From Myxococcota bacterium (lineage in GTDB: Bacteria > Myxococcota_A > UBA9160 > JAFDDA01), in NCBI GenBank assembly GCA_965228475.1, contig OZ245817.1:3904001-3968000 (forward strand): a stretch of DNA of 64,000 nucleotides. The letters are read 5' to 3'. This document shows positions 1 through 64,000 of this stretch, piece after piece; the stretch's first letter is position 1, and each line of letters starts with the position of its first letter. The translations under genes were made by a program, and so were the position numbers. The notes under the pieces were generated by a model that did no database searches, was not told the DNA's origin, and saw only the letters and a list, made by a program, of their open reading frames with translations.

Positions 1-4
1 CTGG

Positions 5-409
5 GTGCGCTCTCGGTGGGACGCGGAACCCGCCCTCGAGGAGCGGATGGGGTACACGCGCGAGCAGAACCACGAGCACTTCGCGAACGTCGTCGCACGC
101 GAGAACGCGGTCTGGCTCGCGCTCCGCGCTGGCCGGATCGTCGGGCTCATGGCCTACCGGGATGGCCTCGTCGACCAGCTCTTCGTCGAACCGCGCGACC
201 AGCGGACGGGCGTCGGGCTCGCGCTCCTCGAAAGAGCGAAGGCGCTCTCGCCGAAAGGGCTGAAGCTCTACACCCACCAGAGCAACGTCCGCGCGCGCGC
301 CTTCTACGAGAGCCAGGGCTTCGAAGCGATCGCGTTCGGAATCAGCCCGCCGCCCGAGAACGAGCCGGACGTCACCTATGCCTGGGCACCCGGCGCGCCG
401 GCGCGTTAG
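5..409 (+). CDS. GNAT family N-acetyltransferase (probably 5'-truncated by window edge)
   Basis: Motif A LFVEPRDQRTGVGLALL and N..ARAFYESQGF. Confidence 0.85.
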   Translation: MRSRWDAEPALEERMGYTREQNHEHFANVVARENAVWLALRAGRIVGLMAYRDGLVDQLFVEPRDQRTGVGLALLERAKALSPKGLKLYTHQSNVRARAFYESQGFEAIAFGISPPPENEPDVTYAWAPGAPAR

Positions 410-693
410 CGGGCGCTCGGCCCCGGCGAGCCGAAGCGCCGAGCGGCGCGCTCACGGGCCTTCGCGGCCTCGACTTCCCGGTTGCGCGGTGCGGCTTCGG
501 TGACGAGGGAATCGAGCAGCTCGTGCGCCACCTCGGACACCGAGGCGATGGCCTTCTCGAAGGCGGCCTGGTTCGCCCGGGAGGGCCTGTTGAACCCGCT
601 GAGCTTGCGGACGAACTGGAGCGATGCGGCGTGGATCTCGTCCTCGGTGGCCGGCGGATCGAAGTTGTAGAGCGTCTTGATGTTGCGGCACAT
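406..693 (-). CDS. DUF2277 family protein
   Basis: MCRNIKTLYNFDPPATEDEIHAASLQFVRKLSG signature. Confidence 0.9.
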   Translation of the reverse strand: MCRNIKTLYNFDPPATEDEIHAASLQFVRKLSGFNRPSRANQAAFEKAIASVSEVAHELLDSLVTEAAPRNREVEAAKARERAARRFGSPGPSAR

Positions 694-721
694 GGGGGCA
701 CCTCGCGTGGCTTCGGCGATT

Positions 722-1456
722 CTACCGCTGGAGGATCAGGCACGTGTAGCCGTACTCGTCGCCGAAGGTCTCGTAGATCTCCCGTTCGAGCCGGCTCGCG
801 GCGTAGATCTCGCGCTCGCCGTGCCGGGCGACGGCGTCGCGCAGCGAGGCCTCGAGGCCCGCGTAGTACGCGTGCCAGTCGCTCGAAGGCAGGCGGAACG
901 AGCCGAGCTGGTCGTAGCCGACGCTTCGCGCAAGGTCGAAGCGGGTGGCTTCGTCGCGCATGTCCGGGTACTCCGCCGCGAAGAACCGGCGCGCCCGCTC
1001 GCTCGGCTCCTCGACGAACCACACGAGCTCGGTCGCCACGAGGCAGCCGCCGGGCCGCAGGAGGGGCCGCCACCGCCGCAGCGCGTTCTCGAAGCCGATC
1101 GAGTACGCGCTGCCCTCGGCCCACAGCAGATCGAACCCCGTGCCGAAGGAATCGACGTCCGCCATGTCGGCGGCGAGCGTCGTGATGCGGCTGGCCAGGC
1201 CGCGCGCCTCGGCCTGCGCCCGAAGCGTCTCGAGGAACGGCGGGTGGAGGTCGACGGCGGTGACGTGGGCGCCGGTCTCCTCGGCCAGGACGAGCGTCGA
1301 CCCTCCGGTGCCACAGCCCAGGTCGAGCACGCGCTCGATGCCAAGCGAGTCCGGCAACGAACGAAGCGCGCGCCGCGTGGTCTCGACGCTCCCCGGGCCC
1401 TGCCGCGGAGTGCTCTCGTACAGCTCGAAGAAGAGCGCCAGTTCGTCGGGCTTCAC
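722..1456 (-). CDS. Class I SAM-dependent methyltransferase
   Basis: VLDLGCGTG motif I, RQGPGS N-terminal motif; GTG start overlaps upstream stop (GTGA). Confidence 0.88.
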   Translation of the reverse strand: MKPDELALFFELYESTPRQGPGSVETTRRALRSLPDSLGIERVLDLGCGTGGSTLVLAEETGAHVTAVDLHPPFLETLRAQAEARGLASRITTLAADMADVDSFGTGFDLLWAEGSAYSIGFENALRRWRPLLRPGGCLVATELVWFVEEPSERARRFFAAEYPDMRDEATRFDLARSVGYDQLGSFRLPSSDWHAYYAGLEASLRDAVARHGEREIYAASRLEREIYETFGDEYGYTCLILQR

Positions 1457-1836
1457 GGCTTCCCCCTCAGGAGGCCGGAGCGGGCGGCGAGGCAGGCCAC
1501 ACCACAGGCCGCCGCCGCGACGATCAGCAACCGGGAGAGCGACCCATGGAACGTGTAGAGCGGGTCCGAGGACAGCGCGAAGTGGAGCACGGCATGAACG
1601 ATCAGGAAGAAAGCGACCCCCAGCCGCGTCGCGTTTCGGACGCCCTCCTTCGGCGCGTGGCTCATCCACAGGATCGCGAAGAAGAGCGGCACGTGGAGCC
1701 CGACGAACCACTGCGACGCGGCGTCGTCCGGCAGGCTCTTCAGCAAGGGCATCAACCGCCACTCCGAATGCGTGACCGCATCGAGCTCGTGCGTGAAGAG
1801 GCAGGCGAGGCCGAGGTAGTAGAGTGCGATCGCCAC
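1453..1836 (-). CDS. DUF6713-like membrane protein
   Basis: FTHELDAV..EWRL motif, four hydrophobic segments. Confidence 0.75.
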   Translation of the reverse strand: MAIALYYLGLACLFTHELDAVTHSEWRLMPLLKSLPDDAASQWFVGLHVPLFFAILWMSHAPKEGVRNATRLGVAFFLIVHAVLHFALSSDPLYTFHGSLSRLLIVAAAACGVACLAARSGLLRGKP

Positions 1837-1888
1837 GATGCGAACCCCCTGACGGGACCGGCCCTTGGTGGCGGCGCCGGGTGCGGCT

Positions 1889-2299
1889 TCACCGCTTCGT
1901 GTCGAGGACGCGAACGAGATGGCGGAACAGGCCCTTCGAATACCAGACCGATTTCACGCGGGCGAAGGCATCGAGCGCGGGGTCGTGCTCCTCCGGGATC
2001 TCCTGCTTCGGCAGGAAGACGCCCCGGCACTTGGTGCAGCGCAGCACCGAGAGCCCACCCACCTCGCCGGAGACCAGCGTGTCCGCCCGGCACTGGGGGC
2101 ACGCTGCGCAAGGCTCCGAGAGCTCCTTGAAGCCGAGGGCCGGAGCCTGGCCACCGGCGGAACGCGCCTGGGCCGAGCGGAACGCCGTCATCTCGCCTTC
2201 GTCGAACCAGATCCCCTCGCAGGACTCGCACTGGTCGAGGTAGACGCCGAGCGCCCGCACGGGCTTCAGGTGGTGGTCGGAGCAGGAAGGGCAGTCCAT
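1889..2299 (-). CDS. Double zinc-ribbon (zf-TFIIB-like) protein
   Basis: CPSC...DQCESCEGIWFDEGE and CPQC...CTKCRGVFL. Confidence 0.8.
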   Translation of the reverse strand: MDCPSCSDHHLKPVRALGVYLDQCESCEGIWFDEGEMTAFRSAQARSAGGQAPALGFKELSEPCAACPQCRADTLVSGEVGGLSVLRCTKCRGVFLPKQEIPEEHDPALDAFARVKSVWYSKGLFRHLVRVLDTKR

Positions 2300-2324
2300 C
2301 GGGTCGAAACTACCTGGCGATGCG

Positions 2325-2425
2325 GGCCTTCGGCAAAGCTCCGAGCGCTGCCTCTCAGCGCTGGCCCCGCCGTGCCCGCTGCAAAATCCTACCACGCTGA
2401 TCTGAACCCGAGTACAGGGCGCCCG
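2325..2425 (-). repeat. Degenerate attC remnant (type A)
   Basis: ggccttcggc..gagcgctgcctctcagcgctg..aaaatcctaccacgc aligns by eye with the attC at 8628-8761; cores lost. Confidence 0.65.
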
Positions 2426-2453
2426 CCCTTTGCCTCGCCGCCCTGCCCGCGCG

Positions 2454-2666
2454 CTAGCGGGGCTGGAGCGGCGCTGCGGACGACGCGTGGGAGGTCAGGC
2501 AGTACCGGCCGAGGGTCGCGGCCGTGGTGACGCTGCCGACCGCTGCGAACACCGCCAGGAGCGCGATCGCCGCCGCGCGCATCGGCCACGGGAGCCGGCG
2601 GGGCCGCGCGGTGAACGAGCTCGGGTACTCGACGATCCCGACCGGGTTGACGCGAGGAAGTTCCAT
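2454..2666 (-). CDS. Small hypothetical membrane protein
   Basis: 70-aa ORF with one hydrophobic segment, fills the gap between same-strand genes. Confidence 0.45.
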   Translation of the reverse strand: MELPRVNPVGIVEYPSSFTARPRRLPWPMRAAAIALLAVFAAVGSVTTAATLGRYCLTSHASSAAPLQPR

Positions 2667-2736
2667 GGCAGTTGGATGCCCGAGGCCACGGCTCCGTTTC
2701 GCGGCGTCGAGCGGCCGGGGAACACGCGCTCGCCCT

Positions 2737-3207
2737 TCAGGGGCTCTCTTCAGTACGCGCGAGGGCGAGCCGCTCGTCGACCACCGCGGCGAATCCGGGG
2801 TCGAAGGCACCGCGCTGCCGCGTCCACCAGGACCGCGTGGCCGGCATCAGGAAGGCCTGGTCGATGTCCGAGAGGTACTTCTCGCCCATGAACGAATCCA
2901 CCTCACGGGCCAGGTAGCCGAGGTGGATCCGGTTGAAGAAGGCGAAGCACAGCATCCCGAAGTGTTCGCGATCGTCCTCGGTCATCTCATCGGGGGACTG
3001 CATCGCGCGGCGCCAAACCCGGTAGAGCTCCGGGTTGGTCTGCACCTGCTCGAAGATCCCCCGGATCCCGGCCACGTAGTTCTCGTGCAGCGTGAAGCGC
3101 ACCACGTGGCTGTTCTGACGGATCTGCACGGCCAGATAGACCAGCGACCCGATCACGCCGATCGCACCGGCCAGCTCGGCGAGGGCCCCCACTGCATCCC
3201 AGTTCAT
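2737..3207 (-). CDS. Hypothetical protein with N-terminal TM helix (MNWDAVGALAE...SLVYLAVQIRQN type)
   Basis: Recognisable conserved N-terminus; ATG lies 7 nt after a TGGTAGGAT motif. Confidence 0.8.
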   Translation of the reverse strand: MNWDAVGALAELAGAIGVIGSLVYLAVQIRQNSHVVRFTLHENYVAGIRGIFEQVQTNPELYRVWRRAMQSPDEMTEDDREHFGMLCFAFFNRIHLGYLAREVDSFMGEKYLSDIDQAFLMPATRSWWTRQRGAFDPGFAAVVDERLALARTEESP

Positions 3208-3244
3208 GCGGAGGATCCTACCACGGCGTTTCGGGCGACCGGCG

Positions 3245-3622
3245 TCAGGCGGGGGCCGAGAAGCACAGGATGTACCCGTCCGGGTCCTCGACATAGAAGT
3301 CGCGGCGGCCCCAGGGCCGGACCTCGACGCGGCGCAGGATCCGCGCGCCTCGCCCGACGAACTCGTCGCACAGCGCGTCGACGCCGGTTGTGTCGAAGTA
3401 GACGTCGAGATGCTCGTGCTCCCTCCGATGCTCCCGGTCGGCGGTGAGCTTCCGCGCCTGCTTCAGATGGACCGTCCCGCCCTCTCGCGTCACGCTCGCG
3501 TAGAACTCTTCGTAGACGAAATCCACCGAGAACCCGAGCACATCCTCGTAGAAGCGCAGCGATCGGCCGAGGTCATCGACGAGGAGCTGGGCTGCCGCGG
3601 TAGTGATCCTCGGATCAGACAT
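3245..3622 (-). CDS. VOC/glyoxalase family protein
   Basis: VDDLGRSLRFYEDVLGF ... PWGRRDFYVEDPDGY. Confidence 0.92.
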   Translation of the reverse strand: MSDPRITTAAAQLLVDDLGRSLRFYEDVLGFSVDFVYEEFYASVTREGGTVHLKQARKLTADREHRREHEHLDVYFDTTGVDALCDEFVGRGARILRRVEVRPWGRRDFYVEDPDGYILCFSAPA

Positions 3623-3648
3623 CTGGCATCGACTCCGTCAGAGCAACG

Positions 3649-4386
3649 CTAACTCGCGCCACGGTAGACCGAGATCTCCACCGCATCTGGCAGATCGCTG
3701 TACTCGATGCGGGCGGTGCGGTGCTCGGAATCGTAGCGCCCGCAGGTGCGGACGTACTCGAGGTACGGCTCGGCGCCGAACATCTCGCCGACGTTGTCGG
3801 CCACCACGATGCTCCCCTCGCGCAGGAGCCCGCGCTCCTCGAGGAGCCGGAGGTCCTTCTCGTAGAGATCCTTCCAGTGGTCGAGGAAGACGAGATCGAA
3901 GGTGCCCTCGAGCGTTCCGATGACCTTCGACGAGGACCCTTCGAGGATCTCGACCCGGCCGGCGTATCCCGCGTAGGCGACGTTCGCGCGAGAAGCACGG
4001 ACCGAATCCGCGTTCACCTCGATCGAAGTGAGCCGGCCCTCCGGCCCGAGCTCGCCGGCGATCATGATTGCGGAGTAGCCGCAGTACGCCCCGAGCTCGA
4101 GCACCCGCGCGTTCGCCGGAAGGCGCCCGATCAGCTCCGCCATGAGCGGCCCCTTCTCCGGCCCGACATTCATGAGGAACCGCCGCTCACGAGCGAACCG
4201 ATCCATCGCCCGCAGCACGCCCTCCGGGTCGCCCTCCTCCGCGTTCTCCTCGACGAACCGGCGAACCTGCTCGACCCGCGGCGGCGCGCCGGTCACGAGA
4301 TCCGCCACGAACTCATATGCGCGGCGGGCCGTCCACGGGAGGGCTTTCGGGGAAAGGAAACGGGCGAGGTTCAGAAGCTGTGCCAT
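3649..4386 (-). CDS. Catechol O-methyltransferase-like protein
   Basis: LMNVGPEKG, VLELGAYCGYS, FLDHWKDLY, VVADNV motifs. Confidence 0.92.
   Translation of the reverse strand: MAQLLNLARFLSPKALPWTARRAYEFVADLVTGAPPRVEQVRRFVEENAEEGDPEGVLRAMDRFARERRFLMNVGPEKGPLMAELIGRLPANARVLELGAYCGYSAIMIAGELGPEGRLTSIEVNADSVRASRANVAYAGYAGRVEILEGSSSKVIGTLEGTFDLVFLDHWKDLYEKDLRLLEERGLLREGSIVVADNVGEMFGAEPYLEYVRTCGRYDSEHRTARIEYSDLPDAVEISVYRGAS
4357..4382. repeat. 26-bp direct repeat, copy 1 (within 5' end of the O-methyltransferase gene)
   Basis: gaaacgggcgaggttcagaagctgtg; 25/26 identical to 5986-6011. Confidence 0.85.
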
Positions 4387-4551
4387 GGGTGCACCTCGCT
4401 GGCTGCAAGAGCGCGGTCGGGTCAGGAAGACACGGAAACCCTACCACGACACGCAGGATCCAAGTCGACGTCGCCCGCTGTTGCATTCCTCGCCGGCCAC
4501 CTTCGGAAGAGGGCGTCTTCCCGGGAGCTTCGTGTGATAGTTTGATCAACC

Positions 4552-5949
4552 GTGCGGCACCTCATCGCAAGCCTCGTGTGCCTCTTCCTCGTACCCGACC
4601 TCGGGCAGAACAGGCCCGTGTGGCCCTCAGCCGAAGCGGCCCCGGCATCGACTCCGAACGCTCGTGAGGCTCCCGAGGTATTGGAGCTCCGAGCCGGCGT
4701 AGACGCCGGCGACCCCTCTGCAATGTTGAAGCTCGCGCTGCATCTACTGAAGGGGAACCCATCGCAGCAGGCCGAGGGATTCTCTCTTCTCGAAGCCGCA
4801 GCGCAATCTGGATTGGCGCCGGCCCAGCTTCTGCTGGGAGAGCTGCACATCCTGGGGCGTGCGCCGAGCGCGGAGCCCGAGCAGGCGTTCCGCTGGATGC
4901 GAAGGGCCGCCGATCAGGGCCTCGTCGAGGCCGAGTTCCAGATGGGCCAGATGTACTACCAGGGCTTCGGAACCTCGCAGGACCGCGCCGCCTCGGTCGA
5001 GTGGTATCGGAAGGCCGCCGCGCGCGGCCATGCTGGAGCGACGAATGCTCTCGGCGTGCTCCTATCCACCGACGAGGTATTCATCAAGGATCGGACAGAG
5101 GCCGCACGCTTGTACAGAGTCGCGGCCGAGTCCGGGGATGCCGTCGGCCAGTTCAACCTGGCGAAGCGGCTCGCCGACGGCGACGGCGTGAAGAAGGACC
5201 CTGCGCGCGCCACCTACTGGTTTCACCAGGCGGCTCAGCGGGGCCATGTCGCCGCCCAGTACGACCTGGGCCTCCGCTACCTCGACGGGATTGGAACGAC
5301 CCAAGATGTCGAGGAGGGTCGGTCTTGGCTCGAGCGCGCCGGCGACGCGGGCTTCGGGCCGGCGTATCGCGCCATCGCATACCGACTTCTGGCGTCACCA
5401 GCGACCCGCGCGAGCGCGGCCGAGTGGTTCGAACGCGGGGCCGAAGCGGGCGACGCACACTCGCAGATCGCCGTCGTCGAAGCACGGATCCGGGGAGAGA
5501 TCGAGCCTGAAGACCCCGCCGACGATCTACGGAAGATCTTGGCCCTTGCCGATGCGGGCGACCTCTCCGCCATGATCACGATGTCCATGGCCCACTACAA
5601 AGGCTACGGCGTCACCCAGGACCCACTGTCAGCATTCTCTTGGGCGCAGCGCGCAGCACTCGGTGGCCTCGCCCGCGGAGAGTCGATGCTTGGGATGTAC
5701 TACGGGAAGGGAATTGGCGTCCAAGCCGATCCGAAGAAGGCAGTCGAGTGGTACCGCAAGGCCGCTGCCCAGGGGGAGCCCAACGCCCAGTACTCACTTG
5801 GGGTTCACCACCTTCTCGGGAAACACGTCCGCAAGAACCCCAAGAGAGGCATCGCGTTGCTGGAGGCGGCAGCGAAGCAAGGCAACGCCGAGGCGGCCGC
5901 GGTGCTGGAGAAGCTGAGGCGGCGCCAGCGCTCCGGCGCCGCACGCTAA
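4552..5949 (+). CDS. Sel1-like repeat (SLR) exported protein
   Basis: Signal-like N-terminus and ~10 repeats of AQ..LG..Y..G.G..QD...A..WYRKAA. Confidence 0.93.
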   Translation: MRHLIASLVCLFLVPDLGQNRPVWPSAEAAPASTPNAREAPEVLELRAGVDAGDPSAMLKLALHLLKGNPSQQAEGFSLLEAAAQSGLAPAQLLLGELHILGRAPSAEPEQAFRWMRRAADQGLVEAEFQMGQMYYQGFGTSQDRAASVEWYRKAAARGHAGATNALGVLLSTDEVFIKDRTEAARLYRVAAESGDAVGQFNLAKRLADGDGVKKDPARATYWFHQAAQRGHVAAQYDLGLRYLDGIGTTQDVEEGRSWLERAGDAGFGPAYRAIAYRLLASPATRASAAEWFERGAEAGDAHSQIAVVEARIRGEIEPEDPADDLRKILALADAGDLSAMITMSMAHYKGYGVTQDPLSAFSWAQRAALGGLARGESMLGMYYGKGIGVQADPKKAVEWYRKAAAQGEPNAQYSLGVHHLLGKHVRKNPKRGIALLEAAAKQGNAEAAAVLEKLRRRQRSGAAR

Positions 5950-5985
5950 GGCCGGTTCTCCGCTAGCAGAGTCGGAACTTCAAGA

Positions 5986-6011
5986 GAAACGGGCGAGGTT
6001 CAGGAGCTGTG
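5986..6011. repeat. 26-bp direct repeat, copy 2
   Basis: gaaacgggcgaggttcaggagctgtg. Confidence 0.85.
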
Positions 6012-6042
6012 TCGAGGCTTCACGCTCTGCCTTCGGAGCAGG

Positions 6043-6504
6043 TTAGACACCGTAGTAGCCCAGGAGGAGACCGTTGAGCCAGCGGCCGAACAGGAAGCCC
6101 ACGGCCACCAAGCCGAGATTGAGCAACGCGTAGCTCGCGCGCGCCCACCCGGGCGGCACGGCGCGGGCCGATACCAGGGTCGCGAGGGCGAAGAAGAACC
6201 ATGCCCCGGTGCAGACGAGAAGCGGCTTCCCGAGAAGAAACATCAGAGGCAGGTCGTGGAAGACCAGACCAGAGGAGAGAAAGGTGATCACGACGGCCAG
6301 CGGCCGATTCTCGCGGCCGCCGAGCGTCCGATAGAGACGATGAAGCACGAATCCGGCGAGAGGACTCCACGTGCGCCAGAAGTTGTGGAACCCCGGCTCG
6401 AACCAACAGTCGACGAACATGCGCCGGATCACCCGAAGAGGAGGCATCGAGGCGGGGTAGCCCCGAGCCTCGAGGTATTCCTGGTAGGACGGCGCGGAGG
6501 TCAT
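6043..6504 (-). CDS. Membrane protein, MBOAT acyltransferase-like fragment
   Basis: FHNFWRTWSP and TFLSSGLVFHD resemble MBOAT motifs; several TM segments. Confidence 0.6.
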   Translation of the reverse strand: MTSAPSYQEYLEARGYPASMPPLRVIRRMFVDCWFEPGFHNFWRTWSPLAGFVLHRLYRTLGGRENRPLAVVITFLSSGLVFHDLPLMFLLGKPLLVCTGAWFFFALATLVSARAVPPGWARASYALLNLGLVAVGFLFGRWLNGLLLGYYGV

Positions 6505-6530
6505 CGAGAACTCGCTCGGCTCGGCGGCAG

Positions 6531-6893
6531 CTAGTGAGCGGCCGAGACTTCGTCCAGATAGAAGACGTTCCCGTCCGGATCGGCGAAGAGCGCCAGGTAC
6601 CCGCCCCACGGCTGACGGGTAGGCGGCATCGGAAAGGCAACGCCGGCCGACGAGAGACGTTCGAACTCGGCATCGAGGTCAGCGACCGCGAACCCGACGC
6701 CGGTGTGGCGACCCACCCAATCCGCCTGCTCCGCCCCCGCCACCGCCAGCCCCAGGTGCACGGGCCCCGCAGAAAGAGAGGCGTAACCGTGCCCCGTATC
6801 CGAGTGGGCAACCCGCAGGCCGAGCTTCGACTCGTAGAACCGGAGCGCCCGGTCGAGATCCGAGACGAAGACGTTGACGTAGGCGATCTTCAT
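6531..6893 (-). CDS. VOC/glyoxalase family protein
   Basis: VNVFVSDLDRALRFY ... QPWGGYLALFADPDGN. Confidence 0.92.
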   Translation of the reverse strand: MKIAYVNVFVSDLDRALRFYESKLGLRVAHSDTGHGYASLSAGPVHLGLAVAGAEQADWVGRHTGVGFAVADLDAEFERLSSAGVAFPMPPTRQPWGGYLALFADPDGNVFYLDEVSAAH

Positions 6894-6897
6894 GTCC

Positions 6898-7007
6898 GGC
6901 TCCTGTGATCTGCACCACCAGCGCCGCGCCACTTTGTCCAACGCCAGAACTCTACCACCCGGCGTTCGGGCACGACGCCTGGCCCCTGCTGATAGCCATT
7001 GCTAGGC
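6898..7007 (-). repeat. Degenerate attC (type A)
   Basis: acgccagaactctaccac...ctgctgatagccattgctaggc matches the corresponding half of the 10282-10415 site. Confidence 0.75.
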
Positions 7008-7307
7008 AGCCGGACTCTCCGGCTCCGAACCCGCGAAACGACGAACCTGGCGAAGAACCCAGCGACCATCGGAAATGAGGTAGCGACCCAAGAAGAAGAG
7101 CAAGGCGCACTTCACCGCGTTGAATGCGAGGGACGCAAGCATCTGGGAGAGTGGAGTGACCCCAGGGTGACTCTCCGGAGATGCCACAGCGGCATAGGCG
7201 ATGCTGGGCAACCACGCGACGGCGTTGACCGCAGAAAACGCAGCCTGGAGCCAGGCGTAGAGGCCCAGGACTCGTATCGCGACCTCGAGATAGTCATTGC
7301 GAGTCAA
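7002..7307 (-). CDS. Cassette-encoded small membrane protein
   Basis: TTG start, two hydrophobic segments, stop inside attC R'' core. Confidence 0.65.
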   Translation of the reverse strand: MTRNDYLEVAIRVLGLYAWLQAAFSAVNAVAWLPSIAYAAVASPESHPGVTPLSQMLASLAFNAVKCALLFFLGRYLISDGRWVLRQVRRFAGSEPESPAA

Positions 7308-7339
7308 TGGATCTTCCCGCCGGGCCGTCTTCGGCTTGC

Positions 7340-7400
7340 TGCAATCCACCGCTGCGCCACCGAGACGCGCCAACAGAATGGTATCACGGCGCAACGGAAC
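7340..7400 (-). repeat. Highly eroded attC remnant
   Basis: ccgagacgcgccaacagaatggtatcacgg resembles ccgagaccgacgccagaatcctaccacgc of intact sites. Confidence 0.45.
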
Positions 7401-7410
7401 CCATGCGATC

Positions 7411-7935
7411 TCAGCGACGGAGCCTGAAGTGCCCCTCCCGGAGGCCCGACTCTGCGGCACGCAGCACCTCCTCTTCGCTTCGACCAAGTGTGCTGATGAC
7501 ATGCGACTCGTACTCGCCCAGCTCCGCGAAGGCGGCGACCGTCGGCCGCACTCGAGCACTCGCACCGACCCCCTGGCGCTCTCGAACCCGACGTAGCGCC
7601 TCTGCCTCAGGGACGCGGAGCACCAGGTATGACGCGTCGATATCAGGGGGTAGCTCCGCCATGACTACGGGGAGAAACCACGGGCCGAAGATGCCGTCCA
7701 GCACGACCAGATACCCACCCTCGAGAAATGCACTTGCCGCCCTCGCGGTCGCGCGGACGATCGTAGTGTTCTGGGCGTGAGATTCGGGCTTCGTTGGCTC
7801 GATGAAATGAGCTGGGAAGCCATAGAACGTGTCGCCAGTGAGATGCAGTCCTTGCGGGTGGGCCTTTGAAATCGATGCGGAGAGTGTCGTCTTGCCGGCG
7901 CCGGGGCAGCCCGACACGATGATGAGGGAAGCCAT
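7411..7935 (-). CDS. P-loop NTPase/kinase (AAA_33-like)
   Basis: IIVSGCPGAGKTT Walker A; VVLDG. Confidence 0.88.
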   Translation of the reverse strand: MASLIIVSGCPGAGKTTLSASISKAHPQGLHLTGDTFYGFPAHFIEPTKPESHAQNTTIVRATARAASAFLEGGYLVVLDGIFGPWFLPVVMAELPPDIDASYLVLRVPEAEALRRVRERQGVGASARVRPTVAAFAELGEYESHVISTLGRSEEEVLRAAESGLREGHFRLRR

Positions 7936-8021
7936 TCGTACCTCGGGTCTGGAGTACGGGTCAGGTCGAGCGAGATGAAGGACCTGGCTTCCTAGTTCAT
8001 TGTCGGCTCTCGGTTCGCTTC

Positions 8022-8099
8022 GTCACCCAAGCGGGAATCCAGAAGTCTACCAAGCAGGAGTGCAGACGCGGTGGTCGTCAGCTGCAACCCTTGTCAGGC
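8022..8099 (-). repeat. Truncated attC (type B, R' half missing)
   Basis: ...ggtcgtcagctgcaacccttgtcaggc matches the end of 13736-13864. Confidence 0.75.
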
Positions 8100-8633
8100 G
8101 GCAGGCCCCTGAGAGCGCGCCTCGACCAGGATCGCGACGAACGCGTATCCGGCCATCAGAAGGAGGAATACCAAATTGAGGAGGTAGGAAAAGAACAGCC
8201 ACGGCGAGAAGAAGCCTGCGACGGTGAGGAACTGAGCGAGAACCAGGGAGATTCCGATGACGTGTACAGCCATGAGCGGCCCCGACCGGCCGATCTGGCG
8301 CTCGCCTCGCAGGTTGACGCGCCAGCGCGCCCGAGAGTGGGCGACGATGATGGCGAGATGATAGGAGCCCAGGAGCAGGCCCGAGACGCGCCATGCGTGC
8401 GTCGGCTCCAAGTGACTCGCACGCGCAAGGTCAGGGACGAAACCAAAGACGACAACCCCCAGGCTGCATCCCAGAAGTGCGATGAGCGCCGGAGCGTCGT
8501 CCGGCTGCCAGGCTCCGTTCTCGCGCCCTCCGAGCACCATGACGACACCGGTGAATCCGGCGAACGCGATGGCGACCTCGGCCAAAGAATGGAGGATGTC
8601 CTGATGCTCCAGAATCCCGCTCCTGCCGCCCAA
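8094..8633 (-). CDS. Cassette-encoded multi-pass membrane protein (start uncertain)
   Basis: LAEVAIAFAGFTGVV motif, ~5 TM segments, stop inside attC core. Confidence 0.8.
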   Translation of the reverse strand: MGGRSGILEHQDILHSLAEVAIAFAGFTGVVMVLGGRENGAWQPDDAPALIALLGCSLGVVVFGFVPDLARASHLEPTHAWRVSGLLLGSYHLAIIVAHSRARWRVNLRGERQIGRSGPLMAVHVIGISLVLAQFLTVAGFFSPWLFFSYLLNLVFLLLMAGYAFVAILVEARSQGPAA

Positions 8634-8761
8634 CGGATCAGGCCTTCAGCAGCGCCGAGGGTGCTGACACTCAGCGCTGCACCACCGTGGCCGATGCCAG
8701 AATCCTACCACGCCGCATTCGAGCCCAAGCCCTTGGCGTCCGCTGCAAGGCATCGTTAGGC
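8628..8761 (-). repeat. attC site (type A, both cores canonical)
   Basis: Minus strand GCCTAAC...TTGCAGCGG...GCTGAAG...GTTGGGC imperfect palindrome. Confidence 0.93.
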
Positions 8762-8780
8762 GGCGGGCGTTGACCACGAA

Positions 8781-9545
8781 TCAACCTTCGATGTACTCCT
8801 CGATGGTTTCCTTGTTCTTTCGAAGTGCTGCCTGGAGTTCTTCGGGCTCAGTTCCCTCGATTCGTCGGTCAAGTTCCTCCGCCACCCCTTCGACGAGCGG
8901 GTTGAACTCAACGATGTTCCAGATCCCGTGTGAAATGTTCGCGCCAAGGACACCTGCGGAGGTGCATGCGACAAGAAAGCCCCAGGAATATGAATACGTT
9001 CCGTACTCGAGCTTCTCGCAGAGTTCCTTCAGATCAAACGCTACCTTCCGCTGGTAGGCCACGTGGCACGCGTACAAGGTCTGAAGACCATTCGACGAAG
9101 CAGCCTCCAGGAACGAGCTGAGAGGCTCGGTCTTCGTGCCCTCGTCGCTCACAGAGCCGACTGGCCGAGACCCTGCCTCTGTCGACAAGCCCTTGATTAG
9201 GGTCTGAGTCTCATCGACCCGCTCCCCAACACGTTCGATCATGCTCGGAAGGGTTTCGACCTTGCGAGTCAGCTCGTCGGAGGCTTCGGACACTCGCTCT
9301 GCCGTTCCGGACAGAAGCCGGGAAGCGCCATCGAGCGTGGCAACATTCTGGGAGAAAGAAGTGTTGGAATACATCGAGTAGGCGATCGCCAACAGGGCAA
9401 GAACCAGCGACGTGACAGTCAGTGCGAACGTGATGTAGTCGACGAGTCGCGGCACGGCGCTCCACTCGATAGTGACCAGAGCAATGATGGCTAGTACCAA
9501 GATCGATACGATGTAGAACGCGTGGATCTTGTACTTCGTTTCCAT
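8781..9545 (-). CDS. Cassette-encoded protein with 2 TM helices, coiled coil and C-terminal domain
   Basis: METKYKIHAF start; two hydrophobic helices followed by a heptad-rich region. Confidence 0.8.
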   Translation of the reverse strand: METKYKIHAFYIVSILVLAIIALVTIEWSAVPRLVDYITFALTVTSLVLALLAIAYSMYSNTSFSQNVATLDGASRLLSGTAERVSEASDELTRKVETLPSMIERVGERVDETQTLIKGLSTEAGSRPVGSVSDEGTKTEPLSSFLEAASSNGLQTLYACHVAYQRKVAFDLKELCEKLEYGTYSYSWGFLVACTSAGVLGANISHGIWNIVEFNPLVEGVAEELDRRIEGTEPEELQAALRKNKETIEEYIEG

Positions 9546-9559
9546 CGATGTTCCCTGCC

Positions 9560-9693
9560 GCCTCACGGATCAGGCCGCCAGCGGCGCCGAGGGGGCTGAC
9601 TCTCAGCGCTGAACCACCGCGACCGATGCCGAAATCCTACCACGCCGCATCCGATCAGGAGCCCTTGGCGTCCGCTGTAAGGCCTTGCTAGGC
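9560..9693 (-). repeat. attC site (type A, cores mutated: GCCTAGC / GTGAGGC)
   Basis: High similarity to 8628-8761. Confidence 0.9.
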
Positions 9694-10275
9694 GGCTCCG
9701 CCTGCGAGAGGCTCTCCGCATTGAGAGCACCGTTCATCTTCCAGGGTGGCGCTGGCCGCGCACGCTGGGCAAATCTGCCAGCCGGTCGGAAACGGGAGGC
9801 CGCAGTCACTGCACTCAGTTGCTCCCGTCTCGGCGCTCGTGCCACAAGCGGGGCAGTGATCGAGTTCGGTTCCAGTCTGGGCGGACTCGCCTGGAGGACT
9901 TGGCATTCGCGATTCTTCGTGCGCCTCGACCAAACGTAGAGCAGCCTCGACAGACGACTCCTCGACATAGAGCGCCAGGTTGTAACCGTGACCGGCGCTC
10001 CCTTTTACCGCACCACGAGCGTCAATCGAGGACCCCGGCGGATCGGTGTCGATCTTGCTTGAGATGCCCCTCTCCTGGAGGAATATTGCTTGCTGTTCGA
10101 GCTGCCAGGGACCTCCGTACGAGACGATCTCCAGGTTACTCAGGTACGCGAAACCGGCTGGGCTCGGCGGCGGACTCCAGGGTTCGAGCGTGACATGACA
10201 ATCCGAGCAGGTCTCGACATCAAGCCTGTACTCGATGTGGCACGAGGGGCAGAGTTTCGCGAGTACGAAGTCCAA
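9688..10275 (-). CDS. Zinc-ribbon + DUF2007-like + double zinc-ribbon protein
   Basis: Six CxxC pairs; central FLQERGISS...LYVEESSVEAALRL. Confidence 0.8.
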   Translation of the reverse strand: MDFVLAKLCPSCHIEYRLDVETCSDCHVTLEPWSPPPSPAGFAYLSNLEIVSYGGPWQLEQQAIFLQERGISSKIDTDPPGSSIDARGAVKGSAGHGYNLALYVEESSVEAALRLVEAHEESRMPSPPGESAQTGTELDHCPACGTSAETGATECSDCGLPFPTGWQICPACAASATLEDERCSQCGEPLAGGAA

Positions 10276-10281
10276 GAAGCC

Positions 10282-10415
10282 GCCTAACGGATCAGGCCTT
10301 CAGCAGCGCCGAGGGCGCTGACTCTCAACGCCGCACTACCGAGACCGACGCCAGAATCCTACCACGCAGCATTTTGGGGATGAGCCTTGGCGCCTGCTGA
10401 TAGGCCTTGCTAGGC
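10282..10415 (-). repeat. attC site (type A, GCCTAGC / GTTAGGC)
   Basis: Near-identical to 12497-12630 over ~80 bp. Confidence 0.92.
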
Positions 10416-10419
10416 GGCA

Positions 10420-10888
10420 CTAGTCAATCTTGTTGATCGGGAGGTCGACTCTCGGATCGATGGTCAGGTTGATGATGCCTTCCGCCACCTTCCGAAACCC
10501 TTCAGATGTCTTGCGTAGCTGCGAGGTTTCAAGGACTTCCCTGTCCACCCGCAAACCGCGCTTGGCCTTTGCGCTGCTCTTGGTTCTTAGCGCGCCCTCA
10601 ATATCTGCCGGTGCCCAGATCGAATGGAGCAGCTTGTTTCGCTCCATCTCAGCCTTGGTGATCGCAGTTCGAAGAGACTCGATTTCCTGGATGTACGATT
10701 CGTCGTTGGTGGATTCTTTGAGCACCGAGAGAAGAAATTTCGTTGGAATCTCTGCTGAAACGATTTCGCCGACCGTCGTATCTGCTGACAGTGCTGCTTG
10801 CAGTGGAACAGTGAGACTCAACTCAAGGACCCAACGCCTTGAGGAAATCGTCGTCGAGGTAGTGTTCAAAGAATGTCCTTCGCGCCAA
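10420..10888 (-). pseudogene. Disrupted HEPN-like cassette gene
   Basis: N-terminal piece LARRTFFEHYLDDDFLKALG stops at 10823-10825; another frame continues LELSL...ERNKLLHSIW (Rx4H motif). Confidence 0.6.
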
Positions 10889-10918
10889 CGCAGCCGCCTG
10901 GCTAGCCCACAGGCAGCA

Positions 10919-11773
10919 TCAGATACTGACCTTGTCCGACTTGGATCTATTGCAGTCGAAACATGTGAGTCGGATGTTCTGCTCCTCTGAACTGCCGCCT
11001 TTGGAGATCGGAATCTCGTGATCGAATTCGACTTCGTTGTCTCGCAGGTGCTTGCCACACCGTTGACATGTGTAGTTGTCACGCCGTACGACCCGAATCT
11101 TTGTCTTGAAGGAGATGTATCGACCTGTTCGGCGTAGTTCGGAGGTTTCGGTCATCTGCTCAGCGTTGAATACGGCAGGGCATAGGTGACCAAAGACGTT
11201 GCACGACGCGTCGATGAGCCAACCTGGAATCTCTTCCGGGTAGTCAGCAGCATCGAACTCGTCGATCTCCCGCTGAAAGTGCTCTCTCTGTTCGTCAGTG
11301 ATGGGGCGAAGGTTGCCAACGATCCCTGTCTTGAGGGCCCGCTTCATGTCTTCGTTGACAGCAACCGCAGCCTCGCGCGTCAGATCATCACCGATGTCCC
11401 GGCCAAGACGCTGCATCATTGTGATCTCGCCAGTCGGGTCAGGCTCGTAGTCCCCTGGATTGAAGTCGGCGACGCAATCCTCGAAGTCCTGCCTAGTCTG
11501 ATCATCGAGAGGTTCGCCATGTCCGGCCATGCCGCTGGCGAGACAACCCTTGATGTACTCCAAGTGATCAACTGCATCCTCGCGTGTCTGCGGAAGCAGG
11601 GGAGATTGCTCGACCAGGGGACCGTAGGGACAGTACTTCAGCTCCCAACACGGCTTGCACACACGGTTGGCTCGCTGCTCCCACCACGATGCGAAATCAG
11701 CATCGGACAGCGTGTCCGGGAGCGCGAGTGCTCTTCGAACGGCAGGATGGAGTCGCTGTTCTGCAGACGCCAC
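10919..11773 (-). CDS. HNH endonuclease with Cys-rich N-terminal domain
   Basis: RDNYTCQRC...EFDHEIPISKGG...NIRLTCFDCNRSK. Confidence 0.92.
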   Translation of the reverse strand: MASAEQRLHPAVRRALALPDTLSDADFASWWEQRANRVCKPCWELKYCPYGPLVEQSPLLPQTREDAVDHLEYIKGCLASGMAGHGEPLDDQTRQDFEDCVADFNPGDYEPDPTGEITMMQRLGRDIGDDLTREAAVAVNEDMKRALKTGIVGNLRPITDEQREHFQREIDEFDAADYPEEIPGWLIDASCNVFGHLCPAVFNAEQMTETSELRRTGRYISFKTKIRVVRRDNYTCQRCGKHLRDNEVEFDHEIPISKGGSSEEQNIRLTCFDCNRSKSDKVSI

Positions 11774-11784
11774 GATTCGATGCC

Positions 11785-11915
11785 GCCTAGCGGACTAGGG
11801 GTTTCGCTGCGGCCAACGGCCGCCGAGGTCGCAGCGCCACCCGAGTAACGACGCTAGGATTCTACCAAGTCAGTTGGAGGCTGCGTTGGTCGGCAGCTCT
11901 AACCCCGTGTCATCC
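11785..11915 (-). repeat. attC site (type B, cores mutated: GGATGAC / GCTAGGC)
   Basis: Similar to 13736-13864. Confidence 0.85.
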
Positions 11916-11926
11916 GGCATCGCTCC

Positions 11927-12493
11927 CTACCTACCGCGGCGCTTCTTTCTCGCTGTCTGCTTGCGCCCCCGTTTGTGTTGGCGCTCGTAAAACAGAGTGC
12001 CTGCTTCAAAATCTCGAATGTTGCCAGGCTGGATGTCTACTCGCTTCTTGCGTTCATTGAACTGGAGCTGTGAGCCCCCTGCTCGGATTAACAGAGTCTC
12101 GATCTCTCGCTCATGAGTCTTCTCTGCGACAATGTAGAAGGAGAAGTACTGGAGTTCCGAGGAGTGAGCCTTCTTGCGGGAAGCCAGACGCCTGAACACG
12201 TTGCCGCGGCCAACGTATCGAGCGGAACCCATCGAGTCGTGAGCTACGTAGACGCCGTTTGGTGTGATCCCTTCGCTGGCAACGTCCTTTCTGACATCAT
12301 CGAGCGCATCGAATGGCAGCTTCTCTGCGACAAGAGTGAAGAGTGGCTCGATCTTTCGTGGTCGCCCACGCCCACGGGTGAGCTGACCAGCCTTAACGGA
12401 CCAGTGCGAGTTACTCCAGACGGTGGAGTAGACGGTCTTGGTGGCCTGAGGCTTCGATCGCCGCTTCTTTCGTACTGCCATGCAACCGCTCAT
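11927..12493 (-). CDS. GIY-YIG nuclease family protein
   Basis: GVYVAHD...RYVGRG..FRRL...H...EREIETLLI...N. Confidence 0.8.
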   Translation of the reverse strand: MSGCMAVRKKRRSKPQATKTVYSTVWSNSHWSVKAGQLTRGRGRPRKIEPLFTLVAEKLPFDALDDVRKDVASEGITPNGVYVAHDSMGSARYVGRGNVFRRLASRKKAHSSELQYFSFYIVAEKTHEREIETLLIRAGGSQLQFNERKKRVDIQPGNIRDFEAGTLFYERQHKRGRKQTARKKRRGR

Positions 12494-12496
12494 GCC

Positions 12497-12630
12497 GCCT
12501 ATCGGATCAGGCCTTCAGCAGCGCCGAGGGCGCTGACTCTCAACGCCGCACTACCGAGACCGACGCCAGAATCCTACCACGCTGCCCTTGGACAGAAGCC
12601 CTCGGCGGCTGCTGATAGGCCTTGTTGGGC
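12497..12630 (-). repeat. attC site (type A, GCCCAAC / GATAGGC)
   Basis: Imperfect palindrome near-identical to 10282-10415. Confidence 0.92.
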
Positions 12631-12642
12631 AGCTGCACGGGC

Positions 12643-12912
12643 CTACTCGTCAGAATCCAGCTCCCCGGTCGCAAGAAAGGTGAGCTCGCGATCTGAGAAC
12701 TCGGACTCTTGAAGCAGCCAACGGGCTCGGTGAGCCGACTCCGCACTAACCGAGGGCCGCACCTTTGCGGGAACAGCTGCGACAGATTGGGTGACATAAA
12801 CGGATGAGGAGACTCCGCCCGAGCGGAGCATGCCCTGGACGACCTCGGCAGTACCAATCGAGTCGAACTCTAGAACGAACTCACCATCCTGGATGGAGTC
12901 GCCGTCGCTCAT
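12643..12912 (-). CDS. DUF2007-like (putative signal-transducing) small protein
   Basis: AEVVQGMLRSGGV...VSAESAHRARWLL pattern; fills the cassette exactly. Confidence 0.7.
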   Translation of the reverse strand: MSDGDSIQDGEFVLEFDSIGTAEVVQGMLRSGGVSSSVYVTQSVAAVPAKVRPSVSAESAHRARWLLQESEFSDRELTFLATGELDSDE

Positions 12913-12915
12913 GCC

Positions 12916-13022
12916 GCCTAGCGGATTCGGCGCTCAGCGGCCGCCTCGCCGCAGGCGGAGGCTTGGAGCGCCCTAGGTTGATGCCAGGATTGTACCAGGG
13001 TCGGATGGAAGCCTGGGTAGGC
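12916..13022 (-). repeat. attC site (third sequence type, one arm partly deleted)
   Basis: gcctagcggattcggcgctcagcggccgcct arm present; partner arm reduced to taggcggc. Confidence 0.7.
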
Positions 13023-13027
13023 GGCGC

Positions 13028-13728
13028 CTAGCCTGTCTTCCTGAACTTATACGTATCCCAGGGGGACATGCCGACTCTCGAGCGGACGAACTTTCGAACT
13101 TGGTTGGACGATATAACAGCCAGCCGGAAGACCAGCTCACTGGCGCGCCGATAACGTGTAAGGGTGACGCGGCTTTCCGCAACAACTCGATGCGCGATCT
13201 CTCCGCGAAGAGTGATTAGGTCTTCAAGTCGCGACTGTGCGCGCTCTGCCGACATGTTCTTCCAGCGCCAATTCGACGAGAGCCTCTGGAACCCGACCAT
13301 GTGAAGGAAAAGCTCATCAACCTGTTTGGGCGGGGAGTGTTTAGCCTCCGCACATAGCGATCGAGGACCTGGTCTCGGTACGAGACGAGAACATCACGCC
13401 AGCCATCTTCTGCCAGTGCCCAGACGCGCCGTGGGTCGCTTTCTTTCTGCAGGCCACCGGCACAGAGTGCCAGGATTTTCGGTGCGAACGCTCCTGGGGA
13501 CTCTGCGTGTTCCAGCGTGAAGTCAACAGCATTGACTGCAAGATCTTCGACGAATGCCTCCCAAGACCCGACCAAGAATACGATCGCACTCCGAATCAGA
13601 ATATTGGGCTCAACGAGCGGCGCGTGGGGATCGTCACGTAAGTGTTCGTAGGTCTCGACGAGCGTATCGAGATCTCTCATGCTCGCTCGCAGCGTGCCGA
13701 TATGGGATGGCTCTTCTTGTTCGGTCAA
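13028..13728 (-). pseudogene. HEPN-domain protein split by a -1 frameshift (pseudogene, programmed frameshift or sequencing error)
   Basis: RSAIVFLVGSWEAFVEDL in ORF1; LRGEIAH (Rx4H) in ORF2; frames join at C-CCA-AAC (13324-13330). Confidence 0.75.
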
Positions 13729-13735
13729 CGGCGCC

Positions 13736-13864
13736 GCCTAACGGATCAGGGGTTCAGCTGCGGCCAACGGCCGCCGAGGTCGCAGCAGCACCCGAGTGCA
13801 AAGCCAGAACCTACCACGCAACTGGAAGGCCGCGTTGGCCGTCAGCCGCAACCCCTTGTTAGGC
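13736..13864 (-). repeat. attC site (type B, both cores canonical)
   Basis: Minus strand GCCTAAC...GTTAGGC with long complementary arms. Confidence 0.93.
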
Positions 13865-13873
13865 GGCCCACTC

Positions 13874-14344
13874 TCAGGGGAGCCTAACCCGAACAAAGGC
13901 CGGCTTCTGCGACATTGCATGAAACACGCCGCAGTAATAGCGCCCCGTCTTGCCGTAGTTCGCGACCGCCTCGTCTTGGTTGATGCCACCGGTCCATCTG
14001 TCGCCGGGTTCGAGCCTATGGGGGAGCGGCGGGCCGAACGGAACGTTGCCGACGACGAATCTGGCGCTTGCTCGGTCGAACAACGCATGGAAGATGGACT
14101 TGTAGTGAACGCCTGCCAGGTTCGTAATCGTGGTGGCTTGGCCCCCGTGGTTCGTAACTGAGACAAAGATGAACGTGGCATCGGGGGCGCTTGGAAGGGG
14201 CGGCATCGCCTGCATGTCGGGACTGGCGTAAACCCTGATCTCGGCTCCACGTCGTCGCCACTTGTAGACGTCCCAGCCGAGCACTGCAGTGGCAACGATC
14301 GCGCCCCACCACGCAGCGACGTCTGTAAGGGAGAGAGAATCCAT
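13874..14344 (-). CDS. First-position cassette: N-terminal TM helix plus beta-rich domain, hypothetical
   Basis: VAAWWGAIVATAVLGWDVYKWRR then VSVTNHG. Confidence 0.8.
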   Translation of the reverse strand: MDSLSLTDVAAWWGAIVATAVLGWDVYKWRRRGAEIRVYASPDMQAMPPLPSAPDATFIFVSVTNHGGQATTITNLAGVHYKSIFHALFDRASARFVVGNVPFGPPLPHRLEPGDRWTGGINQDEAVANYGKTGRYYCGVFHAMSQKPAFVRVRLP

Positions 14345-14359
14345 CTGCTCGCTTGGGCC

Positions 14360-14438
14360 GCCTAGCTAGTCTATCGGTCGGCCCCCGAGTATCTCTCGGG
14401 GTCTTGATCGTTCAGTCCGGAGTCTTGGCCGTTCAGTC
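14360..14438 (-). other. attI-like site with two 21-bp direct repeats
   Basis: GCTAGGC core (14360-14366) with no attC partner arm; repeats at 14397-14417 and 14418-14438 (18/21 identical). Confidence 0.6.
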
Positions 14439-14578
14439 TAGGCTCAACCGTGTCGGAAAGGGGAAGCGCTTTTCGTTCGCGAGGCTGGGCGAGCGAAGCT
14501 ACCGGGGCAGCCGGTTGGGCTGCGCGGGGATTCTGCGGGCCAGTGTGTTCGATGATGGGGTCGGCCCTGGCGCTCACG

Positions 14579-15220
14579 CTACGCGTCCGGCAGTCGGAGG
14601 CCCGTACCGCCAAGGCCGCAGTACCCACCGGGGTTCTTGGAGAGGTACTGCTGGTGGTAGTCCTCGGCGTAGTAGAACGCGGGGGCTTCGAGGATCTCGG
14701 TGGTGATGCGGGCGCCGCGGGTCTGGCCGTCGATGACTTTCTGGAAGGCGTCGCGGGTGGCTTCGGCCTGGGTGCGTTGCGCTTCTCCGTGGACGTAGAT
14801 GCCCGAACGGTATTGGGTGCCGGTGTCGTTGCCCTGGCGCATACCTTGGGTCGGGTCGTGGGCTTCCCAGAAGATGCGGAGCATTTCGCGGTAGCTCGTG
14901 GCGCTCGGGTCGAAGACGACGCGGACCACTTCGTTGTGGCCGGTCAGGCCGGAGCAGACTTCTTCGTAGGTGGGGTTCGGGGTGTGGCCGGCGGCGTAGC
15001 CGACCGCCGTGGTGTAGACGCCTTCGGCCTGCCAGAACTTGCGCTCGGCGCCCCAGAAGCAGCCCAGGCCGAACTCGGCGACTTCCATCCCTTCCGGGAA
15101 GGGCGGCGCGAGGGCGGTGCCGAGCACGTGGTGCTTCTCGGGGACGGGCATGGCGGCGCTTCTGCCGGGGAGCGCATCCGCGGCGCTCACCATCTGGGTC
15201 TTGTCTCGGAACAGGCGCAT
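14579..15220 (-). CDS. msrA: Peptide-methionine (S)-S-oxide reductase
   Basis: [25 protein letters not shown] motifs. Confidence 0.97.
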
Positions 15221-15224
15221 CGCC

Positions 15225-15488
15225 CTACCCTCCCGCCGCGGCCTTCACGAAGGTGACGCGGTCGCCGTCCGCCACGGGTGTGCTCATGCCGCGTTTGTGG
15301 TTCACGAGCACGCCGTTCACGGCGACGGCCGCCCGCCGCGAGAGCTCGTCGAACTCGACGCCCTTCTCGCTCAACCGCGCCTCGGTGAGCTTCACGATGT
15401 CCGAGACGCTCACGGCGTGCGGCACCTCGAAGCGCCGCTCGCCGGCGGCCTTGCCCATCTCGTAAGTCAGTTCGACGGTGATCGGCAT
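15225..15488 (-). CDS. MoaD/ThiS family sulfur carrier protein
   Basis: 87 aa, VAVNG, GDRVTF and C-terminal GG. Confidence 0.9.
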
Positions 15489-15490
15489 GG

Positions 15491-17374
15491 CTAGGCCGCC
15501 AGCCCGAGCCGGTCGAGCGTCTTCGGCTTCGGCACGCCGTGGGCGTCCCAGCCGCGTTTCTTGTAGTAGCGCGGCAGGAGCTCGCCGAGCGGGTGGCCCG
15601 AGGCGAGGCCGTCGAAGGTCGACTCGTTCAGGATGCGCGGCGGCAGCGTGTCGTACGCCCCGTCGACCCCCTCGCGCAGGTTGTAGAGCCGCTCGAGGTT
15701 GAAGATGCGCTCGCCGATCTCCTGGAGGTGCCCGCCCGAGAAGGTCGTCCCCGTGATGTAGGTGAGCCACTTCTCGAACCAGAGCATCGGCTTCCCCTTC
15801 ACCCCCATCGCCATGCGCATGAGCGGGCCGCTGTTCTCGAACAGCGTCGTCAGCACCTTGTAGGTGAAGGAGTTCGGGTTCATGTCGTGGATCTGCTTCG
15901 GGATCATCCCGTAGGTGGTGAAGATGCAGAGCACCATGCTGTTGATCGCGCAGGCGAGGTTCTGCTGCACGATCGGGATGTCCGCCTTGAGCTTCAGGCT
16001 CTGCGGGTTGATCGTGAGCGGCCCCGTCGATTCCATGTACATGCTCGCGCCCTGCACGTGGCAGCCGCCGCGGTTGGTCGTGGCGTACTCGACGCCCTGG
16101 GCGTAGGAGCCGCGCGGGTCGTAGGCCGAGAGCTCGAGCCCCTTCACGTGCATGGCGAAGTCGTGCCCGCCGTACTTCTGGCTCATGCGCCGCACGCCTT
16201 CGGCGAGGTCGTTGCCGATGCCGTCGCGGTGGCCGATCTGCTGGATGATCTCGGAGACGCCCTCGATCTTTCCGAACTCGAGCGGCACGTCGAGCATGCC
16301 GCGCTCGTGGAGCTCCATGGCGAAGCCGAGCGAGGCGCCGAGGCTGATCGTGTCCATGCCGAGGTCGTCGGCCAGGTAGTTCCACTCGTTCACCGCCTTC
16401 AGGTCGGTGACGTCGAGGTTCGAACCGAGCAGCGCCACGGTCTCGTACTCGGGCCCCTTCACGCGGCCCTTGCCCTCGATCTCGACGTCGCGCCCGCAGG
16501 TGACCGGGCAGTGGAGGCAGCTCGACTTCACGCCGACGAGCTCCGTGTCCTCCATGTGCTCGCCCGAGAGGTTCATGGCGTCCGGGTGACTGCCCTTCTG
16601 GAAGTTCCGCGTGGGCAGGATGTTCCGACCGTTCGTGGTGTTGACGATGCCCGCCGTGCCGAAGCGCTTCAGGCTCTCGCCCATCACCGGGTGCTCTTCG
16701 AAGAGCTTGCGCACTTCCTTCGTGTAGTCGCGGAAGGCCTGCTGGTCGTCCATCTCGAGCTTGCGCTTGCCGGCGACGCTCACGGCCTTGAGCTTCTTCG
16801 AGCCCATCACCGCGCCGACGCCCGTGCGCCCGGCGATGCGCTCGTTCGAGACGATGCCCGCGTAGAGCACCTCGTTCTCGCCGGCGGGGCCGATCACCGC
16901 GTGCTCGTGGCGCTTCGGCAGGAGCGTCTGGGTCTCGTAGGTGCCCTTGCCCCAGAGATCGCTCGCGTCGAGGAACTCGACGGCGTCTTCGTCGCCGTTG
17001 ATCTGGAGGCGCACCGGGCGCTCGGAGCGGCCCGTGATGAAGAGCACGTCGATGCCGGCGCGCTTCATGCCGTAGGCGAAGGAGCCGCCGCAGGCCGCGT
17101 TGCCGATCCCGCCCGTGAGCGGGCTCTTCGCCACCACGGCGAAGCGGTTCGACTGCGGGGCGACGGAGCCGTTCAGCGGGCCCGTCGCGAAGATCAGCGG
17201 ATTCTCCGGGCCGAGCGGGTCGACGCCGGCCTCGGTGCGGTCGTAGAGGAGCCGCGTCCCGTAGCCCTTGCCGCCGATGTACTGGCGGGCGATCTCTTCG
17301 TCGAGGGGCTTCCACTGGTGGGTGCGCTGGGTGAGGTCGACCTCGAGCACGCGCCCGGCATATCCCTTGATCAT
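15491..17374 (-). CDS. aor: Aldehyde:ferredoxin oxidoreductase (AOR family)
   Basis: GAVMGSKKLKAV, CLHCPVTC, GPEYET, DDLGMDTIS, YDPRG. Confidence 0.95.
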   Translation of the reverse strand: MIKGYAGRVLEVDLTQRTHQWKPLDEEIARQYIGGKGYGTRLLYDRTEAGVDPLGPENPLIFATGPLNGSVAPQSNRFAVVAKSPLTGGIGNAACGGSFAYGMKRAGIDVLFITGRSERPVRLQINGDEDAVEFLDASDLWGKGTYETQTLLPKRHEHAVIGPAGENEVLYAGIVSNERIAGRTGVGAVMGSKKLKAVSVAGKRKLEMDDQQAFRDYTKEVRKLFEEHPVMGESLKRFGTAGIVNTTNGRNILPTRNFQKGSHPDAMNLSGEHMEDTELVGVKSSCLHCPVTCGRDVEIEGKGRVKGPEYETVALLGSNLDVTDLKAVNEWNYLADDLGMDTISLGASLGFAMELHERGMLDVPLEFGKIEGVSEIIQQIGHRDGIGNDLAEGVRRMSQKYGGHDFAMHVKGLELSAYDPRGSYAQGVEYATTNRGGCHVQGASMYMESTGPLTINPQSLKLKADIPIVQQNLACAINSMVLCIFTTYGMIPKQIHDMNPNSFTYKVLTTLFENSGPLMRMAMGVKGKPMLWFEKWLTYITGTTFSGGHLQEIGERIFNLERLYNLREGVDGAYDTLPPRILNESTFDGLASGHPLGELLPRYYKKRGWDAHGVPKPKTLDRLGLAA

Positions 17375-17429
17375 CTCGGTCCTCCGCTGAAGCCTTCATT
17401 CTATCAGCCCCGGCGGTAGAATCCGGCGC

Positions 17430-18266
17430 GTGACGGAACCGAGCCAAGCGGAGATCGAGCCGGGGACCCTCCTCGCGCGCGTGGGCGAGGTGGCCCGCGA
17501 GAGCCTCGCGAGCGGCGCCCTCGACCCCCTCGCGACCGCGACCGTCCCCCTCGAGGAAGCCGGGATCCCGCTCACGGTCCGCGTCCTCGCCGGCATGGAG
17601 CGCAAGATCGCCCTCACCCGAAAGCAGCGGCGCACGGGCACCAACCCCTTCCTGCCCCCCGATCCCGAGCTCTACGTCGGCGGCTTCACCCCGACCCACG
17701 GCGTGCTGCTGAACAAGTACCCGGTGCTTGAGGATCACCTGCTGCTCGTGACGCGCGAGTACCGGCGGCAGGAATCCGCCCTCGACCGCGACGACCTCGC
17801 CGCCGCCCTGGCCGGGCTGCGGGAGTTCCCCTCCCTCGCCTTCTACAACGGCGGGCGCGCGGCCGGGTCGAGCCAGGGGCACAAGCACCTCCAGCTCGTC
17901 CCCCTGCCCGAAGGCGGGATGCCCCTCGCCGAGCGCTACCTCGAGCCGGGCCCGAGCCGGAGTCTCCCGTTCCAATCCGCGGCACGATACTTCGACGAAG
18001 ACGACCCCGAGTCCGCCCTCGCGGCGTACCGGGAGATGCTCGAACGGGCCGGCTGCGTGACCTCCGGCGACCCGCGGCCCTACAACCTCTTGATGACACG
18101 CCGCTGGATCGCCGTCGTGCCGCGCTCCCACGGCCTCTGGAACGGGATCCCCACCAACGGGCTCGGCTATGCCGGCATCCTCTTCGCCCTCGACGACCGG
18201 CAACTTTCACACATCCGCGACATCGGGCCGCTCGGGCTGCTCCAGAAAGCCGGCGTTCCCTGGTAG
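17430..18266 (+). CDS. ATP adenylyltransferase / Ap4A phosphorylase
   Basis: NPFLP, LLNKYPV, FYNGG.AAGSSQGHKHLQ. Confidence 0.92.
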   Translation: MTEPSQAEIEPGTLLARVGEVARESLASGALDPLATATVPLEEAGIPLTVRVLAGMERKIALTRKQRRTGTNPFLPPDPELYVGGFTPTHGVLLNKYPVLEDHLLLVTREYRRQESALDRDDLAAALAGLREFPSLAFYNGGRAAGSSQGHKHLQLVPLPEGGMPLAERYLEPGPSRSLPFQSAARYFDEDDPESALAAYREMLERAGCVTSGDPRPYNLLMTRRWIAVVPRSHGLWNGIPTNGLGYAGILFALDDRQLSHIRDIGPLGLLQKAGVPW

Positions 18267-18292
18267 ACTGCGGCCCGCGCCTGGAGGCCCCG

Positions 18293-19258
18293 ATGTCCGC
18301 ACCCCACTCCCTCCGCTGGGAGAGCCTGACGAAGCAGCAGTTCGACGCCATCGACCGCGAGCGCGCCGTCGTGCTGCTCTCCTGCTCGCCGATCGAAGTC
18401 CACGGCCCGCACCTGCCGATGGGCGCCGACGCCCTCGAAGCCGACGGCCTCTCGGAGCGCGTGCTGCGCTTCCTGCCCGAGCGCCACGCGGACCGCACCT
18501 TCCTGAAGCTGCCCTTCGTCTACGCGGCGACGGACTGCGTGCCCCAGCCGGGCTCGCTCTACTTCCAGCCGAAGACCACGATCACCGTGCTCACGGACCT
18601 CGGCCGCACGCTCGCGGCCCAGGGCTTCCGCCACGTCGTGGTCGGCAACTTCCACGGCGGGCCGCGCCACTTCCTCGCCATCGAGAAGGCCTGCCGTAAA
18701 GTCCAGCGCCGCTACGGCCTCGGCATGGTCTCGCTCTTCTCGCTGATGATCACGCGGCTCACGAAGGGCACGTCGAACCTCGACGACGTGCTCGGCGCCG
18801 TCGAAGGCGTGAACCGCGCGGATCTCGAGGGCGACACCCACGGCGGCCTCGTCGAGACCTCGCAGCTCCTCGCCCTCCACGGCGACTGGGTCGACCCGGA
18901 GTACAAGTCGCTCCCGCGCCAGACCGTCGACAGCTGGCTCGAAGAAAAGGGGCAGCCCAAGAAGGAGAAGCACCCGAAGGGCCTGCCGGCGATGATCCGC
19001 GCCTTCCGCGCGACCCAGGGCTTCTTCCTCGAGCGCAGCTACACGGGGACGCCGGCCGCCGCCTCGGCCGAGATCGGCGAGCGCTTCCTCGACGTGCTCG
19101 GCGAGCGCGCCGCGGAGGGCGTGACGGAGCTCCTCGACGGAACCATCGGGCCCGAGGACTGCCACTCCCCGATCTGGAAGATGCGCTTCCTCTTCCTGAA
19201 CCCGGTCATGACCCGCGCGATCAACCGGGTGATTGGATTCCGGAACCCGATCGCGTAG
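18293..19258 (+). CDS. Creatininase family protein
   Basis: EVHGPHLPMGAD, NFHGG, DTHGGLVETS. Confidence 0.9.
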   Translation: MSAPHSLRWESLTKQQFDAIDRERAVVLLSCSPIEVHGPHLPMGADALEADGLSERVLRFLPERHADRTFLKLPFVYAATDCVPQPGSLYFQPKTTITVLTDLGRTLAAQGFRHVVVGNFHGGPRHFLAIEKACRKVQRRYGLGMVSLFSLMITRLTKGTSNLDDVLGAVEGVNRADLEGDTHGGLVETSQLLALHGDWVDPEYKSLPRQTVDSWLEEKGQPKKEKHPKGLPAMIRAFRATQGFFLERSYTGTPAAASAEIGERFLDVLGERAAEGVTELLDGTIGPEDCHSPIWKMRFLFLNPVMTRAINRVIGFRNPIA

Positions 19259-22200
19259 CGATCGGAGGGGTCGCGGAGGCGCCGGCCACGGGCACCGGAT
19301 CGCTCCGGAAGAGCCCCTTGATGTCCTCGAGGATCACGTAGGCGCTCGGCACCAGGAAGAGTGAGATCACCGAGGCGAAGGCCACGCCGAAGGCGAGCGA
19401 CACCGCCATCGGGATCAGGAACTGCGCCGAGACGCTGCCCTCCTGCAGGAGCGGCGTCAGCCCGGCGAAGGTCGTGATCGAGGTCAGCACGATCGGCCGG
19501 AAGCGCTTCTCCCCGGCGATGCGCACGGCCTCGAGCAGCGGCTCGCCTTCGCTCCGACAGGTGTTGATGTAGTGCACGAGCACGAGGCTCGCGTTCACCA
19601 CCACGCCCGAGAGCGCCACCACGCCGAAGATCGACATCATCGAGAGGTTCTTCACCGCCTCCTTGTCGAAGCCCTGGCCGAGGATGATGTGGCCGAGGAT
19701 CGCGCCGACCAGCCCGAAGGGGATCGCGGCCATGATGATGAGCGGCTGGCCGTAGCTTCGCAGCGGGATCGCGAGCAAGGCGTAGATCAGGACCATCGCG
19801 AAGAGATAGGTCTGCGCGACGCCGCGGATCGTCTTCGTCTGCTCCCGCTGCTCGCCGCCGAGCTCGTAGCTCATGCCCGGGTAGTCCCGAAGCAGCATGG
19901 CGAGGTAGCCCGACTGGAGGCTCCGCATCACTTCGTTCGGCGTCGTCTGGGTGAGGTCGACGTCCGCCGTCACGGTCACCACGCGCTGGCGGTCGTTGCG
20001 CTTGATGCTCGCGAAGCCCCGGCCCCGGTCCGCCCGCGCGACGGCGTAGAAGGGCACCTCGCCGCCGTCGGGCGTGCGGATGCGCAGGTTTTCGAGGTCT
20101 TCGAGGGAGCGCCGCTGCGCCTCGGGGTAGCGGACCATGACCCGCACGTCGTCGCGGCCGCGCTGGATGCGCTGGGCCTCGGCGCCGTAGAAGGCCTGGC
20201 GCACCTGGCGCGCGAGGCTGTCGAGGGTGAGGCCGAGGGGCTCGGCACTCGGGAGCAGCGCGAGCTTGATCTCTTCCTTCCCCTCCTTGAAGGAGTCGGC
20301 GATGTCGAGCACGCCCGGGTACTCGGCGAGCTTCGCCTTCAGCCGGTCCGAGGCGACCACGAGCGCATTCACGTCCGCCGATTGCAGCCGGATGTCGATC
20401 GGGTTCCCGGCCGAGAAGAGGTCCGAGTCGAAGACGAGCTCTTCCATCCCGGGGATCGGCGGCGTGATTTCGCGCCAGCGCTGGGCCACCGCCTTCGACT
20501 TGATCTCGCGCTCGTCGCCGCTCAGGAGTTCGATGCTCACCTCGCCCACGTGCGAGGCACCGCCGGCCGCGGCGGCGAGGCTCGGCGGCCCACCCGCGCC
20601 GGCGGTCTGCCCCCCGGCCACGGCGTAGACGTGCTGGACCAGGGAGACGCCGTACTCCTCCTCGAGATCGCGCTTCAGGACCTGCGCCGCCTCCTCGATG
20701 GATTCGATCGCCCGCGCGGTCTCCTCGACCGGGGTCCCGAAGGGCATCAGCAGCCGGGCCGTCACGTAGTCCGACTCGACCGCGGGGAAGAAGTTGAACT
20801 TGAGCCAGCCCGTCCCCATCAAGACGACGGAGAGCATGAGGATCACCACGCCCGTGGCGAGCGTGGCGTAGCGCCAGTGGAGCACGCGGCGAAGCGCCGG
20901 GCGGTAGACCTCGCTCGCCAGGCGTTCGAGGCTTCCTCCGAAGAAGAGCTGGACGCGCTTGAAGCCGGCCGAGATGCCGTTCTTCTTCTTCGCCGCGCCG
21001 TCCTCCTCCTGCGGCCCGTCGTCCTTCATGTGCCCGAGGTGGGCGGGCAGGATGAGCTGGGATTCGACGAGCGAGAAGATCAGGCAGAAGACCACGACGA
21101 GGCCGATCGCACGGAAGACCTGGCCCATCGGCCCGGGCGCGAGGATCAGCGGCATGAAGGCCGCGACGGTCGTTAGCACGCCGAAGATCACCGGCGTCGC
21201 GACCTCCTGGGCGCCGCGAATCGCCGAGGGCAGCATGCCCTCCCCTTTTTCCTGGTGCCGGTGGACGTTCTCCCCGACCACGATCGCGTCGTCGACGAGC
21301 AGGCCCAATACGAGGATGAACGCGAAGGCCGAGATCACGTCGATCGAGAGGCCCGTGGGCACGAACAGGGCCAGCGCCCCGAGGAACGCGATCGGCACGC
21401 CGATCGCCACCCAGAACGCGAGGCGCAGGCGCAGGAAGAGCGCGAGCATCACGAACACGAGCACGAAGCCCGCGCGGCCGTTGCGCACGAGGATGTCGAG
21501 GCGGTCGCGCAGCACCTGGGCGCCGTCGCGCCACACCGTGAGGTGCAGGCCTTCGGGGAAGAGCGTGTCGCTCTCGGTCACCCAACTCTTCACGCGCTCG
21601 ACGAGGTCGAGGACCTTCTGATCGCCGACGCGGAACACCTGGACCATCACGGCCGGCTCGCCGTCGAAGCGCGCCCACTGGCGGTCCTCGTTGAAGCCGT
21701 CGACGACGGTCGCGATCTCGCCGAGCAGGAGGCGCGTGCCGTCGGCGCGGGTCAGGACGACGATGCGCTCGAACTCGTCGCCGGTGTAGGCCTGCCCCTT
21801 GGTGCGCAGCAGGATCTCGCCGGACGCGGTCTTGATCGAGCCGCCGGGCCGGTCGAGGGAGCCCTGCCGCACGGCGCGCACGACGTCGTCGAAGGTGATG
21901 CCGTGGCGCCGCAGCGAAGCCTCGGGCACCTCGATCGAGATCTCGTAGGGCCGCACCGAGGTCAGCTCGACCTGCGTGACGTCGGGCAGCGCGGAGATGG
22001 AATCGCGCGCGCGCTCGCCGAAGGTCTTGAGATAGCGCTCGCCGACGTCGCCGTGGATGGCGATCTGGAGCGCGTTCCGCCGGACGGTGAAGTGGCTGAC
22101 GATCGGCTTCTCGGTCTCGTCCGGGAAGGTCGTGATCCCGTCGACGGCGTTCTTGATCTCCGAGAGCGCGCGGTCGACCGAGTAGCCCGTGATCAGCTCG

Positions 22201-22481
22201 GCCGAGACGCCGCAGTTGCCCTCGGCCGCGGTGGAGGTGATCTCCTCGATCCCCTCGATGCCCTCGATCTCTTCCTCGATCCGGACGCAGACGCCCTCTT
22301 CCACTTCTTCGGGCGTCGCGCCGAGGAAGGCCACGCCGATCGAGATCACCTCGACGTTGATGTCCGGGAAGCTCTTCTGGTTGATGCGCGAGAGCGAAGC
22401 GAACCCGCCGACCACGAGGAGCGCCATCAGCAGGTTCGCCGCGACGGAGTTCTCGGCGAACCAGGCGATGATGCGGCTCAC
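19221..22481 (-). CDS. RND efflux transporter permease (AcrB/AcrD/AcrF family)
   Basis: GLLVDDAIVVGEN, RFRPIVLTSITT; GTG start overlaps MFP stop. Confidence 0.95.
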   Translation of the reverse strand: MSRIIAWFAENSVAANLLMALLVVGGFASLSRINQKSFPDINVEVISIGVAFLGATPEEVEEGVCVRIEEEIEGIEGIEEITSTAAEGNCGVSAELITGYSVDRALSEIKNAVDGITTFPDETEKPIVSHFTVRRNALQIAIHGDVGERYLKTFGERARDSISALPDVTQVELTSVRPYEISIEVPEASLRRHGITFDDVVRAVRQGSLDRPGGSIKTASGEILLRTKGQAYTGDEFERIVVLTRADGTRLLLGEIATVVDGFNEDRQWARFDGEPAVMVQVFRVGDQKVLDLVERVKSWVTESDTLFPEGLHLTVWRDGAQVLRDRLDILVRNGRAGFVLVFVMLALFLRLRLAFWVAIGVPIAFLGALALFVPTGLSIDVISAFAFILVLGLLVDDAIVVGENVHRHQEKGEGMLPSAIRGAQEVATPVIFGVLTTVAAFMPLILAPGPMGQVFRAIGLVVVFCLIFSLVESQLILPAHLGHMKDDGPQEEDGAAKKKNGISAGFKRVQLFFGGSLERLASEVYRPALRRVLHWRYATLATGVVILMLSVVLMGTGWLKFNFFPAVESDYVTARLLMPFGTPVEETARAIESIEEAAQVLKRDLEEEYGVSLVQHVYAVAGGQTAGAGGPPSLAAAAGGASHVGEVSIELLSGDEREIKSKAVAQRWREITPPIPGMEELVFDSDLFSAGNPIDIRLQSADVNALVVASDRLKAKLAEYPGVLDIADSFKEGKEEIKLALLPSAEPLGLTLDSLARQVRQAFYGAEAQRIQRGRDDVRVMVRYPEAQRRSLEDLENLRIRTPDGGEVPFYAVARADRGRGFASIKRNDRQRVVTVTADVDLTQTTPNEVMRSLQSGYLAMLLRDYPGMSYELGGEQREQTKTIRGVAQTYLFAMVLIYALLAIPLRSYGQPLIIMAAIPFGLVGAILGHIILGQGFDKEAVKNLSMMSIFGVVALSGVVVNASLVLVHYINTCRSEGEPLLEAVRIAGEKRFRPIVLTSITTFAGLTPLLQEGSVSAQFLIPMAVSLAFGVAFASVISLFLVPSAYVILEDIKGLFRSDPVPVAGASATPPIATRSGSGIQSPG

Positions 22482-23752
22482 GAGCGCGGCCTCTGGGCCT
22501 CGTCCGGCAGGTCTCCCTCGGCCAGGGGAGCCTCGCCGGATGCGTCGCTTTCGCCGTCTTCGGCGAGGTTGGCGGGGTCTTCGCCCGCGACACGAACCGC
22601 CATGCCGTCGACGACGGCGGGCAGCGCCGACACCGAGACGCGTTCCCCGGCCTCGAGCCCGCTCCCGACGAGCACGTGATCCCGCTCGCGGCGCAGCACC
22701 TCGACGGGCCGCAGGCGCAGGCGTGCCTCCCCGTCGACCAGGTGCACGTACTCGGCGCCGTCTTCGCTGGCGTGGATGGCCTCGCGCGGAAGCCGGATCG
22801 CGGAGTCGATGCGGCGCCCGTCGATCTCCGCCTCGACGAAGAGGCCGACGGCCAGCGGCACGCGCTCCGGGTCGGAATCGTTCTTGCCGTAGGGGTCGTC
22901 GACGCGGGCGACGACGTGGACCATCCGACTCTTGGGATCGATCTCGCCCTCGGTGCGGACGATGTGCCCTTCCCACGTGCGCGGACGTCCGGCGAACTCG
23001 GCGCTCAGCCGGACGGCGGGGCCTTCGCCGCCGAGCTCCTTGCCGGCGTAGCCGAGCGGCAGGTCGAGCCAGCGCAGCTCGCGGTCCGGCAGCGGGAGCC
23101 GCACCTCCGCCTGGTCGACGGCGTAGAGGCGCGCGATCGGGTTGCCTCGGTTCACGAACTGGCCGACGTCGACCTGCTTGCTGCGGACCCTTCCCTGGAA
23201 GGGCGCGCGGAGCTCCGTCCGCGCGTAGTCGCGCTGGGCGCGGGAGAGGCGCGCCTTGGCTTCGCGCAGCCCGGCCTCGGCGACCCGGAACGCGTTGCGC
23301 GCGTCGTCGATGCGCGCCTTCGAGGTCACGCCCTGCTCGAGGAGTTTCTGCTGGCGCGCGAGGTCCGTCTCGGCGCGCTCGAACTCGCTCTCGGCGCGCG
23401 CCACGGCGGCGCGTGCGCTCTGGAGCTCGACGCCGGCGTCGGCGCGGTCGATGCGCACGAGCGGCTCGCCCGCATCGAAGAACCCCCCGGAGACGAGGTT
23501 CGGCGAGATCCACACGACCTCCCCCGCGATCTGGGGAACGAGGTCGCTCTCGGTGCGCGGCACGACGGTGCCCTGGGTCGAGACGGTGACGTGCACGGGC
23601 TGGGGGTCGGCCGCGATGACGCGCACCACGGGCGCCACCGGCTCGGCCGGACGGGCTTCCACCGTCGGGCGCATCTGGATCAACGTCCACGCGGCGAAGA
23701 AGCCAACGGCGAGGATCACGACGGGCACGACGAACCGGGCAGTTCGCTTCAT
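22478..23752 (-). CDS. RND efflux periplasmic adaptor (MFP)
   Basis: N-terminal TM, biotinyl-like segments, RAPFQGRV. Confidence 0.93.
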   Translation of the reverse strand: MKRTARFVVPVVILAVGFFAAWTLIQMRPTVEARPAEPVAPVVRVIAADPQPVHVTVSTQGTVVPRTESDLVPQIAGEVVWISPNLVSGGFFDAGEPLVRIDRADAGVELQSARAAVARAESEFERAETDLARQQKLLEQGVTSKARIDDARNAFRVAEAGLREAKARLSRAQRDYARTELRAPFQGRVRSKQVDVGQFVNRGNPIARLYAVDQAEVRLPLPDRELRWLDLPLGYAGKELGGEGPAVRLSAEFAGRPRTWEGHIVRTEGEIDPKSRMVHVVARVDDPYGKNDSDPERVPLAVGLFVEAEIDGRRIDSAIRLPREAIHASEDGAEYVHLVDGEARLRLRPVEVLRRERDHVLVGSGLEAGERVSVSALPAVVDGMAVRVAGEDPANLAEDGESDASGEAPLAEGDLPDEAQRPRS

Positions 23753-24438
23753 GGCGTTTCACTCTCTTCCAGGGCGCGCAAACCCGCCGCAACGAACCGG
23801 ATCATCGCGTCGAGCACTTCTTCGTCCGTCCTGCCGGCGGTCTCCGGAAGATGCCCGGTCGAGGGGGCATCTTCGAGCTGGCCGCTCGCCACGTGGACCA
23901 TCACGCCGACGGCAAACTGGAGGCCGAGGGCGATCGACTCCATCGAGCGGCCCGGAAGGGTCCGGGCCACCGCCCGGGAAAAGCGCTCGAGCGTGGGGCC
24001 GAAGATCTCTCGCTTCAGCTCGACGACGACGGGCGGCGGGTCCGAGAACAGCCGCGCCGCCACGCGACGGAAGGTCGCGCCCCCGTCCGCGTGGGAGGCC
24101 CGGTGCTCGAAGATCGGCCGGAGGAAGACGTCGAGGAGGCGCTCGAGGGAAGGCGGCGTGCCCTCCCGCTCGAGGGCGTCGAGGCGCTCGAAGCGGGCGT
24201 TGGCGACCGGCTCGATCCGGCGCCGGACCGTCTCGCGCAGGAGCTCGTGCTTCGAGCCGAAGTGGTAGTTCGCCGCGGAGACGCTCGTTCCGGCCTGCTG
24301 GGTCACCGCCCGCATCGAGGTGCCCTCGAAGCCGTGCTGCGCGAACAGGTGCTCGGCGGCGTCGAGCAGGCGCTCGCGAGTCCGGTCCGGGTCGCGGCGC
24401 TGGTCGGGGCGGGTCTCGAGGGGCTCGGCCTGGGACAT
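23749..24438 (-). CDS. TetR family regulator (PsrA-like)
   Basis: LLDAAEHLFAQHGF...NYHFGSK HTH. Confidence 0.92.
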   Translation of the reverse strand: MSQAEPLETRPDQRRDPDRTRERLLDAAEHLFAQHGFEGTSMRAVTQQAGTSVSAANYHFGSKHELLRETVRRRIEPVANARFERLDALEREGTPPSLERLLDVFLRPIFEHRASHADGGATFRRVAARLFSDPPPVVVELKREIFGPTLERFSRAVARTLPGRSMESIALGLQFAVGVMVHVASGQLEDAPSTGHLPETAGRTDEEVLDAMIRFVAAGLRALEESETP

Positions 24439-24447
24439 CCTGAGGTC

Positions 24448-24475
24448 TCCGAACGATCGTTCGGAACGTACGTTC
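24448..24475. promoter_or_regulatory. Tandem palindromic operator upstream of the TetR-RND operon
   Basis: Perfect 18-bp palindrome tccgaacgatcgttcgga followed by gaacgtacgttc. Confidence 0.75.
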
Positions 24476-24539
24476 GACTGGGGCCCTTGGCAACTGGCCA
24501 GGCGAAAGACCTTCGGTTTCAATGTGTTACAAAAGGGCC

Positions 24540-24788
24540 ATGCTGGAGATCGCCTTCGTGGGGGTGCTCGCCGCCCTGGTCGGCTGCTTCGTCGGCCTGC
24601 GCCGGACCCAGGAACGCCGAACGGCCACCCTGTTCGTCGCCGCGCCCTTCTTCGTGCTCTCGGCCTACGAGATGGTGGTCGCGCGGGTGATGCCCGACGC
24701 GAACATCCGCCTCGACTGGTTCGTTCTCTTCCCCTGCGTGCTCGGCCTCGTGGCCCTGCTCGCCTACCGCTGGCGAGGGCTCGAATAG
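24540..24788 (+). CDS. Small membrane protein
   Basis: Three hydrophobic segments, NIRLD motif. Confidence 0.7.
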   Translation: MLEIAFVGVLAALVGCFVGLRRTQERRTATLFVAAPFFVLSAYEMVVARVMPDANIRLDWFVLFPCVLGLVALLAYRWRGLE

Positions 24789-24790
24789 CC

Positions 24791-25564
24791 ATGCGCATCG
24801 CGACCTGGAACATCAACGGCATCCGCGCGCGGATCGATTTCATGCTGCGCTGGCTCGAGGCGCGGCAGCCGGACGTGGTCGGCCTGCAGGAGCTGAAGAT
24901 CACGGACGAAGCGTTCCCCCACGACGTCTTCGCCGAAGCGGGCTACCGGGCGCTCGTCCACGGGCAGAAGAGCTGGAACGGCGTGGCGGTGCTCCTGAAG
25001 GAAGGCGTCGAAGGAGAAGTGGAGCAGGTCGGGCTGGCGGGCCAGGAAGAGTTCGGCGCGCGGCTGATCGGCGCGCGCATCGGGGACCTCTCCTTCACCA
25101 CCGTCTACTGCCCGAACGGCAAGACCGTCGAGCACGCGGACTACCCCCGGAAGCTCGACTGGTTTTCAGCCCTGGCCGAGTACGTCGAGGGCCAGAGCCA
25201 CGACGCCGCGGTCCTGTGCGGCGACTTCAACATCGTGCCCGCCGCCATCGACAGCTGGAACGAGAAGCGCTTCGCCGGCCAGATCTTCCACACCGACGAG
25301 GAGCGCAAGCGGCTCGCGCGGCTCTTCGACGCGGGCCTCGTCGATCTGTTCCGCGCCCTCCACCCGGACGAGGCGGCCTTCTCCTGGTGGGACTACCGGG
25401 GCGGCGCCTTCCACCGCAAGCAGGGTCTGCGGATCGACTTCCTGCTCGGCACGCGCGCCGTCGTCGACCGGCTCGAGAGCGTCACGATCGACCGCGACTG
25501 GCGGAAGAAGGTCGACGGGCTCACGGCGAGCGACCACGCGCCGGTCGTCGCCGAACTCCGCTGA
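24791..25564 (+). CDS. xth: Exodeoxyribonuclease III
   Basis: MRIATWNING, LQELK, GDFN, SWWDYR, RID, SDHAPV. Confidence 0.96.
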   Translation: MRIATWNINGIRARIDFMLRWLEARQPDVVGLQELKITDEAFPHDVFAEAGYRALVHGQKSWNGVAVLLKEGVEGEVEQVGLAGQEEFGARLIGARIGDLSFTTVYCPNGKTVEHADYPRKLDWFSALAEYVEGQSHDAAVLCGDFNIVPAAIDSWNEKRFAGQIFHTDEERKRLARLFDAGLVDLFRALHPDEAAFSWWDYRGGAFHRKQGLRIDFLLGTRAVVDRLESVTIDRDWRKKVDGLTASDHAPVVAELR

Positions 25565-25673
25565 CACGCCAGCCTCCCGAGTGACCCATTCCGGATCGGG
25601 GCGAACCCCCGAGGCCCGCGGCCGGGTTTCCCCCGAGCCGGGCATCGCATCCGCTTGAAATCCCGAAGGTTCT

Positions 25674-25701
25674 TCAAGTCGGGGGGACCGAGGGTCGATC
25701 C
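25674..25701 (+). promoter_or_regulatory. Putative sigma-28-type promoter
   Basis: TCAAG-N15-GTCGATCC upstream of the GGDEF/EAL gene. Confidence 0.4.
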
Positions 25702-25721
25702 CTCGAATTGGGCCGTGTGTC

Positions 25722-28235
25722 GTGGCCCGAGGGAACTTCGTGCGCCAACGGGCCCGCACCCAACTCCGAGCGATCCTGAACGCCGGCCTCGACCCCGAGA
25801 CCGCGCCGCCGGACGAGCTGCGCCGGGTGCGGAACCTGACCGTCGCGACCGCGGGCTTCACCGTGCTCGCCGTTCCCGTGCTGATCGCGAACTTCGTGGC
25901 GCTCGGGCCGGGCTTCGGGCTCGTGCTCCTGGCCGCCATGGCCGCCGCCGTCGCCAACGTGGTGGCGCTCCGCCACGGGCACTCGATCGACCGCGCGGGC
26001 CACTTCGCGACGGGGCTTCTGCTCACCTACCTCGCCTGGTCCCTGTGGCACGGCGGCGGGGTCGAAGAGCCCTCCTTCGCGTCGATCTATCTCGTCCCGT
26101 TGACCGCCGCCCTGCTGATCAACGGGCGCGCGGCCGCGGGCTGGACCGCCGTCTGCATCGCGATCACCGGCGTCTTCTTCGTCGGCGCCAAGGAAGGCCT
26201 GCTCCCAGAAAGTCTCCTCGCCGGCAAGACGGGCGACCTCTACCTGATCCTGACCCACGTGGTCGCCCTGCTCGGCGTGAGCCTGCTCGCCGCCGCCTTC
26301 GCCCAGAACCACGAGCACCTGCGCGGCTGGCTTCGCGCCTCCAACGAGGAGCTCGAGCGCGATTCCGACTACATCCGCATCCTGCACCGCACGGCGGTGA
26401 TCGCGAACGACGCCGCCTCGGGCAACGAAGCCATGCTCGCCTCGGCCGAGCTGATCTGTGACGTCCTCGGCTGGGACGTCGGCTCCGTCTGGGTCGCCAC
26501 GGGGAAGCCGCCGCGCACGCTCGAAGCGATCGGCGGGAGCGTGCGAGACGCCGAGCGCGACGGATCGCTCCGGCGGGAGTTCTGCGCGGGACCGATCGCC
26601 GAGGGGCAATCCTTCGTCGGCCGGGCCTACCGCAACCGGGCGCCCGTGTTCTGCGACCGGGTCGGCTCCGACCCCCGCTTCGCCCACGCGGACGCCGCCG
26701 AACGCGCCGGGCTGCAGGGTGCCCTCGCCTTCCCGATCATGCTCGGCCACGAAGTGACCGGCATCTTCGAGTTCCACCGCCGCGAAGGCGGCGGGCCCGA
26801 CCGCCAGCTCCTGCGCCTCCTCACCCACGTGGGCACCCAGGTCAGCCGGGTCATGGAGCGCGAACGCGCCGAGGCCCGGATCGAGACGCTCGCGTACTAC
26901 GACGCCCTGACCGGGCTGCCGAACCGGCAGCTCTTCCAGGACCGCCTCGAGGAGGTCCTCCGTACCGCCAGCGAACGCGACCGCCCGGCGGCGCTGCTCT
27001 TCGTCGATCTCGACGGCTTCAAGCGGGTGAACGACACGCTCGGGCACGCGGTCGGCGACGCGCTGCTTCGCGAGGTGACCCGCCGCTTCGCGCAGAGCCT
27101 ACGGCTCGTCGACTTCCTGGCCCGGGCCGAGAGCGCCGGACACGCCGTCTCCCGCTTCGGCGGCGACGAGTTCACCGTGGTGCTCGAGAAGGTCCCGAAC
27201 CGGGCGGGCGCCGCCGTCGTCGCCGAGCGGCTGCTCGCGGCGCTCCAGTCCCCGATCGAGATCGACGGACACGAGGTCTTCGCCGGAGCGAGCATCGGCA
27301 TCGCCATGTACCCGGAAGACGGACCCGACGTCGACACGCTCCTGCGCCGGGCGGACGCGGCCATGTACGCCGCGAAGGGGCGCGGGCGCGGGCAGTACCG
27401 CTTCGCGACCGAGGGCGAGGCCGAGAGCGGCAGCCGGCGCATGCAGCTCGAAGGCCCCCTGCGGCGCGCGCTCCAGAACGACCAGTTCGAGCTCCACTAC
27501 CAGCCGCTGCTCGACATGCGGAGCGAAGAGACGCTCGGGGCCGAGGCGCTTCTGCGCTGGCACGAGCCGACGCTCGGGAACGTCTCGCCCGGGGAGTTCA
27601 TCCCCCTGGCCGAGCAGTGCGGCCTCATCAACGGCATCGGCGATTGGATCATCCGCGCGGCGTGCGCGCAGATCGCGGCCTGGCGGGAAGAGGGCTTCGA
27701 ACCGGTCCGCGTCGCCGTGAACCTCTCGGGGCAGCAGATCCGCGGGCCGTCGGTCGTCGACTGCGTCGCGCAGGCCCTCGAAGAGAACGGCCTCGGACCG
27801 GAGCTCCTCGAACTCGAGATCACCGAGAGCACGATCATGCGCGACGACGAGGTCACCGCGGACACGCTGCGGGCCCTGGCGGACCTCGGCGTCGGGCTCG
27901 CCCTCGACGACTTCGGGACGGGCTACTCCTCGCTCTCCCACCTGCGACGGCACCCGATCGATTCGCTCAAGCTCGACCGGAGCTTCGTCTCGGGCGTCCC
28001 CGAGAGCGGCGACGACGTCGCCATCGCCACCGCCGTCATCGCCATGGCGCACGGATTGAAGAAGCGCGTGACGGCCGAGGGCATCGAGACGCGGGAGCAG
28101 CTCGAGTTCCTGCGCGGCATGGGCTGCGACGTGGCCCAGGGCTTCCTGTTCAGCCCGGCCGTGCCGGGGAACGACTTCCGTCGCTTCCTGCAGCGCGCCA
28201 AGGACGACGAGAGCGAGCCCCGCTCGCGGCGCTAG
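25722..28235 (+). CDS. Membrane-bound GAF-GGDEF-EAL c-di-GMP enzyme
   Basis: TM region, GAF, RFGGDEF, EALLRW, DDFGTGYSSL. Confidence 0.95.
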   Translation: MARGNFVRQRARTQLRAILNAGLDPETAPPDELRRVRNLTVATAGFTVLAVPVLIANFVALGPGFGLVLLAAMAAAVANVVALRHGHSIDRAGHFATGLLLTYLAWSLWHGGGVEEPSFASIYLVPLTAALLINGRAAAGWTAVCIAITGVFFVGAKEGLLPESLLAGKTGDLYLILTHVVALLGVSLLAAAFAQNHEHLRGWLRASNEELERDSDYIRILHRTAVIANDAASGNEAMLASAELICDVLGWDVGSVWVATGKPPRTLEAIGGSVRDAERDGSLRREFCAGPIAEGQSFVGRAYRNRAPVFCDRVGSDPRFAHADAAERAGLQGALAFPIMLGHEVTGIFEFHRREGGGPDRQLLRLLTHVGTQVSRVMERERAEARIETLAYYDALTGLPNRQLFQDRLEEVLRTASERDRPAALLFVDLDGFKRVNDTLGHAVGDALLREVTRRFAQSLRLVDFLARAESAGHAVSRFGGDEFTVVLEKVPNRAGAAVVAERLLAALQSPIEIDGHEVFAGASIGIAMYPEDGPDVDTLLRRADAAMYAAKGRGRGQYRFATEGEAESGSRRMQLEGPLRRALQNDQFELHYQPLLDMRSEETLGAEALLRWHEPTLGNVSPGEFIPLAEQCGLINGIGDWIIRAACAQIAAWREEGFEPVRVAVNLSGQQIRGPSVVDCVAQALEENGLGPELLELEITESTIMRDDEVTADTLRALADLGVGLALDDFGTGYSSLSHLRRHPIDSLKLDRSFVSGVPESGDDVAIATAVIAMAHGLKKRVTAEGIETREQLEFLRGMGCDVAQGFLFSPAVPGNDFRRFLQRAKDDESEPRSRR

Positions 28236-28251
28236 CCCCCCCCCGAAGCCG

Positions 28252-29433
28252 CTACGCGATGCAGCCCATCCCGTCCCGGAACGGCCCGGTCACCTCGTAG
28301 GTGATGCCGGCGCTGAGCGCGCCGCCGCGCTGGGAGCTGAAGTAGAGCCGGCGGTGGAGCGGGTCGAAGGCGGGCCCGGCGATCTCCGAGTTGTCCTGGT
28401 TCAGGATCCGCAGCAGCGGCGAAGCCGTGCCCTCGGGCGAGAGCACGACGATCTCCATGTTGCCGCCGTCCTCCGCCACGTAGAGGTCCCCGAACCGCGA
28501 GGACGCGATGTTGTCGACGCCGCTCAGCTGCTGGCCGGGGTCCGTCGCGAAGTCGTAGTGGATGCAGACGTCCTCGGCGACGGGGTCGTAGGCCCAGACG
28601 CGGTTGTCGCCCTTCGTCGTGAAGAAGACCAGACCGCGCGCCCAGACGATGCCTTCACCGCCGTCGAAGCTGGTGGCCTGGGGCACCTGCAGCCGCGTGC
28701 GCGTCGAGTCGACGTCGCGATCCGGGTCGGGTACGACGTGCCAGACGACGCTCCCGTTCGGGCCCGGCCCGACCACCTCCGCGATCTCGAGCACGCCGGA
28801 GGAGAGATCGCCGAGGGAGTCCGGGGTGAAGCGGTAGAAGCCGCCGTCGCTGCGGTCCTCGGTCAGGTAGAAGCGCATCGGATCGTTCGGGTCCTGCAGG
28901 ACGGCCTCGTGGTTGAAGCTGCCCATGGCCGGCCGGGCCTGGGCAGGGCCGCCGAGCGGGTCGCATTCCCAGACGATTCCGGTCGGCCACTCCTCACAGG
29001 AGAGCCACGTGCCCCAGAGCGTCGGGCCGCCGGCACAGTTCGTGTTCGACCCGGAGAGGATCGAGTAGGCGTCGATGATGTTCCCGTCCGCGTCGAAGCG
29101 GAGCGCGCCGACGCCGCCGCCGAGCGGGATCTCCGAGTTCGAGACGTAGACCCAGCCGCCCTGGACCGGGAAGGTCGCGCCGCCGTCCGGGAAGCCGTGC
29201 CAGGTGTATCCCGTCGAGCCGACCGGCACCGCCGCCTCCGCCAGCACCCGGGATTGGAAGCCCGCCGGCAGGAGGATGCCGTTCGCGTCCGGGGTCGCCG
29301 AAAGCGGCCCGTACGGGCCCGGGCCGGTCACCACCGGCGTCCCGCCACCGTGGGCCGTCCGGAGCAGGCTCGCCCCCATCCAGCTCCCCGCCACGGCCCA
29401 ACCGCTCGCTCGAATGAAGTCCCGACGCCGCAT
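28252..29433 (-). CDS. PhoX-like (DUF839) Tat-exported phosphatase
   Basis: MRRRDFI Tat motif, NCAGG, LSCEE, FNHEA, DN, AEDG. Confidence 0.88.
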   Translation of the reverse strand: MRRRDFIRASGWAVAGSWMGASLLRTAHGGGTPVVTGPGPYGPLSATPDANGILLPAGFQSRVLAEAAVPVGSTGYTWHGFPDGGATFPVQGGWVYVSNSEIPLGGGVGALRFDADGNIIDAYSILSGSNTNCAGGPTLWGTWLSCEEWPTGIVWECDPLGGPAQARPAMGSFNHEAVLQDPNDPMRFYLTEDRSDGGFYRFTPDSLGDLSSGVLEIAEVVGPGPNGSVVWHVVPDPDRDVDSTRTRLQVPQATSFDGGEGIVWARGLVFFTTKGDNRVWAYDPVAEDVCIHYDFATDPGQQLSGVDNIASSRFGDLYVAEDGGNMEIVVLSPEGTASPLLRILNQDNSEIAGPAFDPLHRRLYFSSQRGGALSAGITYEVTGPFRDGMGCIA

Positions 29434-29549
29434 GCTGCCTCCTCCTCGACTCTCCCCCGGATTCTACCCCCATCCGGGGGGCGATAGGGGCGGGGACGCG
29501 GCGAGCCGGGCGAAGTTGACGGATCGAGCCCGGGCGCTACCACCCTGCC

Positions 29550-30098
29550 ATGACCCGAGGCACCCGCGGTCGTTCTCGCTTCGCCCTGCTGGCGCTCTCC
29601 TGCCTGTTCGTTGCCGGCGGCACCGGCTGCGGTGGGGAACAGGACGAGGGCTGGGCCGTGCGCCGCTTCGAAGCCGGCGACGCCAGCTTTGGCGCCGTCG
29701 AGAAGGACCTGCTCGGCCCCTGCAGCGTGGTGCACGTCGTCGATGGCGACACGCTCGACGTGAAGTGCCGGGCCTTTTCGGACCAGGTCCGGATGCTGCG
29801 CATCGACACGCCGGAGGCCGGCCAGCGCGGCCACGGCGAAGCGCGCGACGCCCTCGTCGATCTCATCGGGGGCCGCGAGGTCCACCTCCTGTTCGAGGAG
29901 GCCGGCGTCCGGCAGCGCGGCAACTACGGCCGCCTGCTCGCCTACGTCTACGCCGACGGCAAGAACGTGAACGTCGAACTCGTCCGGCGCGGATGGTCGA
30001 CGTTCTGGACGAAGTTCGGCGAAGGCCGCTTCGCCGACGCCTTCGCCGACGCCGAAAAGGAAGCGAAGAACGCCAACCGCGGGCTCTGGGCCCGCTAG
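29550..30098 (+). CDS. Thermonuclease (SNase) family lipoprotein
   Basis: VVDGDT, IDTPE, YGRLLAYVY, RGLW. Confidence 0.92.
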   Translation: MTRGTRGRSRFALLALSCLFVAGGTGCGGEQDEGWAVRRFEAGDASFGAVEKDLLGPCSVVHVVDGDTLDVKCRAFSDQVRMLRIDTPEAGQRGHGEARDALVDLIGGREVHLLFEEAGVRQRGNYGRLLAYVYADGKNVNVELVRRGWSTFWTKFGEGRFADAFADAEKEAKNANRGLWAR

Positions 30099-30111
30099 GA
30101 GAGCGAACCCG

Positions 30112-30390
30112 ATGAACGAAGACACGCTCCGCCAGGGCCGCATGTTCCTGAACGTGCTCTGGGTCGTCCTCGCGGTCTCGCTCTTCCTGCCCGGCGGCGG
30201 GCTCGTGGGGCTCCTGCAGACGATCTTCTGGGTCATGCTCGCCGCGCACGTGATCGAGTTCGCGATCTTCCACCGAAAGATCCTGATGGGGGCCGGCTCG
30301 GCCGGGCACCACATCGTGCAGACGCTCCTCTACGGGTTCATCCACATCAAGAAGGTCGAGCTCGAGTCCGCGGGAGCCGCGACGAACTAG
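30112..30390 (+). CDS. Small membrane protein (DUF1145-like)
   Basis: AAHVIEF ... TLLYGFIH pattern. Confidence 0.6.
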   Translation: MNEDTLRQGRMFLNVLWVVLAVSLFLPGGGLVGLLQTIFWVMLAAHVIEFAIFHRKILMGAGSAGHHIVQTLLYGFIHIKKVELESAGAATN

Positions 30391-31314
30391 ATGCCCGCGA
30401 GCGGCCGGCCCGAGCGCACGCGGGTCTACCAGAACCACCACCTCGACAGCACGCGCTGGGATGCCTTCCGCGGCCGGCCCGGCGACATCGTGATCACCAC
30501 GGCGTACAAGGCCGGCACGACCTGGATGCAGGGGATCGTCGCGAGCCTGCTCTTCGGGGATGCGCCGCCCAAGCCCGTGCCCGAGCTCTCGCCCTGGGTC
30601 GACCTGCGCGTCCCGCCGCTCGCGGAAACGATGGCAGCCCTCGAGGCCCAGACCCATCGCCGCTTCCTGAAGTCGCACCTCCCGCTCGACGGCCTGCCCT
30701 ACGACCCGGAGGCCCGCTACGTCTGCGTCGGGCGCCACGGGCCGGACGTCTTCATGTCGCTCTGGAACCACTACACCGGCTACACGCCGGAGAGCCGGGA
30801 CCGCTTCAACCTCACGCCGGGCCGGGTCGGCCCGGAGATCCCGCTGCCGCCGGAGGATCCGCGAACGCTCTGGGCCCGCTGGGCCACCGAGGGCTGGTTC
30901 GATTGGGAAGCCGATGGCTGGCCCTACTGGTCGCTGCTCCACCACGTGCGCACGTGGTGGGAGTGGCGGCACCTGCCGAACGTCCTGTTCGTCCACTTCA
31001 ACGATCTGCTCGCGGATCTCTCCGGGGAGATGCGGCGCATCGCCGGCTTCCTCGGGATCGACGTTCCGGAGAACGAGTGGGACGCGCGCGTCGAGCTCGC
31101 GACCTTCGCCTCGATGAGGCGGCGGGCCGAGAGCGTCGCGCCGAGCGGCGGCGCCGGCTTCGAGGGCGGAGCGCAGCGCTTCATCTTCAAGGGCACGAAC
31201 GGCCGCTACCGGGGCGTGCTGACGGAGGCCGACCTCGTGCTCTGGCAGAAGAACGTCACGCGCCAGCTCTCCCCCGCCTGCGCCCACTGGCTCGAACACG
31301 GCGGGCCGGTCTAG
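30391..31314 (+). CDS. Sulfotransferase family protein
   Basis: DIVITTAYKAGTTW PAPS-binding loop, KSHLP, FKGTNG. Confidence 0.92.
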   Translation: MPASGRPERTRVYQNHHLDSTRWDAFRGRPGDIVITTAYKAGTTWMQGIVASLLFGDAPPKPVPELSPWVDLRVPPLAETMAALEAQTHRRFLKSHLPLDGLPYDPEARYVCVGRHGPDVFMSLWNHYTGYTPESRDRFNLTPGRVGPEIPLPPEDPRTLWARWATEGWFDWEADGWPYWSLLHHVRTWWEWRHLPNVLFVHFNDLLADLSGEMRRIAGFLGIDVPENEWDARVELATFASMRRRAESVAPSGGAGFEGGAQRFIFKGTNGRYRGVLTEADLVLWQKNVTRQLSPACAHWLEHGGPV

Positions 31315-31796
31315 CGGGAAGCGGACCCGCGGGCGTGCTGGATCGCGAGCGCAAGCTCGTCCGCACGCTGGGAGCCGATCAAGAGGCGGCTTCCGTTGAC
31401 GAACTCGAGGGCCACGCCGCGGTTCCCCGAGACGTTGTAGGCCTTTCCGGCCGATCCCATGCGCACGCCCCAGCCGCCGAAGTCCCGGATCGGGCGGTAG
31501 GTGCGCGCCTCCGCGCTCACGATCTCGTACCAGGGGTAGCGGTGCTGACGGGTCAGGGGGAAGAAGCGCACGGCCAGGGCGTCGCTCTGCACCTCGACGC
31601 GAAGCTCCCCGAAGAACAGCAGCCCGATCACACCGCCCCCCACCGCGAACCCGAGAAGGCCCGCCGGCACGAGGGCCTCCCGGCCCCCGATCCACACCGA
31701 GAAGACGACCGTGGCGATCCCGATCGCGATCACGGCCTTCGAGACCGGATTGCTCGAGAGCCGCTGGCATTCGAGGAAGCGGGTGTCGGCGTTCAT
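31311..31796 (-). CDS. DUF6141-like membrane protein
   Basis: YRPIRDFGGWGVR...AYNVSGNRGV...LLIGSQR. Confidence 0.8.
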   Translation of the reverse strand: MNADTRFLECQRLSSNPVSKAVIAIGIATVVFSVWIGGREALVPAGLLGFAVGGGVIGLLFFGELRVEVQSDALAVRFFPLTRQHRYPWYEIVSAEARTYRPIRDFGGWGVRMGSAGKAYNVSGNRGVALEFVNGSRLLIGSQRADELALAIQHARGSASR

Positions 31797-31848
31797 CCAC
31801 CGGAACAGCGGCCAGCCAGGGCGCCGACGTGAGCCCGCCTTCAGGCGG

Positions 31849-32160
31849 TCAGGCGGGGAGGCGGAAGCGCGCCACCACCTCGAGGGCCTCGTCGTCCAGG
31901 GTGAGCTCCACGTCCTCGGCCCCGGCGGGGAGGCGGGCCTCGACGAACTCCGCCATGCGGACCTCGATCTGCTTCCACCAGGCGGGGGCTTCGCGGCCGG
32001 CGTCCGCCGCCTCGAGCCCGAACTCGACGCGCCGCACGATCTCGTCGGGGATCGGGAGGCGGAGGACGGAGGCGCCGGGCGCGCGCGCCGGCAGGCTCGC
32101 GAAGGAGCGGCGGCGCCGGGGGGCGAGGCGGGGGGTTCCGGAGGGCGAGGTGAGCACCAT
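31849..32160 (-). CDS. Hypothetical protein (start uncertain)
   Basis: ORF with host-like codon usage between same-strand genes. Confidence 0.5.
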   Translation of the reverse strand: MVLTSPSGTPRLAPRRRRSFASLPARAPGASVLRLPIPDEIVRRVEFGLEAADAGREAPAWWKQIEVRMAEFVEARLPAGAEDVELTLDDEALEVVARFRLPA

Positions 32161-32234
32161 GACCGGAGCATCGGCCGGCCCCGTGTCAGGGGCGGTCACA
32201 GCCCGGTGCCGCTGCCCGGAGGGCCCTGCCTCGG

Positions 32235-33890
32235 CTAGCCCGTCGGGGTCGGATCGCCGCTCGTCGCGGGCGGAAAGAGCTCCTCGGCGGAGGTGACCCG
32301 GCCACTCCCGTCCTTGTACACGGCGTGGTGGCGGCGGAACTGGGTCGGCGCCTCGATCCCGCAGGCCGCGGTCAGCGAGTTCAGCCCGGCGCGCAGGGTG
32401 ATCACGTAGTTCATGACGCGCCAGCGCTTCTCGTCGACCACGAGCCCCTGCATCAGCTTCTCGTCCGTCGTGGCGACGCCGACCGGGCACCCGTTCGAGT
32501 GACACTTCTGCGCCTGGATGCAGCCGACGGAGACCATCAGCCCGCGGGCGATGTTGACCGCGTCCGCGCCGAGGCACAGGGCGATCGCGATGGCGTCGGG
32601 CGAAAAGAGCTTGCCAGAGGCGATCAGGCGCACGCGGTCGCGCACGCCGGCGCGGCGCAGGGCGTCGTCGGCTTCGGCGAGGCCCGAGCGAAGCGGCATG
32701 CCCATGGTGTCGGCCATCTCGCGATAGGTCGCGCCGGAGCCGCCCTCGCCGCCGTCGACCGAGAGCCAATCCGGCCCGTCGCCGCGCCAGGCGATGGCCG
32801 CCGCGAGTTCGTCGAGGGAGCCCGGGCCACCGACGACGACCTTCAGGCCGACGGGCTTCCCGCCCTCGGCGCGCATGCGCTTGACCCAGTCGAGCACGTC
32901 GTCGAGGTCGTGGAAGAACGGGAAGCGGTTCGGCGAATCGATCGTCTCGCCCTCGCGAACGCCGCGCAGGGCCGCGATCTCGGCGGTGACCTTCTCCCCC
33001 TCGACGTGGCCGCCGCGGATCTTCGCCCCCTGGTGCATCTTGAGTTCGAAGGCGCAGACCTCCGGGATCGCCGCCTTCTTCGCGAACTGGTTCCAGTCCC
33101 ACTCGCCGTCCTCGGTGCGCACGCCGGCGAGGCCCGGGCCGATCTGGTAGACGACGGGCCCGCCGCCGACCAGGTGATGCGGCGAGATCGCGCCTTCGCC
33201 CGTGTTCATCCAGCTCCCGGTGGCGTCGGCGAGACCGTAGGAGAGCGCCTGGATCGCGTTGCGACCGAGGGCGCCGTAGGACATCCCGCTCATGCCGATC
33301 TGTCCCGTGAGGCGCCAGGGGTGTTCGAGTTCGCCGCCGATCACGATGTGGTGCTCGGGGCTGAGCGTCCACGGCGAGACCTCGACCGTCTCCTTGCGCT
33401 CGCGCCGCGAGAAGAGCCCTTCGTCGTCGATCACGTAGCGATGGGTCTCGAGCTTGGGCTCGAGCACGGTGCCCATGTTCTCGGCGAGGGTCGGCAGCAT
33501 GGCGTTGCGCAGGTACCAGCCGGGCTTCTCGAAGTCCCGCTTCGAACCGAAGGAGACGAGGGTCTTCAGGTACTTCCCCGCCAGCACGACGGTGCCGTAG
33601 TCGTCGCGCGAGAACGGCTTGCCGGCGCGGTCGGCGTCGAAGAGGTACTGGCGAAGCTCCGGCCCGATGTGCTCGAGCAGGTACCGCATGCGGCCGAGCA
33701 GCGGGAAGTTCCGCAGCACGGCGTGCTGCGTCTGCGCGCGGTCGACGAAGCGCAGGTAGAACAGCACGAAGGGCGGGACGGCGAACATCACGACCAGCAG
33801 CGCGAAGGTGCACAGGACGGCGAGGTCGGAGAGTTCGGAAAGGGTGAAATCGCTCAGGGTCACGGCGGGCTCCCGGGTTTCCTGCCTCAT
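32235..33890 (-). CDS. FMN-binding glutamate synthase family protein (YerD-like)
   Basis: SGMSYGAL, NTGEG, ELKMHQGAK, DGGEGGSGA, GCIQAQKCHSNGCPVGVAT. Confidence 0.93.
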   Translation of the reverse strand: MRQETREPAVTLSDFTLSELSDLAVLCTFALLVVMFAVPPFVLFYLRFVDRAQTQHAVLRNFPLLGRMRYLLEHIGPELRQYLFDADRAGKPFSRDDYGTVVLAGKYLKTLVSFGSKRDFEKPGWYLRNAMLPTLAENMGTVLEPKLETHRYVIDDEGLFSRRERKETVEVSPWTLSPEHHIVIGGELEHPWRLTGQIGMSGMSYGALGRNAIQALSYGLADATGSWMNTGEGAISPHHLVGGGPVVYQIGPGLAGVRTEDGEWDWNQFAKKAAIPEVCAFELKMHQGAKIRGGHVEGEKVTAEIAALRGVREGETIDSPNRFPFFHDLDDVLDWVKRMRAEGGKPVGLKVVVGGPGSLDELAAAIAWRGDGPDWLSVDGGEGGSGATYREMADTMGMPLRSGLAEADDALRRAGVRDRVRLIASGKLFSPDAIAIALCLGADAVNIARGLMVSVGCIQAQKCHSNGCPVGVATTDEKLMQGLVVDEKRWRVMNYVITLRAGLNSLTAACGIEAPTQFRRHHAVYKDGSGRVTSAEELFPPATSGDPTPTG

Positions 33891-33968
33891 CGGCGCTCCG
33901 GCGCCGGATGGAGACGGGCGAAACCCGCAGCTTCGGGGTTAACCCTCAGTCGATCCCGCGCCGCGCGT

Positions 33969-35030
33969 TCAGGCGGCCGGGAAGACGTAGCCCTCCGCGT
34001 CGACGTGGCCCCGACGTCCGGTGCGGACGTAGCCGCCGAGACGGAGCGCGCGCGTCGCCTCCGGCCGGTTCCAGCAGCCGAGCGGGGCCGAGTAGGCCCC
34101 GGCGAAGGTCCCGGAGCCGGCCGGGCCGAGGGCGAGCTCGCCCTCCTCGCCGTCGGGAACGCTTCGGCCCTCGGCGTCGAGGACGACGATCTCGAGGTGG
34201 TCCGAAGCGCGGCCGAGGCTTCCCGCCGGGTCGTCCTCGGCGCGGCGCGTCACCTCCCCCGGCGCCGCAGCGCAGACCAGGCCCGGCGCCCGCGCGGCCG
34301 GCGCCGAGGCGGTCTGGAGCTCGAGCAGGGGCCCCAGGGCGAGGGCGGAGGGATCGTCCCAGCTCCCGAGGGCGACCGGCCCGGCCGGCACGCCGCTCGC
34401 CGCTGCGGCGTGGCCCGGCAGGAGCAGGCCATGCTGGCTGTGCACGAGGCCCTGGGGCCCGGCGTCGGGGTCCGCCGCAAAGCCGATCCACGCCGGCGCG
34501 AAGGGGTCCACCTCCTGGTACGCGTCGAGATCGGTTTCGCGCTCGAGCTCGAGCTGCCACTCGCCGGCATCGTCGGCCACGGTCACGCGCGCGAGGTCGC
34601 GCAGCTGCGCGCGGTGGGGCTCGATCGCGTCGTGGGTTGCCCGGTCCGCGAGGAGCCAACACGCTTCGGTGTCCGCGAGGATCTCGAGCTTGCGCTCGAG
34701 GGGCGCGGCGGCGGGCAGCGCGACCCAGACCGCGCCGAGCCGCATGGCGCCGAGGAACGCCACCCATCCCGGGAAGCCATCCGGAAGCCCGCCGGCCACG
34801 CGGTCGCCGGCCGCGACGCCCCAATCCGAGAGAACCGCGGCGGCAGTCTGGGAGCCGCGAAAGACCTCGTCGTAGGAGTGGGAGCCCTCGGCGGTGGTGA
34901 GGGCCGTGGCTTCCGGATGCTCCATGAAGCCGCGGTTCAGGAGGACCGGGAGCGTCTGGGGAAGCCCTTCGAGCGCCGGGCGGCGGCGGGACGGCGCGAG
35001 GCCGTGGCGGAACAGATAGGCATCTTCCAT
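33969..35030 (-). CDS. Degenerate, C-terminally truncated AMP-binding (acyl-CoA ligase-like) protein
   Basis: GVAAGDRVA, LGAVWV, GEEGEL, RTG..GHVDAEGY present; P-loop eroded and C-terminal subdomain absent. Confidence 0.7.
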   Translation of the reverse strand: MEDAYLFRHGLAPSRRRPALEGLPQTLPVLLNRGFMEHPEATALTTAEGSHSYDEVFRGSQTAAAVLSDWGVAAGDRVAGGLPDGFPGWVAFLGAMRLGAVWVALPAAAPLERKLEILADTEACWLLADRATHDAIEPHRAQLRDLARVTVADDAGEWQLELERETDLDAYQEVDPFAPAWIGFAADPDAGPQGLVHSQHGLLLPGHAAAASGVPAGPVALGSWDDPSALALGPLLELQTASAPAARAPGLVCAAAPGEVTRRAEDDPAGSLGRASDHLEIVVLDAEGRSVPDGEEGELALGPAGSGTFAGAYSAPLGCWNRPEATRALRLGGYVRTGRRGHVDAEGYVFPAA

Positions 35031-35066
35031 CGCGCGGGCAGCTTACAGCGCCGGTATCATCGCGGC

Positions 35067-35690
35067 ATGCCCGACGCGAACGACACCGCGCTCCTGACGC
35101 TGGTCCGCCACGGCGAGACCTCCGCCAACCTGACCGGCGTATGGCACGGCTCGACGGACACGCCGCTCACCGAGCGCGGCCACGCCCAGGCCGCGCGGGT
35201 GGCCGAACACATCGCCGAGACCCGCGAGGGGGCCGCGGTGCTCTACGCGAGCCCGCTGCAGCGCGCGCGGCACACCGCCGAGGCGATCGGCCGGAGCCTC
35301 GGTCTCGAGCCGCGCATCGAAGCCGGCATCGCGGAGTACGACCTCGGGAGCTGGGAAGAGAAGCCCTACCGGGAGCTGATCGAGGAGCGGAAGCTCTGGC
35401 AGCACATGGCCGAGGACCCCGACTACGCACCCCACGGCGGCGAGAGCCCGCGCCAGGTCGTCGAGCGGTTCGACGCGAGCCTCGAACGCATCGCGGGAGA
35501 GCATGCCGGCGAGCGCGTGCTGCTCGTGAGCCACGGCGGCGCCATGGCCATGTGGATGGGCGCCGTGCTGCGCGGAACGCTCGGCCAGTGGTACGAGCCG
35601 ATGCACAACTGCGCGATCAGCGAACTCGTGCTCCACCCGGAGCCGACGCTCCGAAGCTTCAACCTGCACGATCACCTCGAAGGCGTCTAG
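35067..35690 (+). CDS. Histidine phosphatase family protein
   Basis: LVRHGET, SPLQRA, GGES, VSHGG. Confidence 0.93.
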   Translation: MPDANDTALLTLVRHGETSANLTGVWHGSTDTPLTERGHAQAARVAEHIAETREGAAVLYASPLQRARHTAEAIGRSLGLEPRIEAGIAEYDLGSWEEKPYRELIEERKLWQHMAEDPDYAPHGGESPRQVVERFDASLERIAGEHAGERVLLVSHGGAMAMWMGAVLRGTLGQWYEPMHNCAISELVLHPEPTLRSFNLHDHLEGV

Positions 35691-36385
35691 GTCGCGGCGG
35701 CCCGGGCGCGCTCGACGAGCCAGGCGTAGACCGACGCGCCGGTCTCATCCTGTTCGGGATGCCATTCGACACCGAGCAGGTCGCCCTTCCCCACCGCCTC
35801 GACGATCCCGTCCGGCGCCTCGGCCAGAACGTCGAGACCCGGCGCAACGCGGTCGATGCACTGACGATGGGAGGAGGCGACCTCCGCGGCGCCGGTGAGC
35901 CCGTCGAGCGCCGGGTGCGGCGCCGTCCGGCGGATCCCGTGCTCGGTGAAGCGGCCGGCACCGCCGTGGTCGATCTCGCTCGAGAAGCTCTCGTGGAGCG
36001 TCCCGCCGAGGTGGAGGTTCAGGAGCTGCATCCCGTAGCAGACGCCGAGCAGCGGACGGCCGCCGGACCTCGCCGCATCGATGAGCCGGCGCTCCCAGGC
36101 GATGCGCTCGGGCAGCTCGGGCGCGGCGCCCTCGACGCTCGGCGCGAGGAGCGCTCCGTCGGCCTCGGCACGCGCGGGAAGATCGTCGCCGCCGGAGATC
36201 ACGAAGCCGGCGCAGGCCGCGACGGCGTCCGCCACGTCGGCCTCGGGAACGAGGAGGACGGGCATCCCCCCCGCCCGCGCCACCGCGCGGCCGTAGCTCC
36301 GCTTCAGATACGCATAGTCGACGCCCTCACGGAGCCGCACGCCGGGATCGAGGCTCACGGTGATCCCGATCGTCGGTCTCACCAC
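35687..36385 (-). CDS. Gamma-glutamyl-GABA hydrolase-like (peptidase C26) protein
   Basis: SGGDD, LGVCYGMQ, WHPE. Confidence 0.9.
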   Translation of the reverse strand: MVRPTIGITVSLDPGVRLREGVDYAYLKRSYGRAVARAGGMPVLLVPEADVADAVAACAGFVISGGDDLPARAEADGALLAPSVEGAAPELPERIAWERRLIDAARSGGRPLLGVCYGMQLLNLHLGGTLHESFSSEIDHGGAGRFTEHGIRRTAPHPALDGLTGAAEVASSHRQCIDRVAPGLDVLAEAPDGIVEAVGKGDLLGVEWHPEQDETGASVYAWLVERARAAAT

Positions 36386-36477
36386 GGGCGGGAACCGGGG
36401 AGCAGCGGGCCAAAGGGCATCGGCCGACCATAGTGAACCGATGGTCCACCGGCCGGGCGCGGTAAGGTCTCGGCCCG

Positions 36478-37386
36478 ATGTGGGTCGAACTCTCTCTCGC
36501 CGGCGGACTCTTCCAGACGACGCGCAACGCCCTCGCGCGGAGCCTCTCCGGCCAGATTTCCCCGACCCTCAACAGCTGGTCGCGCTTCGCCTTCAACCTG
36601 CCGTTCTCGACGGCGCTCGTCGCCGCGCTCGTCTACCGCGAAGGCGCGCCCGCGCTCCCGCCCGCCTTCTTCCTCTACGCCGCGGCGACGGGCGTGACCC
36701 AGCTCCTCGGGAACGTCGCGCTGGTCGCCGCCTTCCGGCACGCGAACTTCGCCCAGTCGATCGTGCTCCATAAGCTCGAGATCGCCTTCACGGCGGTGAT
36801 CGGCGTCGCGCTCTTCGGGGAGAGCCCGAGCCTCGCGGGCTGGATGGGCGTCGCCGCCTGCACGGCCGGGGTGCTGGCCATGAACCTCGGCCGGGATTCG
36901 GGACCGAGCGGCTGGCGCCGCGCGTTCCACTTCGACGCCGGCGCCGCACTCGCCCTGGCGTGCGGCATCCTGCTCGTCTTCGCGAGCTTCATGCTGAAGG
37001 AAGGCGTCGCCGTGTTCGTCGAGGCGAACCCGCGCGTCGGAGCCGGCCGCTTCGAGGCGGCCGCGCACACCCTCTTCCACACGACGTGGATCGAGGTCGC
37101 GATCCTGAGCCTCGTGATCGGGCTTCGCTCGCCCGGCGAGTTCCGGCACGTCGGCGCGCACTGGCGCCGCATGCTCGGCATCGGCTTCACCGGGTTCTGC
37201 GGCAGCATCTGCTGGTTCTGGGCCTACCCGCTGACGCTCGTCGCCTACGTGAAGGCCGTCGGCCAGATCGAGGCCGTGCTTTCCGTCGTGCTGGCCCTCG
37301 CGGTCTGGCGCGAACGCGAAGTGTGGCGGCAGCTCCCGGGGCTCGTGCTCGTCATGGCGGGGATCGCTATCGTGCTGCTCGCCTGA
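36478..37386 (+). CDS. DMT/EamA family transporter
   Basis: ~10 TM segments, AYVKAVGQIE. Confidence 0.88.
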   Translation: MWVELSLAGGLFQTTRNALARSLSGQISPTLNSWSRFAFNLPFSTALVAALVYREGAPALPPAFFLYAAATGVTQLLGNVALVAAFRHANFAQSIVLHKLEIAFTAVIGVALFGESPSLAGWMGVAACTAGVLAMNLGRDSGPSGWRRAFHFDAGAALALACGILLVFASFMLKEGVAVFVEANPRVGAGRFEAAAHTLFHTTWIEVAILSLVIGLRSPGEFRHVGAHWRRMLGIGFTGFCGSICWFWAYPLTLVAYVKAVGQIEAVLSVVLALAVWREREVWRQLPGLVLVMAGIAIVLLA

Positions 37387-37481
37387 ATTCGGCGCCGCGG
37401 CTTCGGCGGAGGCGGACGCGCACCGCTTGCCGGCCGTTTGCCGGTGACGCGAGCGCCTCCCGCTTCGAGTAGAATCCCGGC

Positions 37482-38198
37482 ATGGTTCGCCTCGCCTCGC
37501 TCCTGCTCGCTTCGCTCCTGCTCGCCGGGCCGGCCGCGGCCTCCGACGCGAAAGGCACGGAGTCCATGACGGTCGCCGCCTACGGGGACCGCGCCCTCGA
37601 CCATCTGCTGAAGGCGCGCGAGCAGCTCGGCCAGCGCGAGGCCTTCGCCGCGGGCCAGGAACTCGTTCACGCACGGACGCTGCTCGGCCTCGCGCGAAGC
37701 GCGACGCCGGAAGGCGCGGTCCAGGAGGCGCTCGACGAAGCGCTCCGCCGGCTCGACGATCCGAAGACGAAGGCGGTCCGGACCCTGATCGCGCCGGTCT
37801 TCGAAGCGCTCGAAGCGAGCGGCCTGCCGGAGAAGCCCGGGTACACGCGCCGCTACGTCGAGCGCGCGCGCTACGAACTCCACCGCGGCAACCGCGCCGG
37901 CGCGGTCAAGGAGCTCGCCGCCGCCTCCGCCCGGCTTCCGGGCTCGAAGCTCGACCTGCCCCTGGCCACCTGCATCGACCAGGTGAACCGCGCCCTCGCG
38001 GCGCTCACCCGGCGCGACCTCGCCTCCGCCCGCCAGCTCGTGGCCGGAGCCGAGCGCTCGACCCTCGGCGTGGTCCGGGTGGCCGGCGGGCTCGACGAGG
38101 TCTTCGTCGGAGACGTCGCCGCGCCCCCGCCGCTCGCGGGGGAGACCCCGACCGAGTCGGACATCGAGCGCACCCCGGACTTCAGCGAAGGCTTCTAG
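37482..38198 (+). CDS. Exported helical hypothetical protein
   Basis: Signal peptide (AAAS-DA), TAGAAT 6 nt upstream of ATG. Confidence 0.7.
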   Translation: MVRLASLLLASLLLAGPAAASDAKGTESMTVAAYGDRALDHLLKAREQLGQREAFAAGQELVHARTLLGLARSATPEGAVQEALDEALRRLDDPKTKAVRTLIAPVFEALEASGLPEKPGYTRRYVERARYELHRGNRAGAVKELAAASARLPGSKLDLPLATCIDQVNRALAALTRRDLASARQLVAGAERSTLGVVRVAGGLDEVFVGDVAAPPPLAGETPTESDIERTPDFSEGF

Positions 38199-38261
38199 CC
38201 CGCACGGCTCCGGCTCCCCAGGTCGCCGTAACCCTTCGTTTCTGCTCGCAAGATTCGCAAT

Positions 38262-38289
38262 TTGTCACACGATGTATACGTTGTATACT
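38262..38289 (+). promoter_or_regulatory. Sigma-70 promoter overlapped by two GTATAC palindromes
   Basis: TTGTCA-N16-TATACT containing tgtatac twice. Confidence 0.65.
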
Positions 38290-38318
38290 TCGCATCACAC
38301 CGCGCCGGAGGAGCCCCG

Positions 38319-38834
38319 ATGCCCGGAGCCAACGACGAACGCAAGGAGCGGGTGATCCACAGCCGCGTCCCCGAATCCCTCGACGACGAGATCAAGGCCA
38401 AGGCCCAGCGCCTCGGCCTCTCGGTCTCGAACCTCGTCCGGAACGTGCTCGAGAACGCCTTCGGCCTGGTGGAAGACATCGTGGCCGACGGGGCGGACAT
38501 CGCCCGGGCGGCGCAGGAGGGCCGGCCCGGAAAGGCCGCGCGGCCCGGTGCGCGCACGCGCGCAGCGGCCGCGACGGACGAAATGGCCGGAACGCCGGAG
38601 GCCGCGGTGCTCGGCTGGCAGCCCGCCGTCCTCGAACTCAATGCCGTGTGCGAACGATGCAACGCGATCCTGCCGCGCGGGAGCGAGGCGAGCATCGGAA
38701 TCTCCGCGGGCGGGCCGCCGAGCTTCCGCTGCCGCAGCTGCGTGCCCGCCGCGCCGGCGCCGAGCGACGCCGCCGCCCCGAACGAACCCGACGAGAGCGC
38801 CCGCACCGAAGAAGGAGTCCGCCATGACGGCTAA
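38319..38834 (+). CDS. Ribbon-helix-helix-like DNA-binding protein with C-terminal zinc finger
   Basis: VIHSRVPESLDDEIKAKAQRLGLSVSNLVRNVL; CERC...CRSC. Confidence 0.7.
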   Translation: MPGANDERKERVIHSRVPESLDDEIKAKAQRLGLSVSNLVRNVLENAFGLVEDIVADGADIARAAQEGRPGKAARPGARTRAAAATDEMAGTPEAAVLGWQPAVLELNAVCERCNAILPRGSEASIGISAGGPPSFRCRSCVPAAPAPSDAAAPNEPDESARTEEGVRHDG

Positions 38835-40353
38835 CGCACGCAACGAGGACCTGTTCGCGGAAGCCGCCGGACGGGTCGCCGAGATCGCCGGCGTGGCGAC
38901 GTCCCTCGTGCGCAACGTCGCCGGCCACGTCGAGGCGCTCGTCGAAGACGTGGTGGACGACTCCCTCGACGTCGCCCGCGAAGCGGAGGATCTCTACGAC
39001 TCCGCGCGGACCCGCATCGACGACGCCGCCGAACTCTTCCGCGCGGCGCCGCGCATCACGCGGGTCGCGAGCGAGTTCCTCTCGATCCTCGCGCGCTACC
39101 GCGTCCACGGCGCCCTCGACGCCGCCCGCAGCGAGTGGACGGGAGAGCCGCGGAGCGACCTCTCGCGCCTCCACCGCCGGTCCGCGCGGCGCGCGCGGCG
39201 CATGGCCGAGGAGCTGCGGGGCGGCGTCCTGAAGCTTGGCCAGTTCGCGTCGACGCGCATGGACCTCCTGCCGACGGAGTGGACGCGGGAGCTCTCGAAG
39301 CTCCAGGATCGCGTGAAGCCGCTTCCCGCGAGCGAGATCACCGCGCGTCTGGCCCGCGAGCTCGGCGAGGACTGGCGCGGCCAGTTCCGGGACTTCGAAG
39401 CCGCCCCGATCGCCGCCGCCTCCCTCGCCCAGGTCCACCGGGCGACCCTCGCGGACGGAACGCCGGTGGCGGTGAAGGTGCTGGTGCCCGACATCGAGGC
39501 GACCCTCGAGGCCGACCTCGTCGCAATGCGGACCCTCCTCCCGACCCTGCGGGACCTGCTGCCGCGCGTCGACCTCGACACCCTGATCGAAGAGCTCGCA
39601 GCGTCGATCCGGCGCGAGGTCGATCTCGGCGCCGAAGCCGCCGCCGTCGCCGAAATGCGCGAAGCCTTCCGCGACGACCCGGACGTGATCGTCCCGGCGC
39701 CGCACCCCGAGGCCTCGAGCCGCGGCGTCCTGGTGCTCGACCTCGTCGAGGGCGAGCGGCTCGTCGATTTCCTCGACGGCTGCGCGGCGCGCGGGGAAGC
39801 GGGCGCCCGGGATCGCGACCGCGTCTGCCAGATCCTGATCCGGACCCTCTGCAGCCAGGTCCTCGTCCACGGCCTCTTCCAGGGCGACCCCCACCCGGGG
39901 AACTTCCTCGTCGCCCCCGGCCCCGAAGGCCCCCGCCTGGTGCTGCTCGATTTCGGCTGCGTCGAGCGGTACGAGCCGGCGCTGCGCCGAAGCTACGCCC
40001 AGCTCGCCATGGCGATCCTCGCCCGCAACACCGAGGGCATGGTCGCGGGCTTCGCGGGGCTCGGGTTCCGCAGCCGCGACGGGGGCACCGAGGGGCTCGA
40101 CGCCTACGCCGAGCTCTTCCTCTCGGCCTTCCGCGACGGCACCAACCTGGAGGAGGAAATGGATCACGGCGAGCAGATCGCCCGGATCCTCGAGCTGACC
40201 GAAGCCAACCCGATCGCCGAGATCCCGGGCCACTTCGTGCTGCTCGGGCGGATGTTCGCCTCCGTCGGGGGGCTGCTGCTCCACTACCGCCCGCGCATCG
40301 AACTCGCGGGCATCCTGCGGCCGGAACTCGCCTCGGCCCTGCGCCCAATCTGA
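38824..40353 (+). CDS. ABC1/UbiB (AarF) family atypical kinase
   Basis: LKLGQ, AAASLAQVHRA, VAVKV, DPHPGN, LLDFG. Confidence 0.93.
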   Translation: MTANARNEDLFAEAAGRVAEIAGVATSLVRNVAGHVEALVEDVVDDSLDVAREAEDLYDSARTRIDDAAELFRAAPRITRVASEFLSILARYRVHGALDAARSEWTGEPRSDLSRLHRRSARRARRMAEELRGGVLKLGQFASTRMDLLPTEWTRELSKLQDRVKPLPASEITARLARELGEDWRGQFRDFEAAPIAAASLAQVHRATLADGTPVAVKVLVPDIEATLEADLVAMRTLLPTLRDLLPRVDLDTLIEELAASIRREVDLGAEAAAVAEMREAFRDDPDVIVPAPHPEASSRGVLVLDLVEGERLVDFLDGCAARGEAGARDRDRVCQILIRTLCSQVLVHGLFQGDPHPGNFLVAPGPEGPRLVLLDFGCVERYEPALRRSYAQLAMAILARNTEGMVAGFAGLGFRSRDGGTEGLDAYAELFLSAFRDGTNLEEEMDHGEQIARILELTEANPIAEIPGHFVLLGRMFASVGGLLLHYRPRIELAGILRPELASALRPI

Positions 40354-40518
40354 GGGATTTCCGCAACGGCACGGCCGAGTTCCATCGAAGCGAAATTCCT
40401 CTTGCATTAACCGGGGCGAAAGGCGGATTCTTCCATTAAGGTTTTCGCTCGGTTGGGTCTGGAGTTGCGTTTTTCCCGCAGCGGCACGCCCACGGTTGAA
40501 CAAACAGGGGGGAGCGAT

Positions 40519-41832
40519 ATGAAGAGCGCGACGATGGGTTCGCGACTCGAGGGTCTCGGCTTGGTGGCGGTGGTTGCCGCGGTGATGCTGCTGGCGATGC
40601 CGAATTCGGCGCATGCGACGGCAGACCCGCCGAATCCCTGCTTCAACAACACGATGATGTACATGTCGTTCTTCGTCGGCGACAGCTCCGACTCGGGCCC
40701 GACGCAGCTCGACCAGTGCTCGCCCGCGAGTGAAGAAGGTGGCGTCGGCCACAACATCTTCCGCGACACCACGAACCAGGCGGCGAACGCTCTCCGCTAC
40801 ACGTTCTACGGCCGCTACCTCGAGAACAACGAGCGCAGCCCGCTCCGCCAGTTCTATCGCCGCGGCGCGATCGACGAGCACTCGGCCGGCCACCTCGCGC
40901 ACTGGGGCAACGGCGAGAACGACCTGGCCGCCGGCTACACGCCGACGGAGACGACCGGCGAGTTCATCCAGCGCTGGCTCCAGCCGCTCCGCGACCACAA
41001 CGTCAGCACCTGGTTCAACACCTCGTGGACGAGCCCGCGCGATACGCACCGCCCGACGCGGTACGACTCGGACGTGTGGACGCTGACCTGGGGCGCCGAC
41101 ATGCCGATCCTGAACGACGACCTGCTCGTCGGCGTGTTCGGCTCGTACACGAACTCGGACGTCGACACGACCTTCAACAACGGCGACGTCGAGTCGAAGC
41201 TCGGAACGGTCGGTCCCTACTTCGTGTACACGCTGAACGACTACATCGGCTTCGACACCACGGTGGCGGGCATTTTCGGTCAGCAGGAGAACGTGGTCGG
41301 CTCGCCGGTCCCGGGCTTCCGCGATTCGCGCGGTGAGCAGGACGTCGACGGCTTCTTCGTCGCCATCAACGCGAACGCCAGCTACTGGATGGGCAACTGG
41401 GGCATCAACGGCCGCGTGGGCTTCCTCCACTCGGACGTCGAGACCGAGTCCTACGACCTCGGCCCGCAGCTGGGCGGCGGCGCGACGCCGAGCACCACGG
41501 TGCGCGTCCCCGGCACCAACAGCGAGCTCACCCAGATCGCCGTGGCGACCCAGTTCAACTACTTCATGGACCAGGGCATCCCGTTCTGTGAAGAGGTGAA
41601 GGCGATGCCGTTCGTGCGGGTCACCTGGAACTACGATCTCGACCACGAGAACATCCAGCTGCCGCGCGGCGTCTCGCAGCACCCGAACGACGACGACGAG
41701 GTGGTCGTGAACTGGGGCATGTCGCTGTTCGGCAACGGCCCCTTCTCGGGCTCCTTCGAAGCCGGCCGGACCTTCGCGCGCTCGCGCTTCGAGGCCTGGT
41801 CGGTGACGGGCACCCTCTCCTACGCATTCTGA
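40519..41832 (+). CDS. Autotransporter-type outer membrane beta-barrel protein
   Basis: Signal peptide, amphipathic beta strands, C-terminal LSYAF. Confidence 0.75.
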   Translation: MKSATMGSRLEGLGLVAVVAAVMLLAMPNSAHATADPPNPCFNNTMMYMSFFVGDSSDSGPTQLDQCSPASEEGGVGHNIFRDTTNQAANALRYTFYGRYLENNERSPLRQFYRRGAIDEHSAGHLAHWGNGENDLAAGYTPTETTGEFIQRWLQPLRDHNVSTWFNTSWTSPRDTHRPTRYDSDVWTLTWGADMPILNDDLLVGVFGSYTNSDVDTTFNNGDVESKLGTVGPYFVYTLNDYIGFDTTVAGIFGQQENVVGSPVPGFRDSRGEQDVDGFFVAINANASYWMGNWGINGRVGFLHSDVETESYDLGPQLGGGATPSTTVRVPGTNSELTQIAVATQFNYFMDQGIPFCEEVKAMPFVRVTWNYDLDHENIQLPRGVSQHPNDDDEVVVNWGMSLFGNGPFSGSFEAGRTFARSRFEAWSVTGTLSYAF

Positions 41833-41860
41833 TCTGTCCCGCGTAGGAGACCAGAGACCG

Positions 41861-41893
41861 AGGGCCCGCCGGCGACGGCGGGCCCTTTTTCTT
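41861..41893 (+). terminator. Rho-independent terminator
   Basis: agggcccgccg-gcga-cggcgggccct followed by T tract. Confidence 0.9.
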
Positions 41894-41908
41894 GGCGCCG
41901 TCCTCACC

Positions 41909-42673
41909 GTGAGCCTCGGCCTCGGCGGCTGCGCCACGACGACGTCGCTCGGCCGCGCCGCATCGTCGGCGGAGGCGGCCGGGCTCGTGCGGAGCGAGGT
42001 CGATGCGGGACCGTTCGAGCTCCCCGTGTACCGGCGCGACGCGCCGCGGGCCTTCCGGCTCGTCGTGTACCTCGAAGGCGACGCACCCGCCTGGCGCGAA
42101 GGCGGCCAGGTCCGCACCACGCCTCCGCCGCCCGCCCCCCTCGCGCTCACGCTGGCGAGCCTCGACCCGGCGCCGGCCGTCGCGTGGCTCGGCCGCCCGT
42201 GCCAGGGCGTCGCGGCCGGAACCCGCGCCTGCGACGCCTCGGTCTGGACCCACGCGCGCTTCTCGGAACGCGTCGTCGATGCCCTGGACGAAGCCCTCGA
42301 CCGGCTGCGGCGCAGCTCCGGCGCGCGCGAGCTCGTGCTGGTCGGCTATTCCGGGGGCGGCGTGCTCGCGGCCCTGCTCGCGGCGCGGCGGGACGACGTC
42401 GTCCGCCTCGTCACGGTCTCCGCGCCGCTCGCCCTCGCGGCCTGGCGCGAACACCATGGGCTCGCCCCGCTCGATGCGGTGGACCCGGCAACGATCGAAG
42501 CCCCCCGGCTCGACGCCGTCGACCAACACCACCTGGTGGGCCTCGCGGACGAAGTCGTTCCCCCGATGATCCTCGAGCGGTACTGCGCGGCGCGCCGCGC
42601 CGCCCACCGCTGCAGCGTCGAACGCCACGCCACGGACCACTCGGGCTGGGCGCGGCTCTGGCCCCTTCGCTAG
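41909..42673 (+). CDS. Alpha/beta hydrolase lipoprotein
   Basis: LGGC lipobox, VYLEGD, LGRPCQ, GYSGG, D and H catalytic candidates. Confidence 0.85.
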   Translation: MSLGLGGCATTTSLGRAASSAEAAGLVRSEVDAGPFELPVYRRDAPRAFRLVVYLEGDAPAWREGGQVRTTPPPPAPLALTLASLDPAPAVAWLGRPCQGVAAGTRACDASVWTHARFSERVVDALDEALDRLRRSSGARELVLVGYSGGGVLAALLAARRDDVVRLVTVSAPLALAAWREHHGLAPLDAVDPATIEAPRLDAVDQHHLVGLADEVVPPMILERYCAARRAAHRCSVERHATDHSGWARLWPLR

Positions 42674-43713
42674 CCCCGGGCCTGGCGGCCCTGGGCCGCG
42701 TAGAAGATGCAGTCCTGGACCGCGATCTCCGCGTCGGTGGTCATCATGATCGGCACGAACGGACGGCGGGCCCGCACGTGCCCCGCATCGACCTCGAAGA
42801 GTTCGCGCGAGACCTCCGCGCCGTCGGCGCGCGTGGCCACGAAGGGCCACGGGCCGCCGCTGCGGACCCAGCCGAGGGAGTCTCCGGGAACGAGCGGCTC
42901 GAAGTTGTGGCGGTCGACGGCGGCATCGACGACGAGGTCGGCGCCCTCGTCCGGGCCCTCGCCGTAGCGAAGCACGAGGCCCGGCTGGAGACACACCCGC
43001 ACGGGGCTCCCGACCACCGTCATGGCGGGCGCTTGCGCGGGCTCGAGGGACTCCGCGAGAAGGAAGCGCTCGAGCCCGGCGCGCGCGATCTCGTCCGCCG
43101 CGGACGACCCGGCCCGCCCGCACTCGATGACGACGCTCGGGAGTTCCTCCTGCACCGCCTCGACGAGCGCCCCGAGGCGCAGATCGCTGTGGACGTAGCG
43201 CCCGGCGAAGAGCGAGGTCAGGGCCAGCCGCGCCGGGTCGTCGCGCGGTCCGACGCCGTAGGCGGGCGTATCGCCCGTCGTGTTGTGGAGGTCGACCAGG
43301 GCTTCGGAGGAGCGCTTGCGCACGTGCTCGAGCACGGCCTCGGCGAGCCCGCCCTCCTCCCCGGCGTAGGGGGGGCGGAAGCAGCGGTTCAGATCCGCGT
43401 GGCCGAACAGGACGCGGTGCCCGAAGACCGGCGGCGTGAGCGCCGCCTCGACGGACGCGATGAAGAAGCTCGTATCGACGGCCGGCGTCGCGCCGGAGCG
43501 CAGCCACGCGAGGATGGCGCGCGTGCCCGAGGGTTCGTTCCCGTGCAGGAGCGTCGACACCGTGCGGTGCCGGCTCGGGTCCCGCCCCGGCTGGTCGATC
43601 CAGGTCGGACCGGTCAGCGAGCGCAGGAACGCCTCGGCATCGGCGGGCCAGCTCTCGGGGGCGGGCGCCGATCGCGTGTGCAGTTTCAGGGTCGGAACGG
43701 CAGCGGTGGTCAC
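42670..43713 (-). CDS. Succinylglutamate desuccinylase/aspartoacylase family protein
   Basis: HGNE, DLNRCF, VDLHNT, IECG. Confidence 0.9.
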   Translation of the reverse strand: MTTAAVPTLKLHTRSAPAPESWPADAEAFLRSLTGPTWIDQPGRDPSRHRTVSTLLHGNEPSGTRAILAWLRSGATPAVDTSFFIASVEAALTPPVFGHRVLFGHADLNRCFRPPYAGEEGGLAEAVLEHVRKRSSEALVDLHNTTGDTPAYGVGPRDDPARLALTSLFAGRYVHSDLRLGALVEAVQEELPSVVIECGRAGSSAADEIARAGLERFLLAESLEPAQAPAMTVVGSPVRVCLQPGLVLRYGEGPDEGADLVVDAAVDRHNFEPLVPGDSLGWVRSGGPWPFVATRADGAEVSRELFEVDAGHVRARRPFVPIMMTTDAEIAVQDCIFYAAQGRQARG

Positions 43714-43730
43714 GGTGAGGAAGGCGGAGG

Positions 43731-44603
43731 CTAGCGCGGCGACCGGAAGGTGACGATCCAGGCGGCGTAGGGCGCGCGCACCCCGTCCTCGCCGAGCCAG
43801 GGGCGGACGGCCTCGGCGGCGCGCTCGACGGCGCGGCGGCGGAGCTCCGGCCCGGCGCCGGCCTCGCGCAGGGCACGCGCGGCCGGGCCGAGCTCGATCA
43901 AGAACTCCCCGGCCTCCTCGACGGTCCGGGCACCGCCGACGTGAAGCCGGCCCTCGAGGGCCTCGGCCCGGGGCGCCTCGAAGCCCGCGGCGAGCAGGAT
44001 GGAGCGGACGCGGTCCGCATCGGCAAAGGAGAAGGGGCCCGGCGCTTCCGGCGGCGGGGGCGGCGGCATCGGGACGAGCTCCGCCACCGCCGCGGCGGGC
44101 TCGGCCATCCACGGGTTGAGCGCCATCGGCTGCCAGCAGAGGAAGCCGCCGCGCGCCCCCGGGGCAAGGGCCGATCGCAGGTTGCGGAAGGCCTCCTCCG
44201 GGGACGCGAAGAACATCACCCCGAAGCGCGAGAGCAGGACGTCGAAGGAGTCCGGCTCGAAGCGCTGGGTCTGGGCGTCGCCCATCTGGAACCGGACCGC
44301 CTCGAGCCCTGCCCGGGCCGCGCGCTCCCGGGCGCGTGCCAACATCGGCTCGCTCACGTCGAGGCCGAGCACGCTCCCGCCCGGCGCGACGGCCTCGGCC
44401 GCCGCAAGGGAACTTTCGCCACAGCCGCAGCCGACGTCGAGGACACGCTCCCCCGGCGCGAGATCGATGCGCTCGAGAAGAGCCCTTCCGAGCGGACCGA
44501 GCTGGGCGTCGAGCCCCTCCTGGAGCGCCACCCAGCGCGGCCCCGCCTGCGAATTCCAGTAGGCCCTCTGTTCGGAATTGTCCGCTGCCGGCGGGGCGCT
44601 CAT
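43731..44603 (-). CDS. Class I SAM-dependent methyltransferase
   Basis: VLDVGCGCG, SRFGVMFF, PGPFSFAD. Confidence 0.92.
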   Translation of the reverse strand: MSAPPAADNSEQRAYWNSQAGPRWVALQEGLDAQLGPLGRALLERIDLAPGERVLDVGCGCGESSLAAAEAVAPGGSVLGLDVSEPMLARARERAARAGLEAVRFQMGDAQTQRFEPDSFDVLLSRFGVMFFASPEEAFRNLRSALAPGARGGFLCWQPMALNPWMAEPAAAVAELVPMPPPPPPEAPGPFSFADADRVRSILLAAGFEAPRAEALEGRLHVGGARTVEEAGEFLIELGPAARALREAGAGPELRRRAVERAAEAVRPWLGEDGVRAPYAAWIVTFRSPR

Positions 44604-44799
44604 GGGGCCTCCTCGGGGACTCGCCGCGATCCTGCCTCGGCTCCGGGGGGTGCGCCAGCGCACGCGGGCATCCGGGCGGGCGGCCGATCGCTTCCGAGGG
44701 TGGAACCGGTCCGGGTGGGACGCGGATGGGCCCGGCTTCCCCTGCGAGACCCCGAAAGCGGCGTTAGATTCCCACTCCGTCCCACGGTTGCGGAAGGAC

Positions 44800-45924
44800 A
44801 TGCGCTCGACCTCAGAAAGACGCCGCTCGACGCTCTTCGCCGCTCCGCTTGCGGTGCTCCTCGTCGCCCTGGTCTCCGGTTGCGTCGGCAACCGGCCGCG
44901 CTGGGAAGAACTCACGCCGGCCCCGCGCCCGGAAGTGGTCCGCGTGGACGATCTGCTGCGCGTGCGCTGGCCCGCCTCCTTCGCCCTCGGACCCGTCCAG
45001 ATCTTCGCGAGCCCGAAGCCCGACGAGTTCGACCGCGAGCAGCCCGTCGCCCGCACGCGCGCGCTGGCGACCGCCGCGACCATCGAAGGCCTCGACCCGA
45101 CGCGGCGCTTCTACTTCGAACTCGTCCCCGAATCCGGCGCGACGCCGCGCGTCGTCGCCGAGCGCCGGCTCCCGCTGGCCGGGGGCGACAACTTCCGCGA
45201 CATCGGCGGCTACTCGACCGAAGACGGCCACGTCGTGCGCTGGGGCCTGCTCTACCGCTCGAACAACCTCGCGGAACTCTCGCGGGACGACCTCCGCTAC
45301 CTCTCCCGCCTGCGTGTGCGCCTGGTGTGCGACTTCCGTTCGGAGCCCGAGCGCGTGCGCGACCCGAGCCGGACGGCCGGAGAGAAGCCCGCCACCGAGG
45401 AGCTCTCGATTTCGAGCGAAGGCCTCGACCCGCGCTCGATGCAGGAGCGGATCCGCACCGGCATCACGAAGGACGAGCTCGAAGAGATCATGATCAAGTC
45501 CTACCAGGGCTTCGTGACCCACCACAGCGATCAGTGGGCCACGATGTTCGAGCGCATCTTGAAGCCCGGGAACCTGCCGACCATCGTGCATTGCACGGCG
45601 GGCAAGGACCGCACCGGCTTCGCCTCGGCCATGGTGCTCGCCGCCCTCGGCGTGCCGGAGAAGACGATCTTCGAGGACTACATGGCCACGAACAAGTACC
45701 GCGCCGGGGGCTACCGCTGGATCAAGCGGGCGGTGCCGATCTACTCGCTCTTCCGCACCCGGGGCCAGGATCTCGATGCCCTCATCGAGGCGCGGCGCCC
45801 CTACCTGCAGGCCTCCTTCGACGTGATCAACGAGCAGTACGGCTCGGTCGACGCCTACCTCGAGCAGCGTCTCGGCCTGACCCCGGACAAGCGGGAGCAG
45901 CTCCGCCAGACCTTCCTCCAGTGA
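44800..45924 (+). CDS. Protein-tyrosine phosphatase family lipoprotein (PtpB/IphP-like)
   Basis: VSGC lipobox, NFRDIGGY, HCTAGKDRTG. Confidence 0.92.
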   Translation: MRSTSERRRSTLFAAPLAVLLVALVSGCVGNRPRWEELTPAPRPEVVRVDDLLRVRWPASFALGPVQIFASPKPDEFDREQPVARTRALATAATIEGLDPTRRFYFELVPESGATPRVVAERRLPLAGGDNFRDIGGYSTEDGHVVRWGLLYRSNNLAELSRDDLRYLSRLRVRLVCDFRSEPERVRDPSRTAGEKPATEELSISSEGLDPRSMQERIRTGITKDELEEIMIKSYQGFVTHHSDQWATMFERILKPGNLPTIVHCTAGKDRTGFASAMVLAALGVPEKTIFEDYMATNKYRAGGYRWIKRAVPIYSLFRTRGQDLDALIEARRPYLQASFDVINEQYGSVDAYLEQRLGLTPDKREQLRQTFLQ

Positions 45925-47777
45925 CCGGGGAAGAGAGCCCGACCGCCGTCTACGCGGAGCGTCTGGCCCACTGGCACGGCGAAGGCGAGGGCCTGGCCCG
46001 CGTGGCGAGCCTCTTCTCGAACGCGCGCCTCGCGGTCTTCTTCGTCCTCGTCGTCCTGGCCTGGTTCACCCTCGGCGTCCGGACCCTTCACCCGGGCTGG
46101 CTCGCGCCGGCGGCCCTCGGCTTCGTGGCCCTGGTGGTCGGCCACGATCGCGTGCTTCGACGCAAGGAACATGCGGAGCGCGCGGCCCGCTACTACGCGG
46201 CCGGGCTGGCCCGCATCGCCGACCCGCTCGACCCGGCTGGCTCGGGGCCCGACGGTGCGGGCTTCCTCGATGCCGAGCACCCCTACGCCCCGGACCTCGA
46301 CCTGTTCGGCCCGGCTTCGCTGTTCGCCCTGCTCTGCCGCGCCCGCTCGCGCGCCGGGCGCGAGACCCTCGCGGCCTGGCTTTGCGAGCCGGCCGATCCC
46401 GAGACCCTGCGCGAACGGCAGCGCGCCGTCGCCGAACTCGCCCGCGACCTCGACTTCCGCGAGTCCCTGGCGCTGATCGACGTCGGGGGCGACGACGCGG
46501 AGACGGCCTTCGCCGTCGACCGCTTCGTGGCGTTCTGCAAGGCGCCCGCGATCGGCCCCACCCGCTTCCTTCGCATCTTCGGCGCGCTGCTCTCGCTGGC
46601 CTCGGTGCTCGCGCTCGCGGGCGGCGCGGTGGCCTTCGGAACGGGCGCACTCGGGTTCGCTTCTCCGCTGCTCGCGGCCCAGGCCATCTTCTTCGCCTGG
46701 CTCGGCGGGCGGCGGCGCGCGGTCCTCTCCTCCGTCGAAAAAGCCACGGGAGATCTCTCGCCGCTCGCGAAGCTCGTCGAGCGGCTCGAGGACGCGCGCT
46801 TCGAGAGCCCGCTGCTCGTCGCCCTGCGCGATCGGATCGAGACCGGGGGCGTCCCGGCCTCCCGACAGCTCGCGCGCCTGCGCCGGGCCATCGATCTGTG
46901 CGACGCGCGGCGCAACCAGATGTACTGGGTGCCGCCGATCGGGCCGCTGCTCGGCCTCGTCACCCAGGCCGCCCTCTCCATCGAGGCCTGGCGCGCCCGG
47001 GCCGGCGCGGACGCGGCGGACTGGATCCGCGTGATCGGGGAGCTCGAAGCCCTCTCCTGCCTCGCCACCCAGGCCTACGAGCATCCGGCGGATCGCTTTC
47101 CCGAGATCGTGGAGCGCGGCGCCGTCTTCGAGGCCGAGGGGCTCGGCCACCCCCTGCTCGCCGAGGAAGCGAGCATCCGCAACGGCGTGCACCTGTGCGC
47201 CGGCGCCGGGGACGGGGAAGCGGGGAACGAACCGGCCGTCCTGGTCGTTTCGGGCTCGAACATGTCGGGCAAGAGCACGCTGCTTCGCTCCGTCGGCACC
47301 AACGCCGTCCTCGCCCTCGCCGGCGGGCCCGTGCGCGCCACGCGGCTGCGGATCAGCCCGCTCCACGTCGGCGCCTCGATCCGCGTCCAAGACTCCCTGC
47401 GCGAGGGCGCCTCGCGCTTCTACGCGGAGATCCGCCGCATCGCCCAGGTCGTCGAGGCGACCGAGGGCGAGCAGCCCGTCCTGTTCCTGCTCGACGAGAT
47501 CTTCCACGGCACGAACTCGCACGACCGGCGGATCGGGGCCGAGGCGATCGTCCGACGGCTCGTCGCCCAGAACGCGATCGGCCTGGTGACCACCCACGAT
47601 CTCGCGCTCGCCAAACTCGCGGACGGACTCGCTCCCCGCGTCCGCAACGTGCACTTCGAAGATCAGCTCGTCGAAGGCCGCATCCACTTCGACTACCAGA
47701 TGCGGGAAGGCGTGATCACGCGGAGCAACGCGCTCGCCCTGATGCGCGCCGTGGGCCTCGACGTCCCGGACGCCTGA
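45921..47777 (+). CDS. MutS-related membrane protein (MutS domain V ATPase)
   Basis: SGSNMSGKSTLLR, SRFYAE, LLDEIFHGTNS, TTHDL; N-terminal TM segments. Confidence 0.9.
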   Translation: MTGEESPTAVYAERLAHWHGEGEGLARVASLFSNARLAVFFVLVVLAWFTLGVRTLHPGWLAPAALGFVALVVGHDRVLRRKEHAERAARYYAAGLARIADPLDPAGSGPDGAGFLDAEHPYAPDLDLFGPASLFALLCRARSRAGRETLAAWLCEPADPETLRERQRAVAELARDLDFRESLALIDVGGDDAETAFAVDRFVAFCKAPAIGPTRFLRIFGALLSLASVLALAGGAVAFGTGALGFASPLLAAQAIFFAWLGGRRRAVLSSVEKATGDLSPLAKLVERLEDARFESPLLVALRDRIETGGVPASRQLARLRRAIDLCDARRNQMYWVPPIGPLLGLVTQAALSIEAWRARAGADAADWIRVIGELEALSCLATQAYEHPADRFPEIVERGAVFEAEGLGHPLLAEEASIRNGVHLCAGAGDGEAGNEPAVLVVSGSNMSGKSTLLRSVGTNAVLALAGGPVRATRLRISPLHVGASIRVQDSLREGASRFYAEIRRIAQVVEATEGEQPVLFLLDEIFHGTNSHDRRIGAEAIVRRLVAQNAIGLVTTHDLALAKLADGLAPRVRNVHFEDQLVEGRIHFDYQMREGVITRSNALALMRAVGLDVPDA

Positions 47778-47838
47778 GGGCCACACGCCCGAGAGGCACC
47801 CGGCGCCCTCGCGCGCGCTCTGCTACTCACGCTGTCGC

Positions 47839-48729
47839 ATGAGAGCCTTCACGAAGCCGGCCGCCCTGCTCCTGCTCGGGTCCCTCGTGGCGTGCGCCGG
47901 CTCGCCGCCGCCCCGCTTCGTCCCCTACGACACCCCGCTCTCGTGGGAGGCCCTCGAGCCGGAGAGCGGCGCGCCGGTCTACCTCCTGGGCTCGATCCAC
48001 ATCGGCACGCCGGACATGGGCAAGCTCCATCCGGCGATCCACGAAGCCTACGAACGGTCGAGCGAGCTGGTCGTCGAGGTCGATCTCAACCGGAACCGCG
48101 ACGCCATGGCCGCGATCTACGCGAAGCGGGCCTACCTGCCGCCGGGCGAGCGGCTGCCCGATCGCGTTTCCGCCGAGACCTGGACCCGGCTGCGCGCCTG
48201 GCTCGCCGAACGCGGCCTCGAGACCGAACCCTACACGCGGCTCAAGCCCTGGGCCGTGATGCTGCGGCTCGCGGGCATGCAGTTCGAGGACTCCGGCTTT
48301 CCGACCCGCTACGGCGTCGACCGGCGCTTTCTCTCGAACGCCGGGCCGCGGCCGATCGTCGCCCTCGAGAGCTACGAGCTCCAGCTCGACCTCTACGACG
48401 GATTCCCCGACGACGTCCAGGAGATGATGCTCCGGGACTTCCTCGAACCCGAAGACCCCTACCAGACCCAGGCGCTCGTCGATGCCTGGCGCCAGGGCGA
48501 CGAGCGCACCTTCGTGCGGCTCCTGTTCCCCGAAGCGGACCGCTGGGAGGTCTACCGCGAGCGCTTCTTCTACGAGCGCAACGAGAACATGGCGCGGCGG
48601 ATCACCGAGCTCGCGCGCGACGGGCGCAGCCGCTTCGTCGTGCTCGGCGTGGGCCACATGGTCGGGCCCCGGGGCATCCCGGCCCTGCTCTCGGAGCACG
48701 GCTTCGAGGTCCGGCGCGTCACGCCGTAG
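47839..48729 (+). CDS. TraB/GumN family lipoprotein
   Basis: LVAC lipobox, YLLGSIH, ERNENM, GVGHMVG. Confidence 0.9.
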   Translation: MRAFTKPAALLLLGSLVACAGSPPPRFVPYDTPLSWEALEPESGAPVYLLGSIHIGTPDMGKLHPAIHEAYERSSELVVEVDLNRNRDAMAAIYAKRAYLPPGERLPDRVSAETWTRLRAWLAERGLETEPYTRLKPWAVMLRLAGMQFEDSGFPTRYGVDRRFLSNAGPRPIVALESYELQLDLYDGFPDDVQEMMLRDFLEPEDPYQTQALVDAWRQGDERTFVRLLFPEADRWEVYRERFFYERNENMARRITELARDGRSRFVVLGVGHMVGPRGIPALLSEHGFEVRRVTP

Positions 48730-48750
48730 CCGCGCTCCTGCGAGCTCGTC

Positions 48751-49344
48751 CTAGGGAAGACGCGCGATTGCTTCGCCGAAGCGTCCGTAGATGCTCGCCA
48801 GGGCTCGGCCGAACGCATCGACGGTCGCATCCATCGACGCGTCCGCGGCGGCCTCGCGAACCTCGTAGCGCTCGCTCAGCCGGACCTCCCGCGTATCGAG
48901 ATCGCGCAGCGTGAGTTCGACTTCGACGACGGCGCGGGCCGAGCCTCCGCCGGCGACGCGCTCGAAGCGGTAGAGGTACCCGGAGACGCGATGGCGGGCG
49001 TCGGCGCGCACTTCGGGCAGGACCGCGCGCTCCGCGTGGCCGCCCTCGCGCAGGAAGGTGGCGAGGCTCTGCTGCACCAGGGTCGCGGGCGGATCGGACC
49101 AGAAGTGGTAGGCCGACTTCTCGAGCCGGCCCTCGCGGCCGGCATCCGCCGAGACGATGGCCCGGCCGCGCAGGACGGCACTCGCCTCGAGGCGCGAGAC
49201 GACGACGGTTCCGGACAGCGCGGCTTCGCTGCGTTCCGCCGGCGCCGGCACCGCGAGCCGATGGAAGGCATCCCGCGGCGGCGGCGACCCGGCACAGGAA
49301 ACGAGCCCCATCGCCAGGGCGAGCGCTGCGAACCCCCTCGTCAC
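48751..49344 (-). CDS. PqiC-like ABC transport auxiliary lipoprotein
   Basis: LVSC lipobox, YHFWSDPP; last gene of MCE operon. Confidence 0.85.
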   Translation of the reverse strand: MTRGFAALALAMGLVSCAGSPPPRDAFHRLAVPAPAERSEAALSGTVVVSRLEASAVLRGRAIVSADAGREGRLEKSAYHFWSDPPATLVQQSLATFLREGGHAERAVLPEVRADARHRVSGYLYRFERVAGGGSARAVVEVELTLRDLDTREVRLSERYEVREAAADASMDATVDAFGRALASIYGRFGEAIARLP

Positions 49345-50255
49345 GGCGAGCCTTCCTCGTCCGCCGAGGCGCCGTTGCCGCGGATCAGCACCGCGGGGTT
49401 GCGCCGCAGCTGGCCGCTGAACTCGTCCATGTTGTGCGAGGCGGATTCGAGGCTCGCCGTGATCTCGTCGATCCGGCTCGCGATGGCCTCGAGGGTGTGC
49501 TCGAGATCCTGGATCATGCGTTCGACGCCGTCAGTGTTGTTCGTCACGAGCCCGTTCACGCTGCCGACCATGCCGTCGACCTGGGAGAGGCTCGACTCGA
49601 GGTGCGTCGTCAGCTCGCCGAGGTTCGCAGAGGCGGCCGAGAGGTTGCCGATCATCGTGTCGATCTCGCCGGTGTTCTCGGTCGAGAAGACCGCCGTCAC
49701 CTGGGCGGTCACGCGTGCGAGGTCCTCGGTCACGACCTCGAGGTTGGCGAGGATCTCGGGCGTCGCCGTGGCCACGGCCGAGAGGAGCGGCCGGATCTCG
49801 TTCTCGAGCAGGCCCTCGACCTCTCCGGTCAGCGTCGCGACGAAGCCGAAGAGCGATTGGAGATCCCGGCCGGCGAACTCCGAGCCGGGCTCGAGGAACG
49901 TCTCGCTCTGTCCCGCGCGGATGTCGACGGTGATCGAAGCCAGCAGGCTCGGCTCGGTGATCCACGCGACCGAGTCCTCGGGGATCCGGGTGCCGCGGTC
50001 CACGGCGAAGGTCACGCGATAGCGGCCCTTCTCGGGGTCTTCGCTCGGCGCGACCTCGACCACCTGGCCGACCCGGTAGCCCTCGAAGAGGAGCTGGGTC
50101 CCGGGCACGACGCCCATCACGTTGTCGTAGTGCGTGTAGTAGGGGTCCGTCGCGCCGGTGCGGCCCGTGAGGATGGCGAGCACCCCGACGAAGACCACGA
50201 TCATCGCCGCCACGAAGGCGCCGACGGCGACGTAGTTCACTCTCGGGCTTCTCAT
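49341..50255 (-). CDS. mlaD: MlaD/MCE family protein
   Basis: N-terminal TM, GYRVGQV MCE domain, helical tail ending RRNPAVLIRG. Confidence 0.88.
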   Translation of the reverse strand: MRSPRVNYVAVGAFVAAMIVVFVGVLAILTGRTGATDPYYTHYDNVMGVVPGTQLLFEGYRVGQVVEVAPSEDPEKGRYRVTFAVDRGTRIPEDSVAWITEPSLLASITVDIRAGQSETFLEPGSEFAGRDLQSLFGFVATLTGEVEGLLENEIRPLLSAVATATPEILANLEVVTEDLARVTAQVTAVFSTENTGEIDTMIGNLSAASANLGELTTHLESSLSQVDGMVGSVNGLVTNNTDGVERMIQDLEHTLEAIASRIDEITASLESASHNMDEFSGQLRRNPAVLIRGNGASADEEGSP

Positions 50256-50271
50256 CGGTGCCAGGCCCGCT

Positions 50272-51096
50272 TCATCGTCTCGCCCCGCTGCCGGTCAGGC
50301 GGCTCAGGTACTCGTTCGGATCCACCTGCTGGGGTTCCGCCCGCCGGTGGATGAGGTTCTGGATGCGCTCGTTCGGACTGTTGCGAATCGCTTCCGGCGA
50401 GTCGACGACGAGGATCTTCCCCCGGTCCAATACGGTGATCCGGTCGGCGATCTTGAACGCGCTTTCAACCTCGTGGGTGACCACCACGATCGTCATGCCG
50501 AGCGCCTCGCGGAGCTTCAGGATCAGGTCGTCGAGCGCCGAGGCCACGACGGGATCGAGCCCGGAGCTCGGCTCGTCGCAGAAGAGGATCTTCGGGTCCA
50601 TGATGATGGCCCGGGCCATGGCGGCCCGCTTCACCATGCCGCCCGAGAGCTCCGAGGGCATCAGGTCCTCGAAGCCCGCGAGATCGACCAGCTCGAGCTT
50701 GAGCCGCATCATGATCTCCATCGTCTTCGGGTCGAGCTCGGCGAGCTCCTCGAGCGGGAGCATGATGTTCTCGCCGACGGTCATCGAGCTGAAGAGCGCG
50801 CCGGTCTGGAAAGCCACGCCCATCTTGCGGCGGAGCGCGGCGCTGCGCTCCGGGTCGAGCCGCGCGATGTCCTCCCCGAGCACGCGGATGCGACCCTCGG
50901 CGGGGATCTCGAGGCCCATCACGTGGCGCAGCAGCGTGCTCTTGCCCGAGCCGCTGCCGCCCATGATGACCATGATCTCCCCGGCCCGGATCTCGAGGCT
51001 CACGCCCTTCAGGATCTCGCGGTCTCCGTAGCGGACGAAGACGTCGGTGGCCTCGATGACCGCACTCGTCTCGATGACCGGACTCGCCTCGCTCAT
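50272..51096 (-). CDS. mlaF: MlaF-like ABC transporter ATP-binding protein
   Basis: GGSGSGKST, LSGGM, CDEPSSGLDP. Confidence 0.92.
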   Translation of the reverse strand: MSEASPVIETSAVIEATDVFVRYGDREILKGVSLEIRAGEIMVIMGGSGSGKSTLLRHVMGLEIPAEGRIRVLGEDIARLDPERSAALRRKMGVAFQTGALFSSMTVGENIMLPLEELAELDPKTMEIMMRLKLELVDLAGFEDLMPSELSGGMVKRAAMARAIIMDPKILFCDEPSSGLDPVVASALDDLILKLREALGMTIVVVTHEVESAFKIADRITVLDRGKILVVDSPEAIRNSPNERIQNLIHRRAEPQQVDPNEYLSRLTGSGARR

Positions 51097-51902
51097 CCGA
51101 GGGTCGTCACCCAGACGAAGAGCATGTCGGTCAGGATGATGGCGGAGATCGCGTGGACGACCGTGCGGGTGGTCCGCTGGCCGACGCCCTCGGCGCCGCC
51201 CGTGACCGAGGCGCCGTTCACCACCGCGATCAGCACGATCAGCACGGCGAAGATCACGGACTTCGTCAGGCCGTGCAGGAAGTCCTCGGTGCGCAGGATC
51301 TCGAAGGTCTGGCTCACGTACACGGCGAGGTCGATGCCGAGCTCGGCCTGGACGTAGAGGCCCGCCGCGAGCTGGGCGATGACCATGCTGAAGAGGGTGA
51401 GCGCCGGCACCATCACGAGGGCCGCGACGAGCGGCGGGACGACCAGGAAGCGAACGGGGTCGACGCCCATCACGCGCAGGGCGTCCACCTCCTGGTTGAT
51501 GGTCATGGTCGCGAGGCGCGCCGCGAGCGCGGAGCCCGAGCGGCCCGCCACGAGGATCCCGGTGATGAGCGGAGCGAACTCGCGCGTCACGCCGAAGGCG
51601 ACCCCGATCACGACCTGAGCTTCGGCGCCGAAGGTGCGCAGCGTGTCGATGCCCTGCAGGGCCAGCATCAGGCCGATGGTCGCCGAGAGCAGCGTGGTGA
51701 TCGGCAGCGCGGCAATGCCGATCTGCATCATCTCCTCGACCGTCGCCGAGAGCCGCACGGGCTGCCCACGGAAGCGGCCGAGGCTCAGGTAGAAGGCGCT
51801 GCGGCCGAGCAGCCAGCCCGCCATGCCGAGCTCTTCGACGCCCTCGGTCGTGCGCCGGCCCACGCGCTCGAGCCACGCCTGGGAGCCCGGGCTAGCCGCC
51901 AT
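51093..51902 (-). CDS. mlaE: MlaE family ABC permease
   Basis: REFAPLITGILVAGRSGSA, EVDALRVMGVDP, GAEGVG. Confidence 0.93.
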   Translation of the reverse strand: MAASPGSQAWLERVGRRTTEGVEELGMAGWLLGRSAFYLSLGRFRGQPVRLSATVEEMMQIGIAALPITTLLSATIGLMLALQGIDTLRTFGAEAQVVIGVAFGVTREFAPLITGILVAGRSGSALAARLATMTINQEVDALRVMGVDPVRFLVVPPLVAALVMVPALTLFSMVIAQLAAGLYVQAELGIDLAVYVSQTFEILRTEDFLHGLTKSVIFAVLIVLIAVVNGASVTGGAEGVGQRTTRTVVHAISAIILTDMLFVWVTTLG

Positions 51903-52242
51903 CGGCGAGCGCTTCGTCGAGGGTTTCGTGGATGGTGAAGACCTGATCGAGGCGGGCGAGCTCGAAGACGCGGAGCGCCCCGGGGCTCACGGCGGCCAGG
52001 GCGAAGCCGGTGCCGCCCTTGCGCGCCTGCTGGAAGGCTTCGACGAGGCTCGCGATGCCCGAGCTGTCGATGTAGGACACCTCGGAGAGATCGACGACGA
52101 CGTCGCGGCGGGCCTCGACGTGGCGCAGCAGCACCTCGCGAGCGGTCGGCGAGTGCTCGAGATCGAACTCCCCGCGGAAGGACACCACACAGGTCGGACC
52201 GACCTCCCGGCTCTCGTGAGCGAACGCGGCGGCCTCGGTCAT
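51892..52242 (-). CDS. STAS anti-sigma-factor antagonist (RsbV/SpoIIAA-like)
   Basis: VVDLSEVSYIDSSGIASLV. Confidence 0.92.
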   Translation of the reverse strand: MTEAAAFAHESREVGPTCVVSFRGEFDLEHSPTAREVLLRHVEARRDVVVDLSEVSYIDSSGIASLVEAFQQARKGGTGFALAAVSPGALRVFELARLDQVFTIHETLDEALADGG

Positions 52243-53915
52243 CCCTGGATCCTCTTCTTCATGCGCAGCAGATTGCCCTCGCCGGTCTCCGGCACGCCGT
52301 ATTCCCGCTCGTCCATGAGTTCCTGGATGAAGTGGGTCCCGAGCCCGCCGGGCCGGACGTCCTCGAGCCGCCGCGGGCGGATGCGGCTCGGGTCGACGCG
52401 TTCCGCGAAGTCGCGAAGGTAGACGACGAGGTCGCCGCCGTCGCGGAGGATCGTGAGTTCGATCTCGCCGTCGGCGCCCCGGTAGGCGTGGCGGATCACG
52501 TTCTGGCAGGCCTCGTCGACGGCGAGCACGACGTCCTGGCTGCAGTCGCCGCCGGCTCCGACGGCCCGGCACGCGGCGAGCACGCGGCGGCGCACCTCGC
52601 CCAGGGCCTCGGCCCGGGCGGCGAAGCGGTGGGTCAGGAGCGACTCCTGCGCGGGCGGCTCGGCGGAGACGATCAGCCAGGTGACGTCGTCGCCCGCCCT
52701 GCCCTCGTGGGTCGTTCGCTGCACCAGCTCCGTCAGGCGTTCGCGGATGGGCAGGCTCGCGCACTCGTGGATGGCGCGCTCGATGCCGGCCAGGCCGAGT
52801 TCTTCGCCGGCTTCGTCGCGGACGTCCGTGGCGCCGTCCGTGAAGAGGTAGAGGGCGCCGGACGGGAACGAGAGCGTCACCTCCGGGAAGCCGGCCGGGA
52901 CGGGCCCGATGCCGAGGGGCGGGCCCCCGCTTTCGATGGCTTCGAGCGGCTTGCCCTCGGCCCCGTGGAAGGCCGGCGGGTGGCCGGCCAGGGCCAGGCG
53001 CACGCGGTCGAAGGCGGCGCCTTCCCCGCGCTCGAGACAGCCCACCGCCAGCGTCACGAACATCCCGCGCGTCGCGGTTTCGACGAGCTCCGAGTTCAAG
53101 CGCGCGAGGATCGCCCCCGGCGAGGGCTCCTCCCGCGCGATGCAGCGGAAGAGGCTCGCGGTCTTCGCCATCAGGAGCGCCGCGTTCGTGCCCTTGCCCG
53201 AGACGTCGCCGACGCAGAAGGGGATCCGAGGCCGCTCGCCCCCGCGCAGGTCGAGCCAGTCGTAGAAGTCGCCGGAGACGCCGCGGGCCGGAACGTTGGC
53301 GCCGACGATCGGGAACGGCGCCGGCCTCGGGTCGGGCAGCATGCTGCGCTGGATCTCGGCGGCGAGCTCCACTTCGCGGGCGAGCCGTTCGCGTTCGACC
53401 AGCGCCCGCGCCATGCGCGCGTTGTGCAGGGCGAGCGCCGCCGACGCCGCCAGAGCCGCGAGGAGCTGGCCGTCCTCCTCGGAGAAGAGACCGTCGCCGG
53501 ATTGCTTGTTCACCAGCTCGATGGCCCCGAGGCGCTGGTCGTGGACGCGCAGGGGCGCACACAGGATGGAGCGCGTGGTGAAGCCGGTCTCGGCGTCGAC
53601 GGCGGGCTCCCAGTTCGGGTCTTCGCGGACGTCGCGAACGAGTTCGAGGGAGTCGTCGCGGCAGCAGCGGCCGACGATGCCCTGATCGGCGGCGAGCCGG
53701 AGGCCCGTGATGCGGACCGGGCCGGTGCAGGCGCGGCAGACCAGCACCCGGCCTTCTTCTTCGAACAGGAAGAGCGCGCCGCCCTCCGCCCCGACCTGCT
53801 CGGCGATGCGCTCGACGGCGGCGACGAGCGTCGCCTCGAGCTCACCGGTCGAGGCGAACGAGCTCGAGAGTTCGGCAACGAGGCCGAGCGGGTCGAGGCC
53901 GTCCGGGCGAATCAC
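52239..53915 (-). CDS. GAF + PP2C (SpoIIE) phosphatase + RsbW-like HATPase kinase fusion
   Basis: TRSILCAPL GAF, SGDFYD, GDVSGKG, FTDG, DDVT; AVDEACQNVIRHAY, GGLGTHFI. Confidence 0.9.
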   Translation of the reverse strand: MIRPDGLDPLGLVAELSSSFASTGELEATLVAAVERIAEQVGAEGGALFLFEEEGRVLVCRACTGPVRITGLRLAADQGIVGRCCRDDSLELVRDVREDPNWEPAVDAETGFTTRSILCAPLRVHDQRLGAIELVNKQSGDGLFSEEDGQLLAALAASAALALHNARMARALVERERLAREVELAAEIQRSMLPDPRPAPFPIVGANVPARGVSGDFYDWLDLRGGERPRIPFCVGDVSGKGTNAALLMAKTASLFRCIAREEPSPGAILARLNSELVETATRGMFVTLAVGCLERGEGAAFDRVRLALAGHPPAFHGAEGKPLEAIESGGPPLGIGPVPAGFPEVTLSFPSGALYLFTDGATDVRDEAGEELGLAGIERAIHECASLPIRERLTELVQRTTHEGRAGDDVTWLIVSAEPPAQESLLTHRFAARAEALGEVRRRVLAACRAVGAGGDCSQDVVLAVDEACQNVIRHAYRGADGEIELTILRDGGDLVVYLRDFAERVDPSRIRPRRLEDVRPGGLGTHFIQELMDEREYGVPETGEGNLLRMKKRIQG

Positions 53916-55804
53916 GACTCGTCTCCACCCAGGCCGTCTCCACCCAGACCATCCCCACCCAGATGGAGGGCGGCCAGGCTGATGTCGTCGTGGGGTTCGA
54001 TGGCGCCGGCGAAGGCGGCGAGGCGGCGGCGCAGACCGGCGAGCAGATCCGCTGCGCCCTCGCAGGCCAACGCGTCGACGGCGGCGGCGAGCCGCTCGCG
54101 TCCGAACTCCTCGCCCGCGGCGTTGCGCATCTCGGCGGCCCCGTCGGTGGCGAGCACCAGCCAGTCGCCGTCCTCGAGCGAGACTTCCCGGGCCGGGAAC
54201 TCGGCCTCGGGGAGGATCGCCAGCGGCGGTCCGGTCGCGTCGAGCGTGCGCACGGTGCCGTCGGCGCGGCGCAGGAGCGGCGGCTCGTGACCCGCCGAGG
54301 CGTAGACGATCCGCTCCTTGCGCGGCGCGACCACGCCGACGAAGAGCGTCACGAAGCGGCCGCGCTGGACGTCCGCCGCGAGCAGCGCGTTCAACCGCGC
54401 CATCACCGCCGGCAGATCCGTCGACTGCGCGAGCAGGCCGCGCAGGAAGGCGCGGGCCGTCGCCATCACGAGGGCGGCGCCCACGCCGTGGCCCGAGACG
54501 TCGCCGATCACGACGAGCCACTCGCCGGTGGGTTCGCCGTCGGCGCCGAGGCGCGGCCAGAAATCGACGTAGTCGCCGCCGGCGCCCGAGCAGGCCATGG
54601 AGCGCGCCGCGAGCTGGAGGCCGCCCTCGACGTCCTCGGCCCGGACGTCCTCGGGGACGAAGGATTGCTGGATGTCGCGCGCCACGGCGAGCGCCTGGTG
54701 CGCCTCCGCCGCTGCGACGGACTCCTCGCGCAGCTCGGCGTTCCAGATCGCGACGGCCGCCTGATTCGCCACGATCTGCGCGACGAAGAGATCTTCGGGC
54801 CCGAGCTCCTTGCCGTCGGCGCGGTCGTTCAGGTTGAGCACGCCGAGCACCTCCCCCCGCAGCACGAGGGGAACGCACACGGCGCTCTTGTTCCGGTAGT
54901 CGTGGCCGTGGGCGCCGACGCCGGGGACGTCCCCGCGCAGCGTCTCGATGTCTTCGACGAGCAGCGGCTCGGCCGTCTCGGCGCAGTAGCCCGCCACCCC
55001 CTCGCCGAAGGGGATGCGCGTCGTCGCGACGACCTCGCTCGGGATGCCGACGGCGGCCTGCATGCGAAGCACCCGCTCCCCCGGCTCGCGCAGGAGCAGC
55101 GAGCCGCGCCGCGCGCCGAGCAGCGCCGTCGTGTGCTGCACGATCCCTTCGAGGATCTCGTCGAGGCTGCCCGCGCCGGTGAGCGAGTCGGTGACGAGCT
55201 GGATCACCGAGAGCGCGCCGTTGCGCGCTTCGAGCGAGAGCACGTGCTCCTGGAGCGAGGACAGCGTCTCCTGGAGACGCTGGTGTTCCGTCTGGGTGGC
55301 GGTCGCGTCCTCGGCGAGGAGCGCGAGGGCCGCCTGGTTCGCGAGCAGCACCGCCGCCTGCAGATTGCCCTCGTGGAACTCCGCGGGCCCACCGGTTGGG
55401 CCGCGCTTGTTCGAGAGGTTCACGACGCCGAGCACGTCGTCGCGCGCGCGCAGGGGAACGCAGAGCGCCGAAGATCCGGCGTAGACGCTCGCCGAGAGCG
55501 CGGCCCCGCGCGAAGCCGCCGCGTGGGAGAGGAGCCGGGGCGTGCCGCTTGCGGCCACCTCGCCCGCGATCCCGTGCCCCACCAGCACGACCGTGCGCTC
55601 GACCACCCAGGGCGGGAGCCCCCGCGCCGCGCGGATGCGTAGCCGCCCGCGCCCGGCCCGCAGGAGGATCGAGCAGCGCTCGGCACCGGTCGCCGCGCAC
55701 ATTCCCTCGACCACCCCATCGAGGGTCGTCTGTAGATCGCCGCCGTCGATGATCGCCCCGCTGATGCGGGAGAGGTCGTCGACGAGGCGCTTCTCCTCGG
55801 CCAA
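53912..55804 (-). CDS. Tandem GAF + PP2C (RsbU-like) phosphatase (start uncertain)
   Basis: Two GAF domains, GGDYVD, GDVSGHG, AGH, TDG, DDIS. Confidence 0.88.
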   Translation of the reverse strand: MAEEKRLVDDLSRISGAIIDGGDLQTTLDGVVEGMCAATGAERCSILLRAGRGRLRIRAARGLPPWVVERTVVLVGHGIAGEVAASGTPRLLSHAAASRGAALSASVYAGSSALCVPLRARDDVLGVVNLSNKRGPTGGPAEFHEGNLQAAVLLANQAALALLAEDATATQTEHQRLQETLSSLQEHVLSLEARNGALSVIQLVTDSLTGAGSLDEILEGIVQHTTALLGARRGSLLLREPGERVLRMQAAVGIPSEVVATTRIPFGEGVAGYCAETAEPLLVEDIETLRGDVPGVGAHGHDYRNKSAVCVPLVLRGEVLGVLNLNDRADGKELGPEDLFVAQIVANQAAVAIWNAELREESVAAAEAHQALAVARDIQQSFVPEDVRAEDVEGGLQLAARSMACSGAGGDYVDFWPRLGADGEPTGEWLVVIGDVSGHGVGAALVMATARAFLRGLLAQSTDLPAVMARLNALLAADVQRGRFVTLFVGVVAPRKERIVYASAGHEPPLLRRADGTVRTLDATGPPLAILPEAEFPAREVSLEDGDWLVLATDGAAEMRNAAGEEFGRERLAAAVDALACEGAADLLAGLRRRLAAFAGAIEPHDDISLAALHLGGDGLGGDGLGGDES

Positions 55805-56015
55805 GGCGGAGGACTCCTCGAGTTGTTGGCATTCTAGGGCCCCTTCCCGTATCGGAACGGCCCCTCGTGCCCAAGAGCCCAAAGCCCGCGATCCGTAGCC
55901 GACAAAACGGCGCAAATCAGGGGACTTCGGCTACGCGGCCGCGCTCGGCTGTGGGTGATGCCCCTCCCTCCAGCGGAGGGAACGGGGAACGAGGCGGGGT
56001 CGGCGTTCGGCGGCC

Positions 56016-57059
56016 CTACACGCTCGCGTAGACGACGGTCTCTTCGCGGTGGATCGTGTGGTGATCGAGCCAGAAGCCGTACTCGGGGTTGATCGCCCGA
56101 ACGAGGCGCGGCAGCGCGTAGAGATCGTCGTGGAGGTGGTAGGCGGAAATGGCGAGGCGCGGCGCGTGCTCGCGCAGGATCCGCGCGGCGCCGGCGATCG
56201 CATCGCGTTCAGCGCCTTCGACGTCCATCTTGATGAAGTCCACCTTCTCGATGCCGCGCTCCGCGACGAAGTCGTCGAGGGCGACGGAGGTGGCCTCGAG
56301 CGAGCCCTTGCCCGAGACGCGCGTGCTCACGCTCGCGTCTTCGTAGCGGAGCGCCTCGCCGCTCTTCGACCAGACGCCGAGGGGCACCTCGACGATCCGG
56401 TCCGCGAGCTCGGGGTTGAGGCCGCGGTTCAGCGCCGAGAGCCGCTGGTTCTCCTCGACGAACTCGAAGACGAACACGCGCCCGGACGGCCCGACCCGGT
56501 TCGCGAAGAGCACGGCCGTGTCGCCGAGCCCGCCGCCGCAGTCGAGCACGGTGTCGCCGGGCTCCGGCTGCACGCGCACGCCGTCGCGTTCGAAGAAGTA
56601 CTGGCGGCCGAAGATCACGTTGGCGAGGAACCCCCGGCGGCAGGCCACCCGGATCCCCTCCTCGACGAGCTCGTAGACGTGGATGGGCTTGGCGCCGCTC
56701 GGGCCGACCTCCCGGGCCACGATCGGCGCCGCCGACCCGGGCTCGCCGATGCGCTCCATGAATCGGGCGAAGCCCGCGCCCCGGTTGCGCGCGTGGCGAA
56801 CCCGGAGATGGCCCAGGCTGTTGAACTGCAGGACGTCGTCGTAGATCTCGCGCGAGCGGTCGTCGACGAACAGGTTGCGGCCCGTCTCGAACTCTTCGAC
56901 GTGATCGAGGATGAAGCGGGTCCACCGCTGGCACGCCGCCAGGTCGACCTGCCCGGGCGACCGGTTCGGGTAGCGGTACTCGGCGAAGTTGTCGCTGTAG
57001 GCGTTGGTCGTGTTCTGGATCAGCCGATCGAGATAGCGGTCCCGGAAGGTCGTCGTCAC
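56016..57059 (-). CDS. FkbM family methyltransferase
   Basis: VLDCGGGLGD, FIKMDVEGAE, LAISAYH. Confidence 0.92.
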   Translation of the reverse strand: MTTTFRDRYLDRLIQNTTNAYSDNFAEYRYPNRSPGQVDLAACQRWTRFILDHVEEFETGRNLFVDDRSREIYDDVLQFNSLGHLRVRHARNRGAGFARFMERIGEPGSAAPIVAREVGPSGAKPIHVYELVEEGIRVACRRGFLANVIFGRQYFFERDGVRVQPEPGDTVLDCGGGLGDTAVLFANRVGPSGRVFVFEFVEENQRLSALNRGLNPELADRIVEVPLGVWSKSGEALRYEDASVSTRVSGKGSLEATSVALDDFVAERGIEKVDFIKMDVEGAERDAIAGAARILREHAPRLAISAYHLHDDLYALPRLVRAINPEYGFWLDHHTIHREETVVYASV

Positions 57060-57102
57060 GGTGGCCCCCTGCGGCCCCGATCGGGGCTCAGCGACACGCA
57101 AC

Positions 57103-57130
57103 GGATCGGCAACCGGGGCCCGCCGGTTGA
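57103..57130 (-). promoter_or_regulatory. Putative sigma-28-type promoter
   Basis: TCAAC-N15-GCCGATCC upstream of the FkbM gene. Confidence 0.4.
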
Positions 57131-57309
57131 CCCAAAACCGGCCAGCACGCCTCGGGCGACCGCGGCCCGGGCTCGCTCCCGGCTTTCCCGGCGAGGTGCT
57201 ATCCCGACTCCTGGCGCGGTGGCCCTGGGACGAAACGAAGTGAAGGCCTTTCACCACATTCGAATGCCATCCTCCGGAAGCGAAACCCCGTCCGGAAGCG
57301 GAACCCCGC

Positions 57310-59199
57310 GTGGCGCTGCGCTTCCGTAGCTTCCGCGCGCGGCTGCTCGTGTTCGTCCTGGGCCTGCTCATCCTGGTCCAGGGCGCCGTGCTGCTCGCGG
57401 TGGGGCGGGTGAACGTCGAGGAGGCCCGGCGCCACGTCGACGAGGCCCTGGGCGTCACGGCCGAGACGTTCCGCCGGGAGCTCGCCTCGCGCAACGAGAG
57501 CCTGCTCGAGAAGGCCCAGCTCCTTTCGGCCGACTTCGCCTTCAAGCAGGCCGTGGCCACCGGCGAGGCCGAGACGATCCGCTCGGCCCTCGAGAACCAC
57601 CGCGACCGCGTGATGGCCGACGTGATGATGCTCGTCTCGATGGACGGCCTCTACGCGATCGACACCCTGCACCCCGACCACGCGGTCGGCGAATGTCCCC
57701 TCGAAAAGCCCGTCACCCTCGCCGAGGACAGCGAGTTCGGCGAAGCGGACGCCATCGAGTTCGTCGACGGGAAGCCCTACCAGCTCGTGGTCGTCCCGCT
57801 CTTCACGCCGGAGCCGACGGCGTGGATCCTGATCGGCTTCGCGATCGACGACCGCTTCGCCGCGGCGCTGCGCGAGGTCACCGGGACGCACGTCTCGCTC
57901 CTGCACTGGGAGGCGGAGGGCCTGCCGTTCGCGAGCACGCTCCCCGCGCCCTGGCGCAAGGACGTGCGCGCGGACCGCGTCAACACGCTCGAGCCGGACA
58001 CGAGCCACATCCTCACGATCGGCCGGCAGGAGCACGTCACCTGGGTCGTGCCGGTCGAGAACAGCGGGGGCACGCGCGTGGCTGCGGTCCTGCAGCGCTC
58101 GCTCGCCAAGGCGCTCGAGCCCTACCTGCGGCTGCGCTTCTTCCTGTTCCTGCTGTTCGGTGCGGGGCTCGTGCTCTCGCTCGTCGGCGGGAGCCTGCTC
58201 GCGGCCGGCGTCACGCGGCCGGTCGCGCAGCTCGCCGAGGCCGCCCGGCGCGTCTCCCGCGGCGAGTACGAGGAGAGCGTCGAGCTCGCGAGCCGCGACG
58301 AACTCGGCCTCCTCGCCGACTCCTTCAACGGCATGATGAAGGGCCTCTCGGAGCGCGACCGTGTGCGTGACCTGCTCGGCAAGGTCGTCTCGCCCGAGGT
58401 CGCCGAGGAGCTCCTCTCGCGCGGCATCGAACTCGGCGGCGAGGAGCGCCGCGTCTCGGTGCTCTTCACCGACGTGCGCGACTTCACCTCGATCTCAGAG
58501 CAGAAGTCCGCCCACGAGCTCGTCGACTTCCTGAACCGCTACCTGACCCAGGCGAGCGACGTCGTCGAGCGCAACGGCGGCGTCGTCGACAAGTACATCG
58601 GCGATGCCGTGATGGCGGTCTTCGGCGCGCCGATCGCGGGCGAAGACGATGCGACGCGCGCCGTCCGCAGCGCGCTCGAGATGTCGGCCGCCCTCGCGCG
58701 CAGCGAGGATGGGCTCTCGATCGGCGTCGGCGTGAACACGGACGTCGTCGTCGCCGGCAACATGGGCTCGCAGACGCGGCTCAACTACACGGTGATCGGC
58801 GACGGCGTGAACCTCGCCGCGCGCCTCGAAGGATTGACGAAGCGCTACGGCGTCGGCGTGATCGTCTCCGAGAGCACGCGCGACGCCTGCCCGAGCCTCG
58901 CCTTCCGCGAGCTCGACCGCGTCCGGGTGAAGGGCAAGGAGCGGCCGGTGCGGATCTTCGAGCCCATCGGGCCGGACGAGACCCTGCCCGACGACGTCCG
59001 AGAACGCCTCGAACGGCACGCCGAAGGGCTGGCGCACTTCCAGGCCGGGCGTTTCGACGAGGCCGCGGCCGTCTTCCGCGAGCTCGACCGGCCCGAGGAC
59101 GCCACGCTCTACGCGCTCTACCGCAGCCGCATCGAGCGCTTCGCGAACGAGCCGCCGCCCGCGGACTGGGACGGAATCATCGTCTTCGACGAGAAATGA
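57310..59199 (+). CDS. Membrane adenylate/guanylate cyclase (periplasmic sensor + HAMP + class III cyclase)
   Basis: LFTDVRDFT, DKYIGDAVMA, YTVIGDGVNLAARLE, VKGK. Confidence 0.95.
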   Translation: MALRFRSFRARLLVFVLGLLILVQGAVLLAVGRVNVEEARRHVDEALGVTAETFRRELASRNESLLEKAQLLSADFAFKQAVATGEAETIRSALENHRDRVMADVMMLVSMDGLYAIDTLHPDHAVGECPLEKPVTLAEDSEFGEADAIEFVDGKPYQLVVVPLFTPEPTAWILIGFAIDDRFAAALREVTGTHVSLLHWEAEGLPFASTLPAPWRKDVRADRVNTLEPDTSHILTIGRQEHVTWVVPVENSGGTRVAAVLQRSLAKALEPYLRLRFFLFLLFGAGLVLSLVGGSLLAAGVTRPVAQLAEAARRVSRGEYEESVELASRDELGLLADSFNGMMKGLSERDRVRDLLGKVVSPEVAEELLSRGIELGGEERRVSVLFTDVRDFTSISEQKSAHELVDFLNRYLTQASDVVERNGGVVDKYIGDAVMAVFGAPIAGEDDATRAVRSALEMSAALARSEDGLSIGVGVNTDVVVAGNMGSQTRLNYTVIGDGVNLAARLEGLTKRYGVGVIVSESTRDACPSLAFRELDRVRVKGKERPVRIFEPIGPDETLPDDVRERLERHAEGLAHFQAGRFDEAAAVFRELDRPEDATLYALYRSRIERFANEPPPADWDGIIVFDEK

Positions 59200-59251
59200 T
59201 CCGCGAGCGCGCGCCGTGCTAGGGTGCGCGCCGGGTTCCGAGGGAGCAGCC

Positions 59252-60001
59252 ATGGATCGTTTCGAGGGAAAGGTCGCACTCGTCACGGGAGCCGCCTCGG
59301 GCATCGGCCGCGCGACGGCGGAGCGGCTCGCCGCCGAGGGCGCCCGCGTCGTCTGCGGCGACGTCCAGGAGGAGGCGCTCTCGGCGACGGTCGGCGCCAT
59401 CATGAAGGCCGGCGGCACCGCTACGGCCCTCGCCTGCGACGTCTCGGACAACGCGGCATGCGTCGGGGCCGTCGAACGGGCGATCGAGACCTACGGCCAG
59501 CTCGACGTGCTCTGCAACATCGCGGGCATCCTCCACTTCGAGCACAGCCACGAGCACACGCTCGACGTCTGGAAGCGGGTCCTCGACGTGAACCTCACGG
59601 GCACGTTCCAGCTCTGCCAGGCGGCGCTGCCCGAGCTGCTCCGCACGAAGGGCAACATCGTGAACATGGCCTCGGTCGCCGCGAGCAAGGGCCACGCCTG
59701 GTCGGCCGCGTACGCCGCTTCGAAGGGCGGCGTCGTCGGCCTGACGCTCACGCTGGCCGTCGAGTACGGCAAGCAGGGCGTCCGGACCAACGCGATCAGC
59801 CCCGGCTCGATCGACACGCCGATCCAGAAGGCCTTCCGCCTGCCCGACGGCGCCAACCCGAAGCTCCTCGAGCGCATCCTGCCGCTCTCCGGATTCGGCT
59901 CGCCCGAGACCTGCGCCGCCGCCATCGCCTTCCTCGCCTCCGACGACGCCGTGCACGTGAACGGCGCGAACCTCGTCGTCGACGGCGGCATGAGCATCTA
60001 G
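59252..60001 (+). CDS. SDR family oxidoreductase
   Basis: TGAASGIG, NIAG, YAASK. Confidence 0.95.
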   Translation: MDRFEGKVALVTGAASGIGRATAERLAAEGARVVCGDVQEEALSATVGAIMKAGGTATALACDVSDNAACVGAVERAIETYGQLDVLCNIAGILHFEHSHEHTLDVWKRVLDVNLTGTFQLCQAALPELLRTKGNIVNMASVAASKGHAWSAAYAASKGGVVGLTLTLAVEYGKQGVRTNAISPGSIDTPIQKAFRLPDGANPKLLERILPLSGFGSPETCAAAIAFLASDDAVHVNGANLVVDGGMSI

Positions 60002-60004
60002 GCC

Positions 60005-60814
60005 ATGTCAGCGGGGGTGTCAGCGGGAAGCCTCGCCCTTCCGCCGCGCATCGGCCGCTACGAGCGGACCGTGGACGGCTCGCTCGAGCGGGTCTGGGAG
60101 AACGTCCACGATTGGGAACACCTCCCCTGGCTCCACCGCTCGAGCTTCCGCTCGATTGCGCTCCTCGAATCCGGCGACTGGGGATGGCGGGCGCGGCTCG
60201 GCCTGCCCGGCCAGCCCGACGATGCCGGCGTCGTGATCGAGCTCCGCCGCCGCCCGGGCGAGCTCGCCTACGACGTCACGACGCTCGAAGGCGCCGGGAC
60301 CGGCAACGTTGTGGCGACGCGGCTCGAGGAGCTCGGACCGGAGCGCGTGGGCGTCGAGGTGGGCTTCCACGCGCCGGGCATCGGCGACGCGGCGGCGGGC
60401 CCGATCGGCGACGCCTTCGCCGCGCTCTACGAACGGCTCTGGGACGAAGACCAGGAGATGATCGCGGGCCGAGCCGCGGCCCTCGCCTGCCCTCCGCCGC
60501 GCGTCCCTTCCGGAGCCGAGGCCGAGCTCGGAGAGCGCGCCCGCCTAGAGACGCCCCTCGATTTCGCCCTCGCGGGCCGGCGCTTCCGGCTCGTCGAGAT
60601 CGACGGGGAACTGTTCGCGCACGACGCCACCTGCCCGCACCGGCTCGGCCCGCTCACCGGTGCGCCGGACGAGCAGGGGCACGTCGTCTGCCCCTGGCAC
60701 GGATACGCCTTCGATGTGCGCAGCGGCCGCTCCGCCGACGGACGCGGATTGCGCCTCGCCCCCGCGCCGCGCGTCGAGATCGTCGACGGCCGGGTCCGCG
60801 TCGTCGCCCCTTAG
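60005..60814 (+). CDS. Rieske [2Fe-2S] protein with N-terminal oxygenase-like Fe-binding domain
   Basis: ENVHDWEHLPWLH at N-terminus; CPH...CPWH at C-terminus. Confidence 0.85.
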   Translation: MSAGVSAGSLALPPRIGRYERTVDGSLERVWENVHDWEHLPWLHRSSFRSIALLESGDWGWRARLGLPGQPDDAGVVIELRRRPGELAYDVTTLEGAGTGNVVATRLEELGPERVGVEVGFHAPGIGDAAAGPIGDAFAALYERLWDEDQEMIAGRAAALACPPPRVPSGAEAELGERARLETPLDFALAGRRFRLVEIDGELFAHDATCPHRLGPLTGAPDEQGHVVCPWHGYAFDVRSGRSADGRGLRLAPAPRVEIVDGRVRVVAP

Positions 60815-60817
60815 GCG

Positions 60818-62179
60818 CTAGGCGGTCAGCTGCGCGAGGGAGAGCGTCGCGAAGGAAAGCGCCAGGAAGAATCCGCACATGTCCGTCACGGTGGTCAGGA
60901 TCGGGCCCGAGGCGAGCGCCGGGTCGAAGCCGAAGCGCCGGAGCAGCAGCGGCACGATCCCCCCGATCGAGACGGCGACGAGCGTGTTCAACGCGAGCGC
61001 GGCGCCGACGACGACGCCGAGCACCAGGCTGCCCTTCCAGAACCACGCCACGCCGCCGATCAGCGTCCCGAGCACGAGGCCGTTCAAGCAGCCGACCGAC
61101 GCCTCCTGCCACCACACGCGCAGGTACTCCTTCGGCTTGAGCACGCCGAGGGTCAGCTCCCGCAGACTGACCGCGACCGCTTGGTTCCCCGAGCAGCCGC
61201 TCATGTCCGAGATGATCGGCAGGAACATGGCCAGGGTGATCACCGCAGCGAGGGTCTCTTCGTAGGCCGCGATCACGCTCGCGGCGATCAGGTTCAGGAA
61301 GATGTTGATCGAGAGCCACGCGAGCCGCCGGCGCGAACGGTGCAGCACCGGCATGGAGCGGAGCTCCTCGCCGCCGACGATGCCGCGGGCCTTGCGCTGA
61401 TCCGCCTGCACGCTTTCGAGCCGCGCCTCGTCGACGTCTTCGCGGAGCAGGATCCCGACCATCCGGTCCGTCTCGTCGACGACGGGAATCCCGAGGAAGC
61501 GGTTCTGCTCGAAGACCTCGAAGATCTCATCGAGGTTCGCCGTCGCGAGCAGCGTCGTGGGAGAGGGGATCATGAGCGACGCCAGGGAGACATCCGGGCG
61601 CGCAAGCAGCAGCCCCCGCAGCGGCAGCACGCCGAGCAGTTCGCCGCGCACGCCGAGCGCGTAGACGTACTGCACCGAGTAGTCCGAGTAGCGCTCCGCG
61701 TTCTCCTGGAGATGGCCGACCAGCTCGCGCACCGTCGCCGACGCCGGGACCGCGACGTACTCGGTGATCATGCGCCCGCCGGCGCTGTCCTCCGGGTAGC
61801 GGAGGATGGCCCGCAGCGATTCCGCCGCCTCGGGCTCGGCCGCCTCGAGGATCGCCTCGGCGGTCGCATCGGGAAGGTGCCCGACGATGTCCGCTCGATC
61901 GTCGCTGTGGACCGCCTCGAGGATGTCGGCCGCGTCCTCGGCCGGCAGCACCTCCACCGCCTCCGCCGCCTGCTGCTCCGGAAGCTCCTCGAGCAGATCC
62001 GCGGCCTGCTCGACGGGCAGGGCCCCGAGCACCTTGGCCCGGTCCTCGGCTTCGAGGTGGGCCAGGGCGTGGGCGCCGTCCCCTTCCTCGGCCTGGTCGA
62101 GCTGGGAGGCGAGCGCCTCCGCATCGCCGGCCTCCGCGGCCTCGAGCAGGTCGTCCCACAGTTCGTTTTCTTCGGCCAA
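60818..62179 (-). CDS. mgtE: Magnesium transporter MgtE
   Basis: Acidic N domain, YPEDSAG, CBS pair, DPALASGPILTTVTD. Confidence 0.95.
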   Translation of the reverse strand: MAEENELWDDLLEAAEAGDAEALASQLDQAEEGDGAHALAHLEAEDRAKVLGALPVEQAADLLEELPEQQAAEAVEVLPAEDAADILEAVHSDDRADIVGHLPDATAEAILEAAEPEAAESLRAILRYPEDSAGGRMITEYVAVPASATVRELVGHLQENAERYSDYSVQYVYALGVRGELLGVLPLRGLLLARPDVSLASLMIPSPTTLLATANLDEIFEVFEQNRFLGIPVVDETDRMVGILLREDVDEARLESVQADQRKARGIVGGEELRSMPVLHRSRRRLAWLSINIFLNLIAASVIAAYEETLAAVITLAMFLPIISDMSGCSGNQAVAVSLRELTLGVLKPKEYLRVWWQEASVGCLNGLVLGTLIGGVAWFWKGSLVLGVVVGAALALNTLVAVSIGGIVPLLLRRFGFDPALASGPILTTVTDMCGFFLALSFATLSLAQLTA

Positions 62180-62301
62180 GGTGATCTCCTTGCCTTGGGG
62201 GATAGCGGCGACACCGGAGTCTGGCGAGGCGAAACGTCGAAGTTGACAGGGACCTCGGCGACCCGATACTCGGGCCGTCCCGCCGGGATGGAGGCCGATC
62301 G

Positions 62302-62526
62302 GTGAGCTGGGCCCGCGTGAAGTTCTGGTCCGCCCTCGCGTGGATCCTCCTCCTGCTCGTCTTCACGGTGCAAAACACCGAGGTCGTCGAGGTCCGGTTC
62401 CTCTTCTGGAGCCTCGCGATCTCCCGGGCCACCCTGCTGGTCGGCGTGTTCGCGATGGGCCTCGCACTCGGCTGGATCGTGAGCGGACTTCGGCACGGCC
62501 ATCGCGAGGCGAAACAAGAGAAGTGA
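62302..62526 (+). CDS. LapA (DUF1049) family small membrane protein
   Basis: FTVQNTEVVEVRFLFW. Confidence 0.85.
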   Translation: MSWARVKFWSALAWILLLLVFTVQNTEVVEVRFLFWSLAISRATLLVGVFAMGLALGWIVSGLRHGHREAKQEK

Positions 62527-62536
62527 GGCGGACCCG

Positions 62537-64000
62537 TTGAGCGAATCGCGAAGGACCCGAGCGGGCATACGGATCGCATCGAGCCTGCTGGCGGGGATGC
62601 TCCTGTTCGCTCCGGCCTCGGCCCAGGTCCGCCTCCCCGGAACGGACGCGGGTTCCTCGAGCAAGGAAGAGGCCGCTCCCGTCAGCCCCGAGACGCTCGC
62701 CGAAGAGCGGGCCCGGCTGGCCGAGGCGGTCGAGGCGCTTCGCGCGACCGCCAACGGGGGTGAGGCGGGAACCGCGGCCCGGGAGCGTCTGGCCCTGCTC
62801 GAACGCCTGGACCGGACGCTCGCGGCCCACCAGGAAAGTCTCGAGCGGCTGGCCGAGCAGTCGCGGCCCGATCTGTCGGGAACCAACCTGCTCGGCGGCG
62901 AGCCGCCCTACCCCTTCGCGCTCTACGAAGCGACCAGCCAGGCCCTCGACATCCATCGGCGCCAGCTGCGCCTGCTCGAAGGCCAGGCAAAGTCGCGACG
63001 CGACGAGATCGAGCGCCTGGCCACGCAGGTCGAGATCGCCGAGCGGGACCGCCGCCGGGCCAAGGAGCGCGTCGAGACGGAGGCCGACGTTCTCGCGCGG
63101 GCGGAGTGGACCGAGACCCTGCGACGGCTCGAGATCGAGAGCCGGCTCGCCCAGGCCGAGCTCGCCCGGGTCCGCACCGAGGCCGCTCTCGAAGGCAGCG
63201 AACTCGAGGCCCAGCGGGAGCAGGCCGACCTCCTCGAGGCCACGCTCTCGCAGATCCGATCCCGGCTCGCCGTCACCCGATTCGACCTCGACGAGCCGCT
63301 GAACCGGATCACCCTGCGCGAAGAGAAGGCCAAGGAACAGAGCGAGCGCGCCCGGACGCAGCTCGCGGCAGCCGAGCAACGCCTCGCTGCCCTGCAGGAG
63401 CGCATCGATGGCTTGACCGCCCTGCCCGAGCCGCTCCGGGCGGAGCTCGAGGCGCGGCGCGCGCAGCGCCGCCTGGCCGAGACCCGCATCGCGGTCGCCG
63501 AGTCCCGCCTCGAGCAGCTCTCTCTCGAGCGCACGATCTGGGAGCGCAGGGTCCAGGCGCTGCGGGGCGCTTCCCGGGAAGAGGTCACGGCCTGGGCCGG
63601 CGAAGCGGACCGCGAGCTCGACCGCATGCGGCGGATCGAGCGCCTCGAGGCCACGCACCGCGACGCTCTGGACCAGGAGCTCGGACGGCTGCGGGCGAAC
63701 CTCGAGACCGCGGACGCCGCGAGTCTCCCGTGGGTCCGGGAGGAACTCCAGGCCGTCGAGTCCATGCGCGGTGAGCACGACACTGCCGTCGGCGACGCCG
63801 CAGCGAGCCGCGCGTTTCTCCAGCGCACGATCGCCGACTTCCGGCCGGAGGAGCGGGACCTCGATGCCGGCGCACGGATGCGCTCGCTTGCGACGCGCGC
63901 CCGCGACCTGTGGGATCGGGAACTGTTCGTCGTCGACGACCGTTCGATCACGCTCGGCAAGGTCGCGATCGCCTCGATCCTGTTCATCCTCGGCATCTCC
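62537..64000 (+). CDS. Large MscS-family (MscK-like) mechanosensitive channel, 5' part, runs off the window
   Basis: Read manually: signal peptide (LLFAPASA-Q), long coiled coil, then LWDRELFVVDDRSITLGKV and first TM in the same frame; the channel domain itself is not visible. Confidence 0.65.
   Translation, partial: MSESRRTRAGIRIASSLLAGMLLFAPASAQVRLPGTDAGSSSKEEAAPVSPETLAEERARLAEAVEALRATANGGEAGTAARERLALLERLDRTLAAHQESLERLAEQSRPDLSGTNLLGGEPPYPFALYEATSQALDIHRRQLRLLEGQAKSRRDEIERLATQVEIAERDRRRAKERVETEADVLARAEWTETLRRLEIESRLAQAELARVRTEAALEGSELEAQREQADLLEATLSQIRSRLAVTRFDLDEPLNRITLREEKAKEQSERARTQLAAAEQRLAALQERIDGLTALPEPLRAELEARRAQRRLAETRIAVAESRLEQLSLERTIWERRVQALRGASREEVTAWAGEADRELDRMRRIERLEATHRDALDQELGRLRANLETADAASLPWVREELQAVESMRGEHDTAVGDAAASRAFLQRTIADFRPEERDLDAGARMRSLATRARDLWDRELFVVDDRSITLGKVAIASILFILGIS

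What the first reader, a model, noticed from the sequence alone, without database searches (positions are those of the whole stretch)
406..14366. Cassette domestication gradient: the array fades into ordinary-looking chromosomal genes
Seen: from 14.3 kb leftwards, attC sites go from mostly full-length (13736 to 8628) to half sites (8022, 6898) to faint remnants (7340, 2325), and at 3215 and 4438 only the bare promoter-like motif is present. Over the same span the genes shift from A/T-richer codons to host-like high GC. All ORFs from 406 to 14344 except the Sel1 gene are on the minus strand. Known: VOC proteins, methyltransferases, small kinases and small membrane proteins are typical cassette cargo, and distance from attI reflects cassette age. 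Inference: the left 7 kb are old cassettes that have become fixed genes.
Basis: partly seen in the sequence, partly recalled or inferred. Interest (0 to 1): 0.7.

Follow-up and report, generated by a model that had tools for sequence, protein, structure and literature searches.

The report
Integrase-less integron fading into fixed genes
A gene-capture array (integron) that has lost its own recombinase grades, over about 12 kb, from mobile-looking cassettes into ordinary-looking host-like genes; this is a clear example of a predicted route by which captured genes become permanent.

Summary
Window 2.3-14.4 kb (minus strand) is a real integron cassette array. Seven complete attC sites lie at 8.6-13.9 kb. 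Eroded sites lie at 8000-8104, 7332-7409, 6919-7010 and 2312-2426. A 13-mer attC relic lies at 3212-3224. The relic claimed at 4438 is not above chance.

GC3 rises from about 0.60 to 0.94 with distance from 14.36 kb (rho 0.90, n=23).

New here:
- The array starts at an attI-like site homologous to the attI of the genome's main integron.
- That main integron (intI plus 39 attC) lies 466 kb away. msrA sits where intI would be, so this is a CALIN with its own attI.
- The distal end of the main integron shows the same GC3 rise.
- All 13 sites keep TGnTAnnnT facing the next gene, which looks like an extended -10 promoter. This is untested.

Cassette origin is supported for 2.4-6.9 kb. It is open for the four genes at 0.4-2.3 kb. 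The sister species lacks the whole block at this locus.

This is a known kind of element; Cury et al. 2016 predicted this intermediate. The scan has met integrase-less integrons with attI before on other DNA.

The parts
14358..14432 (-). attI-like array head, ending in the core GCTAGGC|GGC. It contains two GACTGAAC direct repeats.
   Evidence: 46 of 61 ungapped identities to the main integron attI. Alignment score 62 against a maximum of 42 in 4000 random genome segments. A 30-mer pattern is found only at these two places in G000 and in 0 of 60 relatives.
14579..15220 (-). msrA, a native flank gene, sitting where intI sits in the main integron
   Evidence: PF01625 E 1e-61. The msrA-AOR pair is syntenic with G001 at 83% nt identity. 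No intI match in the window.
13874..14344 (-). cassette 1 ORF (156 aa, no family)
   Evidence: GC3 0.73
13733..13867 (-). attC 1, full length, second sequence type
   Evidence: CM 110 bits. Hairpin z -4.9.
13028..13728 (-). RiboL-PSP HEPN cassette gene split into two frames (13216-13728 and 13028-13300)
   Evidence: PF18735 matches the N-terminal part in one ORF and the C-terminal part in the other
12912..13026 (-). attC 2, short type
   Evidence: CM 48.5 bits
12643..12912 (-). cassette ORF (89 aa) with a paralogous cassette in the main array
   Evidence: Window 12489-12941 is 85% identical to genome 4373295-4373747
12493..12633 (-). attC 3, full length, main-array type
   Evidence: nhmmer E 5e-42; CM 153 bits
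11927..12493 (-). cassette ORF (188 aa, no family)
11781..11902 (-). attC 4, second type, with a degenerate R'' end
   Evidence: CM 71.9 bits; nhmmer E 0.009
10420..11773 (-). cassette with an HNH endonuclease gene (10919-11773) and a 133-aa ORF (10420-10821)
   Evidence: PF01844 E 2e-12
10278..10418 (-). attC 5, full length
   Evidence: nhmmer E 5.5e-41; CM 151 bits. The fold shows R''/R' pairing, an unpaired spacer and two single-base bulges.
9688..10275 (-). double zinc-ribbon cassette gene
   Evidence: PF12773
9556..9696 (-). attC 6, full length
   Evidence: CM 137 bits
8781..9566 (-). cassette ORF (261 aa, no family)
8624..8764 (-). attC 7, the last full-length site
   Evidence: CM 154 bits
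8094..8585 (-). small membrane-like ORF (163 aa)
   Evidence: GC3 0.79
8000..8104 (-). half attC. The R''-L'' arm and the motif TGGTAGACT are kept; the L'-R' arm is lost.
   Evidence: CM 17.6 bits, E 0.039; sequence read
7411..7935 (-). P-loop kinase-like gene (AAA_18, AAA_33, CPT)
   Evidence: GC3 0.72
7332..7409 (-). attC remnant with the motif changed to TGATACCAT
   Evidence: CM 16.9 bits, E 0.055; nhmmer E 0.24
7002..7307 (-). small membrane-like ORF (about 101 aa)
6919..7010 (-). half attC (profile positions 2-94) with the motif TGGTAGAGT. The 3' arm is replaced by a leader with AGGAG ahead of the VOC-2 ATG at 6893.
   Evidence: nhmmer E 4e-10; CM 32.3 bits
6531..6893 (-). VOC/glyoxalase gene 2
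   Evidence: PF00903 E 1e-20; GC3 0.83
6043..6504 (-). ORF (153 aa, no family)
   Evidence: GC3 0.82
4552..5949 (+). Sel1-repeat gene, the only plus-strand gene. It is flanked by a 38-nt direct repeat (4357-4394 and 5986-6023).
   Evidence: PF08238 E 2e-65; repeat family D17
4438..4446 (-). bare motif TGGTAGGGT, 51 nt upstream of the OMT start
   Evidence: Weak. This 9-mer class has 16-18 background hits per strand per genome. CM 6.3 bits, which is noise level.
3649..4386 (-). O-methyltransferase gene
   Evidence: PF01596 E 6e-17; GC3 0.87; found in 10 of 61 genomes including G000
3245..3622 (-). VOC/glyoxalase gene 1
   Evidence: PF00903 E 1e-16; GC3 0.87
3212..3224 (-). attC relic: the 13-mer GTGGTAGGATCCT, ending 7 nt before the ATG at 3207
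   Evidence: The 13-mer class occurs 39 times in the genome, only in the two arrays
2454..3207 (-). a 156-aa membrane-like ORF (2737-3207) and a 70-aa ORF (2454-2666)
   Evidence: The family is multi-copy and found in 22 of 61 genomes. Copies sit next to attC in G001:C256 and G021:C106. A paralogue lies in the distal zone of the main integron.
2312..2426 (-). last detectable attC remnant (profile positions 23-138), with the motif TGGTAGGAT intact
   Evidence: nhmmer E 2e-8; CM 35.7 bits, E 6e-6
406..2299 (-). four small genes with no attC trace: Zn-ribbon (1889-2299), DUF6713 (1453-1836), SAM methyltransferase (722-1456) and DUF2277 (406-693). They are either the oldest ex-cassettes or flank.
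   Evidence: Pfam; GC3 0.90-0.94; DUF2277 found in 10 of 61 genomes

Best explanation
The stretch is a second integron platform of this genome that has lost its integrase gene. It is a CALIN that still has its own attI.

Shown:
- The cassette sense is the minus strand, and the array starts at an attI-like site at 14358-14432.
- That site and the attC sites are homologous to those of the main integron 466 kb away, which encodes the only integron integrase in the genome.

Inferred:
- That integrase works in trans and inserts new cassettes at 14.36 kb, which pushes older ones leftwards.
- The seven proximal cassettes (8.6-14.3 kb) are still mobile units with complete attC hairpins and low GC3.
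- Further out, the attC sites have lost the L'-R' arm or more, so those cassettes can no longer be excised.
- The genes in these eroded cassettes stay intact while their synonymous sites drift toward the 70% GC of the host. The genes at 2.4-6.9 kb (a 70-aa ORF, a 156-aa ORF, VOC-1, OMT, a 153-aa ORF and VOC-2) are therefore former cassettes that are now immobile.
- Sel1 is a later insertion in the opposite orientation.
- The four genes at 0.4-2.3 kb may be the oldest cassettes or simply flank.
- The one part of the attC that every site keeps is TGnTAnnnT, reading toward the next gene. I read it as an extended -10 promoter carried by the attC, which would let each cassette, and later each fixed gene, be transcribed on its own.
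For: - Array and orientation. There are 49 profile hits at E<1, all minus-strand and all in two arrays. Folds show R''/R' pairing, an unpaired spacer and two bulged bases on the R''-L'' arm of the plus (bottom) strand. The alignment shows compensatory changes in the stem.
- attI. 46 of 61 identities to the main attI, with 0 of 4000 random segments reaching the score. The 30-mer is unique to the two array heads and found in 0 of 60 relatives.
- Integrase. One intI above the family cut-off, at 4384365-4385318, and none in the window.
- Eroded sites. Four non-training hits score above all background in 64 kb. The 13-mer at 3224 is otherwise exclusive to the arrays.
- GC3 gradient. rho 0.90, p 5e-9, n=23.
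- Replicate at the main integron. Mean GC3 is 0.64-0.69 over the 18-kb intact zone, 0.72 in the degraded-attC zone, then 0.79 and 0.87 in small minus-strand genes beyond the last attC.
- Accessory status. G001 keeps both flanks, with a 5.5-kb gap without attC where G000 has 17.6 kb. DUF2277 and OMT are each found in 10 of 61 genomes.
- Exchange with the main array. An 85% identical cassette is shared.
- Motif. All 13 of 13 window sites and 40 of 42 aligned attC sites keep TGnTAnnnT. In the six eroded sites the 16-nt motif block is 80 of 96 identical to a majority consensus, against 193 of 306 for the 5' part and 249 of 438 for the 3' part.
Against: - Erosion is not monotonic. The farthest remnant (2312-2426, 35.7 bits) outscores those at 7332 and 8000.
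- Inside the intact zone neither attC score nor GC3 trends with position, so the pattern is a step with a tail.
- The sites at 4438 and, by the covariance model, 3215 score at noise level.
- There is no attC trace left of 2312.
- Few homologues of the distal genes elsewhere have an attC within 1.5 kb: DUF2277 at 0 of 9 loci, OMT at 0 of 10 and the 156-aa ORF at 1 of 11. The model may miss foreign attC types.
- High GC3 could reflect where the cassettes came from rather than their age.
- The promoter reading has no -35 element and was not called by the consensus scan.
- The exact TGnTAnnnT pattern is found in only 3 of 19 attC hits in relatives.
- Two of the six eroded sites were found through the motif itself, which biases the retention count.
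- No RNA data were available.
Confidence: 0.68

Rival explanations
1. Only the stretch from 6.9 to 14.4 kb is the integron. The genes to its left are ordinary accessory chromosomal genes, native or acquired by other routes. The attC fragments among them are debris from unrelated events, such as secondary-site insertions or deletions that dragged array pieces outward.
For: - GC3 of the 0.4-4.4 kb genes (0.87-0.94) lies within the host range of 0.78-0.95.
- There is no attC trace left of 2312.
- Homologues are mostly not next to attC.
- The flank further left (GNAT, VOC, DUF1772-like, PhyH, DUF4336) has similar small enzymes on mixed strands and no attC.
Against: - The relics at 2312-2426, 3212-3224 and 6919-7010 are all on the cassette strand and in the intergenic slot directly upstream of a minus-strand gene.
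- GC3 is graded (0.71-0.83, then 0.87-0.94) rather than stepped.
- The same graded tail follows the main array.
- The 156-aa ORF family recurs beside attC in G001 and G021 and in the tail of the main array.
Confidence: 0.17
2. The GC3 gradient reflects origin, not age. Distal cassettes were made from, or donated by, high-GC genomes, and proximal ones came from lower-GC sources. attC erosion is an independent process.
For: - In the 18-kb intact zone of the main array GC3 is flat at 0.64-0.69 despite presumably different cassette ages.
- Individual cassettes vary from 0.57 to 0.77.
Against: - GC3 and attC erosion change together in two separate arrays.
- Intermediate values (0.71-0.83) sit exactly where the half sites are.
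Confidence: 0.15
3. The conserved TGGTAGGATTCTGGC block is not a sigma-70 type promoter. It is a recombination or structural element of this attC family, or a sigma-54 promoter (GG-N10-GC).
For: - In intact sites the block fits TGG...N...GGC with the sigma-54 spacing (read).
- It lies in the branched central part of the folded strand.
- No -35 element was found.
Against: - Only 1 of 6 eroded sites keeps GC at the sigma-54 -12 position, while 6 of 6 keep TG, TA and the final T.
- The positions that vary (GGA, GAC, CCA, GAG, GGG, AAT, CAA) are those a -10 hexamer tolerates.
- A recombination element has no reason to outlast the loss of R'/L'.
Confidence: 0.3

Closest known systems
CALIN (cluster of attC sites lacking an integron integrase), Cury et al. 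2016, PMC4889954 (passages read, sections 13-25)
   Same: - Two or more attC sites with no intI nearby, in a genome that encodes IntI elsewhere.
- No intI pseudogene next to the array, as for 95% of their CALINs.
- The authors propose that CALINs with very degenerate attC sites are an intermediate toward stabilising captured genes.
   Different: - This one keeps a recognisable attI homologous to that of the complete integron in the same genome.
- It shows the intact-to-eroded series and a GC3 rise within a single array.
- The same rise appears at the tail of the complete integron.
Sedentary chromosomal integrons with homogeneous attC families, such as the Vibrio superintegron VCRs (described in PMC11014356 and PMC4889954, passages read)
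   Same: - The main integron has 39 near-identical attC sites of about 140 nt and small cassettes, mostly of unknown function.
- The window array uses the same attC family.
   Different: - The host has 70% GC.
- In the main integron intI reads toward the cassettes.
- The window copy has no integrase.
Cassette-borne and gene-less-cassette promoters (PMC11014356 and review PMC8876359, passages read)
   Same: - Promoters inside arrays allow expression far from Pc.
- One Vibrio cassette had transcription starts inside its attC.
   Different: - Here the candidate promoter is a conserved part of the attC family itself, present in 40 of 42 sites.
- It survives attC erosion.
- I saw no such built-in attC promoter in the passages read. 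Two full-text searches listed none by title or abstract.
Cassette insertion at non-att genomic sites (preprint 10.1101/2022.09.11.507474, abstract seen only in the search listing)
   Same: It offers a route by which attC-bearing cassettes end up away from an integron.
   Different: The window array begins at an attI homologue, not at an arbitrary genomic site. Secondary-site insertion is therefore not needed to explain it.

Membership tests
integron attC site / cassette array | Inverse core RYYYAAC (R'') and core GTTRRRY (R') at the two ends of an imperfect palindrome | tested here: met
   GCCTAAC ... GTTAGGC at the ends of the full sites. Some sites have variant cores: GCTAGGC, GATAGGC, GTGAGGC.
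integron attC site / cassette array | The single strand folds into a hairpin with an unpaired spacer and extrahelical bases on the R''-L'' arm of the bottom strand | tested here: met
   DNA folds of 6 strands have z from -1.0 to -4.9. Two single-base bulges lie on the 3' arm of the plus strand. The bulged bases are T and C/A rather than the T and G that I recall for class 1 sites.
integron attC site / cassette array | Several sites in one orientation, separated by short co-oriented ORFs | tested here: met
   7 full sites spaced 0.4-1.5 kb apart, all on the minus strand
integron attC site / cassette array | Match to the IntegronFinder attC covariance model | not testable with these tools
   That model is not available here, and Rfam gave no attC family hit. 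A model built from this genome's own sites was used instead.
complete integron | intI with the integron-specific domain adjacent to attI and the array | tested here: not met
   TIGR02249 finds one gene above the cut-off, 466 kb away. There is no match in the window at E<=0.001. msrA abuts the attI side.
CALIN | At least 2 attC sites with no intI within 4 kb | tested here: met
attI site | Array-proximal site with a GTTRRRY-like crossover core and integrase-binding repeats, recombining with attC | tested here: inconclusive
   Homology to the main integron's array head is significant and two GACTGAAC repeats are present. The core is GCTAGGC, not GTT, and recombination is untested.
sigma-70 extended -10 promoter | TGn immediately upstream of a TAnnnT hexamer; transcription start 5-9 nt downstream | tested here: inconclusive
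   The sequence pattern is met at 13 of 13 window sites. No -35 element was found and no call came from the consensus scan. No RNA data were available.

The most novel reading that the evidence does not exclude
The attC family of this integron carries a built-in extended -10 promoter (TGGTAGGAT) in its central loop. Every cassette would then be transcribed from the attC of its upstream neighbour, independently of Pc, as an mRNA that lacks the 5' arm of the hairpin. When the recombination arms erode, selection keeps this promoter. That would be the step that turns a mobile cassette into a self-sufficient, fixed chromosomal gene.
Probability: 0.33. Interest if true: 0.7.

Novelty: new member of a known kind. 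Interest (0 to 1): 0.45.

Why it matters
Integrons are usually studied as devices for gaining and shuffling genes. How captured genes leave the mobile pool and become ordinary genes is mostly conjecture.

This single complete genome shows the whole series twice: intact cassettes, half sites, relics, then host-like genes. Once it is beside a working integron and once in an integrase-less copy. That makes the process measurable through erosion order, amelioration and strain turnover.

If the attC-borne promoter is real, it would also explain how cassettes far from Pc are expressed in this lineage, and what is preserved when a cassette is domesticated.

Tried and rejected
- Rfam scan of 1-25 kb: no attC family. 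The only two hits were far below their thresholds.
- Consensus promoter/terminator scan: it did not call the motif and found nothing above shuffled expectation.
- Public runs: no RNA holder listed. Five rows hold the stretch or part of it, one of them with 0.84 of the words.
- Laying reads: not carried out, so the strain comparison and any expression reading remain open.
- IntI-based search of genome contigs: the 80 loci kept were all 61% identical or less and came from many phyla. They were of no use for close comparison.
- G013 integron: no visible GC3 gradient, but that genome's own GC3 (about 0.75-0.80) leaves little contrast, so the result is uninformative.
- G022 region: DUF2277, a VOC-like ORF and attC hits lie within 25 kb of each other, but with mixed attC strands and no clear array. 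Not pursued.
- Whether G001 keeps the main-integron locus: the gene to the right of intI sits about 170 nt from a G001 contig end, and the tail genes of the main array have almost no G001 match. This is suggestive only.
- Sigma-54 reading of the motif: considered and ranked below the extended -10 reading (see rival explanations).

Full report
**What is there**

The window is G000:C1:3904001-3968000 of a 5.0-Mb, single-contig genome of about 70% GC. Between 7 and 14 kb, GC drops to 0.57-0.63 against 0.66-0.77 elsewhere.

Repeat finding gave a 143-nt family with 4 copies, a 36-nt end motif with 7 copies, and partial copies at 6919-7010 and 2347-2399. Read on the minus strand, each full copy starts GCCGCCTAAC and ends GTTAGGCGGC. 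It follows the stop codon of a minus-strand ORF and precedes the next one. This is the layout of integron cassettes. Rfam holds no matching family.

**attC sites and orientation**

I aligned 35 full copies from the genome and searched the whole genome with the profile. All 49 minus-strand hits at E<1 fall in two places: 10 in the window and 39 at 4361907-4383836. The best hit elsewhere has E=1.7.

DNA folds show the expected features:
- paired R''/R' ends;
- an unpaired spacer;
- a long stem with two single-base bulges on the 3' arm of the plus strand;
- a branched centre.

The plus strand is therefore the recombinogenic bottom strand and the minus strand is the cassette sense, which agrees with the ORFs. 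The stem shows compensatory pairs, such as CAGCAG/CTGCTG against CAGCGG/CCGCTG.

**No integrase here, but an attI**

The only integron integrase above the TIGR02249 cut-off is at 4384365-4385318 (422.6 bits), next to the 39-site array. Nothing in the window matches at E<=0.001.

Right of the window array lie msrA (14579-15220) and an aldehyde:ferredoxin oxidoreductase gene. Both are syntenic with the same-genus genome G001.

The 75 nt just upstream of the first cassette (14358-14432) align without gaps to the head of the main array:
- 46 of 61 positions are identical.
- The score is 62, against a maximum of 42 in 4000 random genome segments.
- A 30-mer pattern shared by the two heads occurs nowhere else in G000 and in none of 60 relatives.

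The element is therefore a CALIN in the sense of Cury et al. 2016 (PMC4889954, passages read), but one that keeps its own attI. The near-identity of several window attC sites to main-array sites, and an 85% identical shared cassette, fit service in trans by the distant IntI. That is inference.

**The erosion series**

A covariance model of 42 sites was run unfiltered over all 64 kb. The seven full sites, which were in the training set, scored 48.5-154 bits.

| Site (not in training set) | Bits | E-value |
|---|---|---|
| 2307-2443 | 35.7 | 6e-6 |
| 6844-7003 | 32.3 | 3e-5 |
| 8000-8104 | 17.6 | 0.039 |
| 7332-7409 | 16.9 | 0.055 |
| Best unrelated hit | 13.9 | - |

- The sites at 8000-8104 and 6919-7010 keep the R''-L'' arm and the centre but lack the L'-R' arm.
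- The 13-mer GTGGTAGGATYYT occurs 39 times in the genome, 34 in the main array and 5 in the window including 3224, and never elsewhere on either strand. So 3215 is a genuine relic.
- 4438-4446 matches only a looser 9-mer that has 16-18 background hits per strand, so I treat it as unproven.
- The series is not monotonic. The farthest remnant (2312-2426) is the best preserved of the eroded ones.
- Model bits against distance from attI give rho -0.65, p 0.017, n=13.

**Composition**

Gene starts were refined. GC3 then rises with distance from attI (rho 0.90, p 5e-9, n=23).

| Window region | GC3 range |
|---|---|
| 8.8-14.3 kb | 0.60-0.73 |
| 4.5-8.6 kb | 0.71-0.83 |
| 0.4-4.4 kb | 0.87-0.94 |
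| Long host ORFs | median 0.90, 5th percentile 0.78 |

All gene models are minus-strand except Sel1.

**An internal replicate**

The main integron behaves the same way. Distances below are measured from its attI.

| Zone of the main integron | Mean GC3 |
|---|---|
| 18 kb with uniform attC sites | 0.64-0.69 |
| Last 4 kb, where attC scores fall | 0.72 |
| Genes 22.3-26 kb out, beyond the last attC | 0.79 |
| Genes 26-30.5 kb out | 0.87 |

The genes beyond the last attC are small and minus-strand: PEMT-like, GST, unknowns, RpiB, GFA and DUF1801. Two three-mismatch copies of the motif sit in intergenic gaps there (4358200 and 4360585). These tail genes have almost no match in G001.

**Are the distal genes core?**

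No, by the evidence available.

- G001 shares the left block (G000 3894091-3900993) and msrA-AOR. Between them it has 5.5 kb of other genes and no attC, where G000 has 17.6 kb.
- DUF2277 is found in 10 of 61 genomes, OMT in 10 of 61, and the 156-aa ORF family in 22 of 61, often in several copies. All counts include G000.
- Few homologues sit beside an attC that my model can see: DUF2277 at 0 of 9 loci, OMT at 0 of 10 and the 156-aa ORF at 1 of 11 (G021, 19.4 bits).
- G001:C256 adds one more case. There a 34% identical homologue of the 156-aa ORF abuts the first of three attC sites.
- That G001 array ends 2.4 kb from a DUF2277 pseudogene, as the window array ends near DUF2277. This hints that the two arrays are orthologous, but the G001 contig stops inside the array.

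**What can and cannot be claimed**

Cassette origin is well supported for the genes between the relics at 2312 and 7010. For the Zn-ribbon, DUF6713, methyltransferase and DUF2277 genes (406-2299) there is only indirect evidence: strand, size, patchy distribution and absence from the G001 locus.

'Fixed' is untested. The one strain-level comparison I attempted could not be run. Age and source of composition cannot be separated with these data.

**The motif**

All 13 window sites carry TGnTAnnnT on the cassette strand, 7-127 nt upstream of the next start codon.

| Site class | Number | Forms of the motif |
|---|---|---|
| Full sites | 7 | TGGTAGGAT, TGGTAGAAT, TGGTACAAT, TGGTAGGTT |
| Half sites | 2 | TGGTAGACT, TGGTAGAGT |
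| Remnants | 2 | TGGTAGGAT, TGATACCAT |
| Bare motifs | 2 | TGGTAGGAT, TGGTAGGGT |

- 40 of 42 aligned attC sites have the pattern. G, G, T and the final T are among the 16 invariant columns.
- The positions that vary are the ones a -10 hexamer tolerates.
- In the eroded sites this block is better kept than either arm. Two of those sites were found through the motif, so the count is biased.

The reading as an attC-borne extended -10 promoter is plausible but weak:
- There is no -35 element and no call by the consensus scan.
- No RNA data were available.
- Only 3 of 19 attC hits in relatives show the exact pattern, although by eye most have a TAnnnT hexamer at that position.
- A sigma-54 reading (GG-N10-GC) fits intact sites but only 1 of 6 eroded ones.

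**Literature**

- Cury et al. 2016 already suggest that CALINs with very degenerate attC sites may be a step toward stabilising captured genes (section 25, read).
- Cassette-borne promoters, and one case of transcription starts inside an attC, are reported (PMC8876359 and PMC11014356, passages read).
- I saw no description of a promoter conserved within an attC family in those passages or in the listings. That is not proof of absence.
- The scan's own notes list several integrase-less integrons with attI on other DNA.

**Verdict**

The element is a known kind (a CALIN, or decaying integron) and an unusually clean, internally replicated example. The promoter idea is the part worth an experiment.

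Noticed in passing
genome 4354000-4385318 (loci L027, L035, L028), outside the window: The main integron has 39 attC sites of one 140-nt family. Its intI is transcribed toward the cassettes, whereas in relative G013 intI and the cassettes are divergent. Its distal end shows degraded attC sites and then small minus-strand genes with rising GC3.
   Followed up: partly
window 4357-4394 and 5986-6023: A 38-nt direct repeat (84% identical) brackets the Sel1 gene and its upstream region. One copy contains the OMT start codon and first ten codons. The other is a decayed copy without the ATG. The roughly 1.6-kb Sel1 segment looks like a later insertion or duplication at the 5' end of OMT.
   Followed up: no
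window 13028-13728: The RiboL-PSP HEPN cassette gene is split into two overlapping frames, probably by a frameshift. It is a pseudogene in the young part of the array, while the distal genes are intact.
   Followed up: no
window 10891-10919: A short palindrome (GCTGCC...GGCGGC) lies between the HNH gene and the next ORF. It may be an internally collapsed attC in which only the outer ends are left. CM 9.7 bits, which is noise level.
   Followed up: no
genome 3901010-3904409 (locus L026 8024-11409), just left of the window: Five more small accessory-type genes on mixed strands (DUF4336, PhyH, anthrone-oxygenase-like, VOC, GNAT) are also missing from the G001 locus. No attC trace was found among them.
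   Followed up: partly
G001:C256 (locus L018 10650-15426): The same-genus genome has three attC sites running into a contig end. Left of them are minus-strand genes with GC3 0.68-0.79 and then a DUF2277 pseudogene. No intI was found in that 89%-complete assembly.
   Followed up: partly
window 14367-14450: The attI-like region holds two TAGACT hexamers. One ends 7 nt before the crossover core, and the main integron has TAAACT at the same place. This may be a Pc-like promoter inside attI.
   Followed up: no

Follow-up and report, generated by a model that had tools for sequence, protein, structure and literature searches.

A conserved block resembling the host -10 promoter in the attC sites of a chromosomal integron array without its own integrase

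In the integron model, as set out in passages of PMC11014356, PMC11511950 and PMC4889954, cassettes are promoterless and depend on Pc, expression fades with distance from attI, and promoters within the array are exceptions. One such promoter is described in the part of the Vibrio sp. DAT722 report that we draw on (Michael and Labbate 2010, PMC2945992), where a hybrid sigma-70-type promoter spans an attC junction, lies partly in attC and drives expression of the cassette downstream; the -35 of this promoter recurs in other attC sites of that array. Passages of PMC8876359 and PMC11014356 describe promoters borne by cmlA, qacE, qnrVC1 and TA cassettes and by gene-less cassettes of the Vibrionaceae, whilst an excerpt of PMC6557892 describes oral ORF-less cassettes as promoter-bearing. 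Group IIC-attC introns carry outward-facing promoters according to the relevant passage of PMC3001079.

Here we describe a cassette array in a 64,000-nucleotide stretch (the window) of the genome of an uncultured Myxococcota bacterium, where a complete promoter-like element lies inside attC, at most sites and in many genomes. In the DAT722 array, as that excerpt presents it, the -10 is instead unique to the downstream cassette and a single junction is involved. The cassette-borne promoters resemble the present case in allowing expression far from Pc by means of promoters within the array, but those described in the cited passages are individual exceptions located within the body of a cassette or in cassettes dedicated to this, and the same passages (PMC8876359, PMC11014356 and PMC6557892) contain no report of a conserved promoter within attC itself. 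Group IIC-attC introns also place a promoter at the attC position to drive the downstream cassette; the promoter described in PMC3001079, however, belongs to the inserted intron and not to attC, and there is no intron here. The direction and task of the element would equal those of Pc, but Pc is a single platform promoter whereas the box considered here repeats at each cassette boundary.

The cassette array and its attC sites

Positions 2300-14480 of the window, minus strand, are the cassette array of a chromosomal integron from which the integrase has been lost (Table 1). The order is an attI-like site, seven intact attC sites, then remnants. There is no intI beside the attI-like start, where msrA is found upstream, nor anywhere else in the window. 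The only intI of the genome is 466 kb distant and scores 422.6 bits on TIGR02249 (cut-off 265). Both attI regions of the genome share the word TAGACTGAAC, which on sequence grounds could be the -10 of Pc, and the crossover falls between ...GATAGACTA and GCTAGGC.

The repeated sites are attC sites and their recombination by IntI is predicted. Their ends, read directly in the sequence, are GCCGCCTAAC-like at R'' and GTTAGGCGGC-like at R', a complementary pair of the forms RYYYAAC and GTTRRRY, the latter being the R' consensus in a passage of PMC11014356. They separate co-oriented, single-ORF cassettes in a genome that holds an integrase and an attI. Folded as bottom-strand DNA, the sites pair their R and L arms, with the CAGCTG/CAGCTG arm paired in 94-95% of cells; the 13735-13872 site reaches -36.4 kcal/mol (z -3.5), though for the two other bottom strands folded, with z values of -1.3 and -0.9, fold energy alone is weak. 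A search with nhmmer finds nine members of the family in the window and 37 next to the single integron integrase of the genome. Rfam covariance models gave no match at E <= 1 to positions 1-20000 of the window. Most of the 41 cassettes listed have sense ORFs that start 0-40 nt past R', leaving no room for a promoter of the cassette's own.

The original prediction listed 11 copies of a promoter-like motif in this array, and all 11 match TGNTANNNT on the minus strand, each in an attC site or a remnant. That list was incomplete, omitting minus-strand copies at 3215-3223 and 4438-4446 within the same interval as well as one at 17398-17406. The box occupies offset 52-53 within attC sites of 137-138 nt and in every case has the sense of the cassettes, directed at the downstream one. 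The sites had also been divided into three distinct sequence types, a separation that does not hold since the types are detectably homologous: E values are 1e-4 to 4e-7 for type A against type B sites and 3e-4 for type C against an A-like site.

Table 1. Features of the cassette array and neighbouring boxes (window coordinates)
Feature	Position	Strand	Box and remarks
attI-like array start	14345..14480	-	shares homology with the attI region of the complete integron in this genome, 71% mean column identity
attC type A, intact	13733..13875	-	TGGTAGGTT at 13808-13816; predicted transcript start about 13801-13799
attC type C, short 5' arm	12912..13034	-	TGGTACAAT at 12989-12997
attC type B, intact	12499..12639	-	TGGTAGGAT at 12571-12579, then TCTGGCGTCGG
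attC type A, degenerate R''	11780..11925	-	TGGTAGAAT at 11859-11867
attC type B, intact	10282..10422	-	TGGTAGGAT at 10356-10364
attC type B, intact	9563..9697	-	TGGTAGGAT at 9634-9642
attC type B, last intact site	8632..8764	-	TGGTAGGAT at 8702-8710
attC remnant	8012..8102	-	5' half (R'', L'') and TGGTAGACT at 8044-8052; 3' half gone; family match E 5e-5; upstream half against type A z 3.6
attC remnant	7300..7390	-	central and 3'-proximal part only; TGATACCAT at 7378-7386; downstream part against type B z 3.4
attC remnant	6918..7014	-	5' half, TGGTAGAGT at 6949-6957 and TCTGGCGTTGG; family match E 2e-6; flank z 4.0
Decayed type-B attC	2311..2394	-	TGGTAGGAT intact at 2386-2394; z 2.8; next 11 nt match 6/11; 3' part recognisable
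Leaderless-type promoter, host kind	3205..3223	-	TGGTAGGAT at 3215-3223, 7 nt, ATG; flanks give no support for an attC origin
Box	4438..4446	-	TGGTAGGGT, 51 nt upstream of O-methyltransferase gene ATG
Control outside the array	17398..17406	-	TGATAGAAT, 23 nt upstream of ATG (with GGAGG) of an aldehyde:ferredoxin oxidoreductase-like gene

Conservation of the central block

The window holds 17 matches to TGNTANNNT against 8.18 expected (sd 2.62), and none of 100 shuffles reaches 17. The statement that every attC carries the motif is correct for the window, where half-site HMMs built without the box recover eight distinct attC sites and all eight have it, but not beyond: the hexamer is present in 44 of the 47 attC sites of the genome and absent from three. 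Of these, the site at 4376724-4376861 keeps TGG-N8-CTGGC without TAnnnT. About 21 genomes in the same class have matches of at least 70 nt that extend from the box as far as R'. A 3'-half HMM, also built without the box, was run on 20 array regions and gives 53 hits at E <= 1e-3 from 19 genomes; TAnnnT stands at the expected place in 43 of them (39 with G-14) and ten lack the hexamer, counts that lean towards the box as these arrays were located by BLAST hits that included it. TG is found in only 23 of the 53, and many relatives read CGGTAGCAT. A subfamily without TAnnnT makes up six of the 53 hits, and five of the six retain TGG...CTGGC.

Changes at each column were counted by the Fitch method on a tree whose 86 distinct attC sites came from this genome and from 24 loci in the genomes of relatives; the nine motif columns were left out in building it. 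Few changes fall at G-14 (2), G-13 (1), T-12 (4), A-11 (4) and T-7 (3). T-15 changed nine times, the inner positions of the hexamer 9, 12 and 17 times and the upstream flank 9-25 times. The TGGC past the hexamer, with 4, 3 and 3 changes, is conserved like TA..T. TGnTAnnnT is the sigma-70-type extended -10 consensus, and the earlier description of exactly these positions as invariant was a product of searching with that pattern, the supposedly free position -13 having changed only once. The columns conserved across the family are nGGTAnnnT and CTGGC, giving a block nGGTAnnnT-nCTGGC in the centre of attC. At least 20 different hexamers occur, all of them TAnnnT, and those seen often are also frequent in the leaderless set of the host described below. 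T-12, A-11 and T-7 are thus present and under selection; more broadly, the pattern suggests purifying selection on just those positions that a -10 element needs, G-14, T-12, A-11 and T-7.

The contrast drawn earlier with a variable attC terminal loop is not applicable to sedentary chromosomal integrons, where attC repeats are near-identical within a species according to a passage of PMC8876359. Base-pairing in the folded bottom strand, one of the refuting explanations named beforehand, finds no support. In folds of 38 sites the box is mostly unpaired (0-11 of the 38 paired per motif position), and the bottom strand has no helix over it that reaches 80% pairing across four or more columns.

Survival of the motif in decayed attC sites is borne out at 8044, 6949, 7378 and 2386 (flank z 2.8-4.0) and not at 4438 or 3215; no attC similarity was found in the flanks of 4438..4446. 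Remnants ahead of genes retain the hexamer, with only 6-10 of the next 11 nt matching, though the remnants were found through the motif and their retention of it is not an independent count.

A -10-only promoter type in the host

Promoters of leaderless mRNAs that consist of a -10 alone are known from Actinobacteria and Deinococcus-Thermus. In this genome, outside the arrays, TANNNT stands 6-8 nt ahead of a start codon in 566 cases. Of 5403 occurrences of TANNNT, 272, 180 and 119 have the ATG or GTG of a long GC3-rich ORF at a spacing of 6, 7 and 8 nt, against about 30-50 at other spacings. Of 419 copies of TGNTANNNT, 102 have a start so placed. None of four control motifs matched for composition has a spacing peak. 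A fifth, GTNTANNNT, keeps TANNNT and does peak, with 16, 8 and 4 of 252 at spacings 6-8. The single-position variants CANNNT, GANNNT, AANNNT, TANNNC/G/A and TG/TC/TTNNNT give no peak (0.9-1.1x).

A logo of the 566 sites contains no information in the -35 region and has G at -14 in 66% and T at -15 in 23%. At -13 it has C (40%) or G (38%) and the discriminator is C-rich, so that G-13 and CTGGC of attC are not accounted for. Outside the arrays, 221 of 360 copies of TGNTANNNT have a gene start on the same strand within 150 nt downstream, compared with 22-27% in the case of three control motifs and 37% when the other strand is read at the same sites. An ordinary chromosomal, housekeeping gene in the window is headed by the same box (the control in Table 1). 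The organism thus appears to use the element as a promoter, and the GnTAnnnT part of attC matches the host's housekeeping-type promoter, a -10 element without a -35. Both the attC element and the leaderless promoters have no -35; the host's 566 genes, however, have TANNNT 6-8 nt before the start codon, whilst the attC element is about 60 nt before the cassette boundary and its transcript would have a leader.

Readings of the block and their consequences

What, then, does the block do? We consider it somewhat probable that, in this integrase-less array, it holds a -10-only promoter of the host kind that fires into the next cassette. Such a promoter is plausible from the match to host promoters, the selection, the orientation and the absence of conserved pairing. 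The original form of the proposal suffers in that TG is not the conserved part, and CTGGC and G-13 are left unexplained. From the sequence we infer that polymerase would fire at attC, with the start point and effect on cassette expression as follows. In ordinary double-stranded DNA attC would recruit RNA polymerase, and the transcript would start about 7 nt past the hexamer, at type B sites on the G of TCTGGCG. It would then cross the 3' half of attC (about 60 nt, with a small hairpin) into the next cassette, the ORF of which opens just past the R' box. On this reading CTGGC and G-13 have another role, one probably tied to the living attC. A promoter at each attC would imply that about 40 cassettes are expressed constitutively, which conflicts with the usual idea of an array as a low-cost reserve.

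Common descent alone might be thought sufficient, in that attC sites in a sedentary chromosomal integron arise by recent copying of each other and any 9-mer in them will look conserved. Indeed TGGTAGGAT is read in 46 copies in this genome, full-length identity is 80-94% among most type B sites, types A, B and C are homologous, and all the attC sites descend from one family. This explanation is nevertheless very unlikely, as columns beside and inside the hexamer changed 9-25 times over the same 86 sites against 3-4 for TA..T, and TA and the final T are all that the many different hexamers have in common. More serious, though in our view still doubtful, is the possibility that TGG-N8-CTGGC is a protein site or a structural feature of attC, such as an accessory contact of the integrase or the site of a host factor for recombination or cassette formation, with TAnnnT part of that site or ancestral and its likeness to a -10 incidental. 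Conservation of G-13 and TGGC equals or exceeds that of TA..T and is not explained by the host logo, and therefore the block is more than a promoter; the subfamily that keeps TGG-N8-CTGGC without TAnnnT likewise indicates a second role, perhaps the primary one. GGTA-N6-TGGC occurs at nine places outside arrays and 40 inside, and CTGGC has gone from the decayed 2386 and from 3215 and 4438, as expected if only a living attC needs it. Yet the three invariant positions in the 8-nt spacer are those required by a host -10 and the three between them vary freely, the position and orientation of the box suit a promoter that serves the cassette downstream, conserved pairing is lacking at the block in the recombinogenic bottom strand, and no integrase contact is known in the central part of attC.

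The -24/-12 consensus of sigma-54 is TGGCAC-N5-TTGCW, and in the block the best-conserved columns, GG (2 and 1 changes) and GC (3 and 3), lie 10 nt apart, as in TGGTAGGATTCTGGC. Were the block a promoter of this kind, a closed sigma-54 complex would sit at each attC until an activator arrived. Sigma-54 promoters are in use in the genome, which contains TGGCA-N6-TTGC 45 times outside arrays, a sharp peak against 1-16 at other spacings, but these host sites have TGC at -14 to -12 (TTGC 45, CTGC 38 at the correct spacing) where attC has GGC. Neither TGGCA-N6-TGGC (16 against 14-35) nor the TGGTA variant has a spacing peak, and at -23 there is C in 45 of 46 TGGYA-N6-TTGC sites but T in 82 of 86 attC. 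Such a promoter would leave the invariant T at the last hexamer position unexplained, and no activator site is evident because the sequence upstream of each attC belongs to a different cassette. We regard a sigma-54 promoter as highly improbable. An elaboration of the -10 promoter reading makes attC a switchable module, in which the invariant CTGGCG(T/G)CGG over the predicted start (+1 to about +12) and the TGG 11 nt upstream dock a trans-acting factor that gates the whole array at once or couples transcription to recombination; after fixation of a cassette and the death of its attC the operator would decay and the promoter stay. This we think unlikely.

If the -10 promoter reading is correct, the default in a 40-cassette chromosomal array would be transcription of each cassette, whether near to attI or far from it, and remote cassettes may have transcripts of their own. 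A mobile cassette would bring with it a promoter for whatever new neighbour lands downstream. The position effect would be removed, the presumed cost of large arrays altered, and the functioning of integrons in hosts with bare -10 promoters and often leaderless mRNAs explained.

Two of the remnants are followed by genes of recognisable type. The ATG of a P-loop kinase gene is 108 nt downstream of 8012..8102, and that of a glyoxalase-family gene 55 nt downstream of 6918..7014.

The two cassette arrays and their attC sites

The cassette array of the window begins with a region homologous to the attI region of the only complete integron of the genome (mean column identity of 71% in the alignment). 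Stretches that both attI regions share include TAGACTGAAC and, around the crossover, GATAGACTA|GCTAGGC. The window array has no integrase next to it; the upstream genes are msrA, which occupies the place expected for intI, a small ThiS-like ORF and an aldehyde:ferredoxin oxidoreductase-like gene. The array is a second integron platform, its integrase having been lost. With a score of 422.6 bits on TIGR02249 (cut-off 265), the one integron integrase in the 5.0-Mb genome belongs to the complete integron (L001, L088-L116), where it is co-directional with roughly 40 cassettes, an arrangement called a "reverse integron" in PMC6557892. An nhmmer search of the genome with five window sites as queries confined the attC family to these two places, with nine matches in the window and 37 in the array that follows intI in the same direction.

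The ORFs in the cassettes are of a typical kind, most having no Pfam family. The remainder are HNH, a HEPN-like fragment, zinc ribbons, P-loop kinase, glyoxalase-family proteins and methyltransferases. The HEPN-like ORF of the second cassette, with a weak RiboL-PSP-HEPN match of 24.7 bits (below cut-off), seems divided into two overlapping ORFs, which may reflect a frameshift. The HNH gene and the next ORF look like a two-gene cassette because no attC lies between them; a short GCCTG...CAGGC hairpin is placed 3' of the HNH stop. Terminator-like sites gave no signal (nine against 8.4 expected), and there was no Rfam match at E ≤ 1 in window 1-20000.

The motif in the attC sites is real and far beyond chance. 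All 11 sites listed in the original prediction are present on the minus strand, and three further matches had been overlooked. The window contains 17 matches to TGNTANNNT compared with 8.18 expected, and none of 100 shuffles reaches 17. Genome-wide there are 419 matches, the commonest word being TGGTAGGAT with 46 copies; the 50-kb bins holding the integron and the window array have 46 and 17 matches, and most other bins have 0-11. A first attC regular expression was far too loose (885 genome-wide matches) and a fold-based generic detector too strict, recovering only one window site, and both were dropped. Half-site HMMs that were made from the attC alignment after its block columns had been taken out found eight distinct attC sites in the window, and all eight carry the motif. 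The claim that every attC does so therefore holds in the window but not in the genome, where the figure is 44 of 47 (46 nhmmer matches and one site recognised from its R boxes); in place of the hexamer the other three have GTGCCG, CAGGAT and TGCCAT. The three attC types that had been distinguished are homologous to each other.

The attC with CAGGAT, which has lost T-12, has a separate TGGTATTAT approximately 100 nt downstream that may be a compensation, in this single case. Elsewhere in the integron one cassette is present as four close tandem copies, each with an internal TAGGATTCTCGGC approximately 45 nt before its GTG, a copy-like instance of the box in the cassette body. One of the four comes after an attC without the hexamer.

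Coordinates of the features (window numbering unless marked genome)
Feature	Position	Strand	Remark
Window cassette array	14480 down to ~2300	-	
attI-like region	14345-14580	-	aligned with L001 1305-1545 (-)
Complete integron	genome 4361900-4385318		
intI	genome 4384365-4385318		TIGR02249 match; 466 kb from window array
Far end of complete integron	genome 4351000-4361900		
Four tandem cassettes	genome 4374662-4376861		
attC with CAGGAT	genome 4364400-4364545		
Second cassette	13028-13728	-	ORFs 13216-13728 and 13028-13300
HNH gene to next ORF	10830-10920	-	
Hairpin after block, example	10316-10332	-	
Remnant	8044	-	5' half and box kept; nhmmer E 5e-5, z 3.6
Remnant	6949	-	5' half and box kept; nhmmer E 2e-6, z 4.0
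Remnant	7378	-	central or 3' part kept; z 3.4
Remnant	2386	-	central or 3' part kept; z 2.8
Overlooked match	3215-3223	-	7 nt before an ATG
Overlooked match	4438-4446	-	
Overlooked match	17398-17406	-	in front of oxidoreductase gene
Predicted host-type promoter	3205-3223	-	
Predicted host-type promoter	4535-4554	+	
Predicted host-type promoter	17374-17406	-	
TGATAGTTT	4535-4543	+	8 nt before GTG of Sel1-repeat gene; directed against cassettes

Conservation of the block

We aligned 86 distinct attC sites, 46 from this genome (mostly full-length, with one found through the motif and the two half-remnants of the window left out) and 40 from related genomes, in which they lie at 24 loci. The nine motif columns were kept out of the tree, on which parsimony (Fitch) changes were then counted for each column. 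The upstream flank has 9-25 changes and T-15 has nine, then G-14 two, G-13 one, T-12 and A-11 four each, the three inner hexamer positions 9, 12 and 17, and T-7 three. The positions required of a -10 element are therefore held while those between them turn over, and there are at least 20 different hexamers among the attC sites. In the eleven columns that follow, T C T G G C G T C G G, there are 11, 6, 7, 4, 3, 3, 14, 10, 4, 8 and 12 changes. G-13 and the TGGC after the hexamer are as tightly held as the -10 positions, and the logo of host promoters offers no explanation for G-13 and TGGC.

A BLAST search of 225 genomes of the class with one attC detected the family in 35, approximately 21 of which have matches of at least 70 nt that start exactly at the box and extend to R'. 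The attC family was found in neither of two genomes of the same taxonomic family, which are 81-89% complete in 260-740 contigs, so that this is not evidence of absence. A second sample of 20 array regions from 20 genomes was searched with an HMM limited to the 3' part, box excluded. At E ≤ 1e-3 it gave 53 matches in 19 genomes, with TAnnnT at the expected place in 43, G-14 in 39, TG in 23 and a CTGGC-type box in 45, and at E ≤ 0.05 TAnnnT was in place in 65 of 78, with the caveats that some matches may not be attC and that the regions were located by BLAST matches including the box. Ten of the stricter matches have no hexamer: six form a subfamily TGGnnGCCnnCTGGCGGCATACTT, which has one member in this genome also, at 4376724-4376861, one has GGTGGCAT and three are not attC-like. 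Since five of the six subfamily members retain TGG-N8-CTGGC, this skeleton is more general than the hexamer. CATACT as a substitute -10 in the subfamily is unsupported, CANNNT having no peak of start codons at leaderless spacing.

Relatives of the integrase from other phyla provided 80 loci at 46-61% identity. The attC box appears to be lineage-specific, because attC sites that could be delimited at these loci (L020, L067) have no conserved TAnnnT, and block-like matches at the 80 loci fall within coding sequence and are attributed to chance.

Below 8600 the attC sites of the window decay. The original prediction held that the motif survives this decay, and four remnants bear it out (8044, 6949, 7378 and 2386), with the hexamer intact and 6-10 of the next 11 nt matching. 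Sites 3215 and 4438 do not, as their flanks lack significant similarity to attC, and for that reason they may be ordinary host promoters. Retention in the remnants is suggestive only, because they were found through the motif. The motif density of the decayed stretches is striking, with six cassette-sense motifs in window 2386-8052 and eight in genome 4351417-4360590, whereas the 360 matches outside the arrays correspond to a genome mean of approximately 0.04 per kb on each strand. The far end of the complete integron decays as that of the window array does. Along the latter the G+C content rises from 56-62% at 8000-14000, where attC sites are intact, to 66-70% at 1-7000, where they are decayed, the genome value being 70.5%; this would be expected if old cassettes had ameliorated and become fixed.

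Host promoters and alternative readings of the block

In this genome TANNNT is followed by ATG or GTG at spacings of 6, 7 and 8 nt in 272, 180 and 119 of 5403 cases, compared with approximately 30-50 at other spacings, counting only start codons that open a GC3-rich ORF 80 or more codons long. Of the 419 TGNTANNNT matches, 102 have a start codon at leaderless spacing. No such peak appears for four composition-matched control motifs, but it does for a fifth, GTNTANNNT, which retains the hexamer TANNNT (16, 8 and 4 of 252). Any single change at T-12, A-11 or T-7 removes the peak (0.9-1.1x as opposed to 4.6x). A logo of 566 sites outside the arrays has G-14 at 66%, a weak T-15 at 23% and a C-rich discriminator, with no information in the -35 region. 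Of the 360 TGNTANNNT sites outside the arrays, 221 have a same-strand gene start no more than 150 nt downstream, at distances that peak at 6-8 nt and 20-39 nt; the corresponding values are 22-27% for control motifs and 37% when these TGNTANNNT sites are read on the other strand. Spacing, hexamer variants, logo and gene-start association together suggest that this genome relies on -10-only promoters and that many of its mRNAs are leaderless. A two-hexamer sigma-70 scan of 2000-15000 called none of the attC boxes, as expected of -10-only elements, and returned one unrelated site against 1.3 expected.

We consider it somewhat probable, judging from sequence, that the attC box is a promoter of this kind. 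This is the best available reading and an incomplete one, since conservation in the block extends beyond what a promoter needs. A rival reading takes the block, TGGTAGGATTCTGGC, as a sigma-54 promoter. A separation of 10 nt between GG and GC is that of sigma-54 promoters, and in TGGTAGGATTCTGGC no columns are better conserved than the GG and GC so placed. Sigma-54 is in use in this genome, since 45 copies of TGGCA-N6-TTGC, a form with a sharp spacing peak, lie outside the arrays; none lies inside them. At the -12 element host sigma-54 sites carry TGC, and at -23 they carry C, where attC has GGC and T. Neither mixed form shows a spacing peak: TGGCA-N6-TGGC is found 16 times (14-35 at other spacings) and TGGTA-N6-TTGC once. 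TGGTA-N6-TGGC is found 40 times, 38 of them in the arrays. A sigma-54 promoter is thus unlikely.

Base-pairing in the folded bottom strand was named with the original prediction as a finding that would count against a promoter, and no conserved pairing of the block on that strand was found. In bottom-strand DNA folds of 38 sites each of the nine motif positions is paired in 0-11 sites, and centroid structures of separate folds agree that the motif is mostly unpaired on that strand. RNAalifold returned no structure on either strand of a 78-row trimmed alignment; in its place a scan of all column pairs was used, which found no bottom-strand helix of at least four columns at 80% or more pairing that touches the block. 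On the top strand CTGGC pairs with GTCAG and GGCGT with GCGCC, pairings that rest on invariant columns and G-T pairs. A small hairpin, GCGYTGA-NNN-TCAGCGC, follows the block. With 51 G-T cells against 11 A-C cells in the top strand, beside 424 Watson-Crick cells, it pairs better in that strand or in RNA than in the recombinogenic bottom strand, though the bias comes mostly from one column.

Proposed action of the attC box

In double-stranded DNA the box would act as any other promoter of the host. The transcript would start approximately 7 nt after the hexamer, with the CTGGC box over the start point, and would have a leader of approximately 60 nt of attC and 0-40 nt of cassette. In the window the predicted minus-strand starts fall near 13801, 12982, 12564, 11852, 10349, 9627 and 8695. 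Because attC travels at the 3' end of a cassette, each cassette would bring a promoter to the one that follows it.

Cassette-borne promoters, promoter-bearing gene-less cassettes, intron-borne promoters at attC and small ORFs in attC are described in PMC8876359, PMC11014356, PMC2945992, PMC6557892, PMC11511950, PMC4889954 and PMC3001079. In the hybrid promoter of PMC2945992 it is a -35 that lies in an attC. A conserved promoter within attC itself was not found in the openly accessible articles searched, and relative to that literature a conserved promoter-like element inside attC is new.

For its own expression the first cassette would need the platform. There, the TAGACTGAAC common to both attI regions may be the -10 of a platform promoter, or it may instead be a protein site, because AGACT-like words recur in attI, with three to five copies in each of the two regions.
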